Below are positions 1-64,000 of a DNA stretch of 64,000 bases, piece by piece (position 1 is the first letter of the stretch; each line of letters starts with the position of its first letter). The notes under the pieces are model-generated. The model had not been told where the DNA came from, made no database searches, and was given only the letters and a program-made list of their open reading frames with translations. The stretch spans positions 248,001 to 312,000 of the forward strand of contig NW_019091356.1 in assembly GCF_001949145.1 (NCBI RefSeq). Direction: 5' to 3'. Made by a program: the position numbers and the translations under genes. The DNA is from Acanthaster planci (Eukaryota).

Positions 1-2037
1 ACTTCTGGAAAACTTAAATACCAGCAAACAGATTGTACACATTAAGTTACATGTCTATGTCAAGTAAATTTGATATTGTTGAATAAGTTTGATACATGTA
101 TCTCTGTAGAGGAGCAGTTTAGAACTTCAACCCTTGCTCTGCTGGACTTGAAGTAATGACTTTTCAAGTTTTCAACATTTCAAACAATTTATGTTGTCAG
201 TTTGATGAACTCATCATTTCGATCAAATAACAATGCTACAATCACCATTGTACAATGTAGTTTGTAGTCAGTATGCTGTACACATGTACATGCACATAAA
301 CAGGTAATGTACCAAGGTATCGTACAGTATGCAATGTCCAAATCTTGGTATTCTCTCACTTGAAAACCATTTTTATTATTACTTGCGGTATAACTGCAGA
401 ATACCCAGAATACTATTCCAAAAAGAAGACCGCTGGAATCACTGTTACTTGGGTATAAGATGAAAATCCCCATGAGAACAGTATGTACATGTATACATGT
501 AAGTACTACATCGTAATATACCAAGCTGTTTCCTCGGGTGTCAAGAAGCATCCATACACGTACAGTATAAAGAATTCTTTCCACGTTGAAGGTACAAAAA
601 CTGTACTAGGCCAACCGCTATACTTCATCATTGTTCAGAAGCTGCAGCAAAAATACCCTTCAGTCCATGTAACGTTAGGTCCAATGACTTCACAACACGA
701 GAACATTATCATTTTACATGTTTTATCATTAAAAACCATAACTGACACTCTCTTAGTGCTTGGTCTGAGTGATCGTGGAGGAATGTTGTCTAGTTCCTCA
801 ACCACACCAACCCAGTCACATTACTGTCAAAAGAAAATTCTATTGTAACTGTACATAGGGTACAGTCCACTGATTCAAGCCCCACTGAAAACAGTGTAAA
901 ATCAACACTGTTCAAGGCCCATAATAACATGCATACCTACAAGTAAATCCCTGAGATTTCTGACACACAAATTAAATTATTGCCTGGTCCCTAATCATTC
1001 TATTTCTTTTCAATTTTTTGTGGGTTAACCAATTACATTTTTAATTATTCCAACAGCACAAAATCACTGAAAAGTGATTTTTCCGAAGTCTGATTTGCAG
1101 CCATTTCTCAAGTGGCAACCCAACTTTCTCGGGCACTTACACAGTCACATGCAGGACATGATTGATAGGATCATTTTTAAACTGTAGTTTTTGGCCATTC
1201 TACTCTCACATGAAAGCTCATGGGAAGATGATCCTGGCAAAAATTTACACAATCTCACCATTTGGGAGCCAAACGATCTTATTTTTCAAAAGATACTGTA
1301 GGGGCACTTTTAAGGCTAATGTGCTGGCCAGAAATTCTCACATGAATTAGCGGACTGCACCCTGTAGACACGGGCCCTCGTTGGGGGGTTATTTTTCGTG
1401 AACCATGGTCATGATGGTCTAACACATGCTACTACTAGAGCTATTCATGGCAATGTTGATATCGATACCGAATTTTTGAACATCATGTAATGGTGAGACA
1501 CACAACACGATCTCTACAGGATTTATTAATATCGAATTCGACGGAATTCCAACAATTCACCCTTTAGCGCTTAGATAAAGTCATTTACCTGTTTCACCAA
1601 TGTCTCAGCCCGTTTCCATTTGGCAGCAATCTTCCAATTGTGGAAACGTGAACGTGAACGCACCTGCAGCAAAATTTCGATGTCAATAAATTGATCTGGT
1701 ACCCGACTCACTCTGCATGCTGCACTGATGTAAAACTTGTCCACAGCACCCCACCGTGCCGCCAGTCAGCTTTATGTTGATCATCGTGCACATAAACTTG
1801 CGCAAGTCCCTTATTTATAGAAGTTTGCTATTTTGCTTTTAAAAAATGCTGCATATTGTTTCCTCTCATTTCATTCTTTTGGAGAATTTCTTGTGCTTAA
1901 CAACCTTTAGAGTAATTCATTATGGTCTTATCATTTACAGAATTACAATATAAGAAACAAACTAGTTCCTTACCTTTACATAAATTGCATTGCATTAGGT
2001 CAAGTCCTTACATTGATGAGGGCGCACTCACACTTAC

Positions 2038-2135
2038 GCGGTGTTGCGATCTCCATAAATGAAGAACGATGGTTACGCTACACTACGTACGAGAAGATTA
2101 GAAAACAGTGCACAATCGGACAGAAAAGGCGCCGC
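2038..2135 (-). other. Possible first exon of a further downstream minus-strand transcript
   Basis: CpG-rich patch, pyrimidine-rich initiator-like gcgccttttct near 2129, strong donor C|gtaagt at 2037; no coherent downstream coding chain found. Confidence 0.25.
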
Positions 2136-2896
2136 CAAGTAACTCTCAAGAACATGTTGGCCTCGCGTTTTTTACTAGAAATTCATGATTAATTTTATGG
2201 TTACATATGCGAAATTTTTTACTCGCTCTTCCCCCAAACACTCCAAAATACATGTTCATGTAGTAGTAAACAAACCTATGCGGACAGCTCTGAATGTAGC
2301 CACCCGCCTTTATGCAACATAGGCCCACAAGTTGGAGGTTTTGTGAACGAAATACCCCCCCCAAGTTGTAAGCCACAAGTCCTAAATTCGTGATTTATAA
2401 AAATATGTCTGTGACCGCCCCCGATTATAGTACCTCTTATTCTGAATAACCCGTGGGATTACAAAATATTAATCAGCGTAGAAATCTACCGATTTAGTGG
2501 AAAGTACCCCTAATTGATCAGTCAAGTTGTCCCGTTTGCCTTGTAATTATTCTTTGATATTTCCCGCTTACCGAATAAGAATGAAATGAATTTCTGAATA
2601 TTTTCCCCATCTTTATCAGCAGACTATGTTTTCATTGTAACGACTCCTCCATAACGGGCGCAATTTTCTGGACTATTTTCCAACCTCCTACCCGTGAACA
2701 GTATGTCTCGGTAACAAAGGGAAGAAGCTCTGCATTTACCCATTTCCCGAATTTTCCCTGATGATTTAAATGAAACTTCCAATTCACCTGTGATCAAGTT
2801 GATTGCATAATGGCCACCTGCACTACACAGTAGTCCCCCAAAAGGTACAACCTGCTGAGATCACAATATCAGACAGACACTTCATAATTTAGGAAT

Positions 2897-2902
2897 TTTA
2901 TT
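2897..2902 (-). terminator. Candidate polyadenylation signal of gene A (3' UTR about 1.7 kb)
   Basis: Minus-strand AATAAA followed about 17 nt later by GT-rich gtgtctgtctg, at the end of a very AT-rich block (2880-3000). Confidence 0.45.
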
Positions 2903-4625
2903 TAAAGAAACCATAATATGCCTTAAATAAAGAAAGTTTAGTTTTTTAATATATACAATTTTACAATAAAATACAATACCGTTTTATTGAATAAAAGAAC
3001 GGGATGAGTTCCCTTGGATCAAATGAAATGATTATTTTTGCAGGTTTTTCCCCTACTTTTTGGTCTGTTTATCAGTAGGCAATCCCATCTCCTGGGTAAT
3101 GTAGGCCTTACTTAATACATGTATCGGTACATGTAATTAGTTTTCCATACGTGATTTGTTGTGTCATAAATGCGGGCACACGTGCTTAGGCCTAAGTTTT
3201 CGTAAACAAATTGGATACTACATTTTCCTTGCAAGGAAATCCTAAAGACGATGGAATTGTAACTCCGGCGCCAGAGTAGTGTCACATCATTTTAAACAAC
3301 TGGAGATTTCTGGACAGTCCATGTGTATACTGGTAACGCTCTCTTTGCCTTGAAGGTGAAGTACCCGAACCGAGCTAATACATGTATTGGTTTCTTACCT
3401 TTTTAAAAGTGTTCTCTATGTTTTCCCCCTCTTTCCCCTAAAAACACAGTCCAGTAGTTTCATCATTACGAAATGCACAGTGTTTAGAATTCATAGGAAA
3501 TAGACGTGTATGTTCAGGGCTGCCTGAAATTCACTCAATTAAAAACCCTTTTAAACAGGTGTCCGATGAGGCACTCCTATAATAAAAGGTAAACGTGTGC
3601 TGGTTAAATAATAGGTAAGAGACAATACTTAATCGTTACGGTGATGTAGTTCGATACAAGTGGTTTTTAGTGGTCGGGAAATTTGTCTTTTTGTCCTAAA
3701 AGGCAGGCCTTAAATCCTTACATCAGCAATAATGTGTTTAAAGAGAAGAGCTCGCTTGTCTCCCGTCTGTAAAGAGCTGGTTCAAGCAGGACACGTCACT
3801 TTATACCCACCACCCCTGAATAACCCTCTGTTAAACACAAGTTAAGAAAAATACGCAGGCATAGAATTTAACCCTTGCAGAGTTTTCCCATCTTTATCTT
3901 TAAGGCCTTTCTCTATGATATAAGATTTATTATCACAAAATTTATAACTGCATTGAAATTTCCTTCTCCCATCTTAATGTTGATGCAGCCATATTTAAAT
4001 CTAACGTTTAGTCAGAATGATTCTTGAGACTCTGAAGGATGTGTCTTCTTTATTCATTTACAATATTTCGAATTCGCATCTGATATACAAACAATAATCC
4101 TCCAACATCGAGTAACATAATGCAGTAACATTAAAAAACTATAAAATCGTTTAAACTGTACATCTACTTAATTTATTTGTACAAGCTTCTGGAATGCTGT
4201 AAACTATCATCTAAACAGTCACATGACATCCTGAAAGGCATCTGGTTGCTTGGCATTCGGGCTACTTCTGATTCAAAAAAAGGAAGTTTCCCATAGCCAA
4301 AATAAATGTAGCCTTCTCAAACTTTCAGGCAACTGATAAATTCAATTTGCACAATATTGTGGGTGAGCTGTATGGTGTTGTTCAAATGAATTCATCTTTT
4401 ATTGATTTTTCACTGTTGTTATGCGCAAAGTTAGAATCGGCTTTTTACAGCTTGAAATACAAGTCACTGTGAGATCTTGATCACTTTCCTCCGGGATTTC
4501 CTCCGGCTTTTCGTCTTGTTTTGAGCACGTTCAAATCCACATACTTGCACTTATTGCTTAGTGCTTGCAGCGCCCCCAACGGTTGCACGACGGTACAGAA
4601 AGCACAAACGCGTTTGACAGTCGTT

Positions 4626-5128
4626 TCATATCAAAACCTCTCCGTTTTGTGTTCGACGTTTGGCACCGGGTGCGCCAGGCACGATGTAGTACCTCGAGTT
4701 ACTATGCGGGCAAGTAGTTGATGATGCAGTTGTGGTGGTGTACTGACTATCTGTACTCATGAAACTTTCCGTAACAATTGACATTGTCGAAGACCGAACT
4801 GATGCCGTCTCGGCCTCGGAACCCTCGCGACTTTCCTCACTTGTTACAGAACAAGGAGGAGTCGGGTCAGACAACACTGATGATGGGGGCGTAATGTCTA
4901 CAAAAGGCTTCTCCATGGAGCTCAGACTACGGGTGGGTCTAACCGTGGCAAGCTTCCTAGGTACAGGTTGTGGACGCTGGACTGGCGTGGGTAATGACCC
5001 TAGATCAGATGGAAGACTGGCTAGTGTGTACTGGACTGGAACAGCAATGCCGGGAACACATTGTGGATCCGACAAAGGTTGCCTGGTGTTACGCTTGTAG
5101 CGACCTCCCAGGCTCGACGAATCGTAAA
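4626..5128 (-). CDS. Gene A exon 8: Ser/Thr/Pro-rich cytoplasmic tail with stop
   Basis: Acceptor ttccctgtgtcag; (V)YDSSSLGG...SRYYIVPGAPGAKRRTQNGEVLI then TGA at 4628-4626. Confidence 0.85.
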
Positions 5129-5676
5129 CTGACACAGGGAAAGATGTAATATTAAAATGTAATATTACCCCTTAATCAAATTGTCCACTGCAACCAATAC
5201 AGTTAAAGTTTCGTAAACAGTGAAAGTTTCCAGTTTATAATGAATGAATGAAACACTTGGTACTTGGCCAGTTGCTGGTTAAACATGATCTACGGACAGT
5301 GCAGGGAATTTGTGGGGAAGGGTTCGATAAATAAAAAATTTCAATTAAATTCCTCAATTGATTTGCGAATGCATTTTGATGCATTTGATTCCGGACTGAA
5401 ATTAGAATGACGCACCACTGCAAGGCTTCAAACCACAAAGATCATGCAAGGAAAGAAATCATGCTACAGTATAACAATGACATCATGGTGCGGGAAATGT
5501 GTTACGGAATAATGAGGCAATGGGAATGGCCTGCACTGATTTGCATATATTTCTTGCAATAATGGGAACCGAAACTAAGACAATAAAAGATTGTTACCTA
5601 AAAGGAAGATTTTACACAATGAAAAATTGACGAAATAATGTCTGACAACAAAATTTCACAATACACAAGTTCATAC

Positions 5677-5762
5677 CTTTAACATTATTGCTGTTCAAAT
5701 CGATGATCTGTATTTTCTGGTTTACATCAGTCACAAACATATCACTGGGACGTTCCATTGTC
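5677..5762 (-). CDS. Gene A exon 7: short cytoplasmic exon
   Basis: Acceptor ttttccctattag; (R)TMERPSDMFVTDVNQKIQIIDLNSNNVK; donor G|gtatga; supplies the phase 2 to 1 bridge needed between exons 6 and 8. Confidence 0.75.
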
Positions 5763-6208
5763 CTAATAGGGAAAATCATGTTGCCGCTTTATTTTATTAA
5801 AGTTAATTCAAGTGTGTAAGTACTGAAAGATGGGCTGATGTTGTCATTGCCGTTAACAATATTCAATGATACCTGCATTTGGTTCCCTGTGTTTCAGGTT
5901 TTTCTGAATCTCTGACACTAACTGTTCCTACCTCTGAAGGAAATTTTATAAAAGTCAAGTTTAGAGAAGGTCAACATAAGACTTTTTGGAAGTCTCTTCA
6001 GCTGTTATCATTTGCATTCGAAAGGTCAAATTCATACACCGAGATTATTATCACACTCAGTTATCATGGTGACAAGCATGCAGATGCTTAGTAGTATATT
6101 GTCATGGGGGTAATGGCACAAGGTAGACAGGGAAATGGGTTAAAATTTTGAGCAGTGTGATTAATGAAACCCGTTAAATAGGACAAGTGAAACCTCAAGA
6201 TGACGTAC

Positions 6209-6398
6209 CTATAGGAGCCATAACGACCACAATTCCACCTCTGAGTAACCATGATCGCTATGATCACCAACAGGACAAAACCTAGGGCGCCACCAGCGAT
6301 GATGGCGTACATAACTAGCGGCATCTCCATGACTTCGTCGAGTAGATTCTGCGTAATAACAGCATCGCCTTCAGAGCCTGGATGACTAGTTGCTTCGG
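6209..6398 (-). CDS. Gene A exon 6: transmembrane helix
   Basis: (A)EATSHPGSEGDAVITQNLLDEVMEMPLVMYAIIAGGALGFVLLVIIAIMVTQRWNCGRYGSY; acceptor taattcag, donor AG|gtacgt; phase 1 to 2. Confidence 0.9.
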
Positions 6399-6762
6399 CT
6401 GAATTATGAAGAGCAGGGATGAAATGGAGATAGGGAACCAGATGAATATAATGACGTCAGCAACATTAAGAAGCAATCAGTCATCATCACACTGATATAT
6501 ACTGGACAAACTGATTTGTTTTCGAGTTCTGCATTTGTTCACAAACTTAAATAAAGAAAACGAGATTTGGCAGTAGGCCTACATACACGTCCTCTCGAGA
6601 AAGGAATCGGCAAGAATAAACGGTCTGCCCTAAGAATGTGGGAAGAAAAATGGAGAACCGTGCAAGAGTCACACTGTATATCTCACACCATACCATGCAA
6701 TCCAGTTGACAATGAATCAAAATGCTCACTCCTTGTCACAATTTAAACACAGAGCTAACTAC

Positions 6763-6872
6763 CTTGCTTGCATTTGCCGCTGACGACGTCACAGGTAGCA
6801 TTCCCTGAACAAGGAGGACATTCCAAAGCGCAATTCATACCGTATGTCCCCGGCTGACAGGGATCTCGGCAT
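6763..6872 (-). CDS. Gene A exon 5: terminal half EGF repeat
   Basis: Acceptor tgtcttgcag; (R)CRDPCQPGTYGMNCALECPPCSGNATCDVVSGKCKQ; donor G|gtagtt; phase 2 to 1. Confidence 0.92.
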
Positions 6873-7897
6873 CTGCAAGACACAGAAAAGAACTTTTATC
6901 ACAAGGCAGTTACCAAAATAGAAGTTAGGAAAATCATAACACGACACTGATTACTTCTACATCGAAAACAACGCATTCATTGCAAAAAAAAAACCAATTG
7001 TTTCCGTTCACTGCACGGAACATCTCCAGTATTGGAGGCTCTGAGATGAATGTTATATATTCAAAGCATGTCTCGTCCCCATTGCATTATTTTTTATCTC
7101 TTTTAGCAAAGGTATACGGACCAACGCCTAGTGACCACAAGACACCTTTAAACCTTCAGTCGAATGGAATTTTCAAAGAACCATTCACTTGTCTACAAAT
7201 TTCTGGTACAGCTTTACCGTACACTCTCTCTCAAAAGCCTCTAAATTCAACGTAGCCCTGATTCAAAACACATCGGTGTATCAAGTATCAAATTCTGGCA
7301 CAGAGATAGTTACCACAAGATAAAATACAAAGCCAACTTATTCTAACACTAACCACAAATTAAATCTGTCTTCGCCTCAACTTGTTGTTTAATCTAGCAA
7401 CGGTTATGACGTCTTTTAATACGTGAATCGTAATTAAGCGTAACACCCCGAGGTGCAAGTGGTTTTCTTAGTTAGAACATGGGGAATCTAGTTTCCTTCC
7501 TTGGGCAGAGACAGAATAACTGGAGCGTACACCCGTTCTGCTTATCGCAAAAGTTCCTAACAAAAACTGTTAGTAAAGCTATTGGCCTGGAAGCAGATAA
7601 TGGCTCGTAATTAACAAAAAATTATAAATAGAAACCACAGGACTGTTCCTATAAGGACGTGCAATTACTGCATTATAAACCCTTCTCATAATAACTGTAC
7701 ATGTAAGACACAGAGTTTAAGCAAGCTCGGAGGATCAAGATTAAAACATACATCGAATGTCACTGCATAGGTGTTGACTTCCGAAATGTTTCTCCAGAGA
7801 AAAGAATCATTTTAATTTTTAAAAATTGCTCAAGGTAATAAGCATTCGAAATCCCAAATTTGCTAAACTAACGTCAGCTAAAGATTTAGAATTTTAC

Positions 7898-10800
7898 CTG
7901 TTGCCTCCATAACCAGGTCTGCAAAAACATTCTCCAGTCACGTGATCGCATGTGCCACCATGCTCGCATCTTTGACACTTCATCTTACAGTTTGCACCGT
8001 AAGTTCCCTCTTTGCATGGAATTCTACAGTCTGGTCCCTTCCAACCAGCCTCACAGATGCAACCACGGATATGATGGCATGTGCCTCGATTTCCACATTG
8101 GCAAAGCCCTGAGCAATTTTCTCCATATTGTTGTCTTGGGCAGGTGTAATTGCATCGAGGTCCTCTCCAGCCACTGGTACAAATACAGCCATACACATGG
8201 TGGCAGATGGCATCGTTTTCACACTGACAGGTCTTTTGACAAGCAGGTCCATATCGTCCTTCAGTACATGGGTTCTCACAATGCCTTCCCTCCCATCCGG
8301 ACTCGCACACACATCCTAGGACTTTGTCACACTTCCCGTGCATCCCACACTGACATTCCACCGTACAGCCAGCACCGAAGAAACCCGGTAGACAAGTTTC
8401 ATTACAGTAACGTCCTTGCCAGCCTGGCGAACACATGCACCCAAATTCTGCATGGCAGTGGCCCCCATTAAGACACGAACATTCCTCCTGGCAGTTTCTT
8501 CCGTAGAACCCATCTGCGCAGCGTTGCTCACAGGCGTCTCCCATCCATCCTGATTGACAGACGCAACCTCTTACTGCATCGCACTCTCCACCATTTTGAC
8601 ACTGACATACTTTGCCACACTGTACTCCATACGTTCCAGCTTGACACGGAACCAAACACGCCTCACCCTGCCATCCTGCTGCACAATCACACCCATTGAT
8701 GGGATCACAAGACGCACCATTGCCACAGTCACATTTCCTACTGCACTGTCTACCATAGAAACCATCCATACACGGCTGGTCACAACTCTCTCCCATCCAT
8801 CCGTCCAAACACTCACACATTCCAGTAACAGCGTTGCAAGATGCATTGTTTACACAATGGCACTGTTGATTGCAGCCGACGCCATACTGTCCATCCTGGC
8901 ACTGATGCTGACACAGTTCCCCAGTCCAACCTGCCTGACACGAACATGAGCCCGACGTTGTATTACACTGACCACCATTCTCACACTGGCATTCCTGTGA
9001 GCAGTTTAGACCAAAGAAGCCTTCAGGACAGGCCTTGTTGCAATGTTCTCCCAACCAGCCTGCAGAGCACCTACAGGCACCACTAACTGAATCACACGAA
9101 GCACCATTAAGGCACGTACAGGCCTCCTTACATCTGTCCCCATAGAAGCCTGGCTGGCAATTATGGTCACAGTGTTCACCTATCCATCCACGCTCGCACT
9201 GGCAGCTACCACTAATGGGATCGCACAATGCACCGTTCTTACACTGACACACTGACAAGCAACCTACACCAAAAGTTCCACGCGGGCAAAAATCAGAGCA
9301 GAATGGTCCTTTCCACCCTGGTGTACATAAACATGAACCATTGCGCTTGTCACATGTCGCCCCGTTTTCACATAGACACCTCTCCTGACACTGAATGCCA
9401 TAGTAGCCATCTCTACAAGGTTCTTGGCACTCATCCCCTACCCATCCAGAAGAACAAGAACAATTGCCGTCAACTGCATCACACAGACCGTCATTTCTAC
9501 ATCTACAGACATTCCTACACTGCAAACCGTAAAAGCCCCGTTGACATTTACTCTGACAAAACTTACCAGTCCAGCCAGCCAGGCAAACACAAGTACCGTG
9601 TTCACGATGGCAACTAGCGCCGTGTAGACATGGGCATCTCTTGGAGCATGCGTGGCCATACGTTCCATTCGGACATGGAATTTCGCAGAAATCACCCCAC
9701 CATCCCGGACTACATAGACACGCCCCTGTCACGTGATCACAAGCTGCATCGTTTGCACATGTGCATTTCGAGGAACAGTCCTGACCGTAGAAGCCAATTG
9801 GACATGATTTATTGCAGTTTTCCCCAAACCATCCTGCCGTGCAACTACACGATCCATCGATGTGGTTGCAAATGGCACCATTTTCACAAAGACAAGTTTG
9901 TCGGCATTGGACTCCATAGGTTCCTTGTTCACAGGGCTGATCACAAACCATACCCTTCCATCCCAGGGTACAGGTACAACTACCTGTCTGTGGATCACAT
10001 AAGGCGCCGTTCTGACACAAGCATTCTTCAGTACAGTTGAAACCATGCAAACCTCTACGGCAGGCCATTTCACATTTTGAACCCATCCATCCGCGAGAAC
10101 ATAAACATGCTCCTGTTACAGCATCACACCTAGCTCCGTTTAAACACTGGCATCGCGAGGTACAGCCATGCCCATAGAATCCTTCGTTACAGATATACTG
10201 ACATAACTCCCCTTCCCATCCATGCTGACAGGTGCAATTTCCAGTTACGAAGTCGCAGTCAGCACCGTTTTGACACCTGCAGACCTCATTACATTCTCTA
10301 CCATAGAAACCTTTTGGACAAGGTTCCTCACACAACATACCTTGCCACCCCAAGGAACACGTACAGGTGCCGTCAACAGCATCGCATGTACCACCATGAA
10401 GACACTGACACTTCATCTGGCAATTGACACCAAAGAATCTGTCTGGACATTTCTCGCTACAAGTATCTCCGGTCCAACCAGCTGGACACGTACATGTTCC
10501 GTGCACTGGGTTACAAGTCCCACCGTTTTCACACCGACACTGTATCAGACAACTTAGTCCAAAAAGTCCAAAGGTACACGAAGCATTGCAGTAAGTCCCT
10601 TGCCAGCCAGGTGAGCACCTGCAGGTCCCTGTGACTGGATCACAAGTCCCTCCGTTCTCGCACTGGCAAACTTCAGAACAACTAGGCCCAAAGAAACCAT
10701 CAGCACACCGCTTGTCGCAGTTTATACCGGTCCAACCAGGTCCACAGGAGCAGACACCTGTGACATGGTCACACGTAGAGTTATTCTTGCAATCACAAAT

Positions 10801-11311
10801 CCCGCGACATCTGTCTCCGTAAGTTTCGTGGGCGCATGGAATACCACAGTGCTCTCCTAACCAACCAGGGCCACAGGTACATTCTCCAGTGATATGATGA
10901 CATTTAGCTCCATTCCGACATTGACATAGTCTCTTACAACCACTTCCATACCGACCACCGGTACATTTGATCTCACAATGCATACCTATCCACCCTGGTC
11001 TACAGTAACAGTTGCCCTCGGAAGGACTACACCCTTCACCATGGGCACAGCCGCATTCATGAGAGCAATCCTGGCCATAGAAACCCCATGGGCAAAGCTC
11101 ACTGCATTTTGTACCCTGCCATCCTGGTGGGCAGTTACAAGTTCCGTTGACTGGGTTGCATGTACCCCTTTCACAGCGGCATTTCTTCAAGCAGTCTTGT
11201 CCGTACGATCCCTCCACACATCGAGTCTGGCAAAGATTTCCACTCCAGCCTATCGTGCAGGAACAGGAGCCGTCTACACTACTGCATGTTCCACCATTTT
11301 GGCAACTACAT
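7898..11311 (-). CDS. Gene A exon 4: 3414-nt exon with about 27 tandem laminin-type EGF repeats
   Basis: Contains ORF 7894..11217; 27 C-x-x-G-[WY]-x-G motifs at 42-43 aa spacing; acceptor ttttccgtag, donor AG|gtaaaa; phase 2 to 2. Confidence 0.97.
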
Positions 11312-12204
11312 CTACGGAAAAATAGATGAAACAGACTTTGGAAATAAAATTATGCCAAATATAATGTAATAACAAGCTGCAAAGGCCAAACACATTTTGT
11401 GACAAAACACAAAGAATGAATAAGACCTTTCGGATTTTCAAAGGAGTACTGGTCATTCTCTTCCAATAAAGTGATTCCAATTATTATTCGGAATGAAACA
11501 TGCTTTGAGTAGAGGACCATTACTGTGGGAATTTTATACTTCTTTTGTTTTTTTTAGAGAAGACACACTTCTCGTATTATTAGTAAACATATACGTTTTA
11601 TGTAGTGTCTTGACGTAAAGAGTAATTAGTGTGGATGTTCATCACGGTTACTCAAGTAATGTTTAACCATGCCATGGTTTAAAAGAGAAGCTGGAAATAA
11701 TCTAAATGAATATGGCGAAGAGCTAACGAAAAGAAATCCATTGTAATAACTATCATGGGACTACGCTCCTAGGATGCCATGTTGCTTTCCTTGGCCAAAG
11801 CCAGGAAATCTTGTCGTTTAGCCAAATTAATCCCAAGGGTACACAAACGCTAAAGGTAAAATCTCACATCAAAAGATGGACAGAATGTCTAAGATGACGT
11901 CTCCGCTATTCAGGACAGGAAGTATTATAGTTGTTGGTCGGATTGAAGTTGATTGTGTAGTGGATAAACAAGTTCATATTGCTGTCATCACTTTCTGAGA
12001 CCCCCATGTGAGAAAATGAATCCACAAGAATGCATCATTCTGAGTTTGAACCTACAGATTGGCGCATCAAAGGTTTAGTATCATATTGATACTAACAAAT
12101 GAAGTGAAAGAATGTTAGGATATAATGTGGGCCCCACAACTTTATGATCTTTGTCCAAACTAAGACATTCATTCATAAAAGGAAAAGTTTGTTCTATTAA
12201 CTAC

Positions 12205-12508
12205 CTTGCTTGACATCGGGATCCATAGAAACCCTCTGGGCACCGATGTTCGCATGTGTGACCAGTTACATGTAATTTGCTAGGACAGGCACATGTCCCC
12301 TTGAAGCGGTCACAAAGGGATCCATATTGGCACAGACATGGTCGACTACAGTTGGGTCCATACCGCGTTCCATTGCATGGCTGAGTGCAATCCGGCCCGG
12401 TCCAGCCACGGCCACATCGACAACTACCGTCTTCCTTGTTACATTTCCCGCCATTTTGACAGCGGCAAAGATCTCGACAGTCTTGACCCCACGTTAGCTT
12501 CGTACACG
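12205..12508 (-). CDS. Gene A exon 3: first EGF repeats
   Basis: Acceptor tattgcag; (P)CTKLTWGQDCRDLCRCQNGGKCNKEDGSCRCGRGWTGPDC...CPEGFYGSRCQA; donor AG|gtagtt; phase 1 to 2. Confidence 0.92.
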
Positions 12509-15500
12509 CTGCAATATAATGAAAAGGGTATTGGAATGAGCCTCTTTGAACCTCATGTATATGCTTTTAACAAGGTATTCCGAGGAAAAAAATCAGAAAA
12601 CCCGATACTGAGCAGCAGTGCAGTCTTCCTAAGAAAGTGATCAATATCTAGGTCAGACAAACACACAAAAAATAATTTTCCACCCTTGTTTAAATTCTCT
12701 GAAACCTCAACTTGATTAATTGTGGCAACCAGTGATGGTCTGAGTTCAGGTCAACTGATCAAAGACACGCAGGCCCGTGATTTGACAAGTCAAGAACATT
12801 GCACTTTCTTGACCATGAGCCAGGATTAAGGGACATTATTTTCCTGGATTAACTTGAGCTGGGGGTGGAATAAATCCACTGACGGCCTTTTGTTCACAAG
12901 ACTCAACACACAAAAGGCTGTCTTGACCAATTAAAGGCAAGCGGACTCGGGTCATAAGTCACTGACCATGAAGTAGGCCTATCACAACCCATTATCAATA
13001 ACAGGGGCCATATTGTCTCATGATGACAATCAAAGTATACCCTTGAAACAATGATTCACTGAAACCAAAAATTCTCAAACTAAGGGATACCACACAGTTT
13101 TCCCTTTTCGACAGCTTTACGAAAAAACCAAGTGATCGCAATGCGCATGGATGAGTGTATGTACACAATCAGAAAAGCTTTCCCCATATGATTTACCTAA
13201 CAGAGTTTATGGCGGTCGTGCAAGTACAAAGATAAATCTGCACCTGATTACAACGAATTGGGGAAATCGTTCTGGATTTAAAAAAAAAAACCTTATCTCA
13301 TCCGCTTTTTCACCAGCAGAAAAAGGAGGTTTCTAATCCAAGGATTCAGTGTTATATCCCCCTGATTTATCGGACGCGATGCTAATCCCAGCCAAGCCCT
13401 CATGATGAATTTGCGATTTTTGAGGCCCTGTTGGTGGATTACAACCGACTTACAGCTGTGGATTAATACTAATTCGCGCACGTCACTTCGGATACAATTG
13501 ACCTCATCGTGATACTGTGAGCAGCGTGCAAAGAGCTGCAGTGGGTGTTAGAAGAATTCGTCTAGAAAGAATAAGTTTGGGTTCTGTCTCTGCCTTTGAG
13601 TTAAAGCCGCGCAACTTCGCGGAAAACATCGACCTTCCAGTGAAGGGAGATAATCATACTAAATTCCCTAACAGGAATAAATCATCCAATTTTATTATGA
13701 TATATATACACACCCTAAGAGGTTAAAGTTCAGATTCAATTTTAGCCGAGTGACACAAGCTCGTTAGATACAAGTAAACCTCGCATGTGCTAACGCTAGT
13801 ATATTGCAGAGTAGGGAAGTCAAACTATGACAGATTCGAGAACAGTGGCCCTTTTATGATTTGCCAGGGAAACTAAGCAACAAGGTAATTCACAAAATGG
13901 ATTTTAAAATACAGGAATAATAGATTTCGATACAAAAAAGGAAGGATCCTTGAATGGATATGAGCAAATTGTCACGTCAGCTGTGAGAGAATGGTTGGGA
14001 GCTTGTTTATCTTGTGCTAAGCACCCCTTACCTTCCATTATGGTATGTCGCTGCTTGAGACAGAATGCTTAATAATAATTGCTCATAAATACAACGAACT
14101 TAACAATCGTGAGGTAAGGAATGAATAAGGAATGAAAGACTCGCTAATTAAGGAATCCACAATACGTCATACAAAGGGGAGATACGTGTACAACCATGCT
14201 TTCAACCATTGTACAGTTACAAGAAAAATCTCTGATTAAATTAAATCAGAAAGGTCCATTCGCCATTACAAAGCCGCAAATTCATAACAGCCTGAGACAG
14301 GACTCATCTCAGCTCCCAAAGTAAACAGAACTAAGAAGCAGATTTGCAGAGAGGAACATATCATATGCAAGCCCCCGTTGCTCCTTGACGTCAGAATCTA
14401 CATGTACTTGTTTACATGTGGAAGCGACCTTTATGTCCATACCAATCGTTTCCATTACAGGGCATCTGCTGAAACGATCTCGCTTGCTAAGAAAGAGTAG
14501 ATTTAGAGTAGCAGAAAGGCGAAGGCAAATACTCATTTACTTACCTTGAATTGAAGAGGGCTTTATTTCGTTTCATAATTGGTGATGGTACAGAGATGAC
14601 TAATCTTATGGACTTCATCAACCAGTATGAAGCATAAACAGCCTGACTTTGAAGTAGATTGAAGCGGTTATCGTAACTTTTTTGCTCAAATATATAGCTC
14701 TTGTCACATGCTTTCAAAAGAGCCAGTGTTAATAAAACAGTTTCAACCTTTTCAGAAAACTTCTCAAAGCCACCTTAAAACCAGTTTTATAAATGAAGTC
14801 ATTTTCAACGTGTGAGGGAGGACGTGGGTGAGAACACCCCCTATACACCAAGTCCACTATCCCTATTTCCCAATAAAGACACATGAAGCAACACAGAACT
14901 GTTTCGATCCCACATCAAGAACGGAGGTTTTAATTACCCGTGTCTGAAACAATTTTGGCCAGTCTTCTTTTAAACAAGAACAAGGAGGGAGACATTTCAT
15001 TACCAAGTGATAAGGAAGCTTGCATGTTATATCGACCGCCTGAAGGTCTTGAAGACCGACCTCCCAGAATTACAAGCCAACCCTAATCCTTCCAAACTTC
15101 CGATTGGTTGATACCTAGGGGACGTTTGGGAAGAGACATTTAAATACTGCTCTAATTTTGTCTGCAGCCCATGAGTGAAAAGAGTTGCATGACAAAAAAC
15201 GAGCGAACTAGAAGAATTGAGGGTCAATGGGTGGCGCTATCAGTATCAGCGATTTACCCAACAACCATTATTGATGCTTCAATCTTGCTCAGTCGATCGA
15301 GTTTGGACTCTAATCACTATATTGCCTAAACTGCATACCATGTTATTCTTCGCTGTAAACACTGCCGGTGTTGACTTTTGGGTCAACTGAAGGAGATTTC
15401 AACAAACTTCCAATGATCTATCAACCAAGTGACTGTAATACACTGATTTAAACTTTTTATATAGAAGACGGGAATTCAGTTTAGCTGTTTTGTTCGTACT

Positions 15501-18327
15501 GCTATTTGTTCTGAGTCATTTACTCCAATATTCGCACATGGAATAGTTCAGCGCATTACTTAAATCTTTCAGCAAGACATTTCTGTGATTCGTTTGTCAT
15601 TTTTAGGAGAAAATATGCTAAACGCATCAATGGTGTCTCACAATTATTTCGTAAGATGACAGATCTAGGTTATCATATGTGAATCGAATTTAAGTTTGAA
15701 GGCCCACTCACAAATTAAGTGATCCCATATGTTACCGCTTATGAATTCAGTTTGAATAGTACCGACCGTCTGTCACAGTTAAGTGATGTTCCTTTATGCA
15801 GAAAGGTCATCTTATGAGGTTTATTCACACAAGTCGGTTAATTCACGTGTGGTATTCATAGTCGATTTCACAAACATTTCAAATAGTATACTCTAACCAA
15901 GAGACATATTTCCTGGTACTTCATTCTGATGTAAGGTTTTCCAAGTTGAAGACCATAAAACTGAGAGTTGGGAGAAAGCAACAGACCTTAAGAAAGAAAG
16001 GAAAGGCAAATAAAAACAAACAATTTGGGGCGATTTTGACGACCAAACGCAACGCACACGTGATGTGTTATGTTAACGGATCAATTTTTGTGTCAGTGAA
16101 AATGAAACGCATGAACGCATCGTGTACGCAACGCACCCAAAAACGTACATAATGGAAAGCCACCTTTATGTGCAATAACACAAATTCGAAGAAAATGAAA
16201 TGGAACATTCAAGAATTTCACAAACAGACTAGTCTAGCCAAAAGCTCAAAATAAATGGCTCTTTTTATTTATTGAGCATAGGCCTACGCCTGGTTATTTT
16301 GCGACAAATTAAAATGCAGTATAAGATGTACATATTCGTCATAACTGAATAATAAATAATATTATGGACCATTCATTAAAACTTATTATTGTTGGACAAA
16401 AAGAAATTGGAACTTTCTTCCGCAATTGTAATTGGTCATTGTCCTCATCATATAAATATTTGAACGTCATAATATTACTTTTTGTTCCTTTTTGAAAATG
16501 ATACTCTTACCTCAGGGTGTCATTGAATTCTACACCTATCTAGGGTATTTCTAAGTGGATGATTTTCTTCTTGTTAGGGGTCATTCTTGGTCCAATGGGG
16601 AGCAACGGGGGACGTAATTAGCCCGGTAAGGGGGTGCACCAATGGGAAAGTCAGGTATTGGAGGTGATGAGGGACGGTAACCTTCTCCGGGTCCCCTAAG
16701 ACAACCCCCCCCCCGAAGTGCATAGTATGAGAAGGAAACAATATAAGGACTGAAAATGTGGAGAGAAACTGGAATCGGTCAGCAGTATGCGGGTACAAGC
16801 AGGAACATTGTGATGTCTCAGTGAGATTGGAGAAACGTGAGTATGAGACGTCTGGGTTTACCACTTTCTCGTAGGCTAATCCTGCTGATTTACCGTTAAA
16901 ACCGGGAAGGCGTGAATGAATTAAGACTCGCTAAGCAACAACTAATCATACCAGAACGTGAACAAAGTTAAGTGTGTGACATAATTAGAGTCTGTTGTGA
17001 TTCTCAGGAGTCTGAAACGAAATGGTAGCTCCTTAAAAGTCACTCAGTGTTGTAAACAACATCAACCATTTCACCGGTTCTCCAGATTTCTCGAAGCTTC
17101 ACGAGGTATTCCCTTTAATTTCGTATTACGTATTACTATTACGTACATTATTGGGCATTTAAAAAAAGAATTCCCCGATCTTCAAAATTAGCTATGCCTT
17201 CAACATTGCAAGGAGCCAACCCCAGCCAAATATTCAACAAATGTAGCATCATGAGTGCCAGAACAGGGTATAAATGCGACGCAACAAATGTCTGTTGTCG
17301 CCTAGCGTTGTGCTCTGGGACTCGAACGCGCCACTTTCACGGTTAGTTTGTCCCCAGGAAAACATGTAGCCATTGCGTTTCCAGCGCAGCTAAACTCCGA
17401 TTATAATGTCTGTCGTCGTGTACTCGTGGTCTGCACCATGTAGCTCGACGTCATAGTTGAAAATGTAACCTAATAGATACTGAATACCTTTCCAGGTTAT
17501 ATGTACAAACAACATGACGCCAATCGTAGTCGTGACTCGAGCCGGGTCGTCCTTTTAAAAGTATTCCCCAGTTGCAAACTGAGCACTGGCAAAAGGAAAC
17601 AGTCTGTAAACAAGGGAAGTACAAGCAAAATGCGATATAAGAAGTCGTCTCTGTATCATTTTTTGCCCTCCGACTTTGTTGAGGCATGGAGATGGTTGAG
17701 GGCGCTCTTGCAGGAAAACCGAGTGTGTTTCTGGAATCATATAGCATTCCTTTACAAGTCTATGCCAATTTTATGTCTGTCGGACCTTGTTCAATGGAAA
17801 TACCAATAATATCAGGGGTCTTTTCTCATAAAGAACATCCAAGGACATAATAACGCCTGATGAGTAGTATGAAAATTTGCTGAAGGTCGTTGCCCTTACC
17901 AAGTTCAACTGTCTACCAGATGCACTTTGATTGTTGTCAATATCTGCAGCCGAGACAATTTTTTTGCCCGTTCATCGCACTCTGCGTTTTACTGTACAAC
18001 AAAAGATGCCTCGCCTAGACCTCCATCTTGAAACAGTTAGGAACACAATCTATGTTGCGTTCGGAGTCAATTATTAGACGTCTTCCGATTTCTCATTTGG
18101 CGTAACAATGACCTCAACAGGGCGAGAAAAATGGGCAAGGGTTCGTCTTTACTTCCTCGGTAGTCATCATCTCAAATGATGCAACATCACTGTTGAAGCT
18201 GCTACTCTTTGTAGATAATTGAAAACATATTGGAGGAACTTTAGTAAATAGAATGTTAACGTTTCTTAATCGAAAACTTACAGGGGTTGCCTTACGTTCG
18301 ATATCATTGTTTTTTGTACCAGCACAT

Positions 18328-18367
18328 ATGATTCCCCTATAAAAAGAATGATTCCCCTATAAAAAGA
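18328..18367 (+). repeat. Perfect 20-bp tandem duplication
   Basis: atgattcccctataaaaaga x2. Confidence 0.9.
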
Positions 18368-21300
18368 ATAATGATTGTACAGAGAAACTCACTGGTGCTG
18401 AGTATTTTTGATACATTATTGCAGTAATGCCTGTCATATTGTATAATTATTTGACAGAGAGATCCTCACAGTCATCACAGTAACGTCGTGTGCAAGGTAT
18501 TTACGGCAAACTTGCAAATAAGTCCTTAATACATTTAGACCAAAACACAAGAGTCGGCCAGTGAACAAAACAACTACGCCCTAATCACGACGGAAAGTCA
18601 GCACGGTCAAGTCGGGTCATCACGGGTCACCTATTGGCCGCTCTCCTTCCCAGAGGTCATGACCTTCTGGAGATGTTCCTGGGCAGTGGAGACAAGGAGT
18701 CCTGCATGATCGTTCCCGTCCAGCTAGAGCCCATCCTGTTGTTGTAAAATGCTGAAAGATGTAAGCCGTACATTTGTTGCATCGTTCCCCTTTTAGTTCA
18801 CTGCCAGGTGAACTGGAAAACGACTTCCGTGTCCATGGGTCAGTTGGGACCCTGTTTGTGGCTTCATCATTTTGAACTGAAGTAGTGGGTTTGCGTGGGT
18901 AATATAATTTGGACACAAGCCAGGAAATTGTACGTTTAAAGGCTAGTGCAACTGCAAGGGAACCCGAACAGCACTAAAGAAGCAGCTTGAACAAAAATTG
19001 GTTTCCTTTTGAAGTTACCATGTTTTGATCACAGACTACTACTCTGTTACTTCGACAGATGGTTTTTAGTTTCCAACACAGCCATACTCAACTTCAGCTC
19101 AGAGGTAAAACTTTAATGTTTCTGCCCGCGCTCCTATTGCAGAGTTTGTCACACGTCTCAAATATAGGGAAATTTATCATGGGTATTGCAAGATCTCTTC
19201 TAACCGACCGAGCGTAACCTTTTGGTTTGTATTACACGAGAAAAAAAAAGAATATAAGTACCTGATCTATGACTAATTAGTCTACGGAAAGAATTCATCC
19301 AGCTGCCCACCGCTCAGGGGTGGATGAGTAATGGAGTTGCCACAAATCAACACAGTGATCATTGCATGTGCGCATCAAGTGCGATCTTGCGAGATTTGGT
19401 GACAGAAAGGCAAAGCGAAATTCAAGAACCTAATTCCGCTCTGGAAGGAAACCTGCATCACTTCCGGAGACAGATGGAAAACGTCAGCGATTGTGTTCGT
19501 GGTGCTGTAAACAAGCTTAGTTTTGATTTGGAACCCCGGCTATTTGACCACCTACCGCGAGACGGGGGGGGGGCTTTACGATATTTTAACCTCATCACGC
19601 AGCTGCCGAGCAATTCGGAACTCATTTAGAGAGTGGTGTCAGAGCTTCAAATCACCTTAGTTGTAAACATGACAAGGGTAATCTAAACAGGGTACAAGTT
19701 GAATTCCAAACCGATGACTGTCACTGCTGCGGTCACCTGCTGAAGCTATATGGGGGTGACTGAGGGTGGGAATCTGGCTCAAATCATTCGATCAGTATCA
19801 TCACTCATAAAAGTTTCGACAGTCGCACCATACATACAGGGATTCCAGGATTATCAAAACATGGGCGAACATCTATGCCTTTAGACTTTAGCTTTCAACC
19901 AAATTATGAGGTCTCAGAGCAATATTAACTAAGGGGATAGTTTCATTTCAGGGTCACTGGAGGGTTTCCCATCAAAACGTTGTGTTTTAACTCAAGTAAC
20001 ATGTACCCTTCATCCCATAGAGCATAGAGAACAAAGCAAGGAAAAAGAGCTATGGGCCATGGACCTCCTCAGAATGATTTTACGGCCTACCTAACCACTC
20101 CCAAAGTATACCTTAGCAGTGAGTCACAGCCTGCTGTTACATTCCAAAGCACTGCCTTCACATGGAAGATTTAGGTCCCTACTTTTAGAATTGTGTTTTT
20201 TAACCATGGATGTTTGTATGTATCCTGGCCCATTATCCTGGGAAGGGTCTGTTTGGACATTCGTAGGTCAACCTCAAGTTGGACAGAATAGGGCTACAGG
20301 GTGTTCGTTCAGGAACAGTAAAGTGAATCTTGTCAGAGATGGAAAGGAAAGGGAACATCAGAAGGAAAAATGGGACGTTCGCAACAACGACCTTTCAGTC
20401 AAGACTTAGGCCTAGCCTAAGGCAACAGAAACGTCTCGGGTTCCTTTCAAAACAGTTTCTGTAAACCCACGAGACTCTAAGAATCATGTGTGTACACAGA
20501 ACTCCAAACAAAATGATTCGTGGCAAATGGAATATTAAAAAAAACTTTTCAGAGCAGCTTGCACTTGCCTTATCATTTCTTTCAAATTACATTTTGTTGA
20601 AATAAAAACTGGTGAACATATTAAATAATGTCCTCATGGAACTCACAGTATGAAATGAATTAAAGTAATTTTCCAGTGTATTATTTAATGTTCAGCAAAA
20701 TCCTCTCGTGTTTGGCTAGAAAAGGCCATGGTGTATGCTCGTTTTCAAATAGTGTAGGGAAAAAGTTAACATTATATATCACTGTACGAGGGTATAGCAT
20801 AATGTTCGACAGTCTGGGGTGGAAGTTGCACCCTCTCACACAGCAAGAAAATCTAAACATGAACTCATGATAAGTGCGCACGGTCATTATGGTAAAACGA
20901 AATCTGGATTTTACATTAAGCAGTCACTGCCGGTTTGGCTCCATCCTTTGCTTTTAATAACTTCCTTTATTTTTCCGTTTATGCCGAGAAAAAAGCCCAC
21001 TTGTCTGGTGGTGTATCACTGAAACTATTGTCTGAACGTCAGAAACAGGAAAAACGTGGCTGGACATTTTGTAGGTTAAGTTATGTCCCACATGGCAGGT
21101 GCCAGAAATAACTGGCATTATTTTATCAAGCTCTGAAAACTAGATGGACTGATAAACCCTCTCACGGGAAGCTAGGACAGGTGCATGAAGTTGTCTGTCC
21201 CCCGTCCGGTGGTTTCAAAATTTTTCATGGATCACTTACTTTCGATGATTATTATGTTCTTTTTGGCAGGGACTGACGTATGCAGCGCAGCACATCTAAC

Positions 21301-22690
21301 GGATTTAGCGTAAAATGATATTGAATCATCTGGCTATGAATTTCAAGCGAATTTTGAAGCTCCTGCAGTAAACAAAAATTAACTAGCAGTGGAATAAACC
21401 TAACTAACTGCATGACACATATTTCCCAGAGCAGGTATGCCTTCTCTCGTACCCTTCAAAGGTCTGGATTCAAATGTAATAAAATGCGTTCGCAAGGCTT
21501 ACCATTCCAGTCTCGCCTTAAAAGTGGAGGAGAGACCAATAACCAACCTGTTCATATTCTACCCGACGAAGACCGGACAGAGGGACTGTCCAAGTCTACC
21601 CCAAGTGTATCTGCAGTGGGTTTGAACCTAGGTGAAAATCGTGGAGAAGTGGAAACGACCACCTTACCTCGGAGGCAAAAACAATTAATTTCTTCCCTTT
21701 GTTTTTGCTTGTAAACGACTTAAATAGACCTTGTCGAATTTGTTGTCAGTTAAAAGATCCCTGTGGAATTGTAAATCCAACATCCCATTCTCAAGTCCCG
21801 TCGCATAGCGCTGATCTTCCAATTGATTAGGTATGATTGACAGCAAACCTCACATATTGACTTCATCAAGTTTAACTTAAAGTTATAAGTGGATTCTTCT
21901 ATACCTTAGCACCACGTCATTTGAGGCCTGACGACCCTTGATTTAAACAGGAGCCCGAAGTCTTCACATCATGCTAAATGACTAACCTTACAAACAACAA
22001 ATCTGCACAATATCACAGTCGTTTCCTGAAGCAAAATAGAACGCCCGGCGTTCGCGGAGGACTCATAACCAAAGCCCGAAATTATAACGTGTGTTCAAAT
22101 ATTTCAACTCAACTTCAGCGAATATCACTTTCGCCAGAAATCATATGAACCGGCCGTTAAGCTTAAAGAGGTCACTGAGGCAACAAAATATGGGCATTTG
22201 GAGCACCAATCACTGGTTGGTTGGTCACTCTATTCAAATCCAAGCCCATTCAAATGTCAAGTGTAAAATACTACAGTGTAGTACACAGTTTCCACAAGCA
22301 TGATCGTACATCTTCACAAATAGCTTCAGGGTCAAAGGATAAACCAAGGTTTCTTCTTTCAGCAGGTTATTGCACATTCCGGTGAGGGAGATCTTGAAGA
22401 GTCTGGAGAATCTCCGCGCACGGTCATTTTTGCTCGAAAAAAAATCTGGGCATCATAGTTTGCCAGTGAGAAATGGTCTGAGACTCGAAATCTAATAAAT
22501 TACGTAAGAAAATCGGGATGAGGACTGCCAGATAATCCGTGGATAATAATCAACTTGAATAAAAATTGGTACTGATATGCTCTCCAATGAGCAACTAACT
22601 AAAATTCCCATTCCGGCATTTTATGCATACACCCTGTTTATGCACGCTGATAGTTTTCTTATTTAGAAACAGTGATTGTTTTGAACTTAC

Positions 22691-22773
22691 GTTTGGTGCA
22701 GTCGGGTCCTTTACGTCTCCAGCCAGGACAACATTGATATCTCGTCACATTTACACCGCTTTCATTTTGGAAT
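22691..22773 (-). CDS. Gene A exon 2: CCxGW motif
   Basis: Acceptor tttcccgtag; (T)FQNESGVNVTRYQCCPGWRRKGPDCTK; donor C|gtaagt; phase 2 to 1. Confidence 0.88.
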
Positions 22774-25700
22774 CTACGGGAAACCAGACACAGTGTATGT
22801 GATATTATGGAGTGTGGGTTGTTAAGTAACTTGCAATACTTTATGCTGTAAAAATGCAGTGTGCTGATACAAAATGAGCAGACAGTCATGTTTGTTAATA
22901 ATTAAAACTAATTAAAACAGAGAAATTTCCTACTGCATTATTTCATCCAAATCACCAGCATCCTAATTTAGGGGAGCATTGTTTTTCGGCATCCGAAATT
23001 CCGCCCATTTGAGGAAACCATTGGGAATTGGCATTATAAGGATCTCCTCTGTGTAGGCCTAATGTCTAAAATTTAAATGACCATGTCCAGCATCGAGGTT
23101 ACGTAAGGTACAAGTTAATCACTGTATCGTGAAGGAACACTGATCAAGCAAGTGGTCACTCGGAAACACCCCAGGCACGACGAGAAAATGGATTAGGGTG
23201 ATGACTTACAACATGTCGAAATAACGATATAAAACGAACGCCTTGCCTGTTAGTCAACATCAAAACAGGGTGGAAATGGAATATACAAGTTCTTAAATAG
23301 GTCAGGTAATGGGGGAGAACGACATCTTGGTCATTTTCAGAATCTGTCCATTACGAAGCTCTAATCAAATTGTAATGTACTGTGTCACCCTAATGATGAA
23401 AAGCCTCACAGGATGAATAAAATTCTTTTTAAAATCTGAAGTTTTTTGACCTGCAAATCAAACCAAATAATATCATATACACGTGCCAACTGAAGGAATA
23501 TTCGCCACTGAAACATCGTTCGGTAACGCGCAGATCTCGTGTTTTATTGCCAACCTTGAACTTCCAATTGTTAAGACCATCCCGGATCTTTCATGTTGTG
23601 GATTGCCAAGGTTCTAACGCTATAATCGTGTTTTGATACTGGCATTTTGTGCGACAGAAATCTCCATAAAACAGCGTTTATGATGAGTATTTTTACATCT
23701 CAGAGGGAAGAATTCCCATCCTCGCATAAATTCTGAATATTTGGAATGCAATTTAAACTAGTCTGAGTACAGAGTGACTGTATAAAGTTGTGGGCATCAC
23801 ATTCTAATGTTTTTCTTTATTCATCAATGGCAAAGCTCTGTCATTTAATAAAGCGTCATTGCACTTTGCAGTCGTGAATTTCTCCTGATCACGCCAAAGC
23901 TGCCATAATTTTTTCAAGACATTGGAAATTGTTCTTTCATGGGCACCATAGCAAAGCCATAGTCCTGACAGTGAGACAACTTAAAACAGCACCTACCCCC
24001 CACATGACGCGCGTCCGAGGTCATTTGGGAACAGTAATACTCACAGGCAAGGTCTGTCCAATCAACGCGACTACACCTCCACCCACGCCACACGTATGCT
24101 TTGTTCTCGAATAGCCTTGCCTTTTAAAATAACGAACTGGTTCATTTGTACGACTTGAAGAAATTACAGATTACCAGCACGTCATAAATCTTTCGTCAAT
24201 CTGTGTCTGAAATGGCTTGCTCTATCACTAAACCTGACAGTTGCGTGTGTTCCCTTCATTAGCAGACATCACGAGTAAATCTAGCTATCATCAGTCATGT
24301 AAGTAAGATTTAACTGACATTTCCCCCCTCGCTGAATGAATGAAATCTTCCAGGAATAATCATTGTCACCAATTCCGAGATCTGACCTAAATTTTGATAT
24401 TGGGCATTCAAGGGACGGCTGCTAATTAGCTATGCATGAGGCACTACAAACGACCATTGGGAGAGCTTGGCAGCTCTAGATTACATAAGTTGCCTGTAAA
24501 TTGGTCATGACAGTGGCCTTTATATTAAAAAAAATTCTGAAGCGCTAAAATCGTTTATGATGAGAAATAAAGTCATTTTCTTGCTCAATGTAATGGAAGT
24601 TTTGGCTTCCCACTATAGGTATTGACCTGTAAATCAAAGTGAGCTGGAACCAAATCACAGCCCAGAAATCAAGTTACATGTGCAATGCCTACTGTTATAC
24701 CGAGGATATTCATAATGTCAGACTTTACAAAAACGATGGCCAAGATGCTCGGGTGGATCAATTCAGCTGCTCCATTTTCTGTTAAGTTCCATGCCATCGA
24801 CTACGGAAAGCTCCGAAAATTCGAGACCTTAATTCCCTTCCCTTGCTGCTCGAGCAAGGGTATAGTGATAACACTTAGTGCTAATGAACACGGCAGACCG
24901 TTTCCTTTGTCCACACCCAATGTGGTCAGCAGGTGTTGTCAAGTGTCAACAGGGTCCCAAGTTTCAAATCAAGTGTTGTACATATTTTACAACTAAGGCC
25001 TACACTTATCAGAAAGGAGCACGATTTTTTGCGACGCTGTTTATGGTTCGCAGGAAAGAAGTTTCTAATGCTTTCATACAAAATACAGTCGTTGATGATT
25101 CAGAAACTTGGGATTTGTTGGCATATGCATAATAGTCGCCCTGGGTTTGGTTGCCACCCTAATGATTTGGTTTCTCGGTTGCAGAAAGAGCGTTTAGTAG
25201 GAACAGGTAACACACATACATGTACATCAAATTCGATGAAAATTTCAGGAGACAAAACTGACTGATTGATTCTTTTCGGCATCGAAAATTCTTCGGAACA
25301 CAAACCACTCAGAGAAACCTATAGCCAGCAGACAGAAGACCAACTTTGTGGTAAACCAAAGAATTGAGGTTGGTGGAGTTTTGCCGAGTACCCGCGGATA
25401 ACGTCATCAGTATTCAATTACCTTGATTTCCAACCAAATTTCAGACATCCTAAGCAGGCTGCCCCCAATCTACGGTTCCGTTTGTTTTACCAAACCATAT
25501 TTCGTGTATAAATCGCCGTTGTATACCTAATACTTGCGTTATGTTCCTTACAAATTACAATCGAAGTTATTCAACAGTTTCTTTTTCTACTAGCGAATGA
25601 CATAGATGTTGTCAAGTCTCTATTCAATCCTATTTGGTTTTTGCGGATGAGGTCAACTGAAAGACCGGAACCATGTATGAGCATTTGGCACCAGGCCCGG

Positions 25701-27954
25701 ACGCGTGGGGTATAAAGGTCAGTGGTCCACGCAAAGATATCTGACGGATCAACGTTTTAAAGTCATGGATGAACCCTAATACCAAGCTAATTCCTTTGTG
25801 GGGTTACTGAGACTGATTCGTGTCTGATTTCTGTCTAGACTGTCACAACATCTCTGAGACCAGCGCTGTATTAAAGGAGTCTACCTTGTGAGTAAAACGA
25901 TTGCGGTTACACCATGCATAAATCTCTTTCTTGAGTATTCTGAAGGCGGACAGAGTACACTGTTCGAAACGTCGAGTTATTCCCCGGTTCTTCTCAGAAC
26001 CACACACACTCCAGAAAGAGATTGATCCATGGTGTAACCACAATCGTTTTACTCATATAGTTCTTTCACCATGAAAACCTTTAAGTCTTATGGGTCCACT
26101 TATGTTCCCAGGCCCCTACGTTCCCCTCCCAAAATGTATGCTCCCCAAAGTAGTCACTTCTATGTAAATAAGGGTGAACATTAAACACATAATGAATGGA
26201 TCATCAGTACTGGAGAACACAGGTCGTGTTTCTCTACAGTGTAAAGAAACTGACATACAACCATTTGGTTTACTCTCATTAAAAGAAAAACTTTAAATTC
26301 AGAGAAAGTGGAGAAATATCACAAAGGCAGTATTTCTGTATAGATAGCACCGGATAAGTATGCGGCAGAGAGTACCTTTATCTCAGATATTTTTACAAGA
26401 AATTGAAAACATTGAAATTAAAATTAGAAAAAGAAGTGTGTTTACTAACAAAATGATCTATTCACGGCTAGGAGAATGCTCATTACATAAATTAACTGAT
26501 TTATGGACAACTTCCTCTAATTTCATAAACTGTCAGTATTCCAGATCACGAAAAACTTCTATACTTGTCTGTGACAATACCGACATTTAAATCGCATGCA
26601 CTTGACAACACGAACCTCTTAGCTGTTTCATCCTATAAGTTCCTGACACGTTTATTCCAGTATTATAGCGTGCGTCTTTTGTCTCGGCATATTGTACTCG
26701 ATCTGAGGCTTGTACAAACCATAAATCTTTGATTCAACTAGAACTGATTCATTGAATATTCCATCCTTCCTTAGGCAGACCAGCACTTAGTCCACTGTTA
26801 ATGCTCCTGTTAAGAGCACCATGCACAAAACAACCAACTTTGCCCTGCCAGGAACCGACGAAGTGGGGACTCAAAGTCATTCACACACTACGTTCACGTA
26901 AAACGGCATACAGTGCACCTTTCTAATTTAAAAATGACAATGCTAATTCTAGAATTCAGGATGTAGTTTATTTCATACTGACATGACTAAGAGATGGGTA
27001 ATCTTGTAGCAAATATATATTATACGAACAGCACATTCGTGTCCTCGGCTGACTATCCACAGCAGCAGAAGGAATTGCAACACGGATGTTTTTCATTTAT
27101 CATGCATGGTGAGACAAATTACTTGACATGTGGACACTGATCTGTACGTAGCCCGCAAGCCTGTGGGACTTTACTCACTGTCAAGAATAATTTCCATCAA
27201 TAATTCTAAAACAATAGCCAAGTGGACATTATGTTTGTGTCGTTATCAGCAAGCAGCCACACCGTTTGTTAGTTTCCAGAGTTTGGAGTCTCAGTCCCAG
27301 TAGCCCTTAGCCGTATCCTCCCCATCACATGACGCCAATTGGAGAGGACATCCTGGTGAAGTTGAAGGGAAAAGGTGTCATCCGAAATGCCTTGAGGCAG
27401 AAAGTAGGCCCTTCGGGAACTTTACAGCCCGGGAAAAGCCCAACCTTCTCCGGTAATTCAACATGGAGATGGTTAGTGGTCGACTTCAGATATTGAAGTT
27501 CATAGCGTGAAGGCATTCCAATGTACCGTGATTGACAAAGCACCGTCAATGTGGCCAGCTCAAAAGCCTTCAGCCGTTTTTGTTGGCGTACGTGTGAACA
27601 TTTTACGTTTTACGAAGGTGTAACGCCGAACACATAATAAGGATGAGTATAATTCTGACAATCTTCAAGGAAATTCGAACCCTTGCTAATTGGTTGAATT
27701 ATTGAAGAGCATTAACCGTTATCCCTAATATACTTCACTATTTCATTCTTGTTGTTAAGGTCTATAAATTAAAATTTGTCTCACTTGTGTTTCACTAATT
27801 TGGCGTGACATGGTGGCCGAGGTTAATACAGGCAAGCTTTATATTCCGTTAGGCATTTTACTTCCATTTCCCTTTTGAAACAGAACATTAAAATCCACAA
27901 AGTCAAAGTTCATCTCTCCTTTTTTGTTAGATTTACATTACATAGTTTATTCGC

Positions 27955-28000
27955 TTATTATTATTAGTTTAGTTTAGTTTAGTTTATTAGTTTATTATTG
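27955..28000 (+). repeat. (TTA)n/(TTTAG)n microsatellite
   Basis: ttattattattagtttagtttagtttagtttattagtttattatt. Confidence 0.8.
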
Positions 28001-30820
28001 ATATGAAATAATATACATGGTGGAAATTAAGTGGTCCTTGCTCTGCTAAAAAACAAAACAAAAACAATAAAATACAACATTAAACTACAATGAGTAGTTA
28101 CATGTAGTAACTTCTACTTCCCATACTCACTGTAGGTCTGCAAAAATTTGTAAAATACGGGGCCGACTTTTGCAATCTTCATTACTCATAGGCCCCTATA
28201 CATGTATTAATTTTTTTTATCGATGTGATAAAGTGCACGTGTAAACAGCTATTATCGAAGATTCTGCGCAATAATATGATCTAATAAGAGCTGAAATAAC
28301 TCACTAGAATTCAGTCACTTTATAGCTATGGAGGAAATCATAAACGGCAGTTTGACTCCAGTCATTACACACGCCTTAATGCTTTGAAAATCTCCTCCAC
28401 CCCTCCCCTCTCCCATCCACAAGGAATACTTCTATGTTACGAATCAGCTTACACAACGTGGAATATGTACACTAGTAATTAAAATGAACTTTTTGACTAG
28501 AGTCGAATAATGACTGTTAAAATCATAGCAAGGGAGAGTCTGAACAGTTACGAAAAGAAGAAATCACTCGTTCACAAGATGTTAACGTCATACCTACCTA
28601 TCATCAAGTCCTACCAGAGCTAGGACCTAATATTTTAATAGCAATTCCGGACAAGATTAATGCAGGTTGATCTACAAATTGGGTTTTAATCTCAACTAGT
28701 CTCCTTCACGCCCTAGATTACAAGCTCCCTTTTTGGAGGAACTAAAACACTGCCGTATTAACTTACTAATTACAATGTATGTCAGCAAGTTACTAGTTGA
28801 TTGACAACTGACGTTTTAGGCCTAAAGACTTTTATAAAACACTTTGAAATTAGCAACAGCATTGTTTTTCTCAAACCATCAGGATAAAGTGTCGTTCCAA
28901 ATTTGCAAAATGGTTAATGCATTTGCAATTAATTACGCTCCTCTACGGTGAGGAAAATGTGTGCTAGCATCAGACAACATAGAGGTAGAATATAGTATGA
29001 TAAATAGAAATACAATGCCTTAACCTTTGAAACAACAAAATCATTTACACCAAGGTATAGCGATAAAATCTTTTAAAAGTTCCCATTGAAGCCGGACATT
29101 TTGTTATCCAACTCAGGATCAAAGGATTCTCTGATGCAAGACCCACATGTGGAAGTCAACAGTGTTTATTTCTGGCGTTTGTGAAGGTTCCTTCCTCCAT
29201 TTTCTGCCTACGCATCCACAAAACAGGTGGGATACAGAACTTAAAAAACAACAAATATACCTGTGTTTGGAACAAGTCTAAATAGTTTCTGCGGTAAGAT
29301 AACAGAGCGATCGGAAGAACGTGAGTACATACATGTACATGTACCTCAACCATGTTGTTCGCAGTGCGAGAGCAAAGCCCCGTAAGTGACTGAAGTAGGT
29401 ATTGTACATGCAGACGCACATTGATAGCATATTTGTGTTACGTAATCGCGTAATAACAGTCATACCCTCATCACTGAAACTGTTTTTCCTAAACTGGGTT
29501 AGCGTGGAGAAATAAAACAGGACACAAAGTGTTGCCGTATGTGAGCTGTTGATTCCGTTGTGGTACTTCAATCTTCGGTCGTTTGAAGGAATTTCCCCGA
29601 CGCTCAGATACAGTACATAAGTACAAGGCTGGAGGAAAGAGTTCCTTCCTCCATGGTACAAGTTCTGCTTGATATCAAAACCAAAGCAAAAGTTTAACTA
29701 AGTAGAGTATAGGTCAAGGTAACGTGGAGAGATACAGGCTGCTTACTGCATTAAAAAATGCTAAAACGGCTTTTGTGATAAACGTTGTCGCTTTAGTGAC
29801 TAAATACGGTGCGGAATTCCCTCTTGTATCGCAGTCTAAATGAACTCCTTCAGAATGCAACAATCCTAAAGTCTTGAGTTAAGTCTGACGTCAAACTTCG
29901 ACTACCATCGAGACGTTCAGAGTGAAATATAATTTATCCCCTTACTAGACACTGAGAATGGACCATCTACAGTTGCCACACAGCTGACTAATTTTCTCTG
30001 ACCTTGACCAAAAAACTTTGATTATTCAACTTTATACATGTACACGTTTTCTCTGTATTTTTGTCAATCATGTCAATGGAATGAAAATGTTTGATATTTT
30101 CTGTTTTCCTTTACTAATCTACAATGAGATTACATGCAGACATACTCGTTCTGCATATTTTGCCCAAATTAAAAGGAGCCCACTGAAATGAGGACAATAT
30201 TTTACGGTTGTAAAAATTAAGAATCTTGTTAACGGACAGGACATAGCCTACTATCGAACTTGACTTCCTCAATCTAACTTTTCGGTCAGTGTCTTCAGAG
30301 TTTGGGAAAATACTCCCAGTTCCATCCTTTATACGTCACATCCAAAACAAACGGAATGGGTACACTGTCTTCCAATTTCTGCTTTCGTCGCACCCCTGGC
30401 TTTATAGGTTTGCTGTTCGTTTTACAAAATACAGCAAGGTTTTTTAAAAACTCGTAGAATGCGGGGGAATTAAATTACTGCAGACGTCTGAATTGATAAC
30501 CGGTAAAATAATTACCCATAAGCATATTCTCAGCGTATACATGTACATGCGCAAGCAATTTGGCATATTTGGGGGTCAATGAAGGGCAAAGTTTACACCT
30601 TCAAAATTAGATTAGCATAGTATATTTGAACCTTTTTCAGCATGTTCAAGGAAACAAACATTAATCCACTACTCCTGTTCACTTTTGTCACTTTTTTAAT
30701 TACTCCAATAACAAGTAAAGTTGACGATCTGACGATGCTGAGTCCTAATTTTAAAACAACAAACAATGTCATAAATGTGTTGGCGGATATGATACGAGTT
30801 TAAACACATGAGCTACTCAC

Positions 30821-30936
30821 GTGTAAGAGCAAACGTTCCTTCCTTCAGGATTCGGGTCACTGCAAACAGATGACACCAAGACCACCAAGAAAGTCAAAGT
30901 AACACCATACAATGTTGACAAAATCATATCTGCCAT
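30821..30936 (-). CDS. Gene A exon 1: signal peptide and start of the EMI-like cap
   Basis: ATG at 30936; MADMILSTLYGVTLTFLVVLVSSVCS-DPNPEGRNVCSY; hydrophobic core, then the family-typical GxNVC motif; donor AC|gtgagt, phase 2. Confidence 0.85.
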
Positions 30937-30939
30937 CAG

Positions 30940-31450
30940 GGAGCACCACTGAATGGGTCTGCCGTGTCCTCGACAATATTCCCCGTACAGTGAAGTTACC
31001 TCGTCCCGCTAAGCGTCTCCCCTACGCTGACGTGATACACTCCGCTTTGCATGTGGCCGAATGAGCAATGTGCAGAACAGTGTATGCAACAGTTCGTAAC
31101 GCTGAGCGAGTGATCCAGCTGAACACATGGGCATGCTGAATTAACAGTCAGCAGTGATTCGCTACATCCTTCCGTAGAGGGCTTGTGTGGGCTACCCGTG
31201 GGGCAGTTCACTCAATCACTGGGCCTTGCCCGTAGGGATTATGAGGCACGAAGGGGGAGGAGGCATAGCAAATCATCCCCTCGAGAATCGGCGAGCTATT
31301 GGGCTAAAACTGTGATTTTACTCAGGATACAAAATCTGACTCCAGCAAACGAGCGGCTCGCTCTTTACGCGTGCGCAGAGACGGAACACGAAAAGAACGC
31401 ATGTTTTAATCAGGCAAGTTTTGTTGAGACTGATATCAGGACGTTGTACA
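30940..31450 (-). promoter_or_regulatory. Probable 5' UTR and promoter of gene A
   Basis: Locally GC- and CpG-enriched segment directly upstream of the start codon; includes CRE-like tgacgtg and NRF1-like gcgtgcgc. Confidence 0.4.
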
Positions 31451-32807
31451 GAGCTGAAGTGTGCCACTGTGAGAAAGTATTGCTTGTATACTCATGGACC
31501 CAATATTTCAGTCTATTTATTTTCTCAAGCCAAGTGACCCGTCGCAACTAATTTATTATCAGTGTCTAGGCGCTCATAAACATTGTATAAGAGTCATCCT
31601 TTTGGCATGCATCTGAGACATTACAATGAAAATGAAGGGCCAACATAGCTCCGGCAGTAAAGTGCGATGCACCATAGCGACCGGTGTTCTCGTGTTTTGT
31701 TTTTGTTAAAGAGTTTAATAATGATCCCGGACGGCTGTTATCCAGCGGCAACTACTTCGCACAACAAGGAACCAAAAAGAAAAGTTTGTTAAAAGACAGG
31801 TTGTACCCGGATGGGGTGGACCTTCACAAACAAGTTTAATCTCACGCTGTCAAGTACAGTCGTGTGATATTTTCTGTTATGCATAGAGTCTGCCCATTGC
31901 CGTATGTTTACCTAATTTAGTGGTCCTCGAGCTTTTACAAAGTCGTTGGTTGCACACTGACTGACCTTAAATGCCATTGTCCATTGTTGGCTTTTTCGCA
32001 ACTTTGCGAAAACGTTTTCTTTTTTCTTGTGATTTGTGTTCTTCAATCTCTTAAGTTCTATTAAGCCAAAAGCCCATGCACTTCGTATACAGTTTATCCA
32101 CGCGGCACTGTGGTCATTTTACGGTCAAGTGAGTCGATGTAGAATGTCCAATAGTTCTGAGTCAAAAATCACGTATGACTTTGACCTTTATGGAGGAGAA
32201 AGAAGAAATAGCCCGAAATGGTCTGTTGCAAACAGATGAGTTCTCGTTCTTTTTCTTTGATTGTGGTTTTCGTGTATCCACAAGCACATGAAGGCAACAG
32301 AGAAACTGGAGTGAAGTTACTTGATTTCGCCATTTCCTTATTTTTTTGATGAGGAGAATTTTCTGTTAGCTTGTGAATTGATCAACGGTTGGATAATTGC
32401 AATGCGGCTCTAAAAGTGCGAGACTTGGGTAGGCCTACTCTTGAGACACTTTTTTAAAAACTACACAACGGAGAGTTTTTAGTTGAGATATACAGGTGAC
32501 ATTATCATATGAAAACTACCACTCGAATCAGTTTTTATCAGTTGCATTTAATTCGAGAGGACTGAGGAAATCATCGGAGGAAATTAATGTTGCAATTACT
32601 CATCCAGATTGAATGTGTCTGCGGGAAATTATCAGCGAAATCGCGGACAAGCAGTTAATTTGTGGATGTGGTTATCTGCCTGGGACACAAGTTACTAGGA
32701 TGTCAGACATAAAAGAGGTTGACGAACAGGTGCCGTTATGCTTCAATCCTTCATACACCAGCCAGTTAAGTCAAGGGACTTTATTTGATCATTTGCAAGC
32801 CCTATAA

Positions 32808-32960
32808 GCGTGGGCGTCGCGAGAGGGGGCAAGGGGGTCGTTTCCCCCCTCCCCCGAAATGAACATTTCGGAGATTAAAATTGCCAATTTGCCGGAAAAA
32901 TCGACAAAAACTGACCCCTCCCATTGTTAATTTGTAGCTGATGAAAAAAGGGGCTTGCCG
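32808..32960. mobile_element. Degenerate MITE-like end (GC-rich, G/C runs)
   Basis: gggcgtcgcgagagggggcaagggggtcgtttcccccct; similar G/C-run ends at about 54800-54835 and 61695-61717; no matching second TIR found. Confidence 0.25.
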
Positions 32961-33113
32961 GAGAAATCCTAGCAAAAGTCCTGGTCTTTGTGACTGGGAT
33001 AATGTATAACTTTTAATGCTTTTTATAATTGATTACAACTATATGTAACCGTTTGTAGAATTTTTATGTAATTCACTAACATCAACTTCCATTTTTTGTA
33101 ATTTTTATCCCAT

Positions 33114-33181
33114 TGTAAGGAGCTCAGAGATTGGTTTATAATGTAAGGCGCTTTTTAAGAAGGCATCATTATTATTATTAT
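33114..33181 (+). mobile_element. Degenerate LINE (L2-like) or SINE 3' tail
   Basis: tgtaaggagctcagag...aaggcgcttttt...(ATT)n resembles the L2-type 3' end pattern; recognised by pattern only. Confidence 0.35.
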
Positions 33182-36100
33182 AAGAGCATTGCCATTGTGA
33201 GGTGCTGAAATATTCTTTTGTACCAGATTTCTCTGCTTATTCTTTGATTTCCCATCTTGACTGGACAATGATTTTAAGCGGCCGTTTTTGACTAGTATTT
33301 TATTTTCCTTTGTCAAAGGTCAATGTTGGGATTAGCTTTGAGAGCTTAGAAGAAAGCCCACCTAAACATGTGTCCAGGAAGGTCGGATGTTTTAGCGGAA
33401 GTCATCCGCTAAAGGATATTTATGTCTCCCCATCGCGAGGGAAACACCCGATCACTCTGCTTTCCTTTTCAATGTCACTTGTATTTAACGTTAGAACTCT
33501 CAACTTGAAAATTCATACAACTGCAGTGAAGGTGACATTGAACCAAATGCTTTAGTCGTTAAAGGGAAACATCATCATGACTTTTAATCGCTAACCTGGA
33601 AGCAAAGTTATGTATTCATTCACTTCTTGTTCTCTTTTCCTGCTATTCTCTTCGTACATTGGAGTCTTTAAGTGAAGTAATCGCTACATTACCTTCAAAG
33701 TATCATCGCAAGACAGATCAGACGATGATACACGTTGGTTGAAACGGTGATATGGACAAACTAGAAAATCTGAAAACCTTTCGTTCAGTAGGCCTACTGG
33801 ACTGTGTGCTTCTCATGCATGTTACTCAACTCTCGCTTGAGGACAGAGCTTCATACTTGTGACTTATATACTTGTGAGCAAGTATATAATCAAGTCTGTT
33901 TGGGTTTCCTATTTTATTATTGCATTTGTTAGGAAGGAGATGAGCTTTAACATTACCAGACTGTTGTCTAATCAAGTTGGTATGATTCCACCTTAAGTGA
34001 ACTGGAAATGATGAGTGTCATTATTCATGATACACTCGTTCTTGAAGAGGTTTTATCATCACGGAAATACTCGATTGGCGACACATAATTTGTCTTGATT
34101 TCCTGTCATTGTGTGTTCTTCACCAATCGCATTACAAGGCTCGTCACTAGATCATTTTCCAATAGTTGATGATCTACAAGCCTTTGTTTTAAATGTGCTG
34201 CTGGCCTGTTTTCAATATTTGGGACTTAAACAGAGATACACAAAAATAAAACTTGTTACGCATCGTTAGGGCTTATTTCCTCCTTCGTTGATTGATATTA
34301 GTCAAGAATATTCATAGATACTTTGAGGAACAGTTATTTTCAAGTTGACCTCTGTACACAATTCATGCATGCATTCCACTCAAAAAATATCAACAATAAA
34401 TCTTTCGTTACTGTAGTTCTCTCGTTCCTCCACTATAGCTCTCTAGGCAATGACGCAAGGAATTCAAACATTTCATGGAGCTATGAAAGCAAAACGGCCA
34501 GAGACAGGACGATTCGACCTTAAAATTCCAAAAAAATACTGTCCAAGGATAAATGTTTGCCGAGAGCAGACACCTAATAAAGGTGAGGTGAAACATATGC
34601 CCAATTTGTCAACTAATTTGTGAATTGTTGTAGCTCGGACCTTGCCTGATGTCTATGGGGGATCCGTCGCGTCTTCCGCGGGTGTATATAACCATGTGGC
34701 TCGTCACGCTCCTGCAAAGCAGACTCTGAGTTCAAAGAACAATGCAGGCCAGGCACACACGGGAAGATGATGAAGGGGTTGTAACAGTCCAAAGGGGGCA
34801 ATAAAATTGTTCCGATTCCGTCTGACCTCACCAACTACTTCGTGTATTCCAGACATGTCTATACATCCATGATATCTGAGAATCGCCTTAATTTAAAACC
34901 ATTACTGCACATTGTAACAACACCAATTACAACGACACGAACAATAACTGGTTATCGGTGTACGTAACTTTTCAACTACATGTATATCGTCTCTTCAATA
35001 CAGTTGAAATTCAACATAAATTTTGTTAATTTGTTCAGGGATAATTAGCCAGCGATAACAGTATACTGGAATGATAATGGTGATTATGCTGAAGGTGGCG
35101 ATGACATGGTGGTGATGAGGAAAAGATGATTACGATGATGGTTTTAAATGTTACCATAAAACCTAAGCTGGCATTTCAATCCTTTAGGGTGTTGGAAAAA
35201 AATGTCAAACTATCGACTAATAACTAACCTTGATAAAGGGCTTATGATGGAATCAAAGTAAGGAAACAGTCCTAATAGATGACATTAATTGTCCCACACA
35301 GGCTACCTGCCATGCTGGGGTATTAAACAAGTTCAGGTTTGAGATATGTGGCAACAACCACATACACGCCTCAATTCCTATCCAAAACTTAAACTTGCAT
35401 AGAGCTTCCACCAATAACCATCAACATTATCAAGGTTAATGACAACTTTTGGAAATAAACACTGAGGGCGCCCCATCCTTTACTCGCATGACTTAGCAGA
35501 GGTTCCGGAAGGATCGCGTTTATGAGTTGTATCCACGCGTCGCAGTAAGCGACGATGATGATGAAATCATTAGGAAGACTATGAGCTTGGAGTATACTGC
35601 AAAATTTTGAGCAGAGCCTTTCGGATCATACACCGATAAAATGAGACATGTCGTTTCAGAGGGATGAACCACTATCCCCGTTTTGTCTATGACTCGAATA
35701 ATAACGAGTTCTTGTTTTATAAACGGTTTCATCGAAGCCCACAGAATTACAAATTGAGTGAACTTGTGCAGACAGCGGCTCGAAAAAGACAGATGTCACC
35801 TCAATGCAAAGAAGCATAAAAAAGAACAATGAGTGAAATGCGATTGACAATGAAAGCCATTATTTCAAATATTACCTCCCAAAACTACATGTACATGTAG
35901 TTGGGGATATGATTTTCAAATGTATTTGACAAAAAATTATGAATTAATCTAAAGTCAGTTTTGGTCTTGAACTTTGGAAGCACCAACACTTGCCCGAGCG
36001 GTATTATATGGACTCCGGACTGGGAAATAAGAAAATCCAACAAGGTTGACCTGTGTCATGGAGTGGTCAGTGCTCTATGTTTGAATTGACGAGACATCTT

Positions 36101-38263
36101 TAATCCAAACGTATATCTCCAAAGAGCACTCTCCAACCAGGATTTCCTTTTGATTTACCGTGGAATCTCTACGATAGTTACTGAGTACAGCCCGCTGTGA
36201 CTAAGCGAGAACGTACCGTCACAAAAATAATGCCGTGAGTGCGCCCCATCATATCCCATCGAGGTGTTATTCCATCACCTTGGGCACCACCTGCAAATTC
36301 AAGGTCCGTCCTATACGTGAATTCATGAAATCGACGCAGTGAACGTTCAGACCTCGTAACAAAGAAACACGAGCTATGAGTTTCAGCTCATAATGCAGTT
36401 ACCTTTTGTGTCCCCTATTTGTCGAATACCGTACACTAAATAATGACATACAATATGAGAATATTCGGGCCCCCGATTTATACCTTTAAATTTTTTATAT
36501 TCAAATGACCATACAAACTCCAGTCCAAAGTGACACATAGGCAAAACATACATGTGACCCAGCACATCGAAATCAGGAGTAAGTCTCAAGCTGACTATTT
36601 AAGATATGTACATGTCCAATAGGGGCCATTCCCAAAAGACGTTTTCAACCCTACCACTACTCAATCTTCCAATTTTGATTTTACATACACTCTAGGGGTT
36701 AAGGTTTGTAAAAACTGGAGGGAGAATTTTGGGTCGATTTTATTTCCCTTCATTCAAAAAGCTTGCGAAAAGCCCCAAAATGTAGCTTTGCCTTTCACAA
36801 AGGCCCCACAAGGTTACATGAAAAATTTCAACATGTGTAGCTCTCCCAAGGCTTGGCCGAGAATTAACAGCGAGGCGCTTTATGTATAATGAAAGTCACC
36901 CAGGAATAAAAACTGACCAATTACTGAGGTGGAACCTAGCAGAGCCTATCGGTATATAAGTAACGTATCTTGGCCGCTTCAAGCTACAGCTAACAGATCA
37001 GCCACATTCTAACTGGTTTCTATCCTCTTCCATAATCCCACTAATTACCGTACGTTATATGGAGGATTAGAGCGGATGAATGGATTATGACGGTTCAAGA
37101 TCGGAGGGTGTCATCAGCTGATAATTACTAAACCATTGAGTTAGAAACTAAAAAAAATGAATAATCCCTAAAGACGGTCTTAAAAATTGTGTTTCTAAGA
37201 AAAGATTTCATGACAATATGGTTTTAGAGTTCAGATGATAACAATGGGGAAACCTGTGCATCTTGATTATTGCTGGGGGAACTGTTTCTTTACTTTTTAA
37301 CAAACAATATGAACAAATGAACCATTCCATACAACAGTCTGAAATTAAGCAAAGATAAACCTTTTTTTATTGCATAGTTTTTAATTAACATGGGTTTGGT
37401 TTAAAAATAAAGAAATATGATTGGACGGCGCAAAGGGGAATCTGGATAATGTGCTTGCAACACCTGACGGCAGAATTTATATGTACTCCTGTGTAAATTA
37501 AAGTTTCATTGATTTTTTTTCTTATAGGCCTATGTAAGCGTTTTCTCTAGAGAGTTTTAACATCCGTTGAACCATGGTCGAAGGGCTTTTTTGTGCAGAT
37601 TTAAGCAGAAGGCCCCTATTTTCCACACGCATGATATACTAGGAGGGTTTGTGGGTTTTTCCGTTTGACATTCCAGTTTCCTTGTGGGAGTTGCCGGTCC
37701 TTCCTTGTTTACACGTTTTCTATGAGCCATTTCACTATCTTTACTATCAATAACCAACAAATTACCCGATCGTTTGCCGCCATCCGACCCTAAAATACAC
37801 GTGAGCGGAATCGGCTTGACAGAAGGTTGCGCCATTTTGGGGCAAGGATTGATAGAAACCAACCCCACACATTTCGTTAGAATACGAGCTCAGATATAGA
37901 TGGAATATGACAGACTGGGTAAGTTGGTGCATGGCAACTGAAGGTAAGTCGGCAGCTGACATGACAGCCATTTCCCCTTTCTTTACCATATGACCCCCCG
38001 CCATCCACAGCACTTATAAACATGACCTGGGCACTGCTTTTCAAGCACTAAGAAGACAACGTCTGCAGGAATATGAATTATAGTATTAGGAAGGGAGGAA
38101 ACAGATAGCTTCAGGTGTCTCCCGTGCAGGATGAGCTAATGAGGTCAATGCCAGGCCATCAAGGAGACACAAGGGTACTGCCAAGGTTCCTTTTGAGTTC
38201 CAGATAAGGAATAAACATCGGTGCAAGTGCGATGCAAGCACGGGGAGATTACAAGTGGCTCAC

Positions 38264-38840
38264 TTAAAGGATCCAAGAAATGATTTTTTCTTAGAATCCC
38301 TTTTTGTGTATCTCTGTACTCTTCTTCCATGTATGAAGACTGTTTGACATCTTTTTTGAGTTACGTGAACTTAACGGTGCACTTTTTCAAACATTGGAAA
38401 ATTGACAAGCACTTCTGGACAAGTTTGCTTTGATGTGAATCCAGCCCAAGTTGTATGTTTTCATGTTCGAATTGCGAACCCCAAATTTGCTATCTGGGAA
38501 CATTTCTTTGATAAGGGTTTTTGCCGGATTATTGCCATATACTTACACAGCAATAAATTGCCAAAGAAAATGAAATCTGCCATAGTAGTGGTTAAAAATT
38601 CTAGAAATTTTCTGTGCACAAATCAGGGCAACATTGAGATTCTGCGCCTTGGATGACATCTAGCCTGGTTCTGCTCATGAATATGCAAATATGCATGAGC
38701 ATAAAAAAACAAATACATCAAAATATGGGTTAAAACTGCAAAACAAAGATTTAAAATAAGGTTAAATGAAACCCAAAGATGCAATTTCGAGGGGTTTTGG
38801 TAAAATGTATTTTAAAAATTCTATTTCCTGGTTCCTTTAA
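38264..38840. mobile_element. Non-autonomous TIR DNA transposon with TTAA target-site duplication (Kolobok-like ends)
   Basis: TTAA (38264-38267) then AGGATCCAAGAAAT ... ATTTCCTGGTTCCT then TTAA (38837-38840); TIR 12/14 identical; 569 bp, no transposase ORF; internal palindrome gctcatg..catgagc near 38673-38700. Confidence 0.65.
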
Positions 38841-39192
38841 ACTTCGCTAGGTCTGGCTTGTCTCTCATTGTTTACAACAGAAAATCAACACGTGCGAGTG
38901 AACTGATGGAAGGAGGGGCTAAGTCGCGTCCGAATTACTTGCCTACAGAAAATAGCCAAACCACATAGAAGTAGCGTGGCTTCAGTCTATCAAGAGAACA
39001 GCGAATAGCAGAATAAAAACAGAAGCGTGATGGACTGGATCCCATCCCATTCTATCCAAGACTCAATCGGCTGGGAGGGAGCTGGTCTAAAAAAATGCAA
39101 GTATCTCATTGGTACTTGCGTGTGCTTTCATCAAGTTAACAAATTGTAACAGACCAGGGATTTCCTAAACCGGAGCTGCATTCGAGTACAGG

Positions 39193-39348
39193 CGCTACCA
39201 GCAAAATGGACTCTCCCGACCAGTATGGCTCTTTTCAATCGATGAAGGGATTGGCGGATTGGCATTGGTTATCCGCCCTGAATAAGAGCGCCCCCTCATC
39301 GGCTAAAAAGAGCCATGTTGGTCGGGAGTGCCCATTTTGTTGGTAGCG
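39193..39348. repeat. Long imperfect inverted repeat (MITE-like hairpin)
   Basis: About 57-bp arms, cgctaccagcaaaatggactctcccgaccagtatggctctttt... versus its reverse complement, with 9 mismatches; inner ggcggat/atccgcc stem. Confidence 0.8.
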
Positions 39349-42275
39349 ATGCGACTGCAACGCTTGCGTTCACAGTCGTTCGTGAAACAGCGATGCGCAA
39401 GTACTACCAAAGGAGCCTCCATTGCCAGGAAATTTCTACTGTCTCTTGGTCCAGCACAGAGCCCATAACCACTAGCCAGTTGGACTTCTACTATTCCAAG
39501 CCGTCACAAAGTACTTCGAATGCAAACCTAAATTCAGGGTCGAAGCGGTTAATACTGGGGGTACTTGCTAGAGTTCTAGCCTCTGTTGCTATCAGAATCT
39601 AAGAGATTGAGGTTGCATGTTATCTTGGATAGGAAATTGTAATTTCCTTGCTAAACAAATGGGCAACAATTGAGTTGGCATAAATGTGCCATGGAGTGTA
39701 TGATTGGGTTTTCCCCACAGAGTTTATCGATAAGCATCCTCCATTCCTGTGTCATCCATCCTTTAGGAAATCATCATGTTCGATCATTTACTAGAATGCT
39801 GTGCTCAGGAAACAACCTTATTCATCACTACTGTCATTTGATGCCAAGACAGTGGGAGATTTGGTGGCAATTCAGACTTCGAAAACGACGTGCGTGACCA
39901 TCATCGAATGCAATCTTCCGCTTGCTTGGTTCTTTCATTTCCTATTCACATTTCAAGAAGTCGTAAATGACTGCCGTGGCACAGGAAAGTCGTGATGCGA
40001 AACATGCCTATCCCCAACCAGAGAGGATTTGGGGAAGTAAGTTCGTTTTATGGTTCCTTCACAGCTTTCAAACGCCGCAACAACAAACAAGACGAGATAA
40101 CTATACATGACCGCATACACAATATCTTCGTCTTGCATGCACTACATAAAAATGCTGCCGCCTGGAAAAAATGAAGCCGTAGAGAATTTACCACAATAGT
40201 ACGTCGTTGCTGTTAGAACAACTGGCAACAATGTACTTTTAAGAGAAAGAAATCTAAACATTTATAGCGTTCACTTAAAATGACAAAATAACTGACCTAT
40301 ACCTTTGATGAACCAATTGTTCAGATTAATGTTGACTATCAAAAAGTATAGTCACGATCAAGATCCAATCTAAATTTGCCAGGTTTCCATCATAGATCTG
40401 ACTTCAAGGTTATGCAGGAAATTCACATCTGCACTTCATTTTCTTCCTGCTTGGTGGCATGTGTAATGAAGATCACGAAGGACCTGACATGTCTGTTACG
40501 TTTCTGTCCAGTGTCATTTCCCCCCCGATTCTTGGCAATAATCCATGAATGGCATGCTTTTGCTATCAAAATGCTGTCAGGTCACTGGTGCAGTACCAAT
40601 AGAAAGTCACAAGAAGCTCCCATTAATTGGATCCACTTTTTCTATACTTGGAACTCCTTCAGAATTCACAGGTACAGTACTCCCGTAGCTTCTCCGTTTA
40701 ACCTTTTATGGCACTTCATAACAAGTTGAAAATTCTTGTAGTTGGCGCCAACCAAAGCTAGCGGTTGTAGCTAAACACAACTTTCTTTTTTTATTAAGTG
40801 ACCAAATACATGTAAAATTTGTTGACAGATCATGTAAGTTTTGCATGTGTAGATATTTGTTGGTGGAACACACCAAGAAGATGTGTTAATTTTTTTAATG
40901 ACGTTTCATATCAACAGTCTGCTCCAGAAGAATTGATCATACCATGCTGGTGATGAACAGTGACAGACATTCTTCCGTCAAATAAATTGACACACGGCGT
41001 ATCTAAACAGTACAAACGTCTCAAATTAAAATGAAAGAAATTTAGAAACATAATGAATGCAACGATGACTGTAAACTCATTTTTGATTTGGGTGATGATT
41101 GTTGGACTTACAAACAAAATCAGCTGAAACAAACACATTTGTAAGTAATAGATGAAATGACATATTATTTCACTTTTCAAATTCCAGCAGCGTCAAATTA
41201 AGTACCGGTATATGTAAATGGGATATTCATTGTACAATGTATGTAATAAATGTATAGCAAACGTTATCGTTTGGCGAATAAATTCTTGAAACGATTGAAA
41301 GTAACTAATAGATTAATATTAAAACATAGATGTTTAAAATCTGGGTAAATACCATCTCTTTAGACACATATTTTAATATCGTGATAGATAAAAACAAGCC
41401 CATGTACTTTGAATTAAGTTATTTACAATATCAACTACCTTCAATATCATTCCGCATTTTCTCCACAATACAACTGTAAGATCTTAACTTTCTGTTATGG
41501 TGTCACAGTTTTGAAAACGTCCAAGTGGTAAAATCTGCATGCATTCAGAGTAGTAAATATTTGAAAAGTGAGTGATACACCATCAAGAATCTGGTGAGAT
41601 GGTGACGGATAGGTGTTGATACTGAAGGGGAGACTTTGTAAACAAGCATATATACATGTATGTACAAAGGGAATGAAGCCAAAATTGGTAGTGTCGGACA
41701 ACTATGGATTGAAATTATTCACAAGCAGATCTTGCTCTTTAGATTTAAGTTTTCTGAATCTTTCAATATATAGGTAAAAATGCTCTTTATAACTGTATGA
41801 TGACTATGAGTTGCATTGAAGCTAGTTTGACCTTAAAAGGTTATTTATATAAATGAAGTCACGTATTGGTTAATTTTTTCGGGCCTAAGTAGCCCCCTAA
41901 CTGCCCATAGCTATGCCCAAACTAGAACCAAACTATGGGAAATGACACGAACTGTGTCTTGAGATGGGCATCAAGAGTGGAACCAAACAAGAGAAGTCCT
42001 AAACTCTTGCGCTGCAAAAATACGGAGTGTTTAAACAGGATTCGGTCTGAAAGTGACACACACAGTTATTTTCTGGTCTTTGTTCACACTGCCTTAGCTC
42101 AGCAACACTTTCTTTCCATGCGCATTTCTCTCTCCAACGCAATGATTGTCACAGAAATATTTGAGTACTGTGGACGCAAGAGGGCGCTGTACTTACTATA
42201 AAAATAATCTTCGGTAAACATTCGCTTTACCCTATCCAAGCCATATTATCTGCGTCGATTTCACCGCTTCATTTA

Positions 42276-42589
42276 TCAGAAACCATCCCTTTTTGCCACA
42301 TTAGAGTTGGTCATCCTAGCGTTTCCACCGGCACTTGGTCGCTCCACATCTCTCTCCAACGTCACTGATGGTATCTCATATCCATCAGCATCTATTCCGG
42401 AGTACGTGGGGTTTTCAACCGTACCTGTCTGGACTTCATCGTAGATGTCGATGTATGAGTTGGGAGAGGGTTGAAATCGGGGATCATGGTCGACATCACT
42501 GCGTATAGTCTCATACCCTCCTAAGCTGTTGTTAGGATCTGTCACATCTCTTGTGAAAGTGGCTGGATTTCGGGGCAAAGGGGTTGGTG
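42276..42589 (-). CDS. Gene B exon 9: cytoplasmic tail with NPxY and Tyr motifs, stop
   Basis: (A)PTPLPRNP...GGYETI...SYIDIYDEVQTGTVENPTYSGIDADGYEIP...KRDGF then TGA; acceptor tgtaccgtag. Confidence 0.88.
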
Positions 42590-42983
42590 CTACGGTACAA
42601 ACGAATAGACAAACACCGATTCAAATAACTGAGGTTTATAACCAGAGTCTAAAAAGACACGAATTTTTTACTTTTTGTCTTTAAGATGGATGATCCTTAT
42701 CAATTCGATGCAGTTAAATGGCAACTTCCCAAAAATTTATTTGTATGTAAAGTATTGACATATTTATCAAACAGGTTTCAATGTGCTTATGCAGGATACT
42801 AAGGAACGTGTGTATCGATTGTCAATTCCAATTGCAATGAATTAAGACATGTATGTCAAACGGTAAACCAGACTTGGGAAGGAAAGGGGCTTATTTTATT
42901 TACCAGTTTTGGAATGTGCCATCGTATCCAGTAATATATCGTAACTTGAATCATGTCTAGTTTGCTGTCAGAATTGAACTCAC

Positions 42984-43108
42984 CTAAATCCACATTCCCA
43001 GCCTGGTATCTTATTGTACCGTTAGTATGAGGTACACTGCTCTGAAGGGACATCCGTGACATGGGGTTCGAAGTTCCGTTGGCTTGTGATACAAGTGCCA
43101 CACTTGGT
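42984..43108 (-). CDS. Gene B exon 8: short cytoplasmic exon
   Basis: (T)PSVALVSQANGTSNPMSRMSLQSSVPHTNGTIRYQAGNVDL; acceptor acgtacag, donor G|gtgagt; phase 2 to 1. Confidence 0.82.
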
Positions 43109-43544
43109 CTGTACGTTGTAAGGACAGCAATTATGAATAATCACCTGATATAAATAGCAGATGCATGGTCAAATGGGTGAGGGACGTCAAAATCCACCTG
43201 TTCCTTTATTGAATCCGCTGTTGTACTGAAAAATATATCTACGTGTACTTCTTCTTTGCCTGATTGAGTATATGGCTCCAAATAAATTTTGTACCAGCAA
43301 CGTGCCAAAGTTATCGAAAGTACTTAAAGAAAAAAAGGCACTCATTGATAATTTCCATTTTAAGTTTAAACATTTTGTCTAGACCTGTAGCTGATCAAGA
43401 GTTTTTATGCCCCGTTGTTTGCAATCCAAGAGGATACATAATTGTGTTACCATACTGCAGGAATTTTCTAGGTTTTTTAAACACGTCTTCTATCATCAAA
43501 GCAGAAAATAAAACTTCACATTTTAGTTATTTTAGTTTACTTAC

Positions 43545-43671
43545 GTATTTGGTTTAGGACGATTGTATTTACACAAGATGCACACGGCCGTGATAATAAT
43601 GGCGAACAACAGGAAGGCGACCGACGCGGCAATCGCTGCGATTACCCCAGGACTCAAATCCATGCCACTTT
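43545..43671 (-). CDS. Gene B exon 7: transmembrane helix
   Basis: (E)SGMDLSPGVIAAIAASVAFLLFAIIITAVCILCKYNRPKPN; acceptor ttttcgtag, donor AC|gtaagt; not in the ORF track. Confidence 0.9.
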
Positions 43672-43963
43672 CTACGAAAATACAAGAACAATGATTACGG
43701 AATTTCAAATTTTAATCCTTTCTTTTCTGTCTTTTCTGAGACTCTTCCCATGTTCACTTGACTCGACGAGAACGACAAAGGAACATGTCGCATAACCCCA
43801 AAAGAGAGACGCAAACAGAACCAGAGCAGAGAAGCTGATATCATGACCCCGAATCATCTCGAATAAATGTCGCCACATGCTGTCAACAATCTTGTTTTTT
43901 TATCAGTCATAATGAACAAGTCTAGACGATAAAATGTTGCTTTTACTTACCAAAAATTTTTAA

Positions 43964-43981
43964 AATAATAATAATAATAAT
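43964..43981 (+). repeat. (AAT)6 microsatellite
   Basis: aataataataataataat in a gene B intron. Confidence 0.8.
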
Positions 43982-44604
43982 CTTACCACAATCTCAATCA
44001 CTCCAATGGAACTATAGATGTAATGAGAGTTTAATTATCCTTTCGAAAGGCGAAACTGCGCGTCACTGTGTTCATTTAGAAGCTAGAGAAAATTCACATG
44101 GATATATGACGTCGTTTTCTGACGTCCCGATCAAATGCATGTATCACAGATGTAGATCTCTCTGTCACGCCTATCTCCGTGCGCATGGAAGACATTAGCA
44201 ATTTTATGGACACACTTCATTGCATTGTCGGTAATTGTCAAGTCCATGAACAAAACTAGTGAGATTCATTTGTATATAGAAGCATATTAAAACCTGAAAA
44301 CACCCGATGCTGTCGTGTACCTTACTGAATAGACGTTCTTTTCAAGACAAATTGGATTCATTTCCTTCAACGGATCTTCGGGGCTTGTTCCCCTATTAAC
44401 GGTATTACATAGGAGTAGTCGAGTTTGTGTAATGGAACTAAACTGACCAGGTTTGAAACTCATGCACACTTTACTCTCACAATAAATTAAACAGATAGGC
44501 CTACGCATTCCAGTGCACACAACGGTGCTTCTTGAGATCTAAAGCTGTAAATCTACTGTAGAGAAAGGGAACGATCAAGATGCCAAAAGATAATGTTTTC
44601 TTAC

Positions 44605-44708
44605 CTAAACAAGTTCCACTGATAGGCTCACATTGCTCGGATTCTGTACAGATGCACGTTTGGGAACAACTTTCACCCCAATGGTTGTCTTCACATGGTA
44701 ATGTACAT
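44605..44708 (-). CDS. Gene B exon 6: terminal half EGF repeat
   Basis: (L)CTLPCEDNHWGESCSQTCICTESEQCEPISGTCL; acceptor ctttcccaag (AAG type), donor G|gtaaga; not in the ORF track. Confidence 0.9.
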
Positions 44709-44996
44709 CTTGGGAAAGATACAAATTAGCAAGGAAAAACAGTTACACCAATTTTTTTTTTCTAATACTACAACATTTCCATCAACTCATGCAGTATGTT
44801 CATGAGAATACTTTTCATCCTTTTCACTTATGGCTGTGAATGATAATTGTTATGACAGTCTTTTAACAAAGAGGGCGCCATTCATGAAGCGCGTTGCACG
44901 ACAACGGAGATTGAGACATATGACTCCTGATATGGCCACAAAGTCACATTTCCACCATAATGCATTTCCAAAGCAATTACTGAAAAAAACACTTAC

Positions 44997-45441
44997 AATT
45001 TTCCCTTCCATCCCTTGGGACAGCTGAAGCAGGTGCCACCCACGTGATCACAACCATCATCTTCTGGGCAGTTACACTGCTGTTGACAATCATCACCAAA
45101 ATATCCCGATGGACACCGTTTATCACAGTAGTCCCCAACCCACCCAGGCAGACAGGTGCATCGCCCGTCCGTTGGTTGACAAGATGCTCCGTTGACACAC
45201 TGACAATTCTCCCGACAGAGATATCCTTGTGTGGCATTATCACAACTATGTGTGCAGTACCTCCCTCGCCATCCGTCTTGACATACACACCTGCCCAGGA
45301 TATTGTCACAGAACAACATCTCCGGGCTGCACAAACTACAGAAAGCAACGCTCCCGCTCTGGCAACTTGAATTGGTAGAGGAAGCCTGGCAGTTTGTTTG
45401 ACAAAGATCACCAGCAAAGTCGATCGGACACAGGCAGCTAC
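44997..45441 (-). CDS. Gene B exon 5: EGF repeats
   Basis: (G)SCLCPIDFAGDLC...CVNGASCQPTDGRCTCLPGWVGDYC...CPKGWKGK; acceptor tgttgacag, donor TT|gtaagt. Confidence 0.93.
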
Positions 45442-45576
45442 CTGTCAACAAAATAAAGGTAATGTGAATAAAATACTCCAGAGTTATAAAAATAACGAAA
45501 TAACTCAATGAACTATGACGAATTGAGACACTCTGGAACCTTCAGATCACAACAGATGTTCCATGATTTGGCTTAC

Positions 45577-45786
45577 CAGTGACTGGGTGACACGAACCGC
45601 CATTTTGGCAAGGACAAGAATTTCCACAATCATCTCCATACCAGCCATCTGGACATGTCCGCTCACAGTGCTGACCAGTCCAACCTGGCTTACAATCACA
45701 GGAACCGTTGGTGTGGTTACACTCACCGTCGTTCAGACAGTAACACGTCAAGGTACAATTACGGCCGTAAGTTAAGGCTGGACAAA
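45577..45786 (-). CDS. Gene B exon 4: EGF repeats
   Basis: (V)CPALTYGRNCTLTCYCLNDGECNHTNGSCDCKPGWTGQHC...CHPVT; acceptor ttgtgtag, donor G|gtaagc. Confidence 0.93.
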
Positions 45787-46240
45787 CTACACAAGGTTTT
45801 GGAAATGGAAAACGATAACAAAGCATGAAAAGACACCGATAAATAACAATTACCAGATCAAACTTCTAAAGGGGAATGGTGATTTACTGCTTACCGTTAA
45901 TTATTTTTTAAAACATTCAAAGCTAAAATGTGGCAAAGATATTCAACAAGCCGCTTCTCAAATGAAGCGAACCAGTCTTTCTATTCCTAAAGCAGATAAC
46001 AACCGACAGGTCATCGCACTTTAAAAAGTGTCAACAAAACTGTGCAACTTTTAGTGATGAGCCCTTTAATGGATTTGTGGAAGAAGAACTGGATCACACC
46101 AATAACCCACAGAAATTGGTCCTAGCTCTATGACTAAACCCAAGACAAGGAGTGGCAGTCAAGTCCTCTAGCCATCCGAGTTCCCAATCCACCTGTGGAT
46201 TTCATATTATCCGATTTCATGTAAAATTGGAATATCTTAC

Positions 46241-46335
46241 CTTTTGGACAGGATTCACCCTCCTGCAAGAACCCATCACAACATCCGTAACTCTTCACCC
46301 TCAGGTACAAATCAGGAGCAGAGATAACGCCTGAC
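46241..46335 (-). CDS. Gene B exon 3: EMI end with CCxGF
   Basis: (R)SGVISAPDLYLRVKSYGCCDGFLQEGESCPK; acceptor tgtgtcatag, donor G|gtaaga. Confidence 0.88.
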
Positions 46336-46529
46336 CTATGACACAAAACTGAAAACTTTTAACACCTGTATGGGTTATCATAACCATTCACATTTAGAGT
46401 AATCTTATGATTTGCATGCCATAATATGTACCCATGTCATTGAACTTTAAAATAAAGCATTAATCATCCTTATATGAAATAAGGCTAACTGCTCAGAAAC
46501 TACATAATACGCCCACTGTTTGCCCTTAC

Positions 46530-46619
46530 CTGAGAGCATGGCACGTCGCAGAAGGGTAAAACGAGTCACACTCGTCCATCAGTTCACCTTCTGTCTTGTA
46601 ACTGGTTGCCAAATCTAAG
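46530..46619 (-). CDS. Gene B exon 2: EMI middle (two Cys)
   Basis: Acceptor tatttag; (S)LDLATSYKTEGELMDECDSFYPSATCHAL; donor AG|gtaagg; phase 2 to 2. Confidence 0.75.
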
Positions 46620-46968
46620 CTAAATACGTGTACAAAAATAACTCCTTGGTGATTGTCACTGACAATGGTTCATAATAAAAGAACATAGTTTGTAAACCCA
46701 TGGGTTACCAGTCAAAATTGTCGGACACTCAGGTACCCCCTTTTCCACCCATCTATTGAGTTTCTTAATGTCTGGGATTTTATAGTGAATGAACAAAATA
46801 GGCCTGACTTTCAACATAATCCTTATGAAACCTGTGAAACCTAAATCAAGCATTCAATTTCACAGGTGAGCAAATGGTCGAGTTTTTATCCCCACCTACC
46901 TATCCATTCCCTTTCCCCCACTCCCCCCGGGCAACTGCTATCTCAAACCTACATGAACAAATACCCAC

Positions 46969-47216
46969 CTTATTTTAGCACACACGTTTACTTCATCGTG
47001 GATTAGACCAAACGGATTGACGAAAATCCATGCTGCTTCAACTTGTTCATGATCTGACGACAATATCTCTGATTCAGATAAGCAAAGAGTTCCATGTGCC
47101 AAGAGTAAAGCAGTGGCAATGTGATGTAAAACGTCCCTTCTTGTGTGACAAGCGTGAACAGCCATGTTGACAATGGTAAAAGATGTTATGGGCATTTCAA
47201 AGAGGAAGCATGTCAT
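46969..47216 (-). CDS. Gene B exon 1: leader/signal region and EMI start
   Basis: ...HIATALLLAHGTLC-LSESE...DEVNVCAKI; donor AG|gtgggt, phase 2; start ATG is 47216 or the in-frame 47165; an acceptor ttcacttcag just upstream suggests a non-coding first exon. Confidence 0.7.
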
Positions 47217-50200
47217 CCGCTGAAGTGAATGAATTCTGCTTTATCTTTGTTCCCTTCTGGCTATCCACTTCCTCGAATTCAATTTTGAGGATGTTATGAA
47301 CCCAACATCAAAGCAGTCATTTCAGTAGAACATCGAAATAACGTACAGTGGTCCACGTTGCACAACTGAAGCATTTTGTCTAGTCGTAACAGTCGTCGTA
47401 TTCCACGGGTAAATTTCAAGTTCACTCTACTAACACCACTGATTCGAGAACAGGCGCAGAGTCAGAGGTTCAAAAGTATTTCCGAATTTTCAGTTCTGTT
47501 TAGAACCAAACGCCTAATTCCCGTCCTTGGTGTATGCTGAAAATGGTAGGCCTTAGTATACAACAAACACGCAATTGTTAGGTCATGCTTGGTCACTACA
47601 TGCATCAATGACCATCATACTGGTTACCCTTTGTTGTTCAGCTACAAAACTGTTCTGATCAAAACATACATATTCATGAATAAGATGACTCACTACTGGG
47701 TAGATGATATGGATAGCAAAGTCTTCATCTTTGTGTTTTTACGAGGGCATGTATTGGAGCTGAAATTTGCATTGACGCAAATAGCATTCATTGATCAATA
47801 CCAGCAATGTTCAGCTTGAAAAGGAAAGTTAGAGTAGAGAACAATAATTCTATTCAACCATGTTTCTGAGAAAAAACGGTCGCCCTCAACAGACCACAAA
47901 GACTTCAGTAACCGATATGAACATAAATCTTCCGTATGAATGGCAACGTGGTTTTCAAAGGAAATTATAATGATGTCACCTTCAACACAGGAAATGAAAA
48001 CACTACATGGTAGGGGACGAAAACTGCTCGGGCATGCACTCAAAGTCCTAATCTGTGGAAACATTCCACTGAGAGTCTTGCACTATTCATAATTAAATCC
48101 GGAACATTGTCAAAGAGTGTTTCTGCTCATCTTCCAAAGAGTCACAGTGCATTAAACAATTGAGATTTTCAGATAACATTATCTATCCTGACTTTTGGCT
48201 TAGTTAAAACGCTACGAATAAATTCAAATCACTTGGAGAAATGAACTTCATGCACTTCTTGCTAACTAGAATCAAAGATATAAATGGCTGCTCTGTTACT
48301 GTGCATGCATGAAAAGGCCATGCATACTCGAAAAGCTAACCATATCATTTTAGATGGCGACCTCACTTTGAATTGGCTTAGCAAATTCTGGAGCAGCGTG
48401 GAGCAACATTTGAACTATATAGCGCCCTCGTCACAACGTTAATCTGGCTTAAACACTGATTTGTACCCATTTCTGTTTCATGTAGGCTAACCGTAGGTCA
48501 AAGATGGATTGTAAAGTGATGTGAGTCTTTCTAGCTTACAACTATACAATGACATTTGCATAATTTGATCTTAATCTGGTGGTCACATGTTATATTTTGC
48601 TGAATTGTTGGGCCACGTGGCTTCCAAGAAAAGTTTAAGCAGTGTTCACTCCATGTTTTTAGGGAAAATAAAATAAACAAAATATTCGCAACAAATTCAA
48701 TAATACGTTTTCCACCAACAATATAATCTGGATTACGATTTCTAGATGGTCTATGAAATCCGATCTAATCTTGCTAAACTGAACGATATGAAATTTCATC
48801 GTGTTCTAAAGTTCTTCAAGCATTTTGTCTTTTATTAAATCAGGTGCACTTTTATTATTTTTTCCAGTAACTTACGATTGTCAACTTGCAGAAATTCTTT
48901 GATGGAAATTCCTATCCTATCCTATCAACAGTTCTGTTATGCTAGAGATGTAGTTTTGTAATCTTGGAACAGAGCAGTTAAAGTCATGAATAAAACAATT
49001 GGCAGTGAAAACCCACTGAATGACACAAACAGGAAACGGAAACCAGCGAAGATCCTGATAAAGTTGATTGTTCTGGGTTCCAGTTTGTGAGAGACCAACC
49101 TTTAGTACACGGTTAGCTTACAATCAAGAGACACCACTCAACCTACTTCCCGATTAAAGTCAATATGACACAGAACATTCACGTTCCTCGGTCGGCGTTT
49201 TTTTTTAAACTTTGGTTTTATTTACCTAAGTTTAGGGTTTCAACATGGTGATGACAAGCTGTCGGGTTCTAATATCCGTCCAGAGCGTTTCGTCATTATA
49301 TCAGAAAAGGGATGCACTTATCCGCAAGCATTATGGCCGTCAATTAACCTGAACACGTTCTTAACTTTAAGCAGAAATGTATCAATTTATGCGTATGGCA
49401 AAAACTGTCTCTTCTGCTTCGCGTATATGAGAAAAACTCATTAAGCCTTCCACACTGTTTAATTAACATGAAAGAACTCCTTTACGGAACATGGTTTCTT
49501 GCCCGAGCATCCTTTGGCGCAGCTTTCCACGTCAGTAATATTTTCTACGAAGGTTTGATTCGCTGATTTCCATACATTCTTGAAACTGATGTAATATTAA
49601 GGGTGCCGAGAGAGAACAAAAATACTTCGCAACAAATGTCAGCAACTAAAAAAATGTAAAAATACGTCAGCGCAGTTGTAATATCAGCGTTTAATCCGGA
49701 CTCAACAAAAATAGACACTTATGCCACTATTTCTAATTATTTAAAGGTTAGATTTGTAACTGATGGATTAAATACAATTACAAGTACATGTATGTTATGC
49801 TTCATTATATTTCAATTCCAGCAAAGTTAAAAGCTTTTTTAAAAAATATTTCGATACTCGCCAGCATTTAAGTATGAATTAGTCAAAGCTCTTTTAAATT
49901 AATTCACCAAGAAGTTACTACTTTTGTTTATTTCGAATGGCACATAAATTCATATTGCCAAAAAAGTTATAGTATACTTCATAGCCTCGGGATAAAACAG
50001 CTTTGAATTATTTCGAAATACAGTCTATATTCTACAGGACTCCGTCGTCTTCGCTGCAATTCAAAGTCAACTTTGATTTGGCATTATGTTATAAAACTTC
50101 TAGAATTTTTGTAACTGATCATTTAGAAAATATCATGACATTTCCACAGGCACAGTTTTTCAGTCTTTCCGTCCATTATACGGAAAACTAGCAAAAAGAG

Positions 50201-52641
50201 GAGATACCGTTGCCCTAGATAAATGGAAGACAATAATTCATTAGTATCTAATTACTTAGTTTCTGAGTTGGTCATTGACGTCTTATTAAAACACTCCTAA
50301 TTTGAGGATCTCCTCGATATCATTAAACATTAACTTCAGTGCTTTTCCCTGTATTATTGGAATAATTAGCACAAGAACAAAAGAGGCAAACGTCTTAAAA
50401 AGCTGACAAGTTGAACGAAATAACGAAAAGTATACATTTACATGTATATTGATATAAATCCGACAGTACATGAAGCGATATAAGCAATCTGAGACTGGAC
50501 ACAAAACGTGAAAATACAAAAAATTAGTGTGAACTCTCCCTTTTTCATCCGGAGATTTGCTTGAAAACTGACGAGAAAATGAGTACACGTGCTACAAACG
50601 CTCAGAATTGCCTTAAAGGACAAGAAAATGGTGAAGCATATGACCCGCGGTTACACGTGGAGTTCTTGTGACACATCCCAAAATAAGTATACATGCATTG
50701 TAATGGCACTGTGACAGCAGATTGGACAACTGTCAAATGACGATGACTTCAGAGCATGAATCTTGGGACAGACCTGTGATTTTACTTACTTATACGGGTT
50801 GGGTTTGTACCATGCACGGTGTTTGATTCACACAAACCGGATGGACCGAGGGTGTTTGTTACTAAAAAGCCAGCAATTACGCTTCCGTCATACGCATTGC
50901 TCATTCCCTAATGATAAAAGGCAGATTACATGGACTGTCTCCAGGCAAACAAGAGTCGGATTACTTAGTCTGGCAGGATTTTTCTGGAGGGAAGAAACTT
51001 GACATATTGCCAAGCGTCAAGGTTAAATGCTACGCTACTAAATCAAGGTAGGAAGCCATATTTGGACAAATCAGAATGCTTCCCTTTTTCCTCACAGCAA
51101 AATGCAGAGTGGTTTTACCGTATACGTTGAGAATTGTCGTCATTATTGACACGTGCATAAAATAATACTTAGACAACATGTATACAGACACTGAACACTA
51201 AGAAAAAGGTCTAGTTATGGTTTCTTAGCGACACACTGCATTGCGAACTCTTTCTATTGCATCAATTTAGTTTAAATCCACCATAAGGTGAAAAATATTA
51301 CACTCTTCAATTATTCAGTATTGCAGATTATGGCATTAAACAAAACTCGAGCAACAAACAAAACGATTGATTATTATACTAAGTAAGGTAATCTATGTGA
51401 GTTGTGATTTAAAAAATGGTTAATCAACAAGAGTGAGTCCATAAGGAATGTCCTCAATCACACGATCATAAAATTCTCTTGTGATATCTTCGCCTATCAC
51501 TGTCACGAGAGTTCACTGCATTATGGGTCGTTATATAATTTATCTGAGATTACGGTATGATTGATATTTAGATCACACGAACTAATTCATCAAGTTAAAT
51601 TTTAACCTTGATATTTTGGACAACCGATCTACAAATACTAGAAAGGCTGCAATCGAACACTTTTTCAATAGCATACAATATTCCTAACTACAGCTAAAAA
51701 TTAGAGGACCGAAATGTGGTAACATTCTCCCGTTTTAACCTCAAGTGAAGAAACATGCAGTAGTGTACGGTCTTGACACGTGTTACAACAACCATGCTAC
51801 AGTCCATTTTATACCATAATATATCGCTGCTGTTTTAGCCAGTAACTGAACAAATTTTCTTTTAATATGTCTTACTAGTCCACAAGCAAACCCTAGTAAT
51901 GGCCAAAAATAGTAAAAAACTAAAGATTACGTGACTAATCGACCGCATTTTTTACATGATTTGCACTTACGTTCCATTTGAGGAAACAACCTTCACATAA
52001 CCTGTATGTAAACAGTTCTACAAAATTTCTAGTATGAAAATAACTGAGCCGGGAAATACGTTTACAAAAAGCATTAATTATTGACACTTTGTCAAGTTCA
52101 CTTATTGTACTTCCTTTTGCCAAATACAAGCACATTGCGTTTTGCACATTGTTGATGCTTGGTAAAATACATAACACTATAATGACGAGAAATAAAAAGG
52201 AATTGGCATTTCAGAGCCCAAGATGGCTTCCATAATATAATAGCTACACTGCAAAAGCATTTTCCATTAAATTAGGAAAAAGAACCTTGAAGCCACGGGT
52301 GACAATAATTTCCCGTAAAATTTACACTCACCGTAATTACAAACTTAAAGAGTAAGACAACTGATGACTTAGGCCTATCCTTTACTTGCTCATACATTTG
52401 ACAGAAAATCGTTGGCTCTCATAGCTTCCAAATTATCTGTCGTAAATTCACGGGATTTCGTTTTACAATTTAAGAGCATACTTTGATCTGTTTGTATCGC
52501 AAATGTTCCAGAACCGAAGCAAACAATAAAGACAATGACAGGAGTTGTACATTGCTCATCTACCGATTGTCTAGACTGTTTCCACTCTAGAAACATTTAT
52601 TGCAACATTTAGGAACACTGCACAAGTGGTAAAGAAAACTC

Positions 52642-53894
52642 TTAATTACCACCTGTGGGCGTGTTCTCATACAATGGACAAGTTTCTTCAAACTGTAGAG
52701 GGCAGGTGTTACCATACCTGACTGGGGGCGTATCGTAAACAGGTCTGAGCCCAACCAAGGGGGACGTCGGTTCTTCAACGCTGGCCCGCTGCATCATTTT
52801 TTGAACAGCAGGGGGCGTATCATACACGGGAGTGGCAACTTTCTGCTCGGGTGATTTAGGCAAGATGTCGTAAACCTGTGCACTAGGCATGCGAGGTGTT
52901 CCTGGCAGAACATCGTAGACAGGACGCACGACCGGAGGTGAAAATGCTGAAAGGTTATGATCGGTATTTAAAGCTTGTTCGTGATTCTCCAAGCCCGAAG
53001 CTGGCATTTTCAGAGTAAGTCCTTCAGGGACATTCTTCTTTGGGAGGTTCTCGTAAATTTCCCCGTCTGCCGGTTTCTTCATTTCAATGGCGTCATACTG
53101 GTTCGTGCCTAAGTTACCGTTCGGTATGCCGTTGAGAGTTCCATTTCTATTTCCTGAATCATTCAAGCCATGTTCAATGGAGCATCGTCGAGCCAGCTTG
53201 TCATAGTCCGTTGATCGACCCTGTGCACCCAATTCATCGTATGTATTCAGTCCAACGATACCAGTTTTTCTCTCAGAATCGACACCGTGGGCTTCGTGTC
53301 GTTCAAGCTTATCGTAACCAAGGTGACTCTCAGGACCAAGTGTCGAATAACCAGGAGCTGCTGGTATAGGCGTGTCCAACTGATCGTCTCTAGTAAGGTG
53401 GGATACACCACGCTGTCTGTCCAGTTTGTCGTATGGGCCTTGTTCTGTGGTCGGTCCTATGATGATCATATTGTATGCCTCATCGTCTGGATCTGTGGGG
53501 ATATTTCCACCCATGGTGTCGAATACCTCTGGCGCCTTGACGACTGTATCCAACCCGGGTACGTTCTGATATGGCGAAACTACCTCCTTACTCTTCTCTG
53601 CGTCGCATGTTTTCGAGAACACAGCCCCGTTTGGTCCTAGGCGAATCTCTATGCCGACTTTCTTCATTTTTGGTGATCCGTCACTAGCTTCACTGGGCGC
53701 ATCTCCACAACTTGTAGCCTCTTTGAGGTCCTGATATGTGTTTGAGAGACCAGACGGCTGTTTAGTGTTTATGAAAGCAATGTCGTAGTCGTCGAATGAC
53801 ACGTCTTTTGTGCGGGTGCTGTTTGCTTGATCCCCTGCAGCATTAGTATGGCCTTCACGGTCTGGTATTTCTGTGTAAATGTCCGGGGTTGGAG
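52642..53894 (-). CDS. Gene C exon 6: long tyrosine-motif-rich cytoplasmic tail, stop
   Basis: Acceptor ttcttccatcag; (A)PTPDIYTEIP... runs in frame into ORF 52642..53802; 18 Tyr, mostly in YxxL/I/V, YDxP or YxN contexts. Confidence 0.9.
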
Positions 53895-54363
53895 CTGATG
53901 GAAGAAAAAAATGATTACTTGAACATTATACATTTCGGGAAAGCTTATGGTTATATTAGATCACGGAGCTTTAAAACCAAGAAACTCTAGCAAACTATGA
54001 TATACAATAAACGAAAAATAATCCCACAGTAACAAGAAAACACTGCAGGTATACAATGCAGTAACTATGTCTCCAAGAAAAACACTACTCTTTGCTAATT
54101 CAGAATTAAGTTTAACAAGGAAGCACATAGGCCTACTTCTGTTTATCTGAAAAGTATATTTAAATTTAGTGAAAATAACTCATTGTAATTAACAAAGAAC
54201 TATTTAAAATATCAAGACCCTCAAAGATAATGCGTAAAAACAAGACATACAAGAGGCAAGTCTAATGCTAAGATTTTACGGGAAAGGGGAATTTGATTGG
54301 ACGTACATTAAAGAAAAACTCTGTCTAGGATACTTTGTTCATCATGATGAAGGAAATTCCTAC

Positions 54364-54422
54364 CTCGACCGGGAGAGTTGGCATTTAATAACTGAAAGAC
54401 AACTGCAGGATCGGACTTTCGC
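54364..54422 (-). CDS. Gene C exon 5: short cytoplasmic exon
   Basis: Acceptor ttttgcttccatag; (R)RKSDPAVVFQLLNANSPGR; donor G|gtagga; the only good phase 2 to 1 bridge I found between exons 4 and 6. Confidence 0.65.
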
Positions 54423-55544
54423 CTATGGAAGCAAAACGTCAAACAATTTTGTCAGTTTTGATGTATTTATTTACTGGGGGAAAGTTGGTCACATACATGT
54501 ACGTTTGGTTTAACGCGAATCGCATGAAATTGCTTCCATAATCACTCCGAGGTAATTTTGACCAACCTTTGGGATTTTCATATTGACACAACTTTTAAGA
54601 CTTTCTTAAAAACAATGGATTATTTTATCCCCTTGTCTGGAACAAAACATTGCAGAAATCGCTACGCTTTTGATAAACGAAAAACAACATGGAAGCGTAT
54701 TCTCTCAGTGTCAACAAATATATCATTTACATTTGCGACATTTGCTGCATCCCATCAATATACCTCTCAATCATTGATTTAGTCGATGATATTGAAAGGC
54801 AGTGGTGTATCAACAAGGGGGGACAAGCCCCTCCGTTTTAAGTATTTGAAAGTACCAGCATTTTAGACACGGTAGGGCCTACCATTACCTGATCTTAAGA
54901 AATTCTCTTGTGAACAAAAAATCTAGTTTGCCCCTGCAACCAATATGCCACTGTCGAATTGCTCTTTGTGTGGACAAAGGGAGCAAGACTAAAAGCGATG
55001 TAGCGACATCCTCCGCTTATCAACTCGATATGCCGTGTCAAAGCAGTCCTAAAGGCTGGAGATTTTGTTAGCTTAATTCTTGCTTTTTCCGCTTCCAGTA
55101 TGACCATTTCCTTCCCTGTTATTCAATTAAAACCAAGTCTAACCCTGAAGCAGTTAATTTATTCGATTACCTGGAGTAAAAACAACTTATGTAAACCTAT
55201 ACCTGGAGCTTGTTTTATGTTCAGAGTTCTTAGACCTATTTCACTCATTAAAGTAACATCGATTATTACTATGCTTAATAAAGACAAACGGGAAGCATTA
55301 TGTCGTTTTTCTAGAGTTTAATTCCATTTTGTACGAGTGTTACCATGAGATATTCCACCTTTATTTGTTTCCTGTGATTGTTATAATACAAACACACGTA
55401 TTTCATTAATGCTGTGCATGTATTCACTTCACTTTGTTCCATTCATTATTACTTTCCCATAGCAATCATGTATGAGACAATGCAAACTATGAGCTAATCA
55501 TCAAAATATAACTGCTTAGTCACAAAAATAAAGAGCGTGCTTAC

Positions 55545-55893
55545 CGCCTATCTCTTGCTTGACGTTTTCTCTTTGTAACAAAGACGACAACCAGTGACAC
55601 TAAGACGACAAAAGCTACTGCCACTCCAACCAAGCCACCGATCATCCCAATATGTTCACCATCTGTCGGAGACCCCTGTGGTGACTCCCCACCCTTTCCC
55701 AGGGTCCTGGGCCCATCAACCTTCGAGATATTCCCTGGAGGCGATCCAGAGACAGTTCCAGATACAAAGGATGGTGACGAGGGTGACCCCTTTGGGACGA
55801 AAACTGCTGTGTCGTTGGAGAGCGTAGGCGTGGTTCCATCGACCTTGGAGGGAGTCAAGGCATCCGTCAGCTGTGATTGAGTTGTTATTTCCT
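55545..55893 (-). CDS. Gene C exon 4: S/T/P/G-rich stalk, TM helix and basic stop-transfer segment
   Basis: (E)EITTQSQLTDALTPSKVDG...IGMIGGLVGVAVAFVVLVSLVVVFVTKRKRQARDR; donor CG|gtaagc; phase 1 to 2. Confidence 0.88.
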
Positions 55894-56281
55894 CTAATTT
55901 TAGGAAAATAGGACCCAATGAATGCAAAATGGAATGAATGTTCACGTTTTCTTTAATGCAAGCACAGTAACCCCACGACCACGTTTTTATCTCCTTTTTG
56001 ACAACATATTTATCAAAAACTTACATATTCCAAAGATACATTCATGATATGATATCCAGTTGAGTACCATCCCAATCATAACGAACAACATTAATTAATT
56101 TCTCTCTCATTTCTCTGTTTTTAAAATGCGATTCATCTTTGTAGAGTAAAGTCAGTAAGTTTGAATTCTTTAAATCATTTGGTATTTCGCCAGAAGAATA
56201 GGTTTGGGAATGACTCAAATTGCTTGCTTGTAATGTCTCAGTTCTTCCCGAGTTTGGCTCCTTATTCAGTTCTTAAGTTAC

Positions 56282-56397
56282 CTGATGTATTTTGTAGACA
56301 TGATCCGTCAGACTGCATCACCCAACCGTTACAGCAGGTGAATACGATGTTGTAACTATCACGGTAAGCTACTCTCGTCTGAGTAGAGTACACAACT
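56282..56397 (-). CDS. Gene C exon 3: EMI end with CCxGW
   Basis: (R)VVYSTQTRVAYRDSYNIVFTCCNGWVMQSDGSCLQNTS; acceptor cattattag, donor G|gtaact. Confidence 0.9.
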
Positions 56398-56818
56398 CTA
56401 ATAATGAAGTAGGGAGGAACATTCATCGACAATAATGATTTCCAATTTATGGTGTGGATATAAATGTACACCATTGTGCTTGTATATAAAAAAGGCTACG
56501 GAATGCAAAGAATTTTATCAGAAAATGGCACAATGTAAACACACAGAGTATGATTTAATCGTTGAACTTAAAACAATAAGTGGTCAAAATGTTTCCTGGA
56601 AATGCATCAGGTTCGCATATATATGAAAGAGCAAACAAAGGAATTCTATCATTTTTTATTTTTTCCTAATTCTATGCGACCATTATGAGAATCTACAATC
56701 AGGTAAGTCCCAGCCCAGTTCAATTATTAAAACATCATAACTATAGGGTTTCTGCATTACTTATTTTTAAAACGAGTTAGTTGGACTATGTAATCCTAAA
56801 GAAAGCCTTCCAACGTAC

Positions 56819-56917
56819 CTGTAACGCGTGCACCGTGACAAACCCCAAATTCCACATTTCGAGTAGGATTTATGGGATCTTGAAACCTGATAAGTTTCTT
56901 GATATGTCACCGTTGCT
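56819..56917 (-). CDS. Gene C exon 2: EMI middle
   Basis: (R)ATVTYQETYQVSRSHKSYSKCGIWGLSRCTRY(R), resembling the MEGF10-type EMI pattern (V-x-x-QESY...C...W..C.R.R); acceptor cacaacag, donor AG|gtacgt; not in the ORF track. Confidence 0.9.
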
Positions 56918-57578
56918 CTGTTGTGAAGGCGATTGAAGAGAAACACAGAAATAGTTTAGATAAAGTCACTACTGTCACAATAAAAACATTCGTGACCATT
57001 AGAAACCGTCAAAGATCGCTCACAGGAAATAACCTTTTCAAAACATTCAACTAACATTCAAACATTTATGAACTTTTAAATACTGTCACTTATCTCCAGT
57101 AGTTTAAACAACCTGGACACAGTAAATAAGAAAAGGTTTGTTGGAAAGATAAGGAATTGTATGGGATGAGAGTAAACTAAAACACAGTTGCTTTTAGAAT
57201 TGTGGTTGCAGGGGACAACAAACTATGAATAGAGAACTGGAAGGTATGGAGGAATCAAATACGTATTTCAGGTTAAGAGAAATTTTATTCTCAATTATCA
57301 TGGAGAAGTATTTAACAGTCATTATGTGAATTAATCAACCAATAAGAATCTCTTCTTCCCCTTTCTTTGCTTTCGTAACTCAGACCCTTCAAATCAACCG
57401 TATTTCATTTCCAATACCAAGATAGAAATTTCAATACTTTTCGAATAACTAGTAACGCTGAGAAAAGGCTTTCATCATCTTAAAATCCAATCTAGTAATT
57501 AATCTTTGAATTAAGCAATTAATTAATTCATCACTGAAATTGAAAATAATTAACTACATTTGTTTAGATTGGGCCTAC

Positions 57579-57721
57579 CTTTCGACACTGGAACACAGCC
57601 CAATGTTTCCATCAGTTTGCGCCGTAGACAAAATCACGCAATTCAAAACTGTGATTACGAAGAAAATCTTTCCAAAACAAGCACAGTGTCGTGCGATTCC
57701 GTGGAGACCGGGCCATTCCAT
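57579..57721 (-). CDS. Gene C exon 1: signal peptide and first EMI Cys
   Basis: MEWPGLHGIARHCACFGKIFFVITVLNCVILSTA-QTDGNIGLCSSVE; donor AG|gtaggc, phase 2; an acceptor tttatcag 2 nt before the ATG implies an upstream non-coding exon. Confidence 0.8.
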
Positions 57722-60700
57722 CTCTGATAAAGTAATCCTGATGCTATGCTAATGGTTTCCAAAATGACATTAACCGCCAAACGAAGTCAGCCCAATATCT
57801 GAAGATTTATTCAACTTTTACTGGTCGCTATTTAGGAAGTTTTTGTGGACGACGAGTGTATCAACGAGCAAATTCTTCCAAACTACACACAGTTGCTGTT
57901 GTTTTGGCCGTAGCTGGAGCCAAAGTCCAAGTCACAACGCCATATACCTTGACAACACCTGATGATGTTGGTCAAGTATGCTACTAACGAGGAGAATGGC
58001 ACTCATGTACGTACATGAACAATGTACATAGCAAACACTACAGGAACCAAGTCCTGACGAACACCAAAGATTTACACTTGCAACGCAACGTTTAATATGG
58101 CTACGACGCTGGGTGGTGGGATGTGAGAACAGGACAACGACGTATGAGTCAGTGTCGATTCCGATGTTTCGATAGAATCCGGCTGGTACTAAGAAAACAG
58201 CCCACCATCAAAGCGCATGTTGTTAGCGTCCCTCAGAAATGTCAAATCGAATCATAGGCCTATGCTGTGTCGTACGAACTACTAAATCGCTTGCTAGTAG
58301 GCTAAATACGCGTGTACGATGGGATGAGTGCTGGGAACGAGGTATGACTCAGATGACACTGCGGCTTACAAGCACTATGCATGGAACATGTACAGTACAT
58401 GTACATGTACGCTGTTCTCACTTACTGTTGACTATACCCCAAAACTTCCGTGTCCCATGAAAGGCAGCGAGGTACACCCGTATTGTAGGGGTTTTGAAAA
58501 GCTCCGTTGACCCGAGGGAACGGTCTCACACAACAGGTGAGAAACGTCTATTGTCAGCGTTTACACTCGTTCCCCTTCCATCCTGTACAGAGGGGTACAT
58601 GCACAAGTACAGCCGGTAGCGGCGAGAATGACTTGTGTGCGGCTAAAACCGCGTGGGACAGCATACTGACCTGTGCAAGTCGGAGATGGATGAAGGCCAA
58701 CACGAAGGTGTTTGAAGTGTGGTTTGATGATTAAAAGGTCTGTATAAGGTAGATTTGTGGCAAGTCTAGCATGGACTTGCTTGACTCGATGGGGGCGTGT
58801 TTTACACAAATGTCTCAAATTTAACTAAAACAAAGTTTGCTGTTGCTGTTACCTTTTGTTTTTACAGAAGCTCGACTAGTATGCACATGAAACCGTAGAA
58901 TCGTCAAAATATAGAAATAATATAACAGCAAACCGAAGAAAAAATGGCTTGAACAACATTGGATATAGTGTATACTTTGGATGATACAGTATTTCAAAGG
59001 AGTTTCTGGGAGGAACTGGTGTCTGAATAATTCAACGTTAATGATCATCCGGGTACAGAGCATGTACTTACAAAGTGCTTTTCGTAAGACCAACGCCCAC
59101 TACAAAAAAACATCTTTGTACTTCTTTTGTCTGATTGCATGGCGTAATGATGGTATTTTCATTTTGGCTTGGCACAAACCGAGGGAAGGGCGGCTGATCT
59201 GCCCCAAAACTGGGGGGGGTATATGTCTCCATCCCTCTGAGGTTTTCGTCCGTGTTTTATTGACAATCTAACTTTCAGGACCAGGAATTCGGTACAGAGG
59301 ATAATTGTCACCTCATACATCCTTATTAGATACACCATGTTGGAGGTTATACGAGGACATGGATTTAATGGGCAAACCACAGAATGAATCATTGCCAAGC
59401 TGGGTTTCACCAGCCAATTCAACGCTCAGTCAAATAAAAGACATGTTAACAGCCTTAATTCGCTATACTTAAGAACCCGACGAAGAATGACTTGCCAAAA
59501 TCAACAATCCGCACAGATGAGTCTATTAATCTGGCCCTGAAGTGAGCTAAACTCAGTACGAATTCACTCACCCTTAAATATAATAGACCAATAATGAGAA
59601 TGCCTCGTCAACCTATTTCCAAGTCTGTACGTGCTAATACAGGTTCGTTACTCAAGAATTTTTTTCTCAATAAAATTGTTGAAAAGAAATTTCTTGAAAA
59701 CTCGAGGTTGTTAAAGACTCAAGTTTTAATAATGGAAGGGGTAGATTATGAACAATTATACTTTGCTGACAATGATGTACACGACTGTAAACTAAAATGT
59801 TATCAACAAGGGGCAGCCTACATCGATCACATGCGCAGTAGAAAAATGATGCAGTTTACCGAAAAAAAATTATTTAAAATAGATGGAAGAATCGTATTAC
59901 CGTATTATAATGAATAATAGAAAGCGGGAACAAGTGATGACAAACGCAAATACATGTACTGCAGTGCCTCGAACGCCACCAGTGATTCGGCAGGTACAAG
60001 AATGGCACATGAAATTTCTAGGCCACCTTACACTTACATTCTTCAAATCCTCAAGATGTTCAGACAGTATGCACTTCAACGTCTACAAACCACCCATTGA
60101 AATTATACTAGAAGCGAAAGGCCAGTTGGATTTTAGCATAGGTCTTTAAACCTGTCTGTAACTCAGACAACGGAAATGGTACTCACATTATGTCCAGTAC
60201 CTGAGATGATAAAGGCCGTCAATCTCAAGCAAGATTGTGCACCTCTCTTTCGAGAAAGAAATGGATGAAAGAAGTTTACTCTCATCTCTGTCTTAGTCGA
60301 GGCATGATGGTGACAACTCTTGGTGGATTTGGTTGCTTGTTCTCTCCTTGTTCTGACTGCCACGTACTCAGCATACTGTTCATATTAACACAAATTCAAT
60401 AAACCTTCCAGAAAAAATCTGGAGCGCTGAGTTCTAAACTCACGTGAGCATAATTTTGAATTCTCTACATTGTCGCTTTACTTCGTGATTCGGGCAAGCT
60501 TTTGCTTAGTTACATAAGAGACGCCTTGCACCAATGCAATGTTTTCAATGGAGAAGAAGGGCACAAAGGAACCAGTCCATTCCAGAGATGGTGGTCGCTA
60601 TGCACAAGCTTGCTTTGAATCACGAAGTATAGCAATAGTACAACTTGCTGGTCACGAGTTGAGTGCGCCAGTCAATCTTACTGCACTGAAAAAAAAAATC

Positions 60701-63700
60701 ATACTGAAAAAAAAGATGAAGTGTAAACATTTGATTCATTTCTCCATCGAATTCACTGGCAATGGTGTTTGCAAACAACCGATGTAAAGAGGACTTTCGT
60801 CATACTTCCTTTTTAAGGGTAGAATTGAAAGGCATGGCAACGTTTTCATTTCTTATGAGAAAGCCCACTCATCATTCACAAGTTAGGGGAATTTTGTCAC
60901 CACGTGAAACGCCATACTTCTTTCGGTATATAGCGCCCTCAGTGCCACAGTTCATGGTAACCATGCAGACTGTGTGAAGAGACCACGGCGTCGCATGAAT
61001 ATAAATGCGTTTGGTATGAAGTAGAACTAAACAGTTAATGACGTTCCACGAGGTATTTATAATGTGCATAGGGTAATGCCTTATGCTTCAAAGCATGTCC
61101 CTTTACTTCACTAGAATCCATTTCCTCTTGCACAGGTTAGATAACAGATAAAGGTTAGATCAGCCACCAAAGTGGGGAAATAGTTGCGTGGATCCTTTCT
61201 GATCAGAATTCTATGTATGACTGAAATTTTCGTTGTTGCCTGGTTATTCAAACACTGTTTGGTTGACTCTGGACTCACTCTTTTTTGAAGGGATTTTTAT
61301 ACTTGAATATAAAGGGTAGAACCGAAAATTTTTACGAAAGGAGCAGAAGATATTCAACAAAGAAGAACATTTTGTAGAGTTTCCAAAAGTATTCCTCAGC
61401 AATTAGGGTCCACTTCCTGAAGTGAAGAAGAGGACCACCACCACTTACAAACTTCAGCCATACTCGCTACATTCACTTCGTCAAGCCACCGGCGACCATA
61501 GGTCTTGGGTGGGGGTGGGGGTGAAAATGGACCCTTTTTCCGAGATTGTCTTATTTTTTCGCCACGTAAAAGAATCCTCACCCCGCAGATTAGATGTGAT
61601 AGTATACTGTTTCAAGAATTCTGGTGCTTTTCATTTCCTAAAATACAATAATAAATAAATAAGGCAACATATCTCAAGGCGAGAGTCGACTTGCCTTGCC
61701 CCCTCTGAATACGTCAATATGTCAAACCTGTACGAACTACGGTAATTGATATCCTGACATCATCGCCTTGACACACATTCTGTTATCTGACACGGAATTT
61801 GCATAAATAAATGCAGCCACGGTAGCTTGCACTTCTGATGTGTTTGACTTCCAAGTTAGGACTGGAGCTAGCTTGCAAAGCTTAAGTGATTCTGTGCTAT
61901 GAAGTTTCCAGTTTACTCCATTTTATCAATATGCATGGAAGTTGGTACTGTTTGTGGACTAAAAAGCAACATCATCAATACTTGGCCGCGGCATGAGCTT
62001 TTACTTTGGCATTATTTATAAACAGGGATCTAAATACTTCAATTTTCAAGTAAAAAAACAAATGCTTAAGTTTTATTCATACGGCCCTGACTATCAAAGT
62101 ACTTTTTTAAAAGATGTGCCAACGTGACCGCTGTCTTATTGCGTCCACCAAACATTGACCGTTGTTCTGTGGTTAGAAATATCAGAAAAGTTGACACTGG
62201 AAATCGTCCCTTTAAGTGAATGTCCTTGAAACATGTGACATTGTGTCGTCTAAACAGAGTTGTCGAATTGTTGGAACTTTGCTGTTTAAAGAATTTTTAA
62301 CCGTCTCTTCAACGTCACCATTTTTGTACATCATGCCAAATAGATTTCTCTCGTCTGAACGGAGAAAAACTCTGGTAAACCGTTACTTCATCATTATTCT
62401 CAAAAAGATCATAGAGGCTTTATCCCCAAAACACCGTATCGGGTCTGCCCTATAGCTTCAACGTTGCTTAAGCCACAGGGCTGCTGTGTACGTTTACTGC
62501 AGTATCGATACATTTTCTAGCTTGAGCCTCAAGTCCGTATGGATGGCATGACTCAAAAGCTAAATCTGGTTCGGCAGGACTTCTGCTCAGGAAGTTCTGC
62601 AAATCGGTTTCATTTCCGGGTCTTGAGTTGGAATGATCCCACTCACACTAAAAATAGGCAACCTCGTGGGTCACAGCAAAGTTTCAAGCTGGCGTATGGT
62701 TATCCTACTATGACGATTGAAGAGCCGAATATGGTCTGGAGAAAGGGGTATCTGAGAGCAAAGAGCGGGGTCCCAGCTAGCGATGAGCCCAGAGGTTTCA
62801 GTAGACTGTTCAGGTGTGGATCCAGTTTTGGCAAGGAAGACGGTAATTTCCTTGGCTGGCCCCTACGGTTTTAGGCTGAGACTTGCCTGGGAATTTAAAG
62901 ACAGAAACGTCTCCAGTGTCAGAAAATGTGAAATTTGTCTCGCTTTCTTACGGCTGACGAAGCTTGGGTATCCCGCAAAATAATGTGAATTTCTGTTGTA
63001 ACCGCCCTCAATGAACGTGTAACTGCATTAATACGAGCCATGGGTGGCCATTTTAAGAATTTATGTGTCTGGTTTTTCGGTCTGTTTTTATTTCCTTGTT
63101 GTTTATTTAATTTAGCTCGGGTCATGTTGTTTCATTTCCTCAAGGAAATACCCAGCACTGTTTTTAATAGAAAGGAATTTCCCAAGAAAGGTGGTGTAAT
63201 CTGAATGAAAGTTATACGCGCACTGTTTCTATCTAGAAAAACAAATACAGTTTAACATCATGTCAATGCAGAAGAGACGGACGTTTATAGATGTGTAGAA
63301 AAATTAAATTGAAGAATTTTGCACTCGCCTGGTATCAATTTCTTATAGGCCCTACATTTTAAATTCGAAAGAGCACTTATTTTAGCAAGTAAGTTCCCTC
63401 CATCTCTGGTTAAGTTCTTAGAAATTCCTTTGTCCAAAATTGAAGTTGACAAAACTATTTATTACACAGAACCCATGAAGGCATCTCTTCAAGACAACAT
63501 GTACGTTGGTTCTGTAATGGTTTCGTATCAGTTGGGCTTCCTGCAAACAAAAACTTAGTTTTAAGACAAGAATCAGACAAATATTTTGGTGTTTCAGACA
63601 GTTACTATCAGATCAAAATTACATTGTTTTATTAACTCATACTGGAATCGTCGATATAATAAACCATTAGAAAAGTTTCCAAATTAATAATTTATACAAA

Positions 63701-64000
63701 GAGTTAACTAATACACAAAAGTATTTACAAAAAAAGTTAAAAGGCTCATTCGTAGTTCACGTATGATGGTAGATGTAACAAGGATTGACTCTTTAAAAAT
63801 GTCTGTTAAATAACAGTAAACTCTATTGTCAATTTGCATTACCGAAGTTGCTGTTTTGGGACAGCACATTCTACTGTCGATTTTTCTCTGTATACTAACA
63901 AAGATTCTACTCTTGCACTACTATCGCAAAAAGGGCGGTTGTCGGGTGTATAAAACAATTGTGTTTGTCAGTCGAGGGCATTTTGTTTTAATAAAAGGTA

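What the first reader, a model, noticed from the sequence alone, without database searches (positions are those of the whole stretch)
4626..57721. Tandem trio of EMI-family receptors with very different ectodomain lengths and signalling tails: a candidate engulfment/immune receptor module
Seen in sequence: three head-to-tail minus-strand genes share one exon grammar. It runs: signal+first-Cys exon (phase 2), an optional EMI-middle exon (2-2), a CCxG[WF] exon (2-1), the ectodomain, a TM exon (1-2), a short cytoplasmic exon (2-1) and a terminal exon. The EGF count goes 0 (C), about 5.5 (B), about 29.5 (A), while tyrosine-motif density runs the opposite way (C much greater than B, B greater than A). 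The terminal exons of B and C both begin APTP. Established: CED-1, Draper, MEGF10, PEAR1 and SCARF receptors mediate apoptotic-cell and microbe engulfment, and insect Nimrod genes form clusters. Inference: local duplication followed by division of labour into a long tether (A), a CED-6/GULP-coupled engulfment receptor (B) and a signalling amplifier (C). This would be a Nimrod-like cluster that may be undescribed in this lineage.
Basis: partly seen in the sequence, partly recalled or inferred. Interest (0 to 1): 0.85.

Follow-up and report, generated by a model that had tools for sequence, protein, structure and literature searches.

The report
Three divergent starfish cell-surface receptors
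Three neighbouring, transcribed starfish genes encode very different receptors related to the corpse-clearing CED-1/MEGF10 family, and one has no EGF stalk but keeps a conserved tail of tyrosines that likely docks signalling proteins; that the three work as a team is untested.

Summary
The three minus-strand genes are real. RNA joints confirm 5/5 introns of C, 5/8 of B and 4/7 of A, with no cross-gene joint. C and B equal Acanthaster planci RefSeq proteins. EGF units number 0, ~5.75 and ~29.7. Corrections: tyrosine density is flat (4.0, 4.6, 3.9 per 100 aa); only YxxΦ counts rise (13, 4, 2). The EMI exon grammar looks family-wide. A and B are no closer to each other than to vertebrate MEGF11. 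None has the NIM repeat that defines Nimrod genes, and B's NPxY lies far from its CED-1 position. Local duplication is neither shown nor rejected; synteny and co-expression were untestable. The best part is C, an EMI-only receptor whose tail tyrosines are conserved in Asterias (17/18 against 46% background). Splicing also changes the parts: skipping an 86-nt exon cuts A's tail from 207 to 24 aa, and RefSeq B has an isoform without the EMI-middle exon, giving an A-type short cap. Verdict: a new variant of a known receptor superfamily; the three-part module is unproven.

The parts
57579..57721 (-). Gene C exon 1: signal peptide + first EMI Cys (phase 0-2)
   Evidence: joint 56917/57579; = P0001
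56819..56917 (-). Gene C exon 2: EMI middle (2-2)
56282..56397 (-). Gene C exon 3: EMI end with CCxGW (2-1)
55545..55893 (-). Gene C exon 4: Ser/Thr/Pro/Gly stalk + TM helix (1-2)
   Evidence: helix 202-239
54364..54422 (-). Gene C exon 5: short juxtamembrane exon with PxVxF motif (2-1)
52642..53894 (-). Gene C terminal coding exon: tail with 18 Tyr, 13 YxxΦ, 2 YDTP
49551..52641 (-). Transcribed stretch after C's stop, likely a ~3 kb 3' UTR of C (libraries unstranded; two abutting contigs)
   Evidence: tables 2 and 8
46969..47216 (-). Gene B exon 1: signal peptide + NVC (0-2); ATG 47216 as in RefSeq, 47165 also possible
46530..46619 (-). Gene B exon 2: degenerate EMI middle (2-2); cassette, absent from RefSeq isoform X2
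   Evidence: joint not listed
46241..46335 (-). Gene B exon 3: CCxGF (2-1)
   Evidence: joint not listed
44605..45786 (-). Gene B EGF exons 45577-45786, 44997-45441, 44605-44708 (~5.75 eight-Cys units)
43545..43671 (-). Gene B TM exon (1-2)
42984..43108 (-). Gene B short cytoplasmic exon (2-1)
42276..42589 (-). Gene B terminal coding exon: A|PTP start, 4 YxxΦ, distal NPTY
30821..30927 (-). Gene A exon 1: signal peptide + NVC (0-2); predicted, outside both laid stretches
22691..22773 (-). Gene A exon 2: CCxGW (2-1); no convincing EMI-middle exon between exons 1 and 2
   Evidence: low RNA depth
12205..12508 (-). Gene A exon 3: first ~2.3 EGF units (1-2)
   Evidence: low RNA depth
7898..11311 (-). 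Gene A exon 4: single 3414-nt exon with ~26 EGF units; candidate exitron 9438-9566
6763..6872 (-). Gene A exon 5: last partial EGF unit (2-1)
6209..6398 (-). Gene A TM exon (1-2)
5677..5762 (-). Gene A short cytoplasmic exon (86 nt, 2-1): included in run X7, skipped in run X1; skipping shifts the frame
4626..5128 (-). Gene A terminal coding exon: Ser/Thr/Pro-rich tail (207-aa tail form) or 12 codons then stop (24-aa tail form)

Best explanation
The window holds three separately spliced, strongly diverged receptor genes of the CED-1/MEGF10/PEAR1/SCARF superfamily, likely an old cluster whose members each likely work as a cell-surface recognition or adhesion receptor signalling through phosphorylated tail tyrosines. 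Shown: three transcripts, the architectures, selection on C's tyrosines, and two spliced tail forms of A. Inferred mechanism: ligand or neighbouring-cell binding at the N-terminal EMI/cap clusters the receptor, a Src-type kinase phosphorylates the tail, and SH2/PTB proteins dock. C would be the strongest docking platform (13 YxxΦ, 5 ITAM-spaced pairs, 2 YDTP, 4 YxN; partner assignments such as Syk/Shark, Crk/Nck and Grb2 are recalled). B would signal or internalise through 4 YxxΦ and a distal NPxY. A would be a long-reach binder whose tail is switched off by skipping one 86-nt exon. The three likely diverged by gain and loss of whole exon modules (EMI middle, NIM, EGF block). Nothing here requires that they bind each other.
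For: Separate exon chains and no cross-gene joints. C and B equal RefSeq proteins. EMI-type N-termini in all three. C's juxtamembrane stretch matches a profile from 28 family references, 0 of 300 shuffles as high (part of this may be the basic cluster after any TM). C tail Tyr conserved 17 of 18 against 184 of 400 other residues, Fisher p 3e-5; 15 of 18 Tyr lie in Yxx[LIVMFP], 0 of 20000 shuffles. Deep divergence: no significant A/B/C pairwise match outside EGF, best E 0.045; A-B EGF identity 36-40%, within the 33-45% seen to outgroups. Module loss shown in one gene: B isoform X2 lacks exactly the EMI-middle exon. C read without B in run X12. Precedent: the short EMI receptor NimA acts in adhesion, not engulfment (PMC13076899, passages).
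Against: A common origin by local duplication is not shown: both trees are unresolved, A and B are long branches, and the trio is not one clade in the free trees. A's and B's juxtamembrane stretches do not beat shuffles (170/300 and 38/300). Synteny and cell-type expression could not be tested. A's first three introns have no listed joint, and no database protein for A was found. A's two tail forms each rest on contigs of one run. No ligand, phosphorylation or binding data exist here.
Confidence: 0.62

Rival explanations
1. Division-of-labour module: A tethers the target, B couples to CED-6/GULP, and C is a co-receptor that amplifies the signal in the same phagocyte.
For: Adjacent and same strand. 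Complementary anatomy, with YxxΦ counts 2/4/13 against EGF 29.7/5.75/0. C's tyrosines are under selection. A has a nearly tail-less form that would need a partner to signal. Contigs of all three occur in run X1. MEGF10/Jedi bind Gulp1 through NPxY (PMC5454446, passages).
Against: Tyr density is flat. The gradient rests on three points. B's NPxY is out of the family position. C was read without B in X12. C is well represented in X5 (0.33 of words) while A has no coding depth there; contig absence is weak evidence. No binding data.
Confidence: 0.15
2. A patchwork of ancient lineages: A is a SCARF/SREC-type gene, B and C come from the CED-1/MEGF10 line, and their adjacency is an old linkage or an accident without shared function.
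For: A's short cap resembles SCARF1: best single-stretch PDB match of A exon 2, E 0.057, weak; SCARF1's CC lies about 22 residues into the crystallised chain that starts at residue 20. A's tail is Ser/Thr/Pro-rich and poor in YxxΦ. The trio is not a clade in the free trees.
Against: SCARF1 has a six-Cys NIM-like repeat after CC, which A lacks. B makes the same short cap by exon skipping, so the cap can arise locally. All three lack NIM. B and C share the A|PTP exon start. One clade is not rejected (p 0.135).
Confidence: 0.18
3. Recent tandem duplicates in an immune birth-and-death array, as in insect Nimrod or oyster MEGF-like clusters.
For: Tandem arrangement. B's tail found no relative among 1.84 billion representatives apart from itself and one unrelated weak hit; relatives over 50% identical would be hidden in its cluster.
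Against: No pairwise similarity beyond family level. No duplicated DNA between the genes. C has one relative per named species at about 45% identity. No pseudogene fragments were seen.
Confidence: 0.05

Closest known systems
CED-1 / Draper / MEGF10 / MEGF11 / PEAR1 (Jedi-1)
   Same: Signal, EMI with CCxG, eight-Cys EGF array, one TM, PxV juxtamembrane motif, tyrosine tail; apparently the same EMI intron positions. RefSeq auto-names B 'MEGF11'.
   Different: No NIM repeat after CCxG in A, B or C (23 of 31 references have it). No membrane-proximal NPxY. C has no EGF and 13 YxxΦ against 0-8 in 28 references. A has ~30 EGF units and no EMI core.
SCARF1/SCARF2 (SREC-I/II, scavenger receptor class F)
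   Same: Short cap with CCxGW instead of a full EMI, EGF stalk and TM; a Ser/Pro-rich tail (recalled for SCARF). Seen in A and in B isoform X2.
   Different: SCARF1 has a NIM-like repeat after the cap and a 421-aa ectodomain (PMC11563577); A's is ~1370 aa. Orthology was not tested, as no SCARF sequence could be placed in the trees.
Drosophila NimA
   Same: Short EMI-led ectodomain and an unstructured tail with conserved tyrosines; EMI-dependent cell adhesion without a scavenger role (PMC13076899). Closest functional analogue of C.
   Different: NimA keeps one NIM and two EGF repeats; C has a Ser/Thr/Pro stalk instead.
Insect Nimrod cluster (NimB, NimC, Eater)
   Same: CCxG motif; clustered genes with different repeat numbers (PMC4073527).
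   Different: Defined by NIM repeats, which are absent here. The repeats here are eight-Cys MEGF-type units.

Membership tests
Nimrod superfamily | CCxGY/W motif near the N-terminus | tested here: met
   CCxG[WF] in A, B and C; definition from PMC4073527
Nimrod superfamily | NIM repeat(s) C-terminal to the CCxG motif | tested here: not met
   No pattern match and no hit of a NIM profile at E<=10 in A, B or C; 23 of 31 references match
CED-1/Draper/MEGF10/PEAR1 orthogroup | Full EMI domain | tested here: inconclusive
   Met for C; degenerate in B; core missing in A
CED-1/Draper/MEGF10/PEAR1 orthogroup | One NIM repeat followed by an eight-Cys EGF array | tested here: not met
   EGF array in A and B but no NIM; neither in C
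CED-1/Draper/MEGF10/PEAR1 orthogroup | Membrane-proximal NPxY for CED-6/GULP | tested here: not met
   Absent in A and C; 109 aa from the TM in B against 26-77 in 21 of 28 references. A distal NPxY may still bind a PTB domain.
CED-1/Draper/MEGF10/PEAR1 orthogroup | Groups with these genes in a phylogeny | tested here: inconclusive
   Trees of 81 and 136 columns unresolved at the base; long branches
CED-1/Draper/MEGF10/PEAR1 orthogroup | Mediates engulfment | not testable with these tools
   Needs uptake assays
SCARF1/2 (class F scavenger receptors) | Short cap with CCxGW, no EMI core | tested here: met
   A and B isoform X2
SCARF1/2 (class F scavenger receptors) | Six-Cys NIM-like repeat after the cap | tested here: not met
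   Present in SCARF1, absent in A and B
SCARF1/2 (class F scavenger receptors) | Orthology by phylogeny or synteny | not tested
   No SCARF sequence was returned as a usable protein; no genome held
MEGF6 | EMI followed by calcium-binding EGFs; no TM | tested here: not met
   All three have a TM and no cEGF block
ITAM/SH2 multi-tyrosine signalling receptor (works-like, gene C) | Conserved paired YxxL/I motifs in a disordered tail | tested here: met
   5 pairs with 6-12 spacers in C, 3 in each Asterias protein; 17 of 18 Tyr conserved. Spacers are mostly longer than the classical 6-8 (recalled).

The most novel reading that the evidence does not exclude
Gene C is a stand-alone multi-tyrosine signalling subunit built from a CED-1-type receptor, a sea-star counterpart of DAP12/FcRγ-type adaptors. 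It would pair through its EMI domain with the neighbouring long receptors, whose tail (A) and EMI core (B) are switched by exon skipping, making one locus a splice-tuned, modular phagocytic receptor complex in an invertebrate deuterostome.
Probability: 0.13. Interest if true: 0.78.

Novelty: new variant of a known kind. Interest (0 to 1): 0.42.

Why it matters
Echinoderm engulfment and adhesion receptors are little described. This locus offers three natural deletion variants of the CED-1/MEGF10 design: EMI only, degenerate EMI with a short stalk, and a cap with a very long stalk. That makes it testable what the EMI domain does alone. B's exon-skipped isoform shows a simple route from a full EMI to the SCARF-type cap. 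C's conserved tyrosine array is a concrete handle on Src/Syk-type signalling in sea-star cells. If the genes act independently, this is a useful annotation, not a new system.

Tried and rejected
No whole genome held, so no synteny and no search for the true Acanthaster MEGF10. No RNA holder was on record in the run search; raw RNA runs of the same species label were laid instead. Searches for A's database protein with its large exon (115 hits, none echinoderm) and its tail (none) failed; both are word-limited, so this is weak. The metagenome scan for C loci found none. The representative search with B's tail gave only B and one unrelated hit. The AlphaFold model of C was unusable (mean pLDDT 32.5); no fold search was run. 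No solved EMI structure matched C. Atlas hits were all under 0.9, leads only. An open stretch 5873-5933 as an A exon breaks the frame after the TM exon and has no joint: rejected. B acceptor 43041 rejected for 43108. The paper search for MEGF10 intron positions returned nothing useful. Two papers were not held, so Draper/SCARF1 tail isoforms as precedent are recalled only. The bacterial promoter scan is irrelevant. No complex prediction was sent, since adjacency was the only reason. Accession adjacency is no synteny proxy: B and C accessions lie ~2000 apart though the genes are neighbours.
Full report
Gene structures. I read window 1-60000 by eye on the minus strand and scanned the whole window for ORFs. 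Three minus-strand genes with canonical GT-AG introns emerge: C (57721-52642, 6 exons, 672 aa), B (47216-42276, 9 exons, 585 aa) and A (30927-4626, 8 exons, 1598 aa). C is identical to XP_022084855.1 (LOC110976128, 'uncharacterized', Acanthaster planci). B is identical to XP_022086835.1, auto-named MEGF11 isoform X1. No database protein was found for A. No other convincing coding gene lies between them.

Transcripts. Laying one contig run and three raw RNA runs on 41000-59500 listed 10 joints: all 5 introns of C and the five 3' introns of B's 8. Laying three contig runs and one raw run on 3900-23850 listed 4 of A's 7 introns, a skip form and an internal joint, all from contigs. A's exon 1 lay outside the stretch, and its exon 2-3 and 3-4 joints were not listed at low depth. 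No cross-gene joint was listed. In run X12, 122 reads were laid and the bins over B had zero depth while C was covered. Tissues are unknown and depth is low, so this only hints that C can be expressed without B.

The stated gradient. EGF units are 29 plus a partial one in A, 5 plus a partial one in B, and none in C, as reported. Tyrosines per 100 tail residues are flat: A 8/207, B 7/153, C 18/445. YxxΦ counts are 2, 4 and 13, or 1.0, 2.6 and 2.9 per 100 aa. Tyrosine-rich tails are normal in the family: 28 reference tails hold 2-20 Tyr and 0-8 YxxΦ. C stands out by the number and regularity of its motifs, not by density.

Gene C. It has a Pfam-level EMI domain (33.5 bits, cut-off 25), a Ser/Thr/Pro/Gly stalk, one TM and a 445-aa tail. 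Relatives with the same build exist in Asterias amurensis and A. rubens, which are near-identical to each other, and an unnamed fragment covers the tail. 17 of 18 tail tyrosines are kept in Asterias against 184 of 400 other aligned residues (Fisher p 3e-5; Pro 31/43 is the next best-kept residue checked). 15 of 18 lie in Yxx[LIVMFP], reached by 0 of 20000 shuffles. Five YxxL/I pairs with 6-12 spacers occur in C and three in each Asterias protein. The juxtamembrane stretch matches a profile from 28 family members (0/300 shuffles), while A's and B's do not (170/300, 38/300). I read C as a CED-1/MEGF10-type receptor that lost its EGF block and became a phosphotyrosine docking platform; the docking partners are recalled knowledge, not tested.

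Gene B. Its EMI is degenerate: no Pfam hit at E<=5, but 14.0 bits on a profile of 31 reference EMIs, above all 500 shuffles. RefSeq isoform X2 equals my model minus the 90-nt EMI-middle exon, so that exon is a cassette by annotation; I saw no reads for either form. The NPTY lies 109 aa from the membrane, against 26-77 in the 21 of 28 references with an NPxY. GULP coupling through NPxY is established for MEGF10/Jedi (PMC5454446, passages), but B's motif is not in the homologous place.

Gene A. Sixteen residues separate the first Cys from CC, against 55-64 in most references, and no convincing middle exon was found among 13 candidates in the 8-kb intron. The CCxGW exon's best single-stretch PDB match is SCARF1, weakly (E 0.057). 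SCARF1 has a NIM-like repeat after its cap and A does not. Two tail forms occur: with the 86-nt exon (run X7) a 207-aa Ser/Thr/Pro-rich tail, without it (run X1) a frameshift and a 24-aa tail ending in the last exon. One contig at depth 2 lacks 9438-9566, which is exactly one 43-aa EGF unit in frame and starts at the only GTAAGT of the 3.4-kb exon, 1 of 21 GT..AG pairs at that spacing. This is a candidate exitron on thin evidence.

Local duplication. The shared exon grammar is weak evidence. Twelve broken vertebrate MEGF10/11/PEAR1 models, which I picked by eye from the 86 proteins with a CCxG motif, break at the same places: one lacks exactly the middle segment, seven start or change at the first border, one breaks after the CCxG exon, and three lack one residue at the three borders. 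This is indirect, from gene-model artefacts and not intron maps. A and B EGF arrays are 36-40% identical, no closer than either is to MEGF11 or Draper. Outside EGF no A/B/C pair aligns significantly. The EMI tree (35 rows, 81 columns, A left out) and the EMI+TM tree (25 rows, 136 columns; I left out two MEGF10 rows, A. rubens, Branch_b and Saccoglossus) are unresolved. Holding B+C or A+B+C together is not rejected (AU p 0.225 and 0.135). In favour of common local origin: adjacency, loss of NIM in all three, and the A|PTP exon start of B and C (9 of 11 nt). If duplication happened, it is old.

Comparison with known systems. Nimrod proteins are defined by NIM repeats after CCxGY (PMC4073527, passages). 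23 of 31 references have one and A, B and C do not, so this is not a Nimrod cluster, though it resembles one in layout. The nearest functional analogue of C is Drosophila NimA, a short EMI receptor that mediates EMI-dependent adhesion and not scavenging (PMC13076899, passages). Engulfment therefore cannot be assumed.

Literature. Searches for the accessions returned no paper. Searches for echinoderm EMI/MEGF receptors (listings only) listed none describing these genes. An echinoderm matrix review mentions EMI only for collagen XXVI (PMC10381214, passages). Other papers seen as passages: PMC11563577, PMC8396242. Subscription papers and supplementary expression tables were not searched and may list these genes. 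An unchecked note on an oyster MEGF-like cluster suggests such lineage-specific clusters recur.

Verdict. The observation largely holds. The genes are a new variant of a known receptor superfamily, with C and the splice switches as the worthwhile parts. The tether/engulfer/amplifier module remains a hypothesis (about 15%). Interest 0.42.

Noticed in passing
window 9438-9566 (-): Candidate exitron in A's 3.4-kb exon: GTAAGT...AG, 129 nt, removes exactly one EGF unit in frame; one contig at depth 2, with a retained form in the same run.
   Followed up: partly
window 5677-5762 (-): Skipping of A's short cytoplasmic exon frameshifts the last exon into a 24-aa tail. The same skip in B would also truncate its tail but was not seen in reads.
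   Followed up: partly
window 46530-46619 (-): RefSeq isoform X3 of B (P0122) starts inside the EMI-middle exon and has no signal peptide.
   Followed up: no
window 7898-8800 (-): EGF units 23-28 of A are all 42 aa, one residue shorter than the rest, suggesting a separate block expansion.
   Followed up: no
window 49551-52641 (-): About 3 kb transcribed after C's stop, rich in SNPs and small indels, ending ~2.3 kb before B's start codon.
   Followed up: no
window 57722-58410 (-): C's 5' leader is at least 680 nt; one contig continues into sequence not found in the window.
   Followed up: partly
window 16040-16153: Short dispersed repeat in A's intron 2, hit by many unrelated transcripts with loose ends.
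   Followed up: no
window 25889-26055: Inverted repeat with 48-nt arms, 92% complementary, 71 nt apart, in A's intron 1; possibly a small transposon remnant.
   Followed up: no
window 5873-5933 (-): AG/GT-flanked stretch that is open only as a phase 1-2 exon, which could replace A's TM exon; no joint supports it.
   Followed up: partly

What the first reader, a model, noticed from the sequence alone, without database searches (positions are those of the whole stretch)
52642..57721. EGF-less receptor: an EMI domain mounted directly on a mucin-like stalk
Seen: the CCNGW exon (ending phase 1 at 56282) is separated from the stalk/TM exon (starting phase 1 at 55893) by only 388 nt with no Cys-rich frame. 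The roughly 85-aa stalk is S/T/P/G-rich and contains an internal SKVDG repeat. Established: membrane EMI receptors of the CED-1/Draper/MEGF class carry EGF or NIM arrays after the EMI domain. Inference: the EGF array was lost or replaced, giving a single-domain-on-mucin-stalk design reminiscent of TIM-family architecture but with an EMI head. I know of no characterised receptor with this architecture.
Basis: partly seen in the sequence, partly recalled or inferred. Interest (0 to 1): 0.8.

Follow-up and report, generated by a model that had tools for sequence, protein, structure and literature searches.

The report
Starfish EGF-less EMI receptor with ITAMs
This starfish gene is spliced and expressed and encodes a predicted membrane receptor whose single EMI domain sits on a short stalk without the EGF repeats of its known relatives, and whose conserved tyrosine-rich tail likely signals like an immune or engulfment receptor; similar unstudied proteins are predicted in other echinoderms and in bivalves.

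Summary
The six-exon minus-strand model is letter for letter RefSeq XP_022084855.1 of Acanthaster planci (672 aa). RNA reads join the EMI exon straight to the stalk/TM exon in 4 of 4 runs (20 reads), and no joint to EGF exons is listed. Pfam EMI passes its cut-off; no EGF is found. EGF-less orthologues exist in two Asterias species and probably a brittle star.

Also unmentioned: two EGF-bearing receptor genes with EMI-like heads lie next to it.

The design is not unique: 10 of 37 library hits have EMI, a Cys-free stalk and a TM segment (starfish, brittle star, urchins, oyster). 'EGF array lost' is plausible but unproven, and the TIM likeness is only an analogy. The predicted tip loop of the EMI hairpin varies within and between starfish species, a lead for a recognition site.

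Best reading: a minimal Draper/PEAR1-like signalling receptor; ligand and cell type untested. New variant of a known kind; interest 0.5.

The parts
57579..57721 (-). Coding exon 1: start codon, hydrophobic signal-peptide-like segment, first EMI Cys (C43); ends in phase 2
   Evidence: joint 56917/57579 in 4 of 4 runs. SignalP was not available; signal peptide inferred from hydropathy and the aligned ..A-QT.. site in Asterias
56819..56917 (-). Coding exon 2: EMI strands and the C69-C77 loop; phase 2 to phase 2
56830..56856 (-). C69-C77 aromatic loop, predicted tip of the EMI hairpin; three amino-acid-changing variants in RNA reads (56850, 56846, 56840)
56282..56397 (-). Coding exon 3: end of the EMI domain with CCNGW and C114; ends in phase 1
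55894..56281 (-). 388-nt GT-AG intron between the EMI and the stalk; no EGF-like frame
55545..55893 (-). Coding exon 4: S/T/P/G-rich Cys-free stalk (to about 55652), transmembrane segment (about 55648-55574), basic stop-transfer stretch; phase 1 to phase 2
54364..54422 (-). Coding exon 5: juxtamembrane segment, similar in Asterias and Amphiura; ends in phase 1
52642..53894 (-). Coding exon 6: long cytoplasmic tail predicted to be disordered, holding all 18 tail tyrosines, and the stop codon
53305..53349 (-). ITAM-spaced pair 1 (Y438 to L452), kept in both Asterias proteins and P0002
53194..53241 (-). ITAM-spaced pair 2 (Y474 to L489), kept in both Asterias proteins (9-residue spacing) and P0002
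52660..52917 (-). Distal tyrosine cluster: two YDxL, two YDxP and a terminal YEN motif
   Evidence: binding partners recalled, not tested
49700..52641 (-). Long unspliced transcribed stretch after the stop, probably a 3' UTR of about 2.9 kb (end approximate)
   Evidence: read depth; polyA-like hexamers at 49932 and 49695
42276..47216 (-). Neighbour gene B (context): 585-aa model with a divergent EMI-like head, a short EGF array, TM and a tail with 7 Tyr including NPxY; transcribed separately
4626..30940 (-). Neighbour gene C (context, model incomplete, 5' end uncertain): CCPGW exon near 22700, very long EGF exon 7897-11349, TM exon near 6300
   Evidence: middle EMI exon not found; no RNA was laid here

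Best explanation
This is an expressed starfish gene for a predicted single-pass membrane receptor whose only folded outside part is one EMI domain on a Cys-free stalk, and whose conserved tyrosine-rich tail likely signals through Src-family and Syk-type kinases as Draper and MEGF10 do. SHOWN: the splicing, the expression, the EMI domain, the absence of EGF repeats and the conservation of the tyrosine motifs. PREDICTED: a long two-stranded EMI hairpin with an aromatic loop at its tip, a flexible stalk, one TM helix and a disordered tail. INFERRED, step by step: (1) the stalk, probably O-glycosylated, lifts the hairpin off the membrane; (2) the tip loop binds a ligand on another surface, most likely an anionic membrane such as that of a dying cell or microbe, or a multimeric matrix or bridging protein; (3) binding clusters the receptors; (4) Src-family kinases phosphorylate the tail; (5) Syk or Shark-type kinases dock on the two ITAM pairs, with Grb2- and Nck/Crk-type adaptors on the YxN and YDxP sites; (6) the cell remodels actin and engulfs or becomes activated. 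Origin is probably loss of the EGF block from a MEGF/Draper-type ancestor (about 0.55), but this is unproven.
For: Joint read in 4 of 4 runs. Pfam EMI 33.5 bits against a cut-off of 25, no EGF family at E<=1. Six Cys at identical positions in three starfish. AlphaFold with 24 sequences: EMI blocks at pLDDT 91-96, strands 42-69 and 75-102, helix 201-239, stalk and tail mostly under 50. 12 of 18 tail Tyr are in YxxL/I against 1.9 expected (0 of 5000 shuffles reach it). Two pairs at 6-8 spacing against 0.02 expected (p=0.0006). 17 of 18 Tyr are kept in A. amurensis against 185 of 428 other tail residues. Both ITAM pairs (6-9 definition, PMC9546547 passages) are kept in both Asterias proteins. A sea star egg transcriptome holds Src-family kinases, Syk, HTK16, Grb2 and Cbl (PMC11593052 passages). 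EMI heads carry function in relatives: NimA adhesion needs it (PMC13076899), LOXL2 binds the PEAR1 EMI (PMC11324313 passages), and the MEGF10 EMI affects adhesion and is predicted to bind phosphatidylserine (PMC13751773 passages). The nearest Atlas clusters are MEGF10, Draper and PEAR1 types, at lead level only (0.83 and below). Same-strand EGF-bearing neighbours share exon phases with it.
Against: No ligand, phosphorylation, cell type or phenotype was tested. The tail lacks NPxY, which Draper, CED-1 and MEGF10 carry (PMC8092387 passages). The shortest studied relative, NimA, did not promote phagocytosis in three assays. The probable brittle-star orthologue has 22 tail Tyr but no strict ITAM, and the urchin and bivalve EGF-less proteins have none, so ITAMs are a starfish feature here. 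YxxP (2 against 1.8 expected) and ITIM (2 against 0.65, p=0.14) are not enriched, and ten patterns were tried. The net charge of the head is +5 here but only +1 in A. amurensis, which is weak for lipid binding. No BLASTP similarity to neighbour B; EMI tree unresolved.
Confidence: 0.55

Rival explanations
1. It is an adhesion or contact receptor of the NimA/PEAR1 kind: the EMI head holds a neighbouring cell or matrix, and the tail stabilises the contact through tyrosine signalling without engulfment.
For: NimA, the shortest EMI receptor studied, aggregates cells through its EMI domain and is not phagocytic (PMC13076899). The MEGF10 EMI promotes surface adhesion. No NPxY here. The gene is expressed in all 4 runs laid, including one with no reads on neighbour B, which fits broad expression.
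Against: Two conserved ITAM-spaced pairs point to Syk-type activation; NimA is described as having no known motif beyond conserved tyrosines. Tissue identity of the runs was not given, so breadth of expression is not established.
Confidence: 0.28
2. It is a polymorphic self/non-self or pathogen recognition receptor whose variable tip loop sets specificity, an echinoderm analogue of ITAM-bearing allorecognition or paired immune receptors.
For: RNA reads carry three amino-acid-changing variants within 11 nt of the tip loop (I71F, W72L, L74W) in about half the reads of 2 of 4 runs. A. amurensis and A. rubens differ at 3 of 7 loop residues against 28 of the other 673 (p=0.003; within the EMI p=0.017). 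ITAM-bearing allorecognition-complex genes exist in Hydractinia.
Against: Only two loop forms were seen, at low depth, with 40 of 96 variant rows shown, no matched DNA and phase not shown; the reads could come from a paralogue or a sibling species. Two urchin pairs show no loop difference (0 of 2 and 0 of 1 differences). The Asterias test used a region chosen after seeing the first variants. The gene is not in a large array of close paralogues in this window.
Confidence: 0.12
3. On origin only (independent of function): no EGF array was ever lost; a mobile EMI module was grafted onto a transmembrane tyrosine-scaffold gene, perhaps more than once.
For: Similar EMI heads cap adhesion GPCRs, a VWD/EGF protein and EGFL7/8-like proteins. 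The EMI exon ends in phase 1, as does the exon before the TM exon. The best tree needs 3 changes of the EGF-less label. No similarity to neighbour B.
Against: The gene sits in tandem and on the same strand with two EGF-bearing TM genes that have EMI-like heads. A and B share the phases 2/2/1 in the head and 1/2/1 around the TM exon. One origin of the EGF-less set is not rejected (p-AU 0.29). An urchin EGF-less group keeps NPxY.
Confidence: 0.4
4. It is an artefact: EGF exons are missing from the assembly, or the EMI exons really splice to neighbour B's EGF exons.
For: Depth is low (2 to 11 reads on the joint per run), joints under 3 reads are not listed, and 9 loose-end rows were not shown. 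No independent DNA was laid across the intron.
Against: Reads cross the joint directly with up to 73 letters on the short side; none of the 14 listed joints links A to B; depth is near zero at 47840-49107. Independent genomes of two Asterias species give the same EGF-less model. The window has no N.
Confidence: 0.02

Closest known systems
Drosophila NimA (PMC13076899; passages and section 11 read)
   Same: N-terminal EMI domain, very short ectodomain, single TM segment, unstructured tail with conserved tyrosines
   Different: [quoted passage not shown]
CED-1 / Draper / MEGF10 engulfment receptors (PMC8092387, PMC13751773; passages read)
   Same: Six-Cys EMI head, single TM segment, ITAM or YxxL motifs in the tail
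   Different: They carry long EGF/NIM arrays (17 in MEGF10) and an NPxY motif; both are absent here, and this tail has 18 tyrosines
PEAR1 (PMC11324313; passages read)
   Same: EMI head that can itself bind a ligand; clustering receptor with a phosphorylated tail
   Different: 15 EGF-like repeats; its YxxM PI3K site (recalled) has no match here
TIM-1/TIM-4 family (features recalled; no paper read, look-up failed)
   Same: One head domain on an S/T-rich stalk, single TM segment; an aromatic tip loop is a possible analogue of the membrane-inserting loop
   Different: The head is EMI, not IgV; no metal-ion lipid pocket shown; analogy only
Hydractinia Alr proteins (PMC9546547; passages read)
   Same: Invertebrate single-pass receptors with ITAM-bearing tails
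   Different: Ig and Fn3-like ectodomains and a large gene family; no homology
Uncharacterised EGF-less EMI-TM gene models (XP_072019829.1 Amphiura; XP_030855402.1 and XP_030829445.1 Strongylocentrotus; XP_071482973.1 and XP_072174215.1 Diadema; KAK3084734.1 Pinctada)
   Same: EMI or EMI-like head, Cys-free stalk and TM segment
   Different: Tails differ: Amphiura is tyrosine-rich without a strict ITAM, one urchin group has NPxY, the bivalves have almost no tyrosine; their splicing was not checked here

Membership tests
EMI domain (Pfam PF07546) | Score above the curated cut-off | tested here: met
   33.5 bits against 25, residues 42-106
EMI domain (Pfam PF07546) | Single N-terminal domain with six conserved Cys and a CCxG(W/Y/F) end | tested here: met
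   C43, C69, C77, C102, C103, C114 invariant or nearly so in 24 sequences; six-Cys type as in MEGF10
EMI domain (Pfam PF07546) | Fold matches a solved EMI structure | tested here: inconclusive
   Confident hairpin model; PMC11990869 states that no EMI crystal structure is available
CED-1/Draper/MEGF10/PEAR1 receptors | N-terminal EMI domain | tested here: met
CED-1/Draper/MEGF10/PEAR1 receptors | Array of EGF-like repeats after the EMI domain | tested here: not met
   No Cys in the stalk, no EGF family, direct splice
CED-1/Draper/MEGF10/PEAR1 receptors | Single transmembrane segment | tested here: met
   Hydropathy peak 3.2 at 207-225 and AlphaFold helix; prediction only
CED-1/Draper/MEGF10/PEAR1 receptors | NPxY motif in the tail | tested here: not met
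   0 in P0001, P0002, P0003, P0004
CED-1/Draper/MEGF10/PEAR1 receptors | ITAM or YxxL motifs in the tail | tested here: met
   (motif level)
CED-1/Draper/MEGF10/PEAR1 receptors | Descent from the family (tree position) | tested here: inconclusive
   77-column tree, 13 of 29 inner branches open, no named MEGF10 or Draper row included; Atlas leads only
CED-1/Draper/MEGF10/PEAR1 receptors | Mediates engulfment | not testable with these tools
   needs a cell assay
Nimrod superfamily | NIM repeats C-terminal to a CCxGY motif (PMC4073527) | tested here: not met
   CCNGW is present but is followed by one Cys and a Cys-free stalk
TIM family | IgV head domain (recalled) | tested here: not met
   Head is Pfam EMI, no Ig family at E<=1; predicted two-stranded hairpin
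TIM family | O-glycosylated mucin stalk (recalled) | tested here: inconclusive
   S+T 30% here, 40% in Asterias; no tandem repeat; no glycosylation predictor available
TIM family | Phosphatidylserine binding by the head (recalled) | not testable with these tools
   needs a lipid-binding assay
ITAM-bearing receptors | Yxx[I/L]x(6-9)Yxx[L/I] in the cytoplasmic tail | tested here: met
   two, at 438 and 474, both kept in Asterias
ITAM-bearing receptors | Phosphorylation and Syk/Shark recruitment | not testable with these tools
   Syk and Src-family transcripts exist in a sea star; binding untested

The most novel reading that the evidence does not exclude
This gene is the ITAM-bearing member of an undescribed invertebrate class of single-EMI receptors in which the EMI hairpin alone is the recognition unit and its fast-changing aromatic tip loop sets specificity: a non-Ig counterpart of TIM-type or allorecognition receptors, used by starfish to tell self, dying self or microbes apart.
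Probability: 0.14. Interest if true: 0.8.

Novelty: new variant of a known kind. Interest (0 to 1): 0.5.

Why it matters
In the EMI receptors I could read about (Draper, CED-1, MEGF10, PEAR1, NimA) the EMI head always comes with EGF or NIM repeats, so what the EMI domain does alone has been probed by deletions and isolated fragments. This gene is a natural, conserved, expressed EMI-only version with a strong signalling tail. It gives a direct test of whether EMI is enough to recognise dying cells, microbes or matrix and to fire ITAM signalling. It also points to an unannotated group of receptors in echinoderms and bivalves (one is labelled 'endochitinase A-like' in RefSeq) and to a candidate binding loop that varies in nature. 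If it proves to be a plain adhesion molecule, the value is mostly annotation.

Tried and rejected
1. No whole genome is held for this window, so paralogues elsewhere and synteny were not checked.
2. A word-based search with the ectodomain found only the protein itself, 1 of 3233 candidates. It missed even the Asterias orthologue, so it says nothing about absence. The alignment search found 4 of 7990 scored, adding Mercenaria P0078.
3. PDB sequence searches gave no EMI hit. One search had one TM match at E 2.7. One search hits were EGF domains drawn by EGF columns in that alignment, an artefact. One search matched stalk and TM stretches only.
4. The first AlphaFold run with 3 sequences was unusable (pLDDT 32).
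5. Foldseek against the PDB gave 0 matches at E<=0.001. The weak rows are long beta-hairpins of pore-forming and ring proteins, rejected as shape coincidence. VIA-align was filled by the TM helix (best Z 5.0) and did not test the head.
6. The EMI homodimer job gave no answer, neither support nor evidence against.
7. The EMI tree (33 rows kept of 55 stored heads plus gene B; near-copies left out) was unresolved. Three one-clade tests gave p-AU 0.29, 0.33 and 0.125.
8. Gene C's middle EMI exon was not found.
9. A second read lay with DNA contigs across the intron was not obtained, so independent DNA continuity and rare isoforms stay open.
10. The run search listed no holder on record as RNA; the raw-read runs were laid instead.
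11. The SKVDG repeat was rejected as functional because it is not conserved.
12. Literature: ten searches found no paper on an EGF-less EMI membrane receptor; six accessions gave 0 papers. The library lacks most subscription papers. Callebaut 2003, Somogyi 2008 and Tung 2013 were seen only as citations and may list such proteins. No supplements were read; starfish expression tables could hold this gene. PMC10381214, PMC4805362 and PMC12549020 (passages) added nothing decisive.
13. Three look-ups of earlier findings were empty.


Full report
The observation. A search with the last exon returned this protein letter for letter as RefSeq XP_022084855.1, 'uncharacterized protein LOC110976128' of Acanthaster planci. 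The CCNGW exon ends at 56282 in phase 1 and the next exon starts at 55893, 388 nt away. No stop-free stretch of that intron has more than 3 Cys. An EGF profile made from 24 repeats of a neighbouring gene scores nothing within the gene while scoring the neighbours' repeats at up to 38 bits. Pfam finds EMI at residues 42-106 (33.5 bits, cut-off 25) and no EGF family at E<=1.

RNA test. Raw reads of four runs from three studies were laid on 41500-60500, reading about a fifth of each run. The joint 55893/56282 appears in 4 of 4 runs (3, 2, 4, 11 reads; up to 73 letters on the short side). Three other introns appear in 4 of 4 runs, and 56397/56819 in 3 of 4. None of the 14 listed joints links this gene to the EGF exons downstream. 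Depth is near zero at 47840-49107, and one run has reads on this gene and none on the next. Limits: joints under 3 reads are not listed, 9 loose-end rows were not shown, and no second lay was obtained, so a rare isoform is not excluded.

Conservation. Asterias amurensis (680 aa) and A. rubens (685 aa), from another superorder, have the same layout with six Cys at the same positions and no Cys in the stalk. Identity to A. amurensis is 43 of 84 in the EMI region, 25 of 83 in the stalk and 202 of 446 in the tail. The stalk keeps its composition (S+T 30% here, 40% in Asterias) but not its sequence; the SKVDG repeat is absent there. 'Mucin-like' is a statement on composition; no tandem repeat was found and glycosylation was not tested.

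How rare is the design. A profile search of 1.84 billion representatives gave 37 hits. Ten of the 37 have an EMI or EMI-like head, a Cys-free stalk and a TM segment: P0001, P0003, Amphiura P0005, Lytechinus P0007 and P0013, Strongylocentrotus P0009 and P0016, Diadema P0014 and P0030, and Pinctada P0024. Pfam does not call the Pinctada head at E<=0.01, and it was part of my own profile. Mercenaria P0078, not part of that profile, scores 49.5 bits. The Amphiura protein is the probable orthologue: it aligns over residues 19-293 (E 6e-15) and shares the juxtamembrane segment, but its tail similarity is weak (E 0.03). Other hits put similar EMI heads on adhesion GPCRs, EGFL7/8-like proteins and amphioxus EGF proteins, and some hits match only stalk and TM. 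The Atlas adds leads below its bar: an arthropod cluster with EMI in 84% and an EGF family in 13% of 62 members, and three mollusc clusters without a Pfam family. These are database gene models; I checked splicing only for the window's gene.

The tail. It holds 18 Tyr in about 446 residues. Twelve lie in YxxL/I against 1.9 expected (0 of 5000 shuffles reach 12), two pairs have ITAM spacing (p=0.0006), and YxN (4 against 1.0) and YDxP (2 against 0.14) are mildly enriched. YxxP and ITIM are not enriched, and NPxY and YxxM are absent (ten patterns tried). Seventeen of 18 Tyr are kept in A. amurensis against 185 of 428 other residues. Both ITAM pairs survive in both Asterias proteins by the 6-9 definition of PMC9546547 (passages). 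Against generality: Amphiura has 22 Tyr but no strict ITAM, an urchin group has NPxY and no ITAM, and the bivalve tails have one Tyr. A sea star egg transcriptome contains Src-family kinases, Syk, HTK16, Grb2 and Cbl (PMC11593052 passages). The Grb2 and Nck/Crk preferences for YxN and YDxP are recalled.

The head. With 24 sequences AlphaFold gives a confident two-stranded hairpin (strands 42-69 and 75-102, block pLDDT 91-96), a low-confidence stalk, a helix at 201-239 and a disordered tail. The C69-C77 loop forms the turn, far from the domain's ends. Such loops are aromatic across the set: 31 of 32 distinct loops hold W, F or Y, with W at 14% against 1.7% elsewhere (6 of 55 heads not matched by the pattern, one loop mis-picked). 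RNA reads carry three amino-acid-changing variants in this loop (I71F, W72L, L74W). They occur in 3 of 7 reads of X16 and 9-10 of 16-19 reads of X19, and in none of the 2 and 3 reads of X12 and X15. The two Asterias species differ at 3 of 7 loop residues and at 28 of the other 673 (p=0.003). This is a lead only: 40 of 96 variant rows were shown, phase and matched DNA are missing, a paralogue or sibling species could explain the reads, and two urchin pairs show no loop change.

Neighbourhood and origin. Two more genes follow on the same strand. Gene B, built from the RNA joints, is 585 aa with a divergent EMI-like head, a short EGF array, a TM segment and a tail with NPxY. Gene C has a CCPGW exon and a 1151-codon EGF exon with 213 Cys; its model is incomplete. 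A and B share intron phases 2/2/1 in the head and 1/2/1 around the TM exon, so removing B's EGF block would give A's exon plan. But BLASTP finds no similarity between A and B (best E 0.93), and B's head scores only 10 bits on the EMI profile. The 77-column tree is unresolved, rejecting neither one origin of the EGF-less set (p-AU 0.29) nor an A+B clade (0.125) and showing neither. Loss of an EGF array is therefore the likelier story (about 0.55) but not shown; grafting of a mobile EMI module is nearly as good.

How it most likely works. A stalk of about 85 residues, probably glycosylated, holds one EMI hairpin out from the cell. The tip loop likely binds a surface or multimeric ligand, clustering brings in Src-family kinases, and Syk-type kinases and adaptors read the phosphotyrosines to drive actin remodelling, engulfment or activation. 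Architecture and motifs are shown; the fold is predicted; ligand, phosphorylation and outcome are inferred from Draper and MEGF10 (PMC8092387 passages) and from evidence that EMI heads carry function in NimA, PEAR1 and MEGF10. The main rival is NimA-like adhesion without engulfment (0.28), favoured by the missing NPxY and by NimA's lack of phagocytic activity.

Comparison with what is known. It is an EMI-domain protein. It works like, but by the tested features is not a member of, the CED-1/Draper/MEGF10/PEAR1 or Nimrod families (no EGF or NIM repeat, no NPxY). It is not a TIM protein (no Ig head; TIM features recalled). Of 17 human EMI proteins tabulated in PMC11990869 (section 33), four are membrane-located: MEGF10, MEGF11, PEAR1 and UMODL1. 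MEGF10 has 17 and PEAR1 15 EGF repeats; that the other two carry EGF domains is recalled. Ten searches of the held library found no description of an EGF-less EMI receptor, and none of six accessions is cited. The founding EMI and Nimrod surveys were not readable and could mention such proteins.

Verdict. A real, expressed, conserved and apparently undescribed variant of EMI-headed receptors, not a one-off and not a new kind of system. Its worth is as a natural minimal receptor for testing what an EMI domain does alone, with a candidate variable binding loop. Interest 0.5; the boldest reading (a class of single-EMI recognition receptors with a specificity-setting tip) has probability about 0.14 and would rate 0.8.

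Noticed in passing
window 42276-47216 (-): Gene B: 585-aa receptor with a strongly diverged EMI-like head, a short EGF array (46 Cys), TM and a tail with NPxY; all 8 introns seen in RNA, with an alternative acceptor 4 nt away at 45437 in a few reads; silent in run X12 where gene A is expressed.
   Followed up: partly
window 4626-about 30940 (-): Gene C: MEGF-like gene with one 3.4-kb exon (7897-11349) encoding about 27 EGF-like repeats by Cys count, a TM segment and a Ser/Thr-rich tail with few tyrosines; the middle EMI exon was not found and the link to the candidate first exon near 30900 is unproven.
   Followed up: partly
window 56840-56850: Three clustered amino-acid-changing variants in the EMI tip loop in about half the RNA reads of two runs.
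   Followed up: partly
window 49700-52641 (-): About 2.9 kb transcribed after the stop codon, with 11 ATTTA words and many variant sites; probably a long 3' UTR.
   Followed up: partly
P0018, P0021, P0022 (Amphiura filiformis proteins): Adhesion GPCRs with an N-terminal EMI domain, an architecture I do not recall from vertebrates.
   Followed up: no
P0009 cluster (S. purpuratus XP_030855402.1 and others): RefSeq names these EMI-stalk-TM proteins 'endochitinase A-like', although Pfam finds only EMI; likely a mislabel from the S/T-rich stalk.
   Followed up: no
P0013, P0030, P0053, P0072 (sea urchin proteins): EGF-less EMI-TM proteins with a His-rich repeat between signal peptide and EMI domain.
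   Followed up: no
P0024 (Pinctada), P0078 (Mercenaria): Bivalve single-pass proteins with a divergent EMI-like head that Pfam misses and a tail almost free of tyrosine; possibly the large unnamed mollusc clusters seen in the Atlas.
   Followed up: partly
window 39193-39348 and 25889-26055: Two inverted repeats (57-nt arms, 84%; 48-nt arms, 92%) of MITE-like size.
   Followed up: no

Follow-up and report, generated by a model that had tools for sequence, protein, structure and literature searches.

An expressed EMI-domain receptor of Acanthaster planci with a candidate two-block phosphotyrosine docking tail

Like CED-1, Draper, MEGF10, and Jedi-1 (PEAR1), gene C of Acanthaster planci, the subject of this report, encodes a protein with an EMI domain at its N-terminal end, a single membrane helix, and a tail rich in tyrosines. 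In these four engulfment receptors, Shark or Syk reads loosely spaced ITAMs (PMC6219719, PMC4055271, and PMC8092387). In Draper, an ITAM formed by Tyr-934 and Tyr-949, with a spacer of x11, is required for Shark binding, and the non-ITAM tyrosines among the 13 in its tail contribute too (PMC6219719). The ITAM tyrosines of Jedi-1 lie at positions 923, 941, 1004, and 1016, i.e. with spacers of x14 and x8 (PMC4055271). The ITAM consensus is given as Yxx[LI]-x6–9-Yxx[LI] in 10.1101/2022.03.04.482883 and as Yxx[LI]-x6–12-Yxx[LI] in PMC6219719. Drosophila NimA resembles gene C in its short EMI-led ectodomain, its tail without a known domain, and its conserved tyrosines but carries one NIM and two EGF-like repeats; NimA adhesion requires the EMI domain, and the term ITAM occurs 0 times in the main text of the NimA paper (PMC13076899).

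ITAM-pattern tails are common, and often ambiguous, in invertebrate receptor clusters (10.1101/2022.03.04.482883 and 10.1101/2022.03.25.485889). The ITAM-tailed receptors concerned (Hydractinia Alr, Botryllus FcoR, and those of oyster and amphioxus) are single-pass proteins of clustered genes with ITAM- or ITIM-pattern tails and mostly putative functions. The Alr proteins have Ig-type ectodomains and approximately three tyrosine motifs per quoted tail (10.1101/2022.03.25.485889), whereas gene C has an EMI domain and, together with its relatives, 18–20 tyrosines in a tail conserved between species. Repeated proline-flanked tyrosines in an unstructured stretch, as in gene C, are also seen in the p130Cas substrate domain and in choanoflagellate membrane proteins with YxxP repeats; p130Cas/BCAR1 itself has an SH3 domain, 6–25 YxxP motifs, and a FAT-like domain (PMC5043372). 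Like gene C, CD3-zeta combines a small ectodomain with several tyrosine pairs per chain, in its case three ITAMs (PMC4428620). A literature search covering few subscription journals returned no paper on gene C or on a five-ITAM invertebrate chain, and none on an ITAM receptor in echinoderms; further, the main text of the Asterias rubens coelomocyte proteome paper does not name a gene C ortholog.

Transcript and domain plan of gene C

The window analyzed here is a stretch of 64,000 nucleotides of A. planci DNA, in which three genes for EMI-type receptors lie on the minus strand, gene C being the most upstream of them. Eight runs mapped to the region supplied the RNA evidence: four consisted of raw RNA-seq reads, drawn from three studies, and the other four were contig sets presumed to derive from RNA. 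Gene C has six exons and five GT-AG introns, supported by RNA joints and contigs, and one RNA contig of 3,881 nt covers all six exons:

57579..58512, minus strand: exon 1, with a 5′ UTR of approximately 790 nt containing 13 upstream ATGs and the start codon at 57721 (RNA contig, joint 56917–57579); its product is a predicted signal peptide (approximately residues 1–34, hydropathy peak 13–34) and the first EMI cysteine (translation, hydropathy)
56819..56917, minus strand: exon 2, middle part of the EMI domain (RNA joints, Pfam)
56282..56397, minus strand: exon 3, end of the EMI domain with a CC.GW motif (RNA joints, Pfam)
55545..55893, minus strand: exon 4, Ser/Thr/Pro-rich stalk and membrane helix, the latter at 55651–55577 (RNA joints, translation)
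54364..54422, minus strand: exon 5, a 59-nt juxtamembrane exon joining the reading frames (joints in 7/8 runs)
52642..53894, minus strand: coding part of exon 6, carrying all 18 tail tyrosines (RNA joints, translation)

The spliced product of 672 aa matches XP_022084855.1, an uncharacterized A. planci protein, letter for letter, and the tyrosine pairs fall within a minus-strand open frame of 427 codons (52642–53925). Read depth over gene C was low to moderate, and there was no alternative joint among those listed. Nine coding variants were classified among those listed, seven of which change an amino acid and none of which falls within a tyrosine motif. We also considered whether gene C might be the 3′-terminal part of a longer gene with EGF repeats and rejected this, as a single RNA contig spans all six exons; the RNA joints connect the EMI exon directly to the stalk exon, with no EGF repeats between them. 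Further, a search through 3,936 candidates brought up no longer form of the gene C tail (729–2080 aa), which speaks weakly against an EGF-bearing form. Within the leader (57722–58512), the 13 upstream ATGs open frames of 3–34 codons and may possibly exert translational control. At the other end, a 3′ UTR of approximately 2.8 kb (49860–52641, from RNA depth and contigs) stops approximately 2.3 kb short of the first exon of gene B. We also note a ∼120-bp element at 60492–60613, which took most reads in one RNA read mapping, has many loose ends on both sides, and looks like a high-copy transcribed repeat.

In order, the product consists of the predicted signal peptide, one EMI domain, a Ser/Thr/Pro stalk (84 aa, 43% Ser/Thr/Pro), one membrane helix, and a tail of 447 aa with 18 tyrosines and no tryptophan. 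The EMI domain (residues 42–106, with six cysteines at 43, 69, 77, 102, 103, and 114) is the sole Pfam match above cut-off, with an E value of 7.5e-8 and 33.5 bits against a cut-off of 25 (29 bits in a second protein). The EMI receptor proposed in the earlier note is therefore real, being spliced and expressed, with RNA joints and a Pfam EMI match above cut-off. The membrane helix is uncharged, none of the three full-length proteins having Asp, Glu, Lys, or Arg in it, and contains two GxxxG motifs that are also found in both Asterias proteins described below. Near the membrane, the longest stretch without any difference between A. planci and the two Asterias proteins is a juxtamembrane motif around YTEI (APTPDIYTEIPD, 53877–53866). 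The tail is predicted to be disordered from its composition and from a low-confidence AlphaFold model built on a four-sequence alignment; the mean pLDDT of this model was 32.5, too poor for a fold search, and both the tail and the EMI domain scored below 50.

NPxY, the motif for CED-6/GULP, does not occur in any of the four proteins compared (P0004, the A. planci gene C protein, and its relatives P0005, P0006, and P0007), and gene C is therefore not an ortholog of Draper/MEGF10. Pfam found no EGF repeat in P0004 or P0006. Thus, unlike CED-1, Draper, and MEGF10, gene C has neither EGF/NIM repeats nor NPxY and instead has a C-terminal series of proline-flanked tyrosines, and its tail and those of its relatives hold 18–20 tyrosines compared with 13 in Draper (PMC6219719). 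The comparison with Draper and MEGF10 made in the earlier note stands for the EMI domain, the single helix, and the tyrosine tail and is otherwise loose, because both EGF repeats and NPxY are missing from the gene C protein. In an ESM Atlas feature search, MEGF10/Draper-type clusters were nearest (0.83, a lead only); an Atlas cluster at the same score, likewise a lead only, consists mainly of arthropod EMI proteins with few EGF matches, which hints that EMI-only receptors occur elsewhere. Our best reading of the sequence is that gene C would be an EMI-only relative of the Draper/NimA family, and, by analogy, its inside most plausibly works like that of Draper or Jedi-1. As NimA, the nearest short-ectodomain analog, acts in adhesion and not in engulfment (PMC13076899), an immune role of gene C is putative.

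The five tyrosine pairs and their conservation

The earlier note had listed five consecutive Yxx[LI] pairs, which were borne out exactly in the minus-strand last exon, with spacers of 10, 7, 8, 10, and 11 (positions from the translation):

53475–53422, minus strand: pair 1, YNMI-x10-YDKL
53349–53305, minus strand: pair 2, YSTL-x7-YDKL
53241–53194, minus strand: pair 3, YDEL-x8-YDKL
53097–53044, minus strand: pair 4, YDAI-x10-YENL
52917–52861, minus strand: pair 5, YDVL-x11-YDIL

The translation also confirmed that the first three pairs close in YDKL-x-R. Four further tyrosines lie ahead of pair 1 and four after pair 5 (YDTP, YDTP, YGNT, and YENT), and the Tyr-Tyr gaps in the A. planci tail run 14, 28, 11, 25, 12, 36, 14, 46, 15. 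The tail contains 12 Yxx[LI] motifs; shuffling its residues 20,000 times gave 1.9 on average and never as many as 12 motifs or three pairs. When the motif count was fixed and the positions were randomized, five pairs at a spacing of 6–12 had p = 0.0004–0.021 over six nulls, and the doublet rhythm is therefore real. The narrower spacing of 6–8 is found in two of the five pairs and is compatible with chance at the given motif count (p = 0.19–0.64). An acidic residue two to three places ahead of the first tyrosine, which is typical of vertebrate ITAMs, is present in pair 1 of A. planci only and in none of the strict pairs of the three relatives. Pfam returned no match for the five pair fragments (27–31 aa, short motifs on which the HMMER filters drop weak matches), no ITAM-type profile matched the whole proteins either, and PDB searches gave nothing useful, a sequence search with pairs 2–3 matching no chain.

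Three relatives, 45–52% identical, were found: Asterias amurensis P0006, A. rubens P0007 (taken from the same cluster as P0006), and an ENA fragment, P0005; conservation is thus judged on two genera and this fragment. A profile search with an alignment (A2) returned only two proteins and was insensitive, because it missed P0005, itself a row of that alignment. Both Asterias proteins share the EMI-stalk-helix-tail plan of gene C. The ten paired tyrosines and the short/long rhythm of Tyr-Tyr gaps are kept in all four proteins as follows (spacer lengths are given for A. planci, A. amurensis, A. rubens, and P0005 in turn):

Pair 1, spacers 10/12/12/11: YNTV-x11/12-YD[KR]L in 3/3 relatives, relaxed ITAM-like
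Pair 2, spacers 7/8/8/8: YAAL-x8-YDKL in 3/3 relatives, strict ITAM pattern
Pair 3, spacers 8/9/9/8: YDAI-x9 or YNEL-x8-YDKL in the relatives, ITAM pattern at 6–9
Pair 4, spacers 10/12/16/13: YDTV-x12/16/13-YQNL in the relatives, tyrosines kept but not the ITAM pattern; its second half is YxN
Pair 5, spacers 11/12/12/11: YxxV-YxxV in both Asterias proteins

As can be seen, Yxx[LI]-x6–9-Yxx[LI] is kept in 4/4 proteins by pairs 2 and 3 only, and at x6–8 pair 3 retains it in two of the four. Even under the wider x6–12 consensus, which pairs 1, 4, and 5 all match in A. planci, the pattern is absent in the relatives from pair 1 (3/3, Val), pair 4 (3/3, Val, with x12, x16, and x13), and pair 5 (2/3, Val). 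Five ITAMs were thus an overcount, as only pairs 2 and 3 hold the strict pattern in all four proteins.

Conservation had been put forward as a check on the pairs, and its outcome is mixed. On the one hand, the ten tyrosines and the doublet rhythm are kept: within the stretch common to all, P0006 and P0005 preserve 15 of 16 tyrosines, compared with 50 of 208 residues in the linkers outside the motifs. On the other hand, the spacers vary like linkers, length variation per residue being 0.21 within pairs and 0.24 between them, which indicates no special overall constraint on spacing. Residues are more often identical within pairs (20/46) than between them (31/119), and the pair 3 spacer has 0/8 identical residues and shifts in length by one.

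These results bear on the reading that all five pairs are working ITAMs and that the gene C chain is a five-ITAM signal amplifier. The conservation of all ten tyrosines, the 18 of 20 spacers in the four proteins that fall within 6–12, the five-pair regularity (p = 0.0004–0.02), and the functional x11 and x14 ITAMs of Draper and Jedi-1 (PMC6219719 and PMC4055271) are in its favor. We nevertheless consider it very unlikely: Val occupies +3 of pairs 1 and 4 in 3/3 relatives, pair 4 has x16 in A. rubens compared with x12 in A. amurensis, and pair 5, which reads YxxV-YxxV in the two Asterias proteins, belongs to a periodic series. Because working ITAMs are loosely spaced in this receptor family, the variable spacers weaken, and do not exclude, pairs 1 and 4.

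Probable two-block layout and repeat history of the tail

From the shared YDKL endings, the earlier note had suggested an internal triplication, which is not supported. The motif Y[DN][KR]Lx[RK] occurs in three copies in A. planci and in four in both P0006 and P0005, the fourth sitting in a stretch missing from A. planci. Repeat finders detected no DNA repeat joining the three YDKL copies, the codons of which differ, and any YDKL duplication must therefore be older than the split of these species; the copies could also reflect convergence on one SH2 preference. What the repeat finders did detect was the C-terminal series alone (family D1, three copies of 20 nt):

52657..52926, minus strand: [PQ][VL]Y[DE]xxP series, five copies (motif count, window similarity scores)

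P0004, P0006, and P0005 each have five copies of this series, of which two per protein are strict YxxP, and the last copy is YxN, the Grb2 pattern. Pair 5 constitutes the first two copies. Its halves are most similar to each other and to the YDTP copies that follow, and the tyrosine after pair 5 (YDTP/YDIP) follows at a gap of 12/12/12/10, as long as the one within the pair; pair 5 is therefore part of a periodic series and not a doublet. Judged from its motifs, the C-terminal series looks like a docking block of the Crk/Nck/Grb2 type, and the tail is likely to be composed of two blocks rather than five equal pairs. Compared with p130Cas, gene C has five copies only, two of them strict YxxP, located behind an ITAM-like block, and Pfam found no SH3 or FAT-like domain in its protein.

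Could the tail contain no ITAM at all? In that case, each tyrosine would act on its own as a sorting or single-SH2 site, the tail would serve as a scaffold in the manner of a Cas-type substrate domain or a transmembrane adaptor, and the doublets would be relics of old internal duplications. This would account for the equal indel load within and between pairs (0.21 and 0.24 per residue), the flanks that each tyrosine keeps as its own (DDEAY, GEIY, and RP[VL]Y), the likeness of the first halves of pairs 1 and 4 in the relatives (scores of 20 and 26), and the fourth copy, YNKL, which in P0005 and Asterias has no Yxx[LI] partner 6–12 residues before it. However, pairs 2 and 3 hold Leu or Ile at both +3 positions with a spacer of 7–9 despite an identity of only 45–52%, and both Syk and HTK16 are present in sea stars (PMC11593052). 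On balance, we regard a tail devoid of ITAMs as unlikely.

Candidate readers, neighboring genes, and significance

We lean toward gene C encoding an expressed, single-pass, EMI-only receptor with a two-block phosphotyrosine docking tail, probably an offshoot of the Draper/NimA family with two to four ITAM-like sites. In such a receptor, the EMI domain would bind a cell-surface or bridging ligand and cluster the receptor, and Src-family kinases would phosphorylate the tail. The middle block would then recruit the tandem SH2 domains of Syk or HTK16/Shark, most likely through pairs 2 and 3 and possibly through pairs 1 and 4, and the C-terminal [PQ][VL]Y[DE]xxP block and YxN sites would recruit the single-SH2 adaptors Crk, Nck, and Grb2, which may drive actin remodeling in engulfment or cell-cell contact. 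For the pairs other than 2 and 3, which match the ITAM pattern less closely, docking of different signaling proteins would be the likelier role. The SH2 domain of Crk binds pYxxP, and repeats of this kind are found in the tails of membrane proteins (PMC5043372). Patiria eggs contain transcripts for Syk, HTK16, Src-family, Abl, Crk, Nck2, Grb2, and PTPN11, and HTK16 is a relative of Shark that sea stars express together with Syk (PMC11593052). The best matches in that paper share their accession series with the gene C protein, which suggests that A. planci has these readers too.

The same motifs also admit a tail that is mainly inhibitory or mixed, acting through an SHP2-type phosphatase at ITIM-like sites or through Syk with an inhibitory outcome. 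LxYDKL, in the second half of pair 2, matches the ITIM consensus in 4/4 proteins, Hydractinia Alr tails show the same ITAM-or-ITIM ambiguity (10.1101/2022.03.25.485889), and amphioxus Syk suppresses NF-κB (PMC13344425). An inhibitory tail is nonetheless highly improbable in our view, as just one ITIM-type site is common to all four proteins, there is no ITSM, and position −2 is not hydrophobic in most motifs.

Two further EMI-type genes lie downstream of gene C. Gene B (41305–47600, minus strand) is RNA-confirmed, has nine exons, and encodes 585 aa from the ATG at 47216, with an EMI-like domain, EGF repeats (57 ectodomain cysteines), a helix, and a 154-aa tail bearing NPTY, IYDEV, and one YxxV-x9-YxxI pair. 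Judged from these features, gene B, and not gene C, appears to have the Draper wiring and to be the most Draper-like of the cluster. The tails of genes B and C show no detectable kinship (score 40; shuffles 39 ± 6). A minor acceptor 4 nt off in gene B (joint 45437–45577, four reads in run X19) would shift the frame. Gene A (7897–11310, minus strand), the structure of which is read from the sequence, has a 3.4-kb exon with approximately 27 eight-cysteine EGF-laminin units (213 cysteines in 1,138 aa) and no ITAM pattern in its last exon; because EGF-laminin repeats are usually scattered over many small exons, intron loss or in-exon expansion is possible. A division of labor among genes A, B, and C is a guess. 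In its strongest form, gene C would be an amplifying partner of its EMI-EGF neighbors, with at least four working ITAMs and a Cas-like adaptor block, representing a CD3-zeta-type division of labor derived from the Draper family, which we consider quite unlikely. Zeta, FcR-gamma, and DAP12 assemble through an acidic residue in the membrane helix, whereas the gene C helix is uncharged; further, gene C spacers vary, and the CD3-zeta tail is several times shorter than that of gene C.

ITAM signaling outside vertebrates is accepted, yet few receptors have been tested (in fly, oyster, and amphioxus). Gene C is conserved and unannotated, lacks two Draper-family features, the EGF array and NPxY, and has an enlarged tail. 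It offers a clean test of Syk/HTK16 reading in a non-chordate deuterostome, and of motif number against signal. If only two of its pairs work, the architecture would still be unusual, with wiring like that of Jedi-1.
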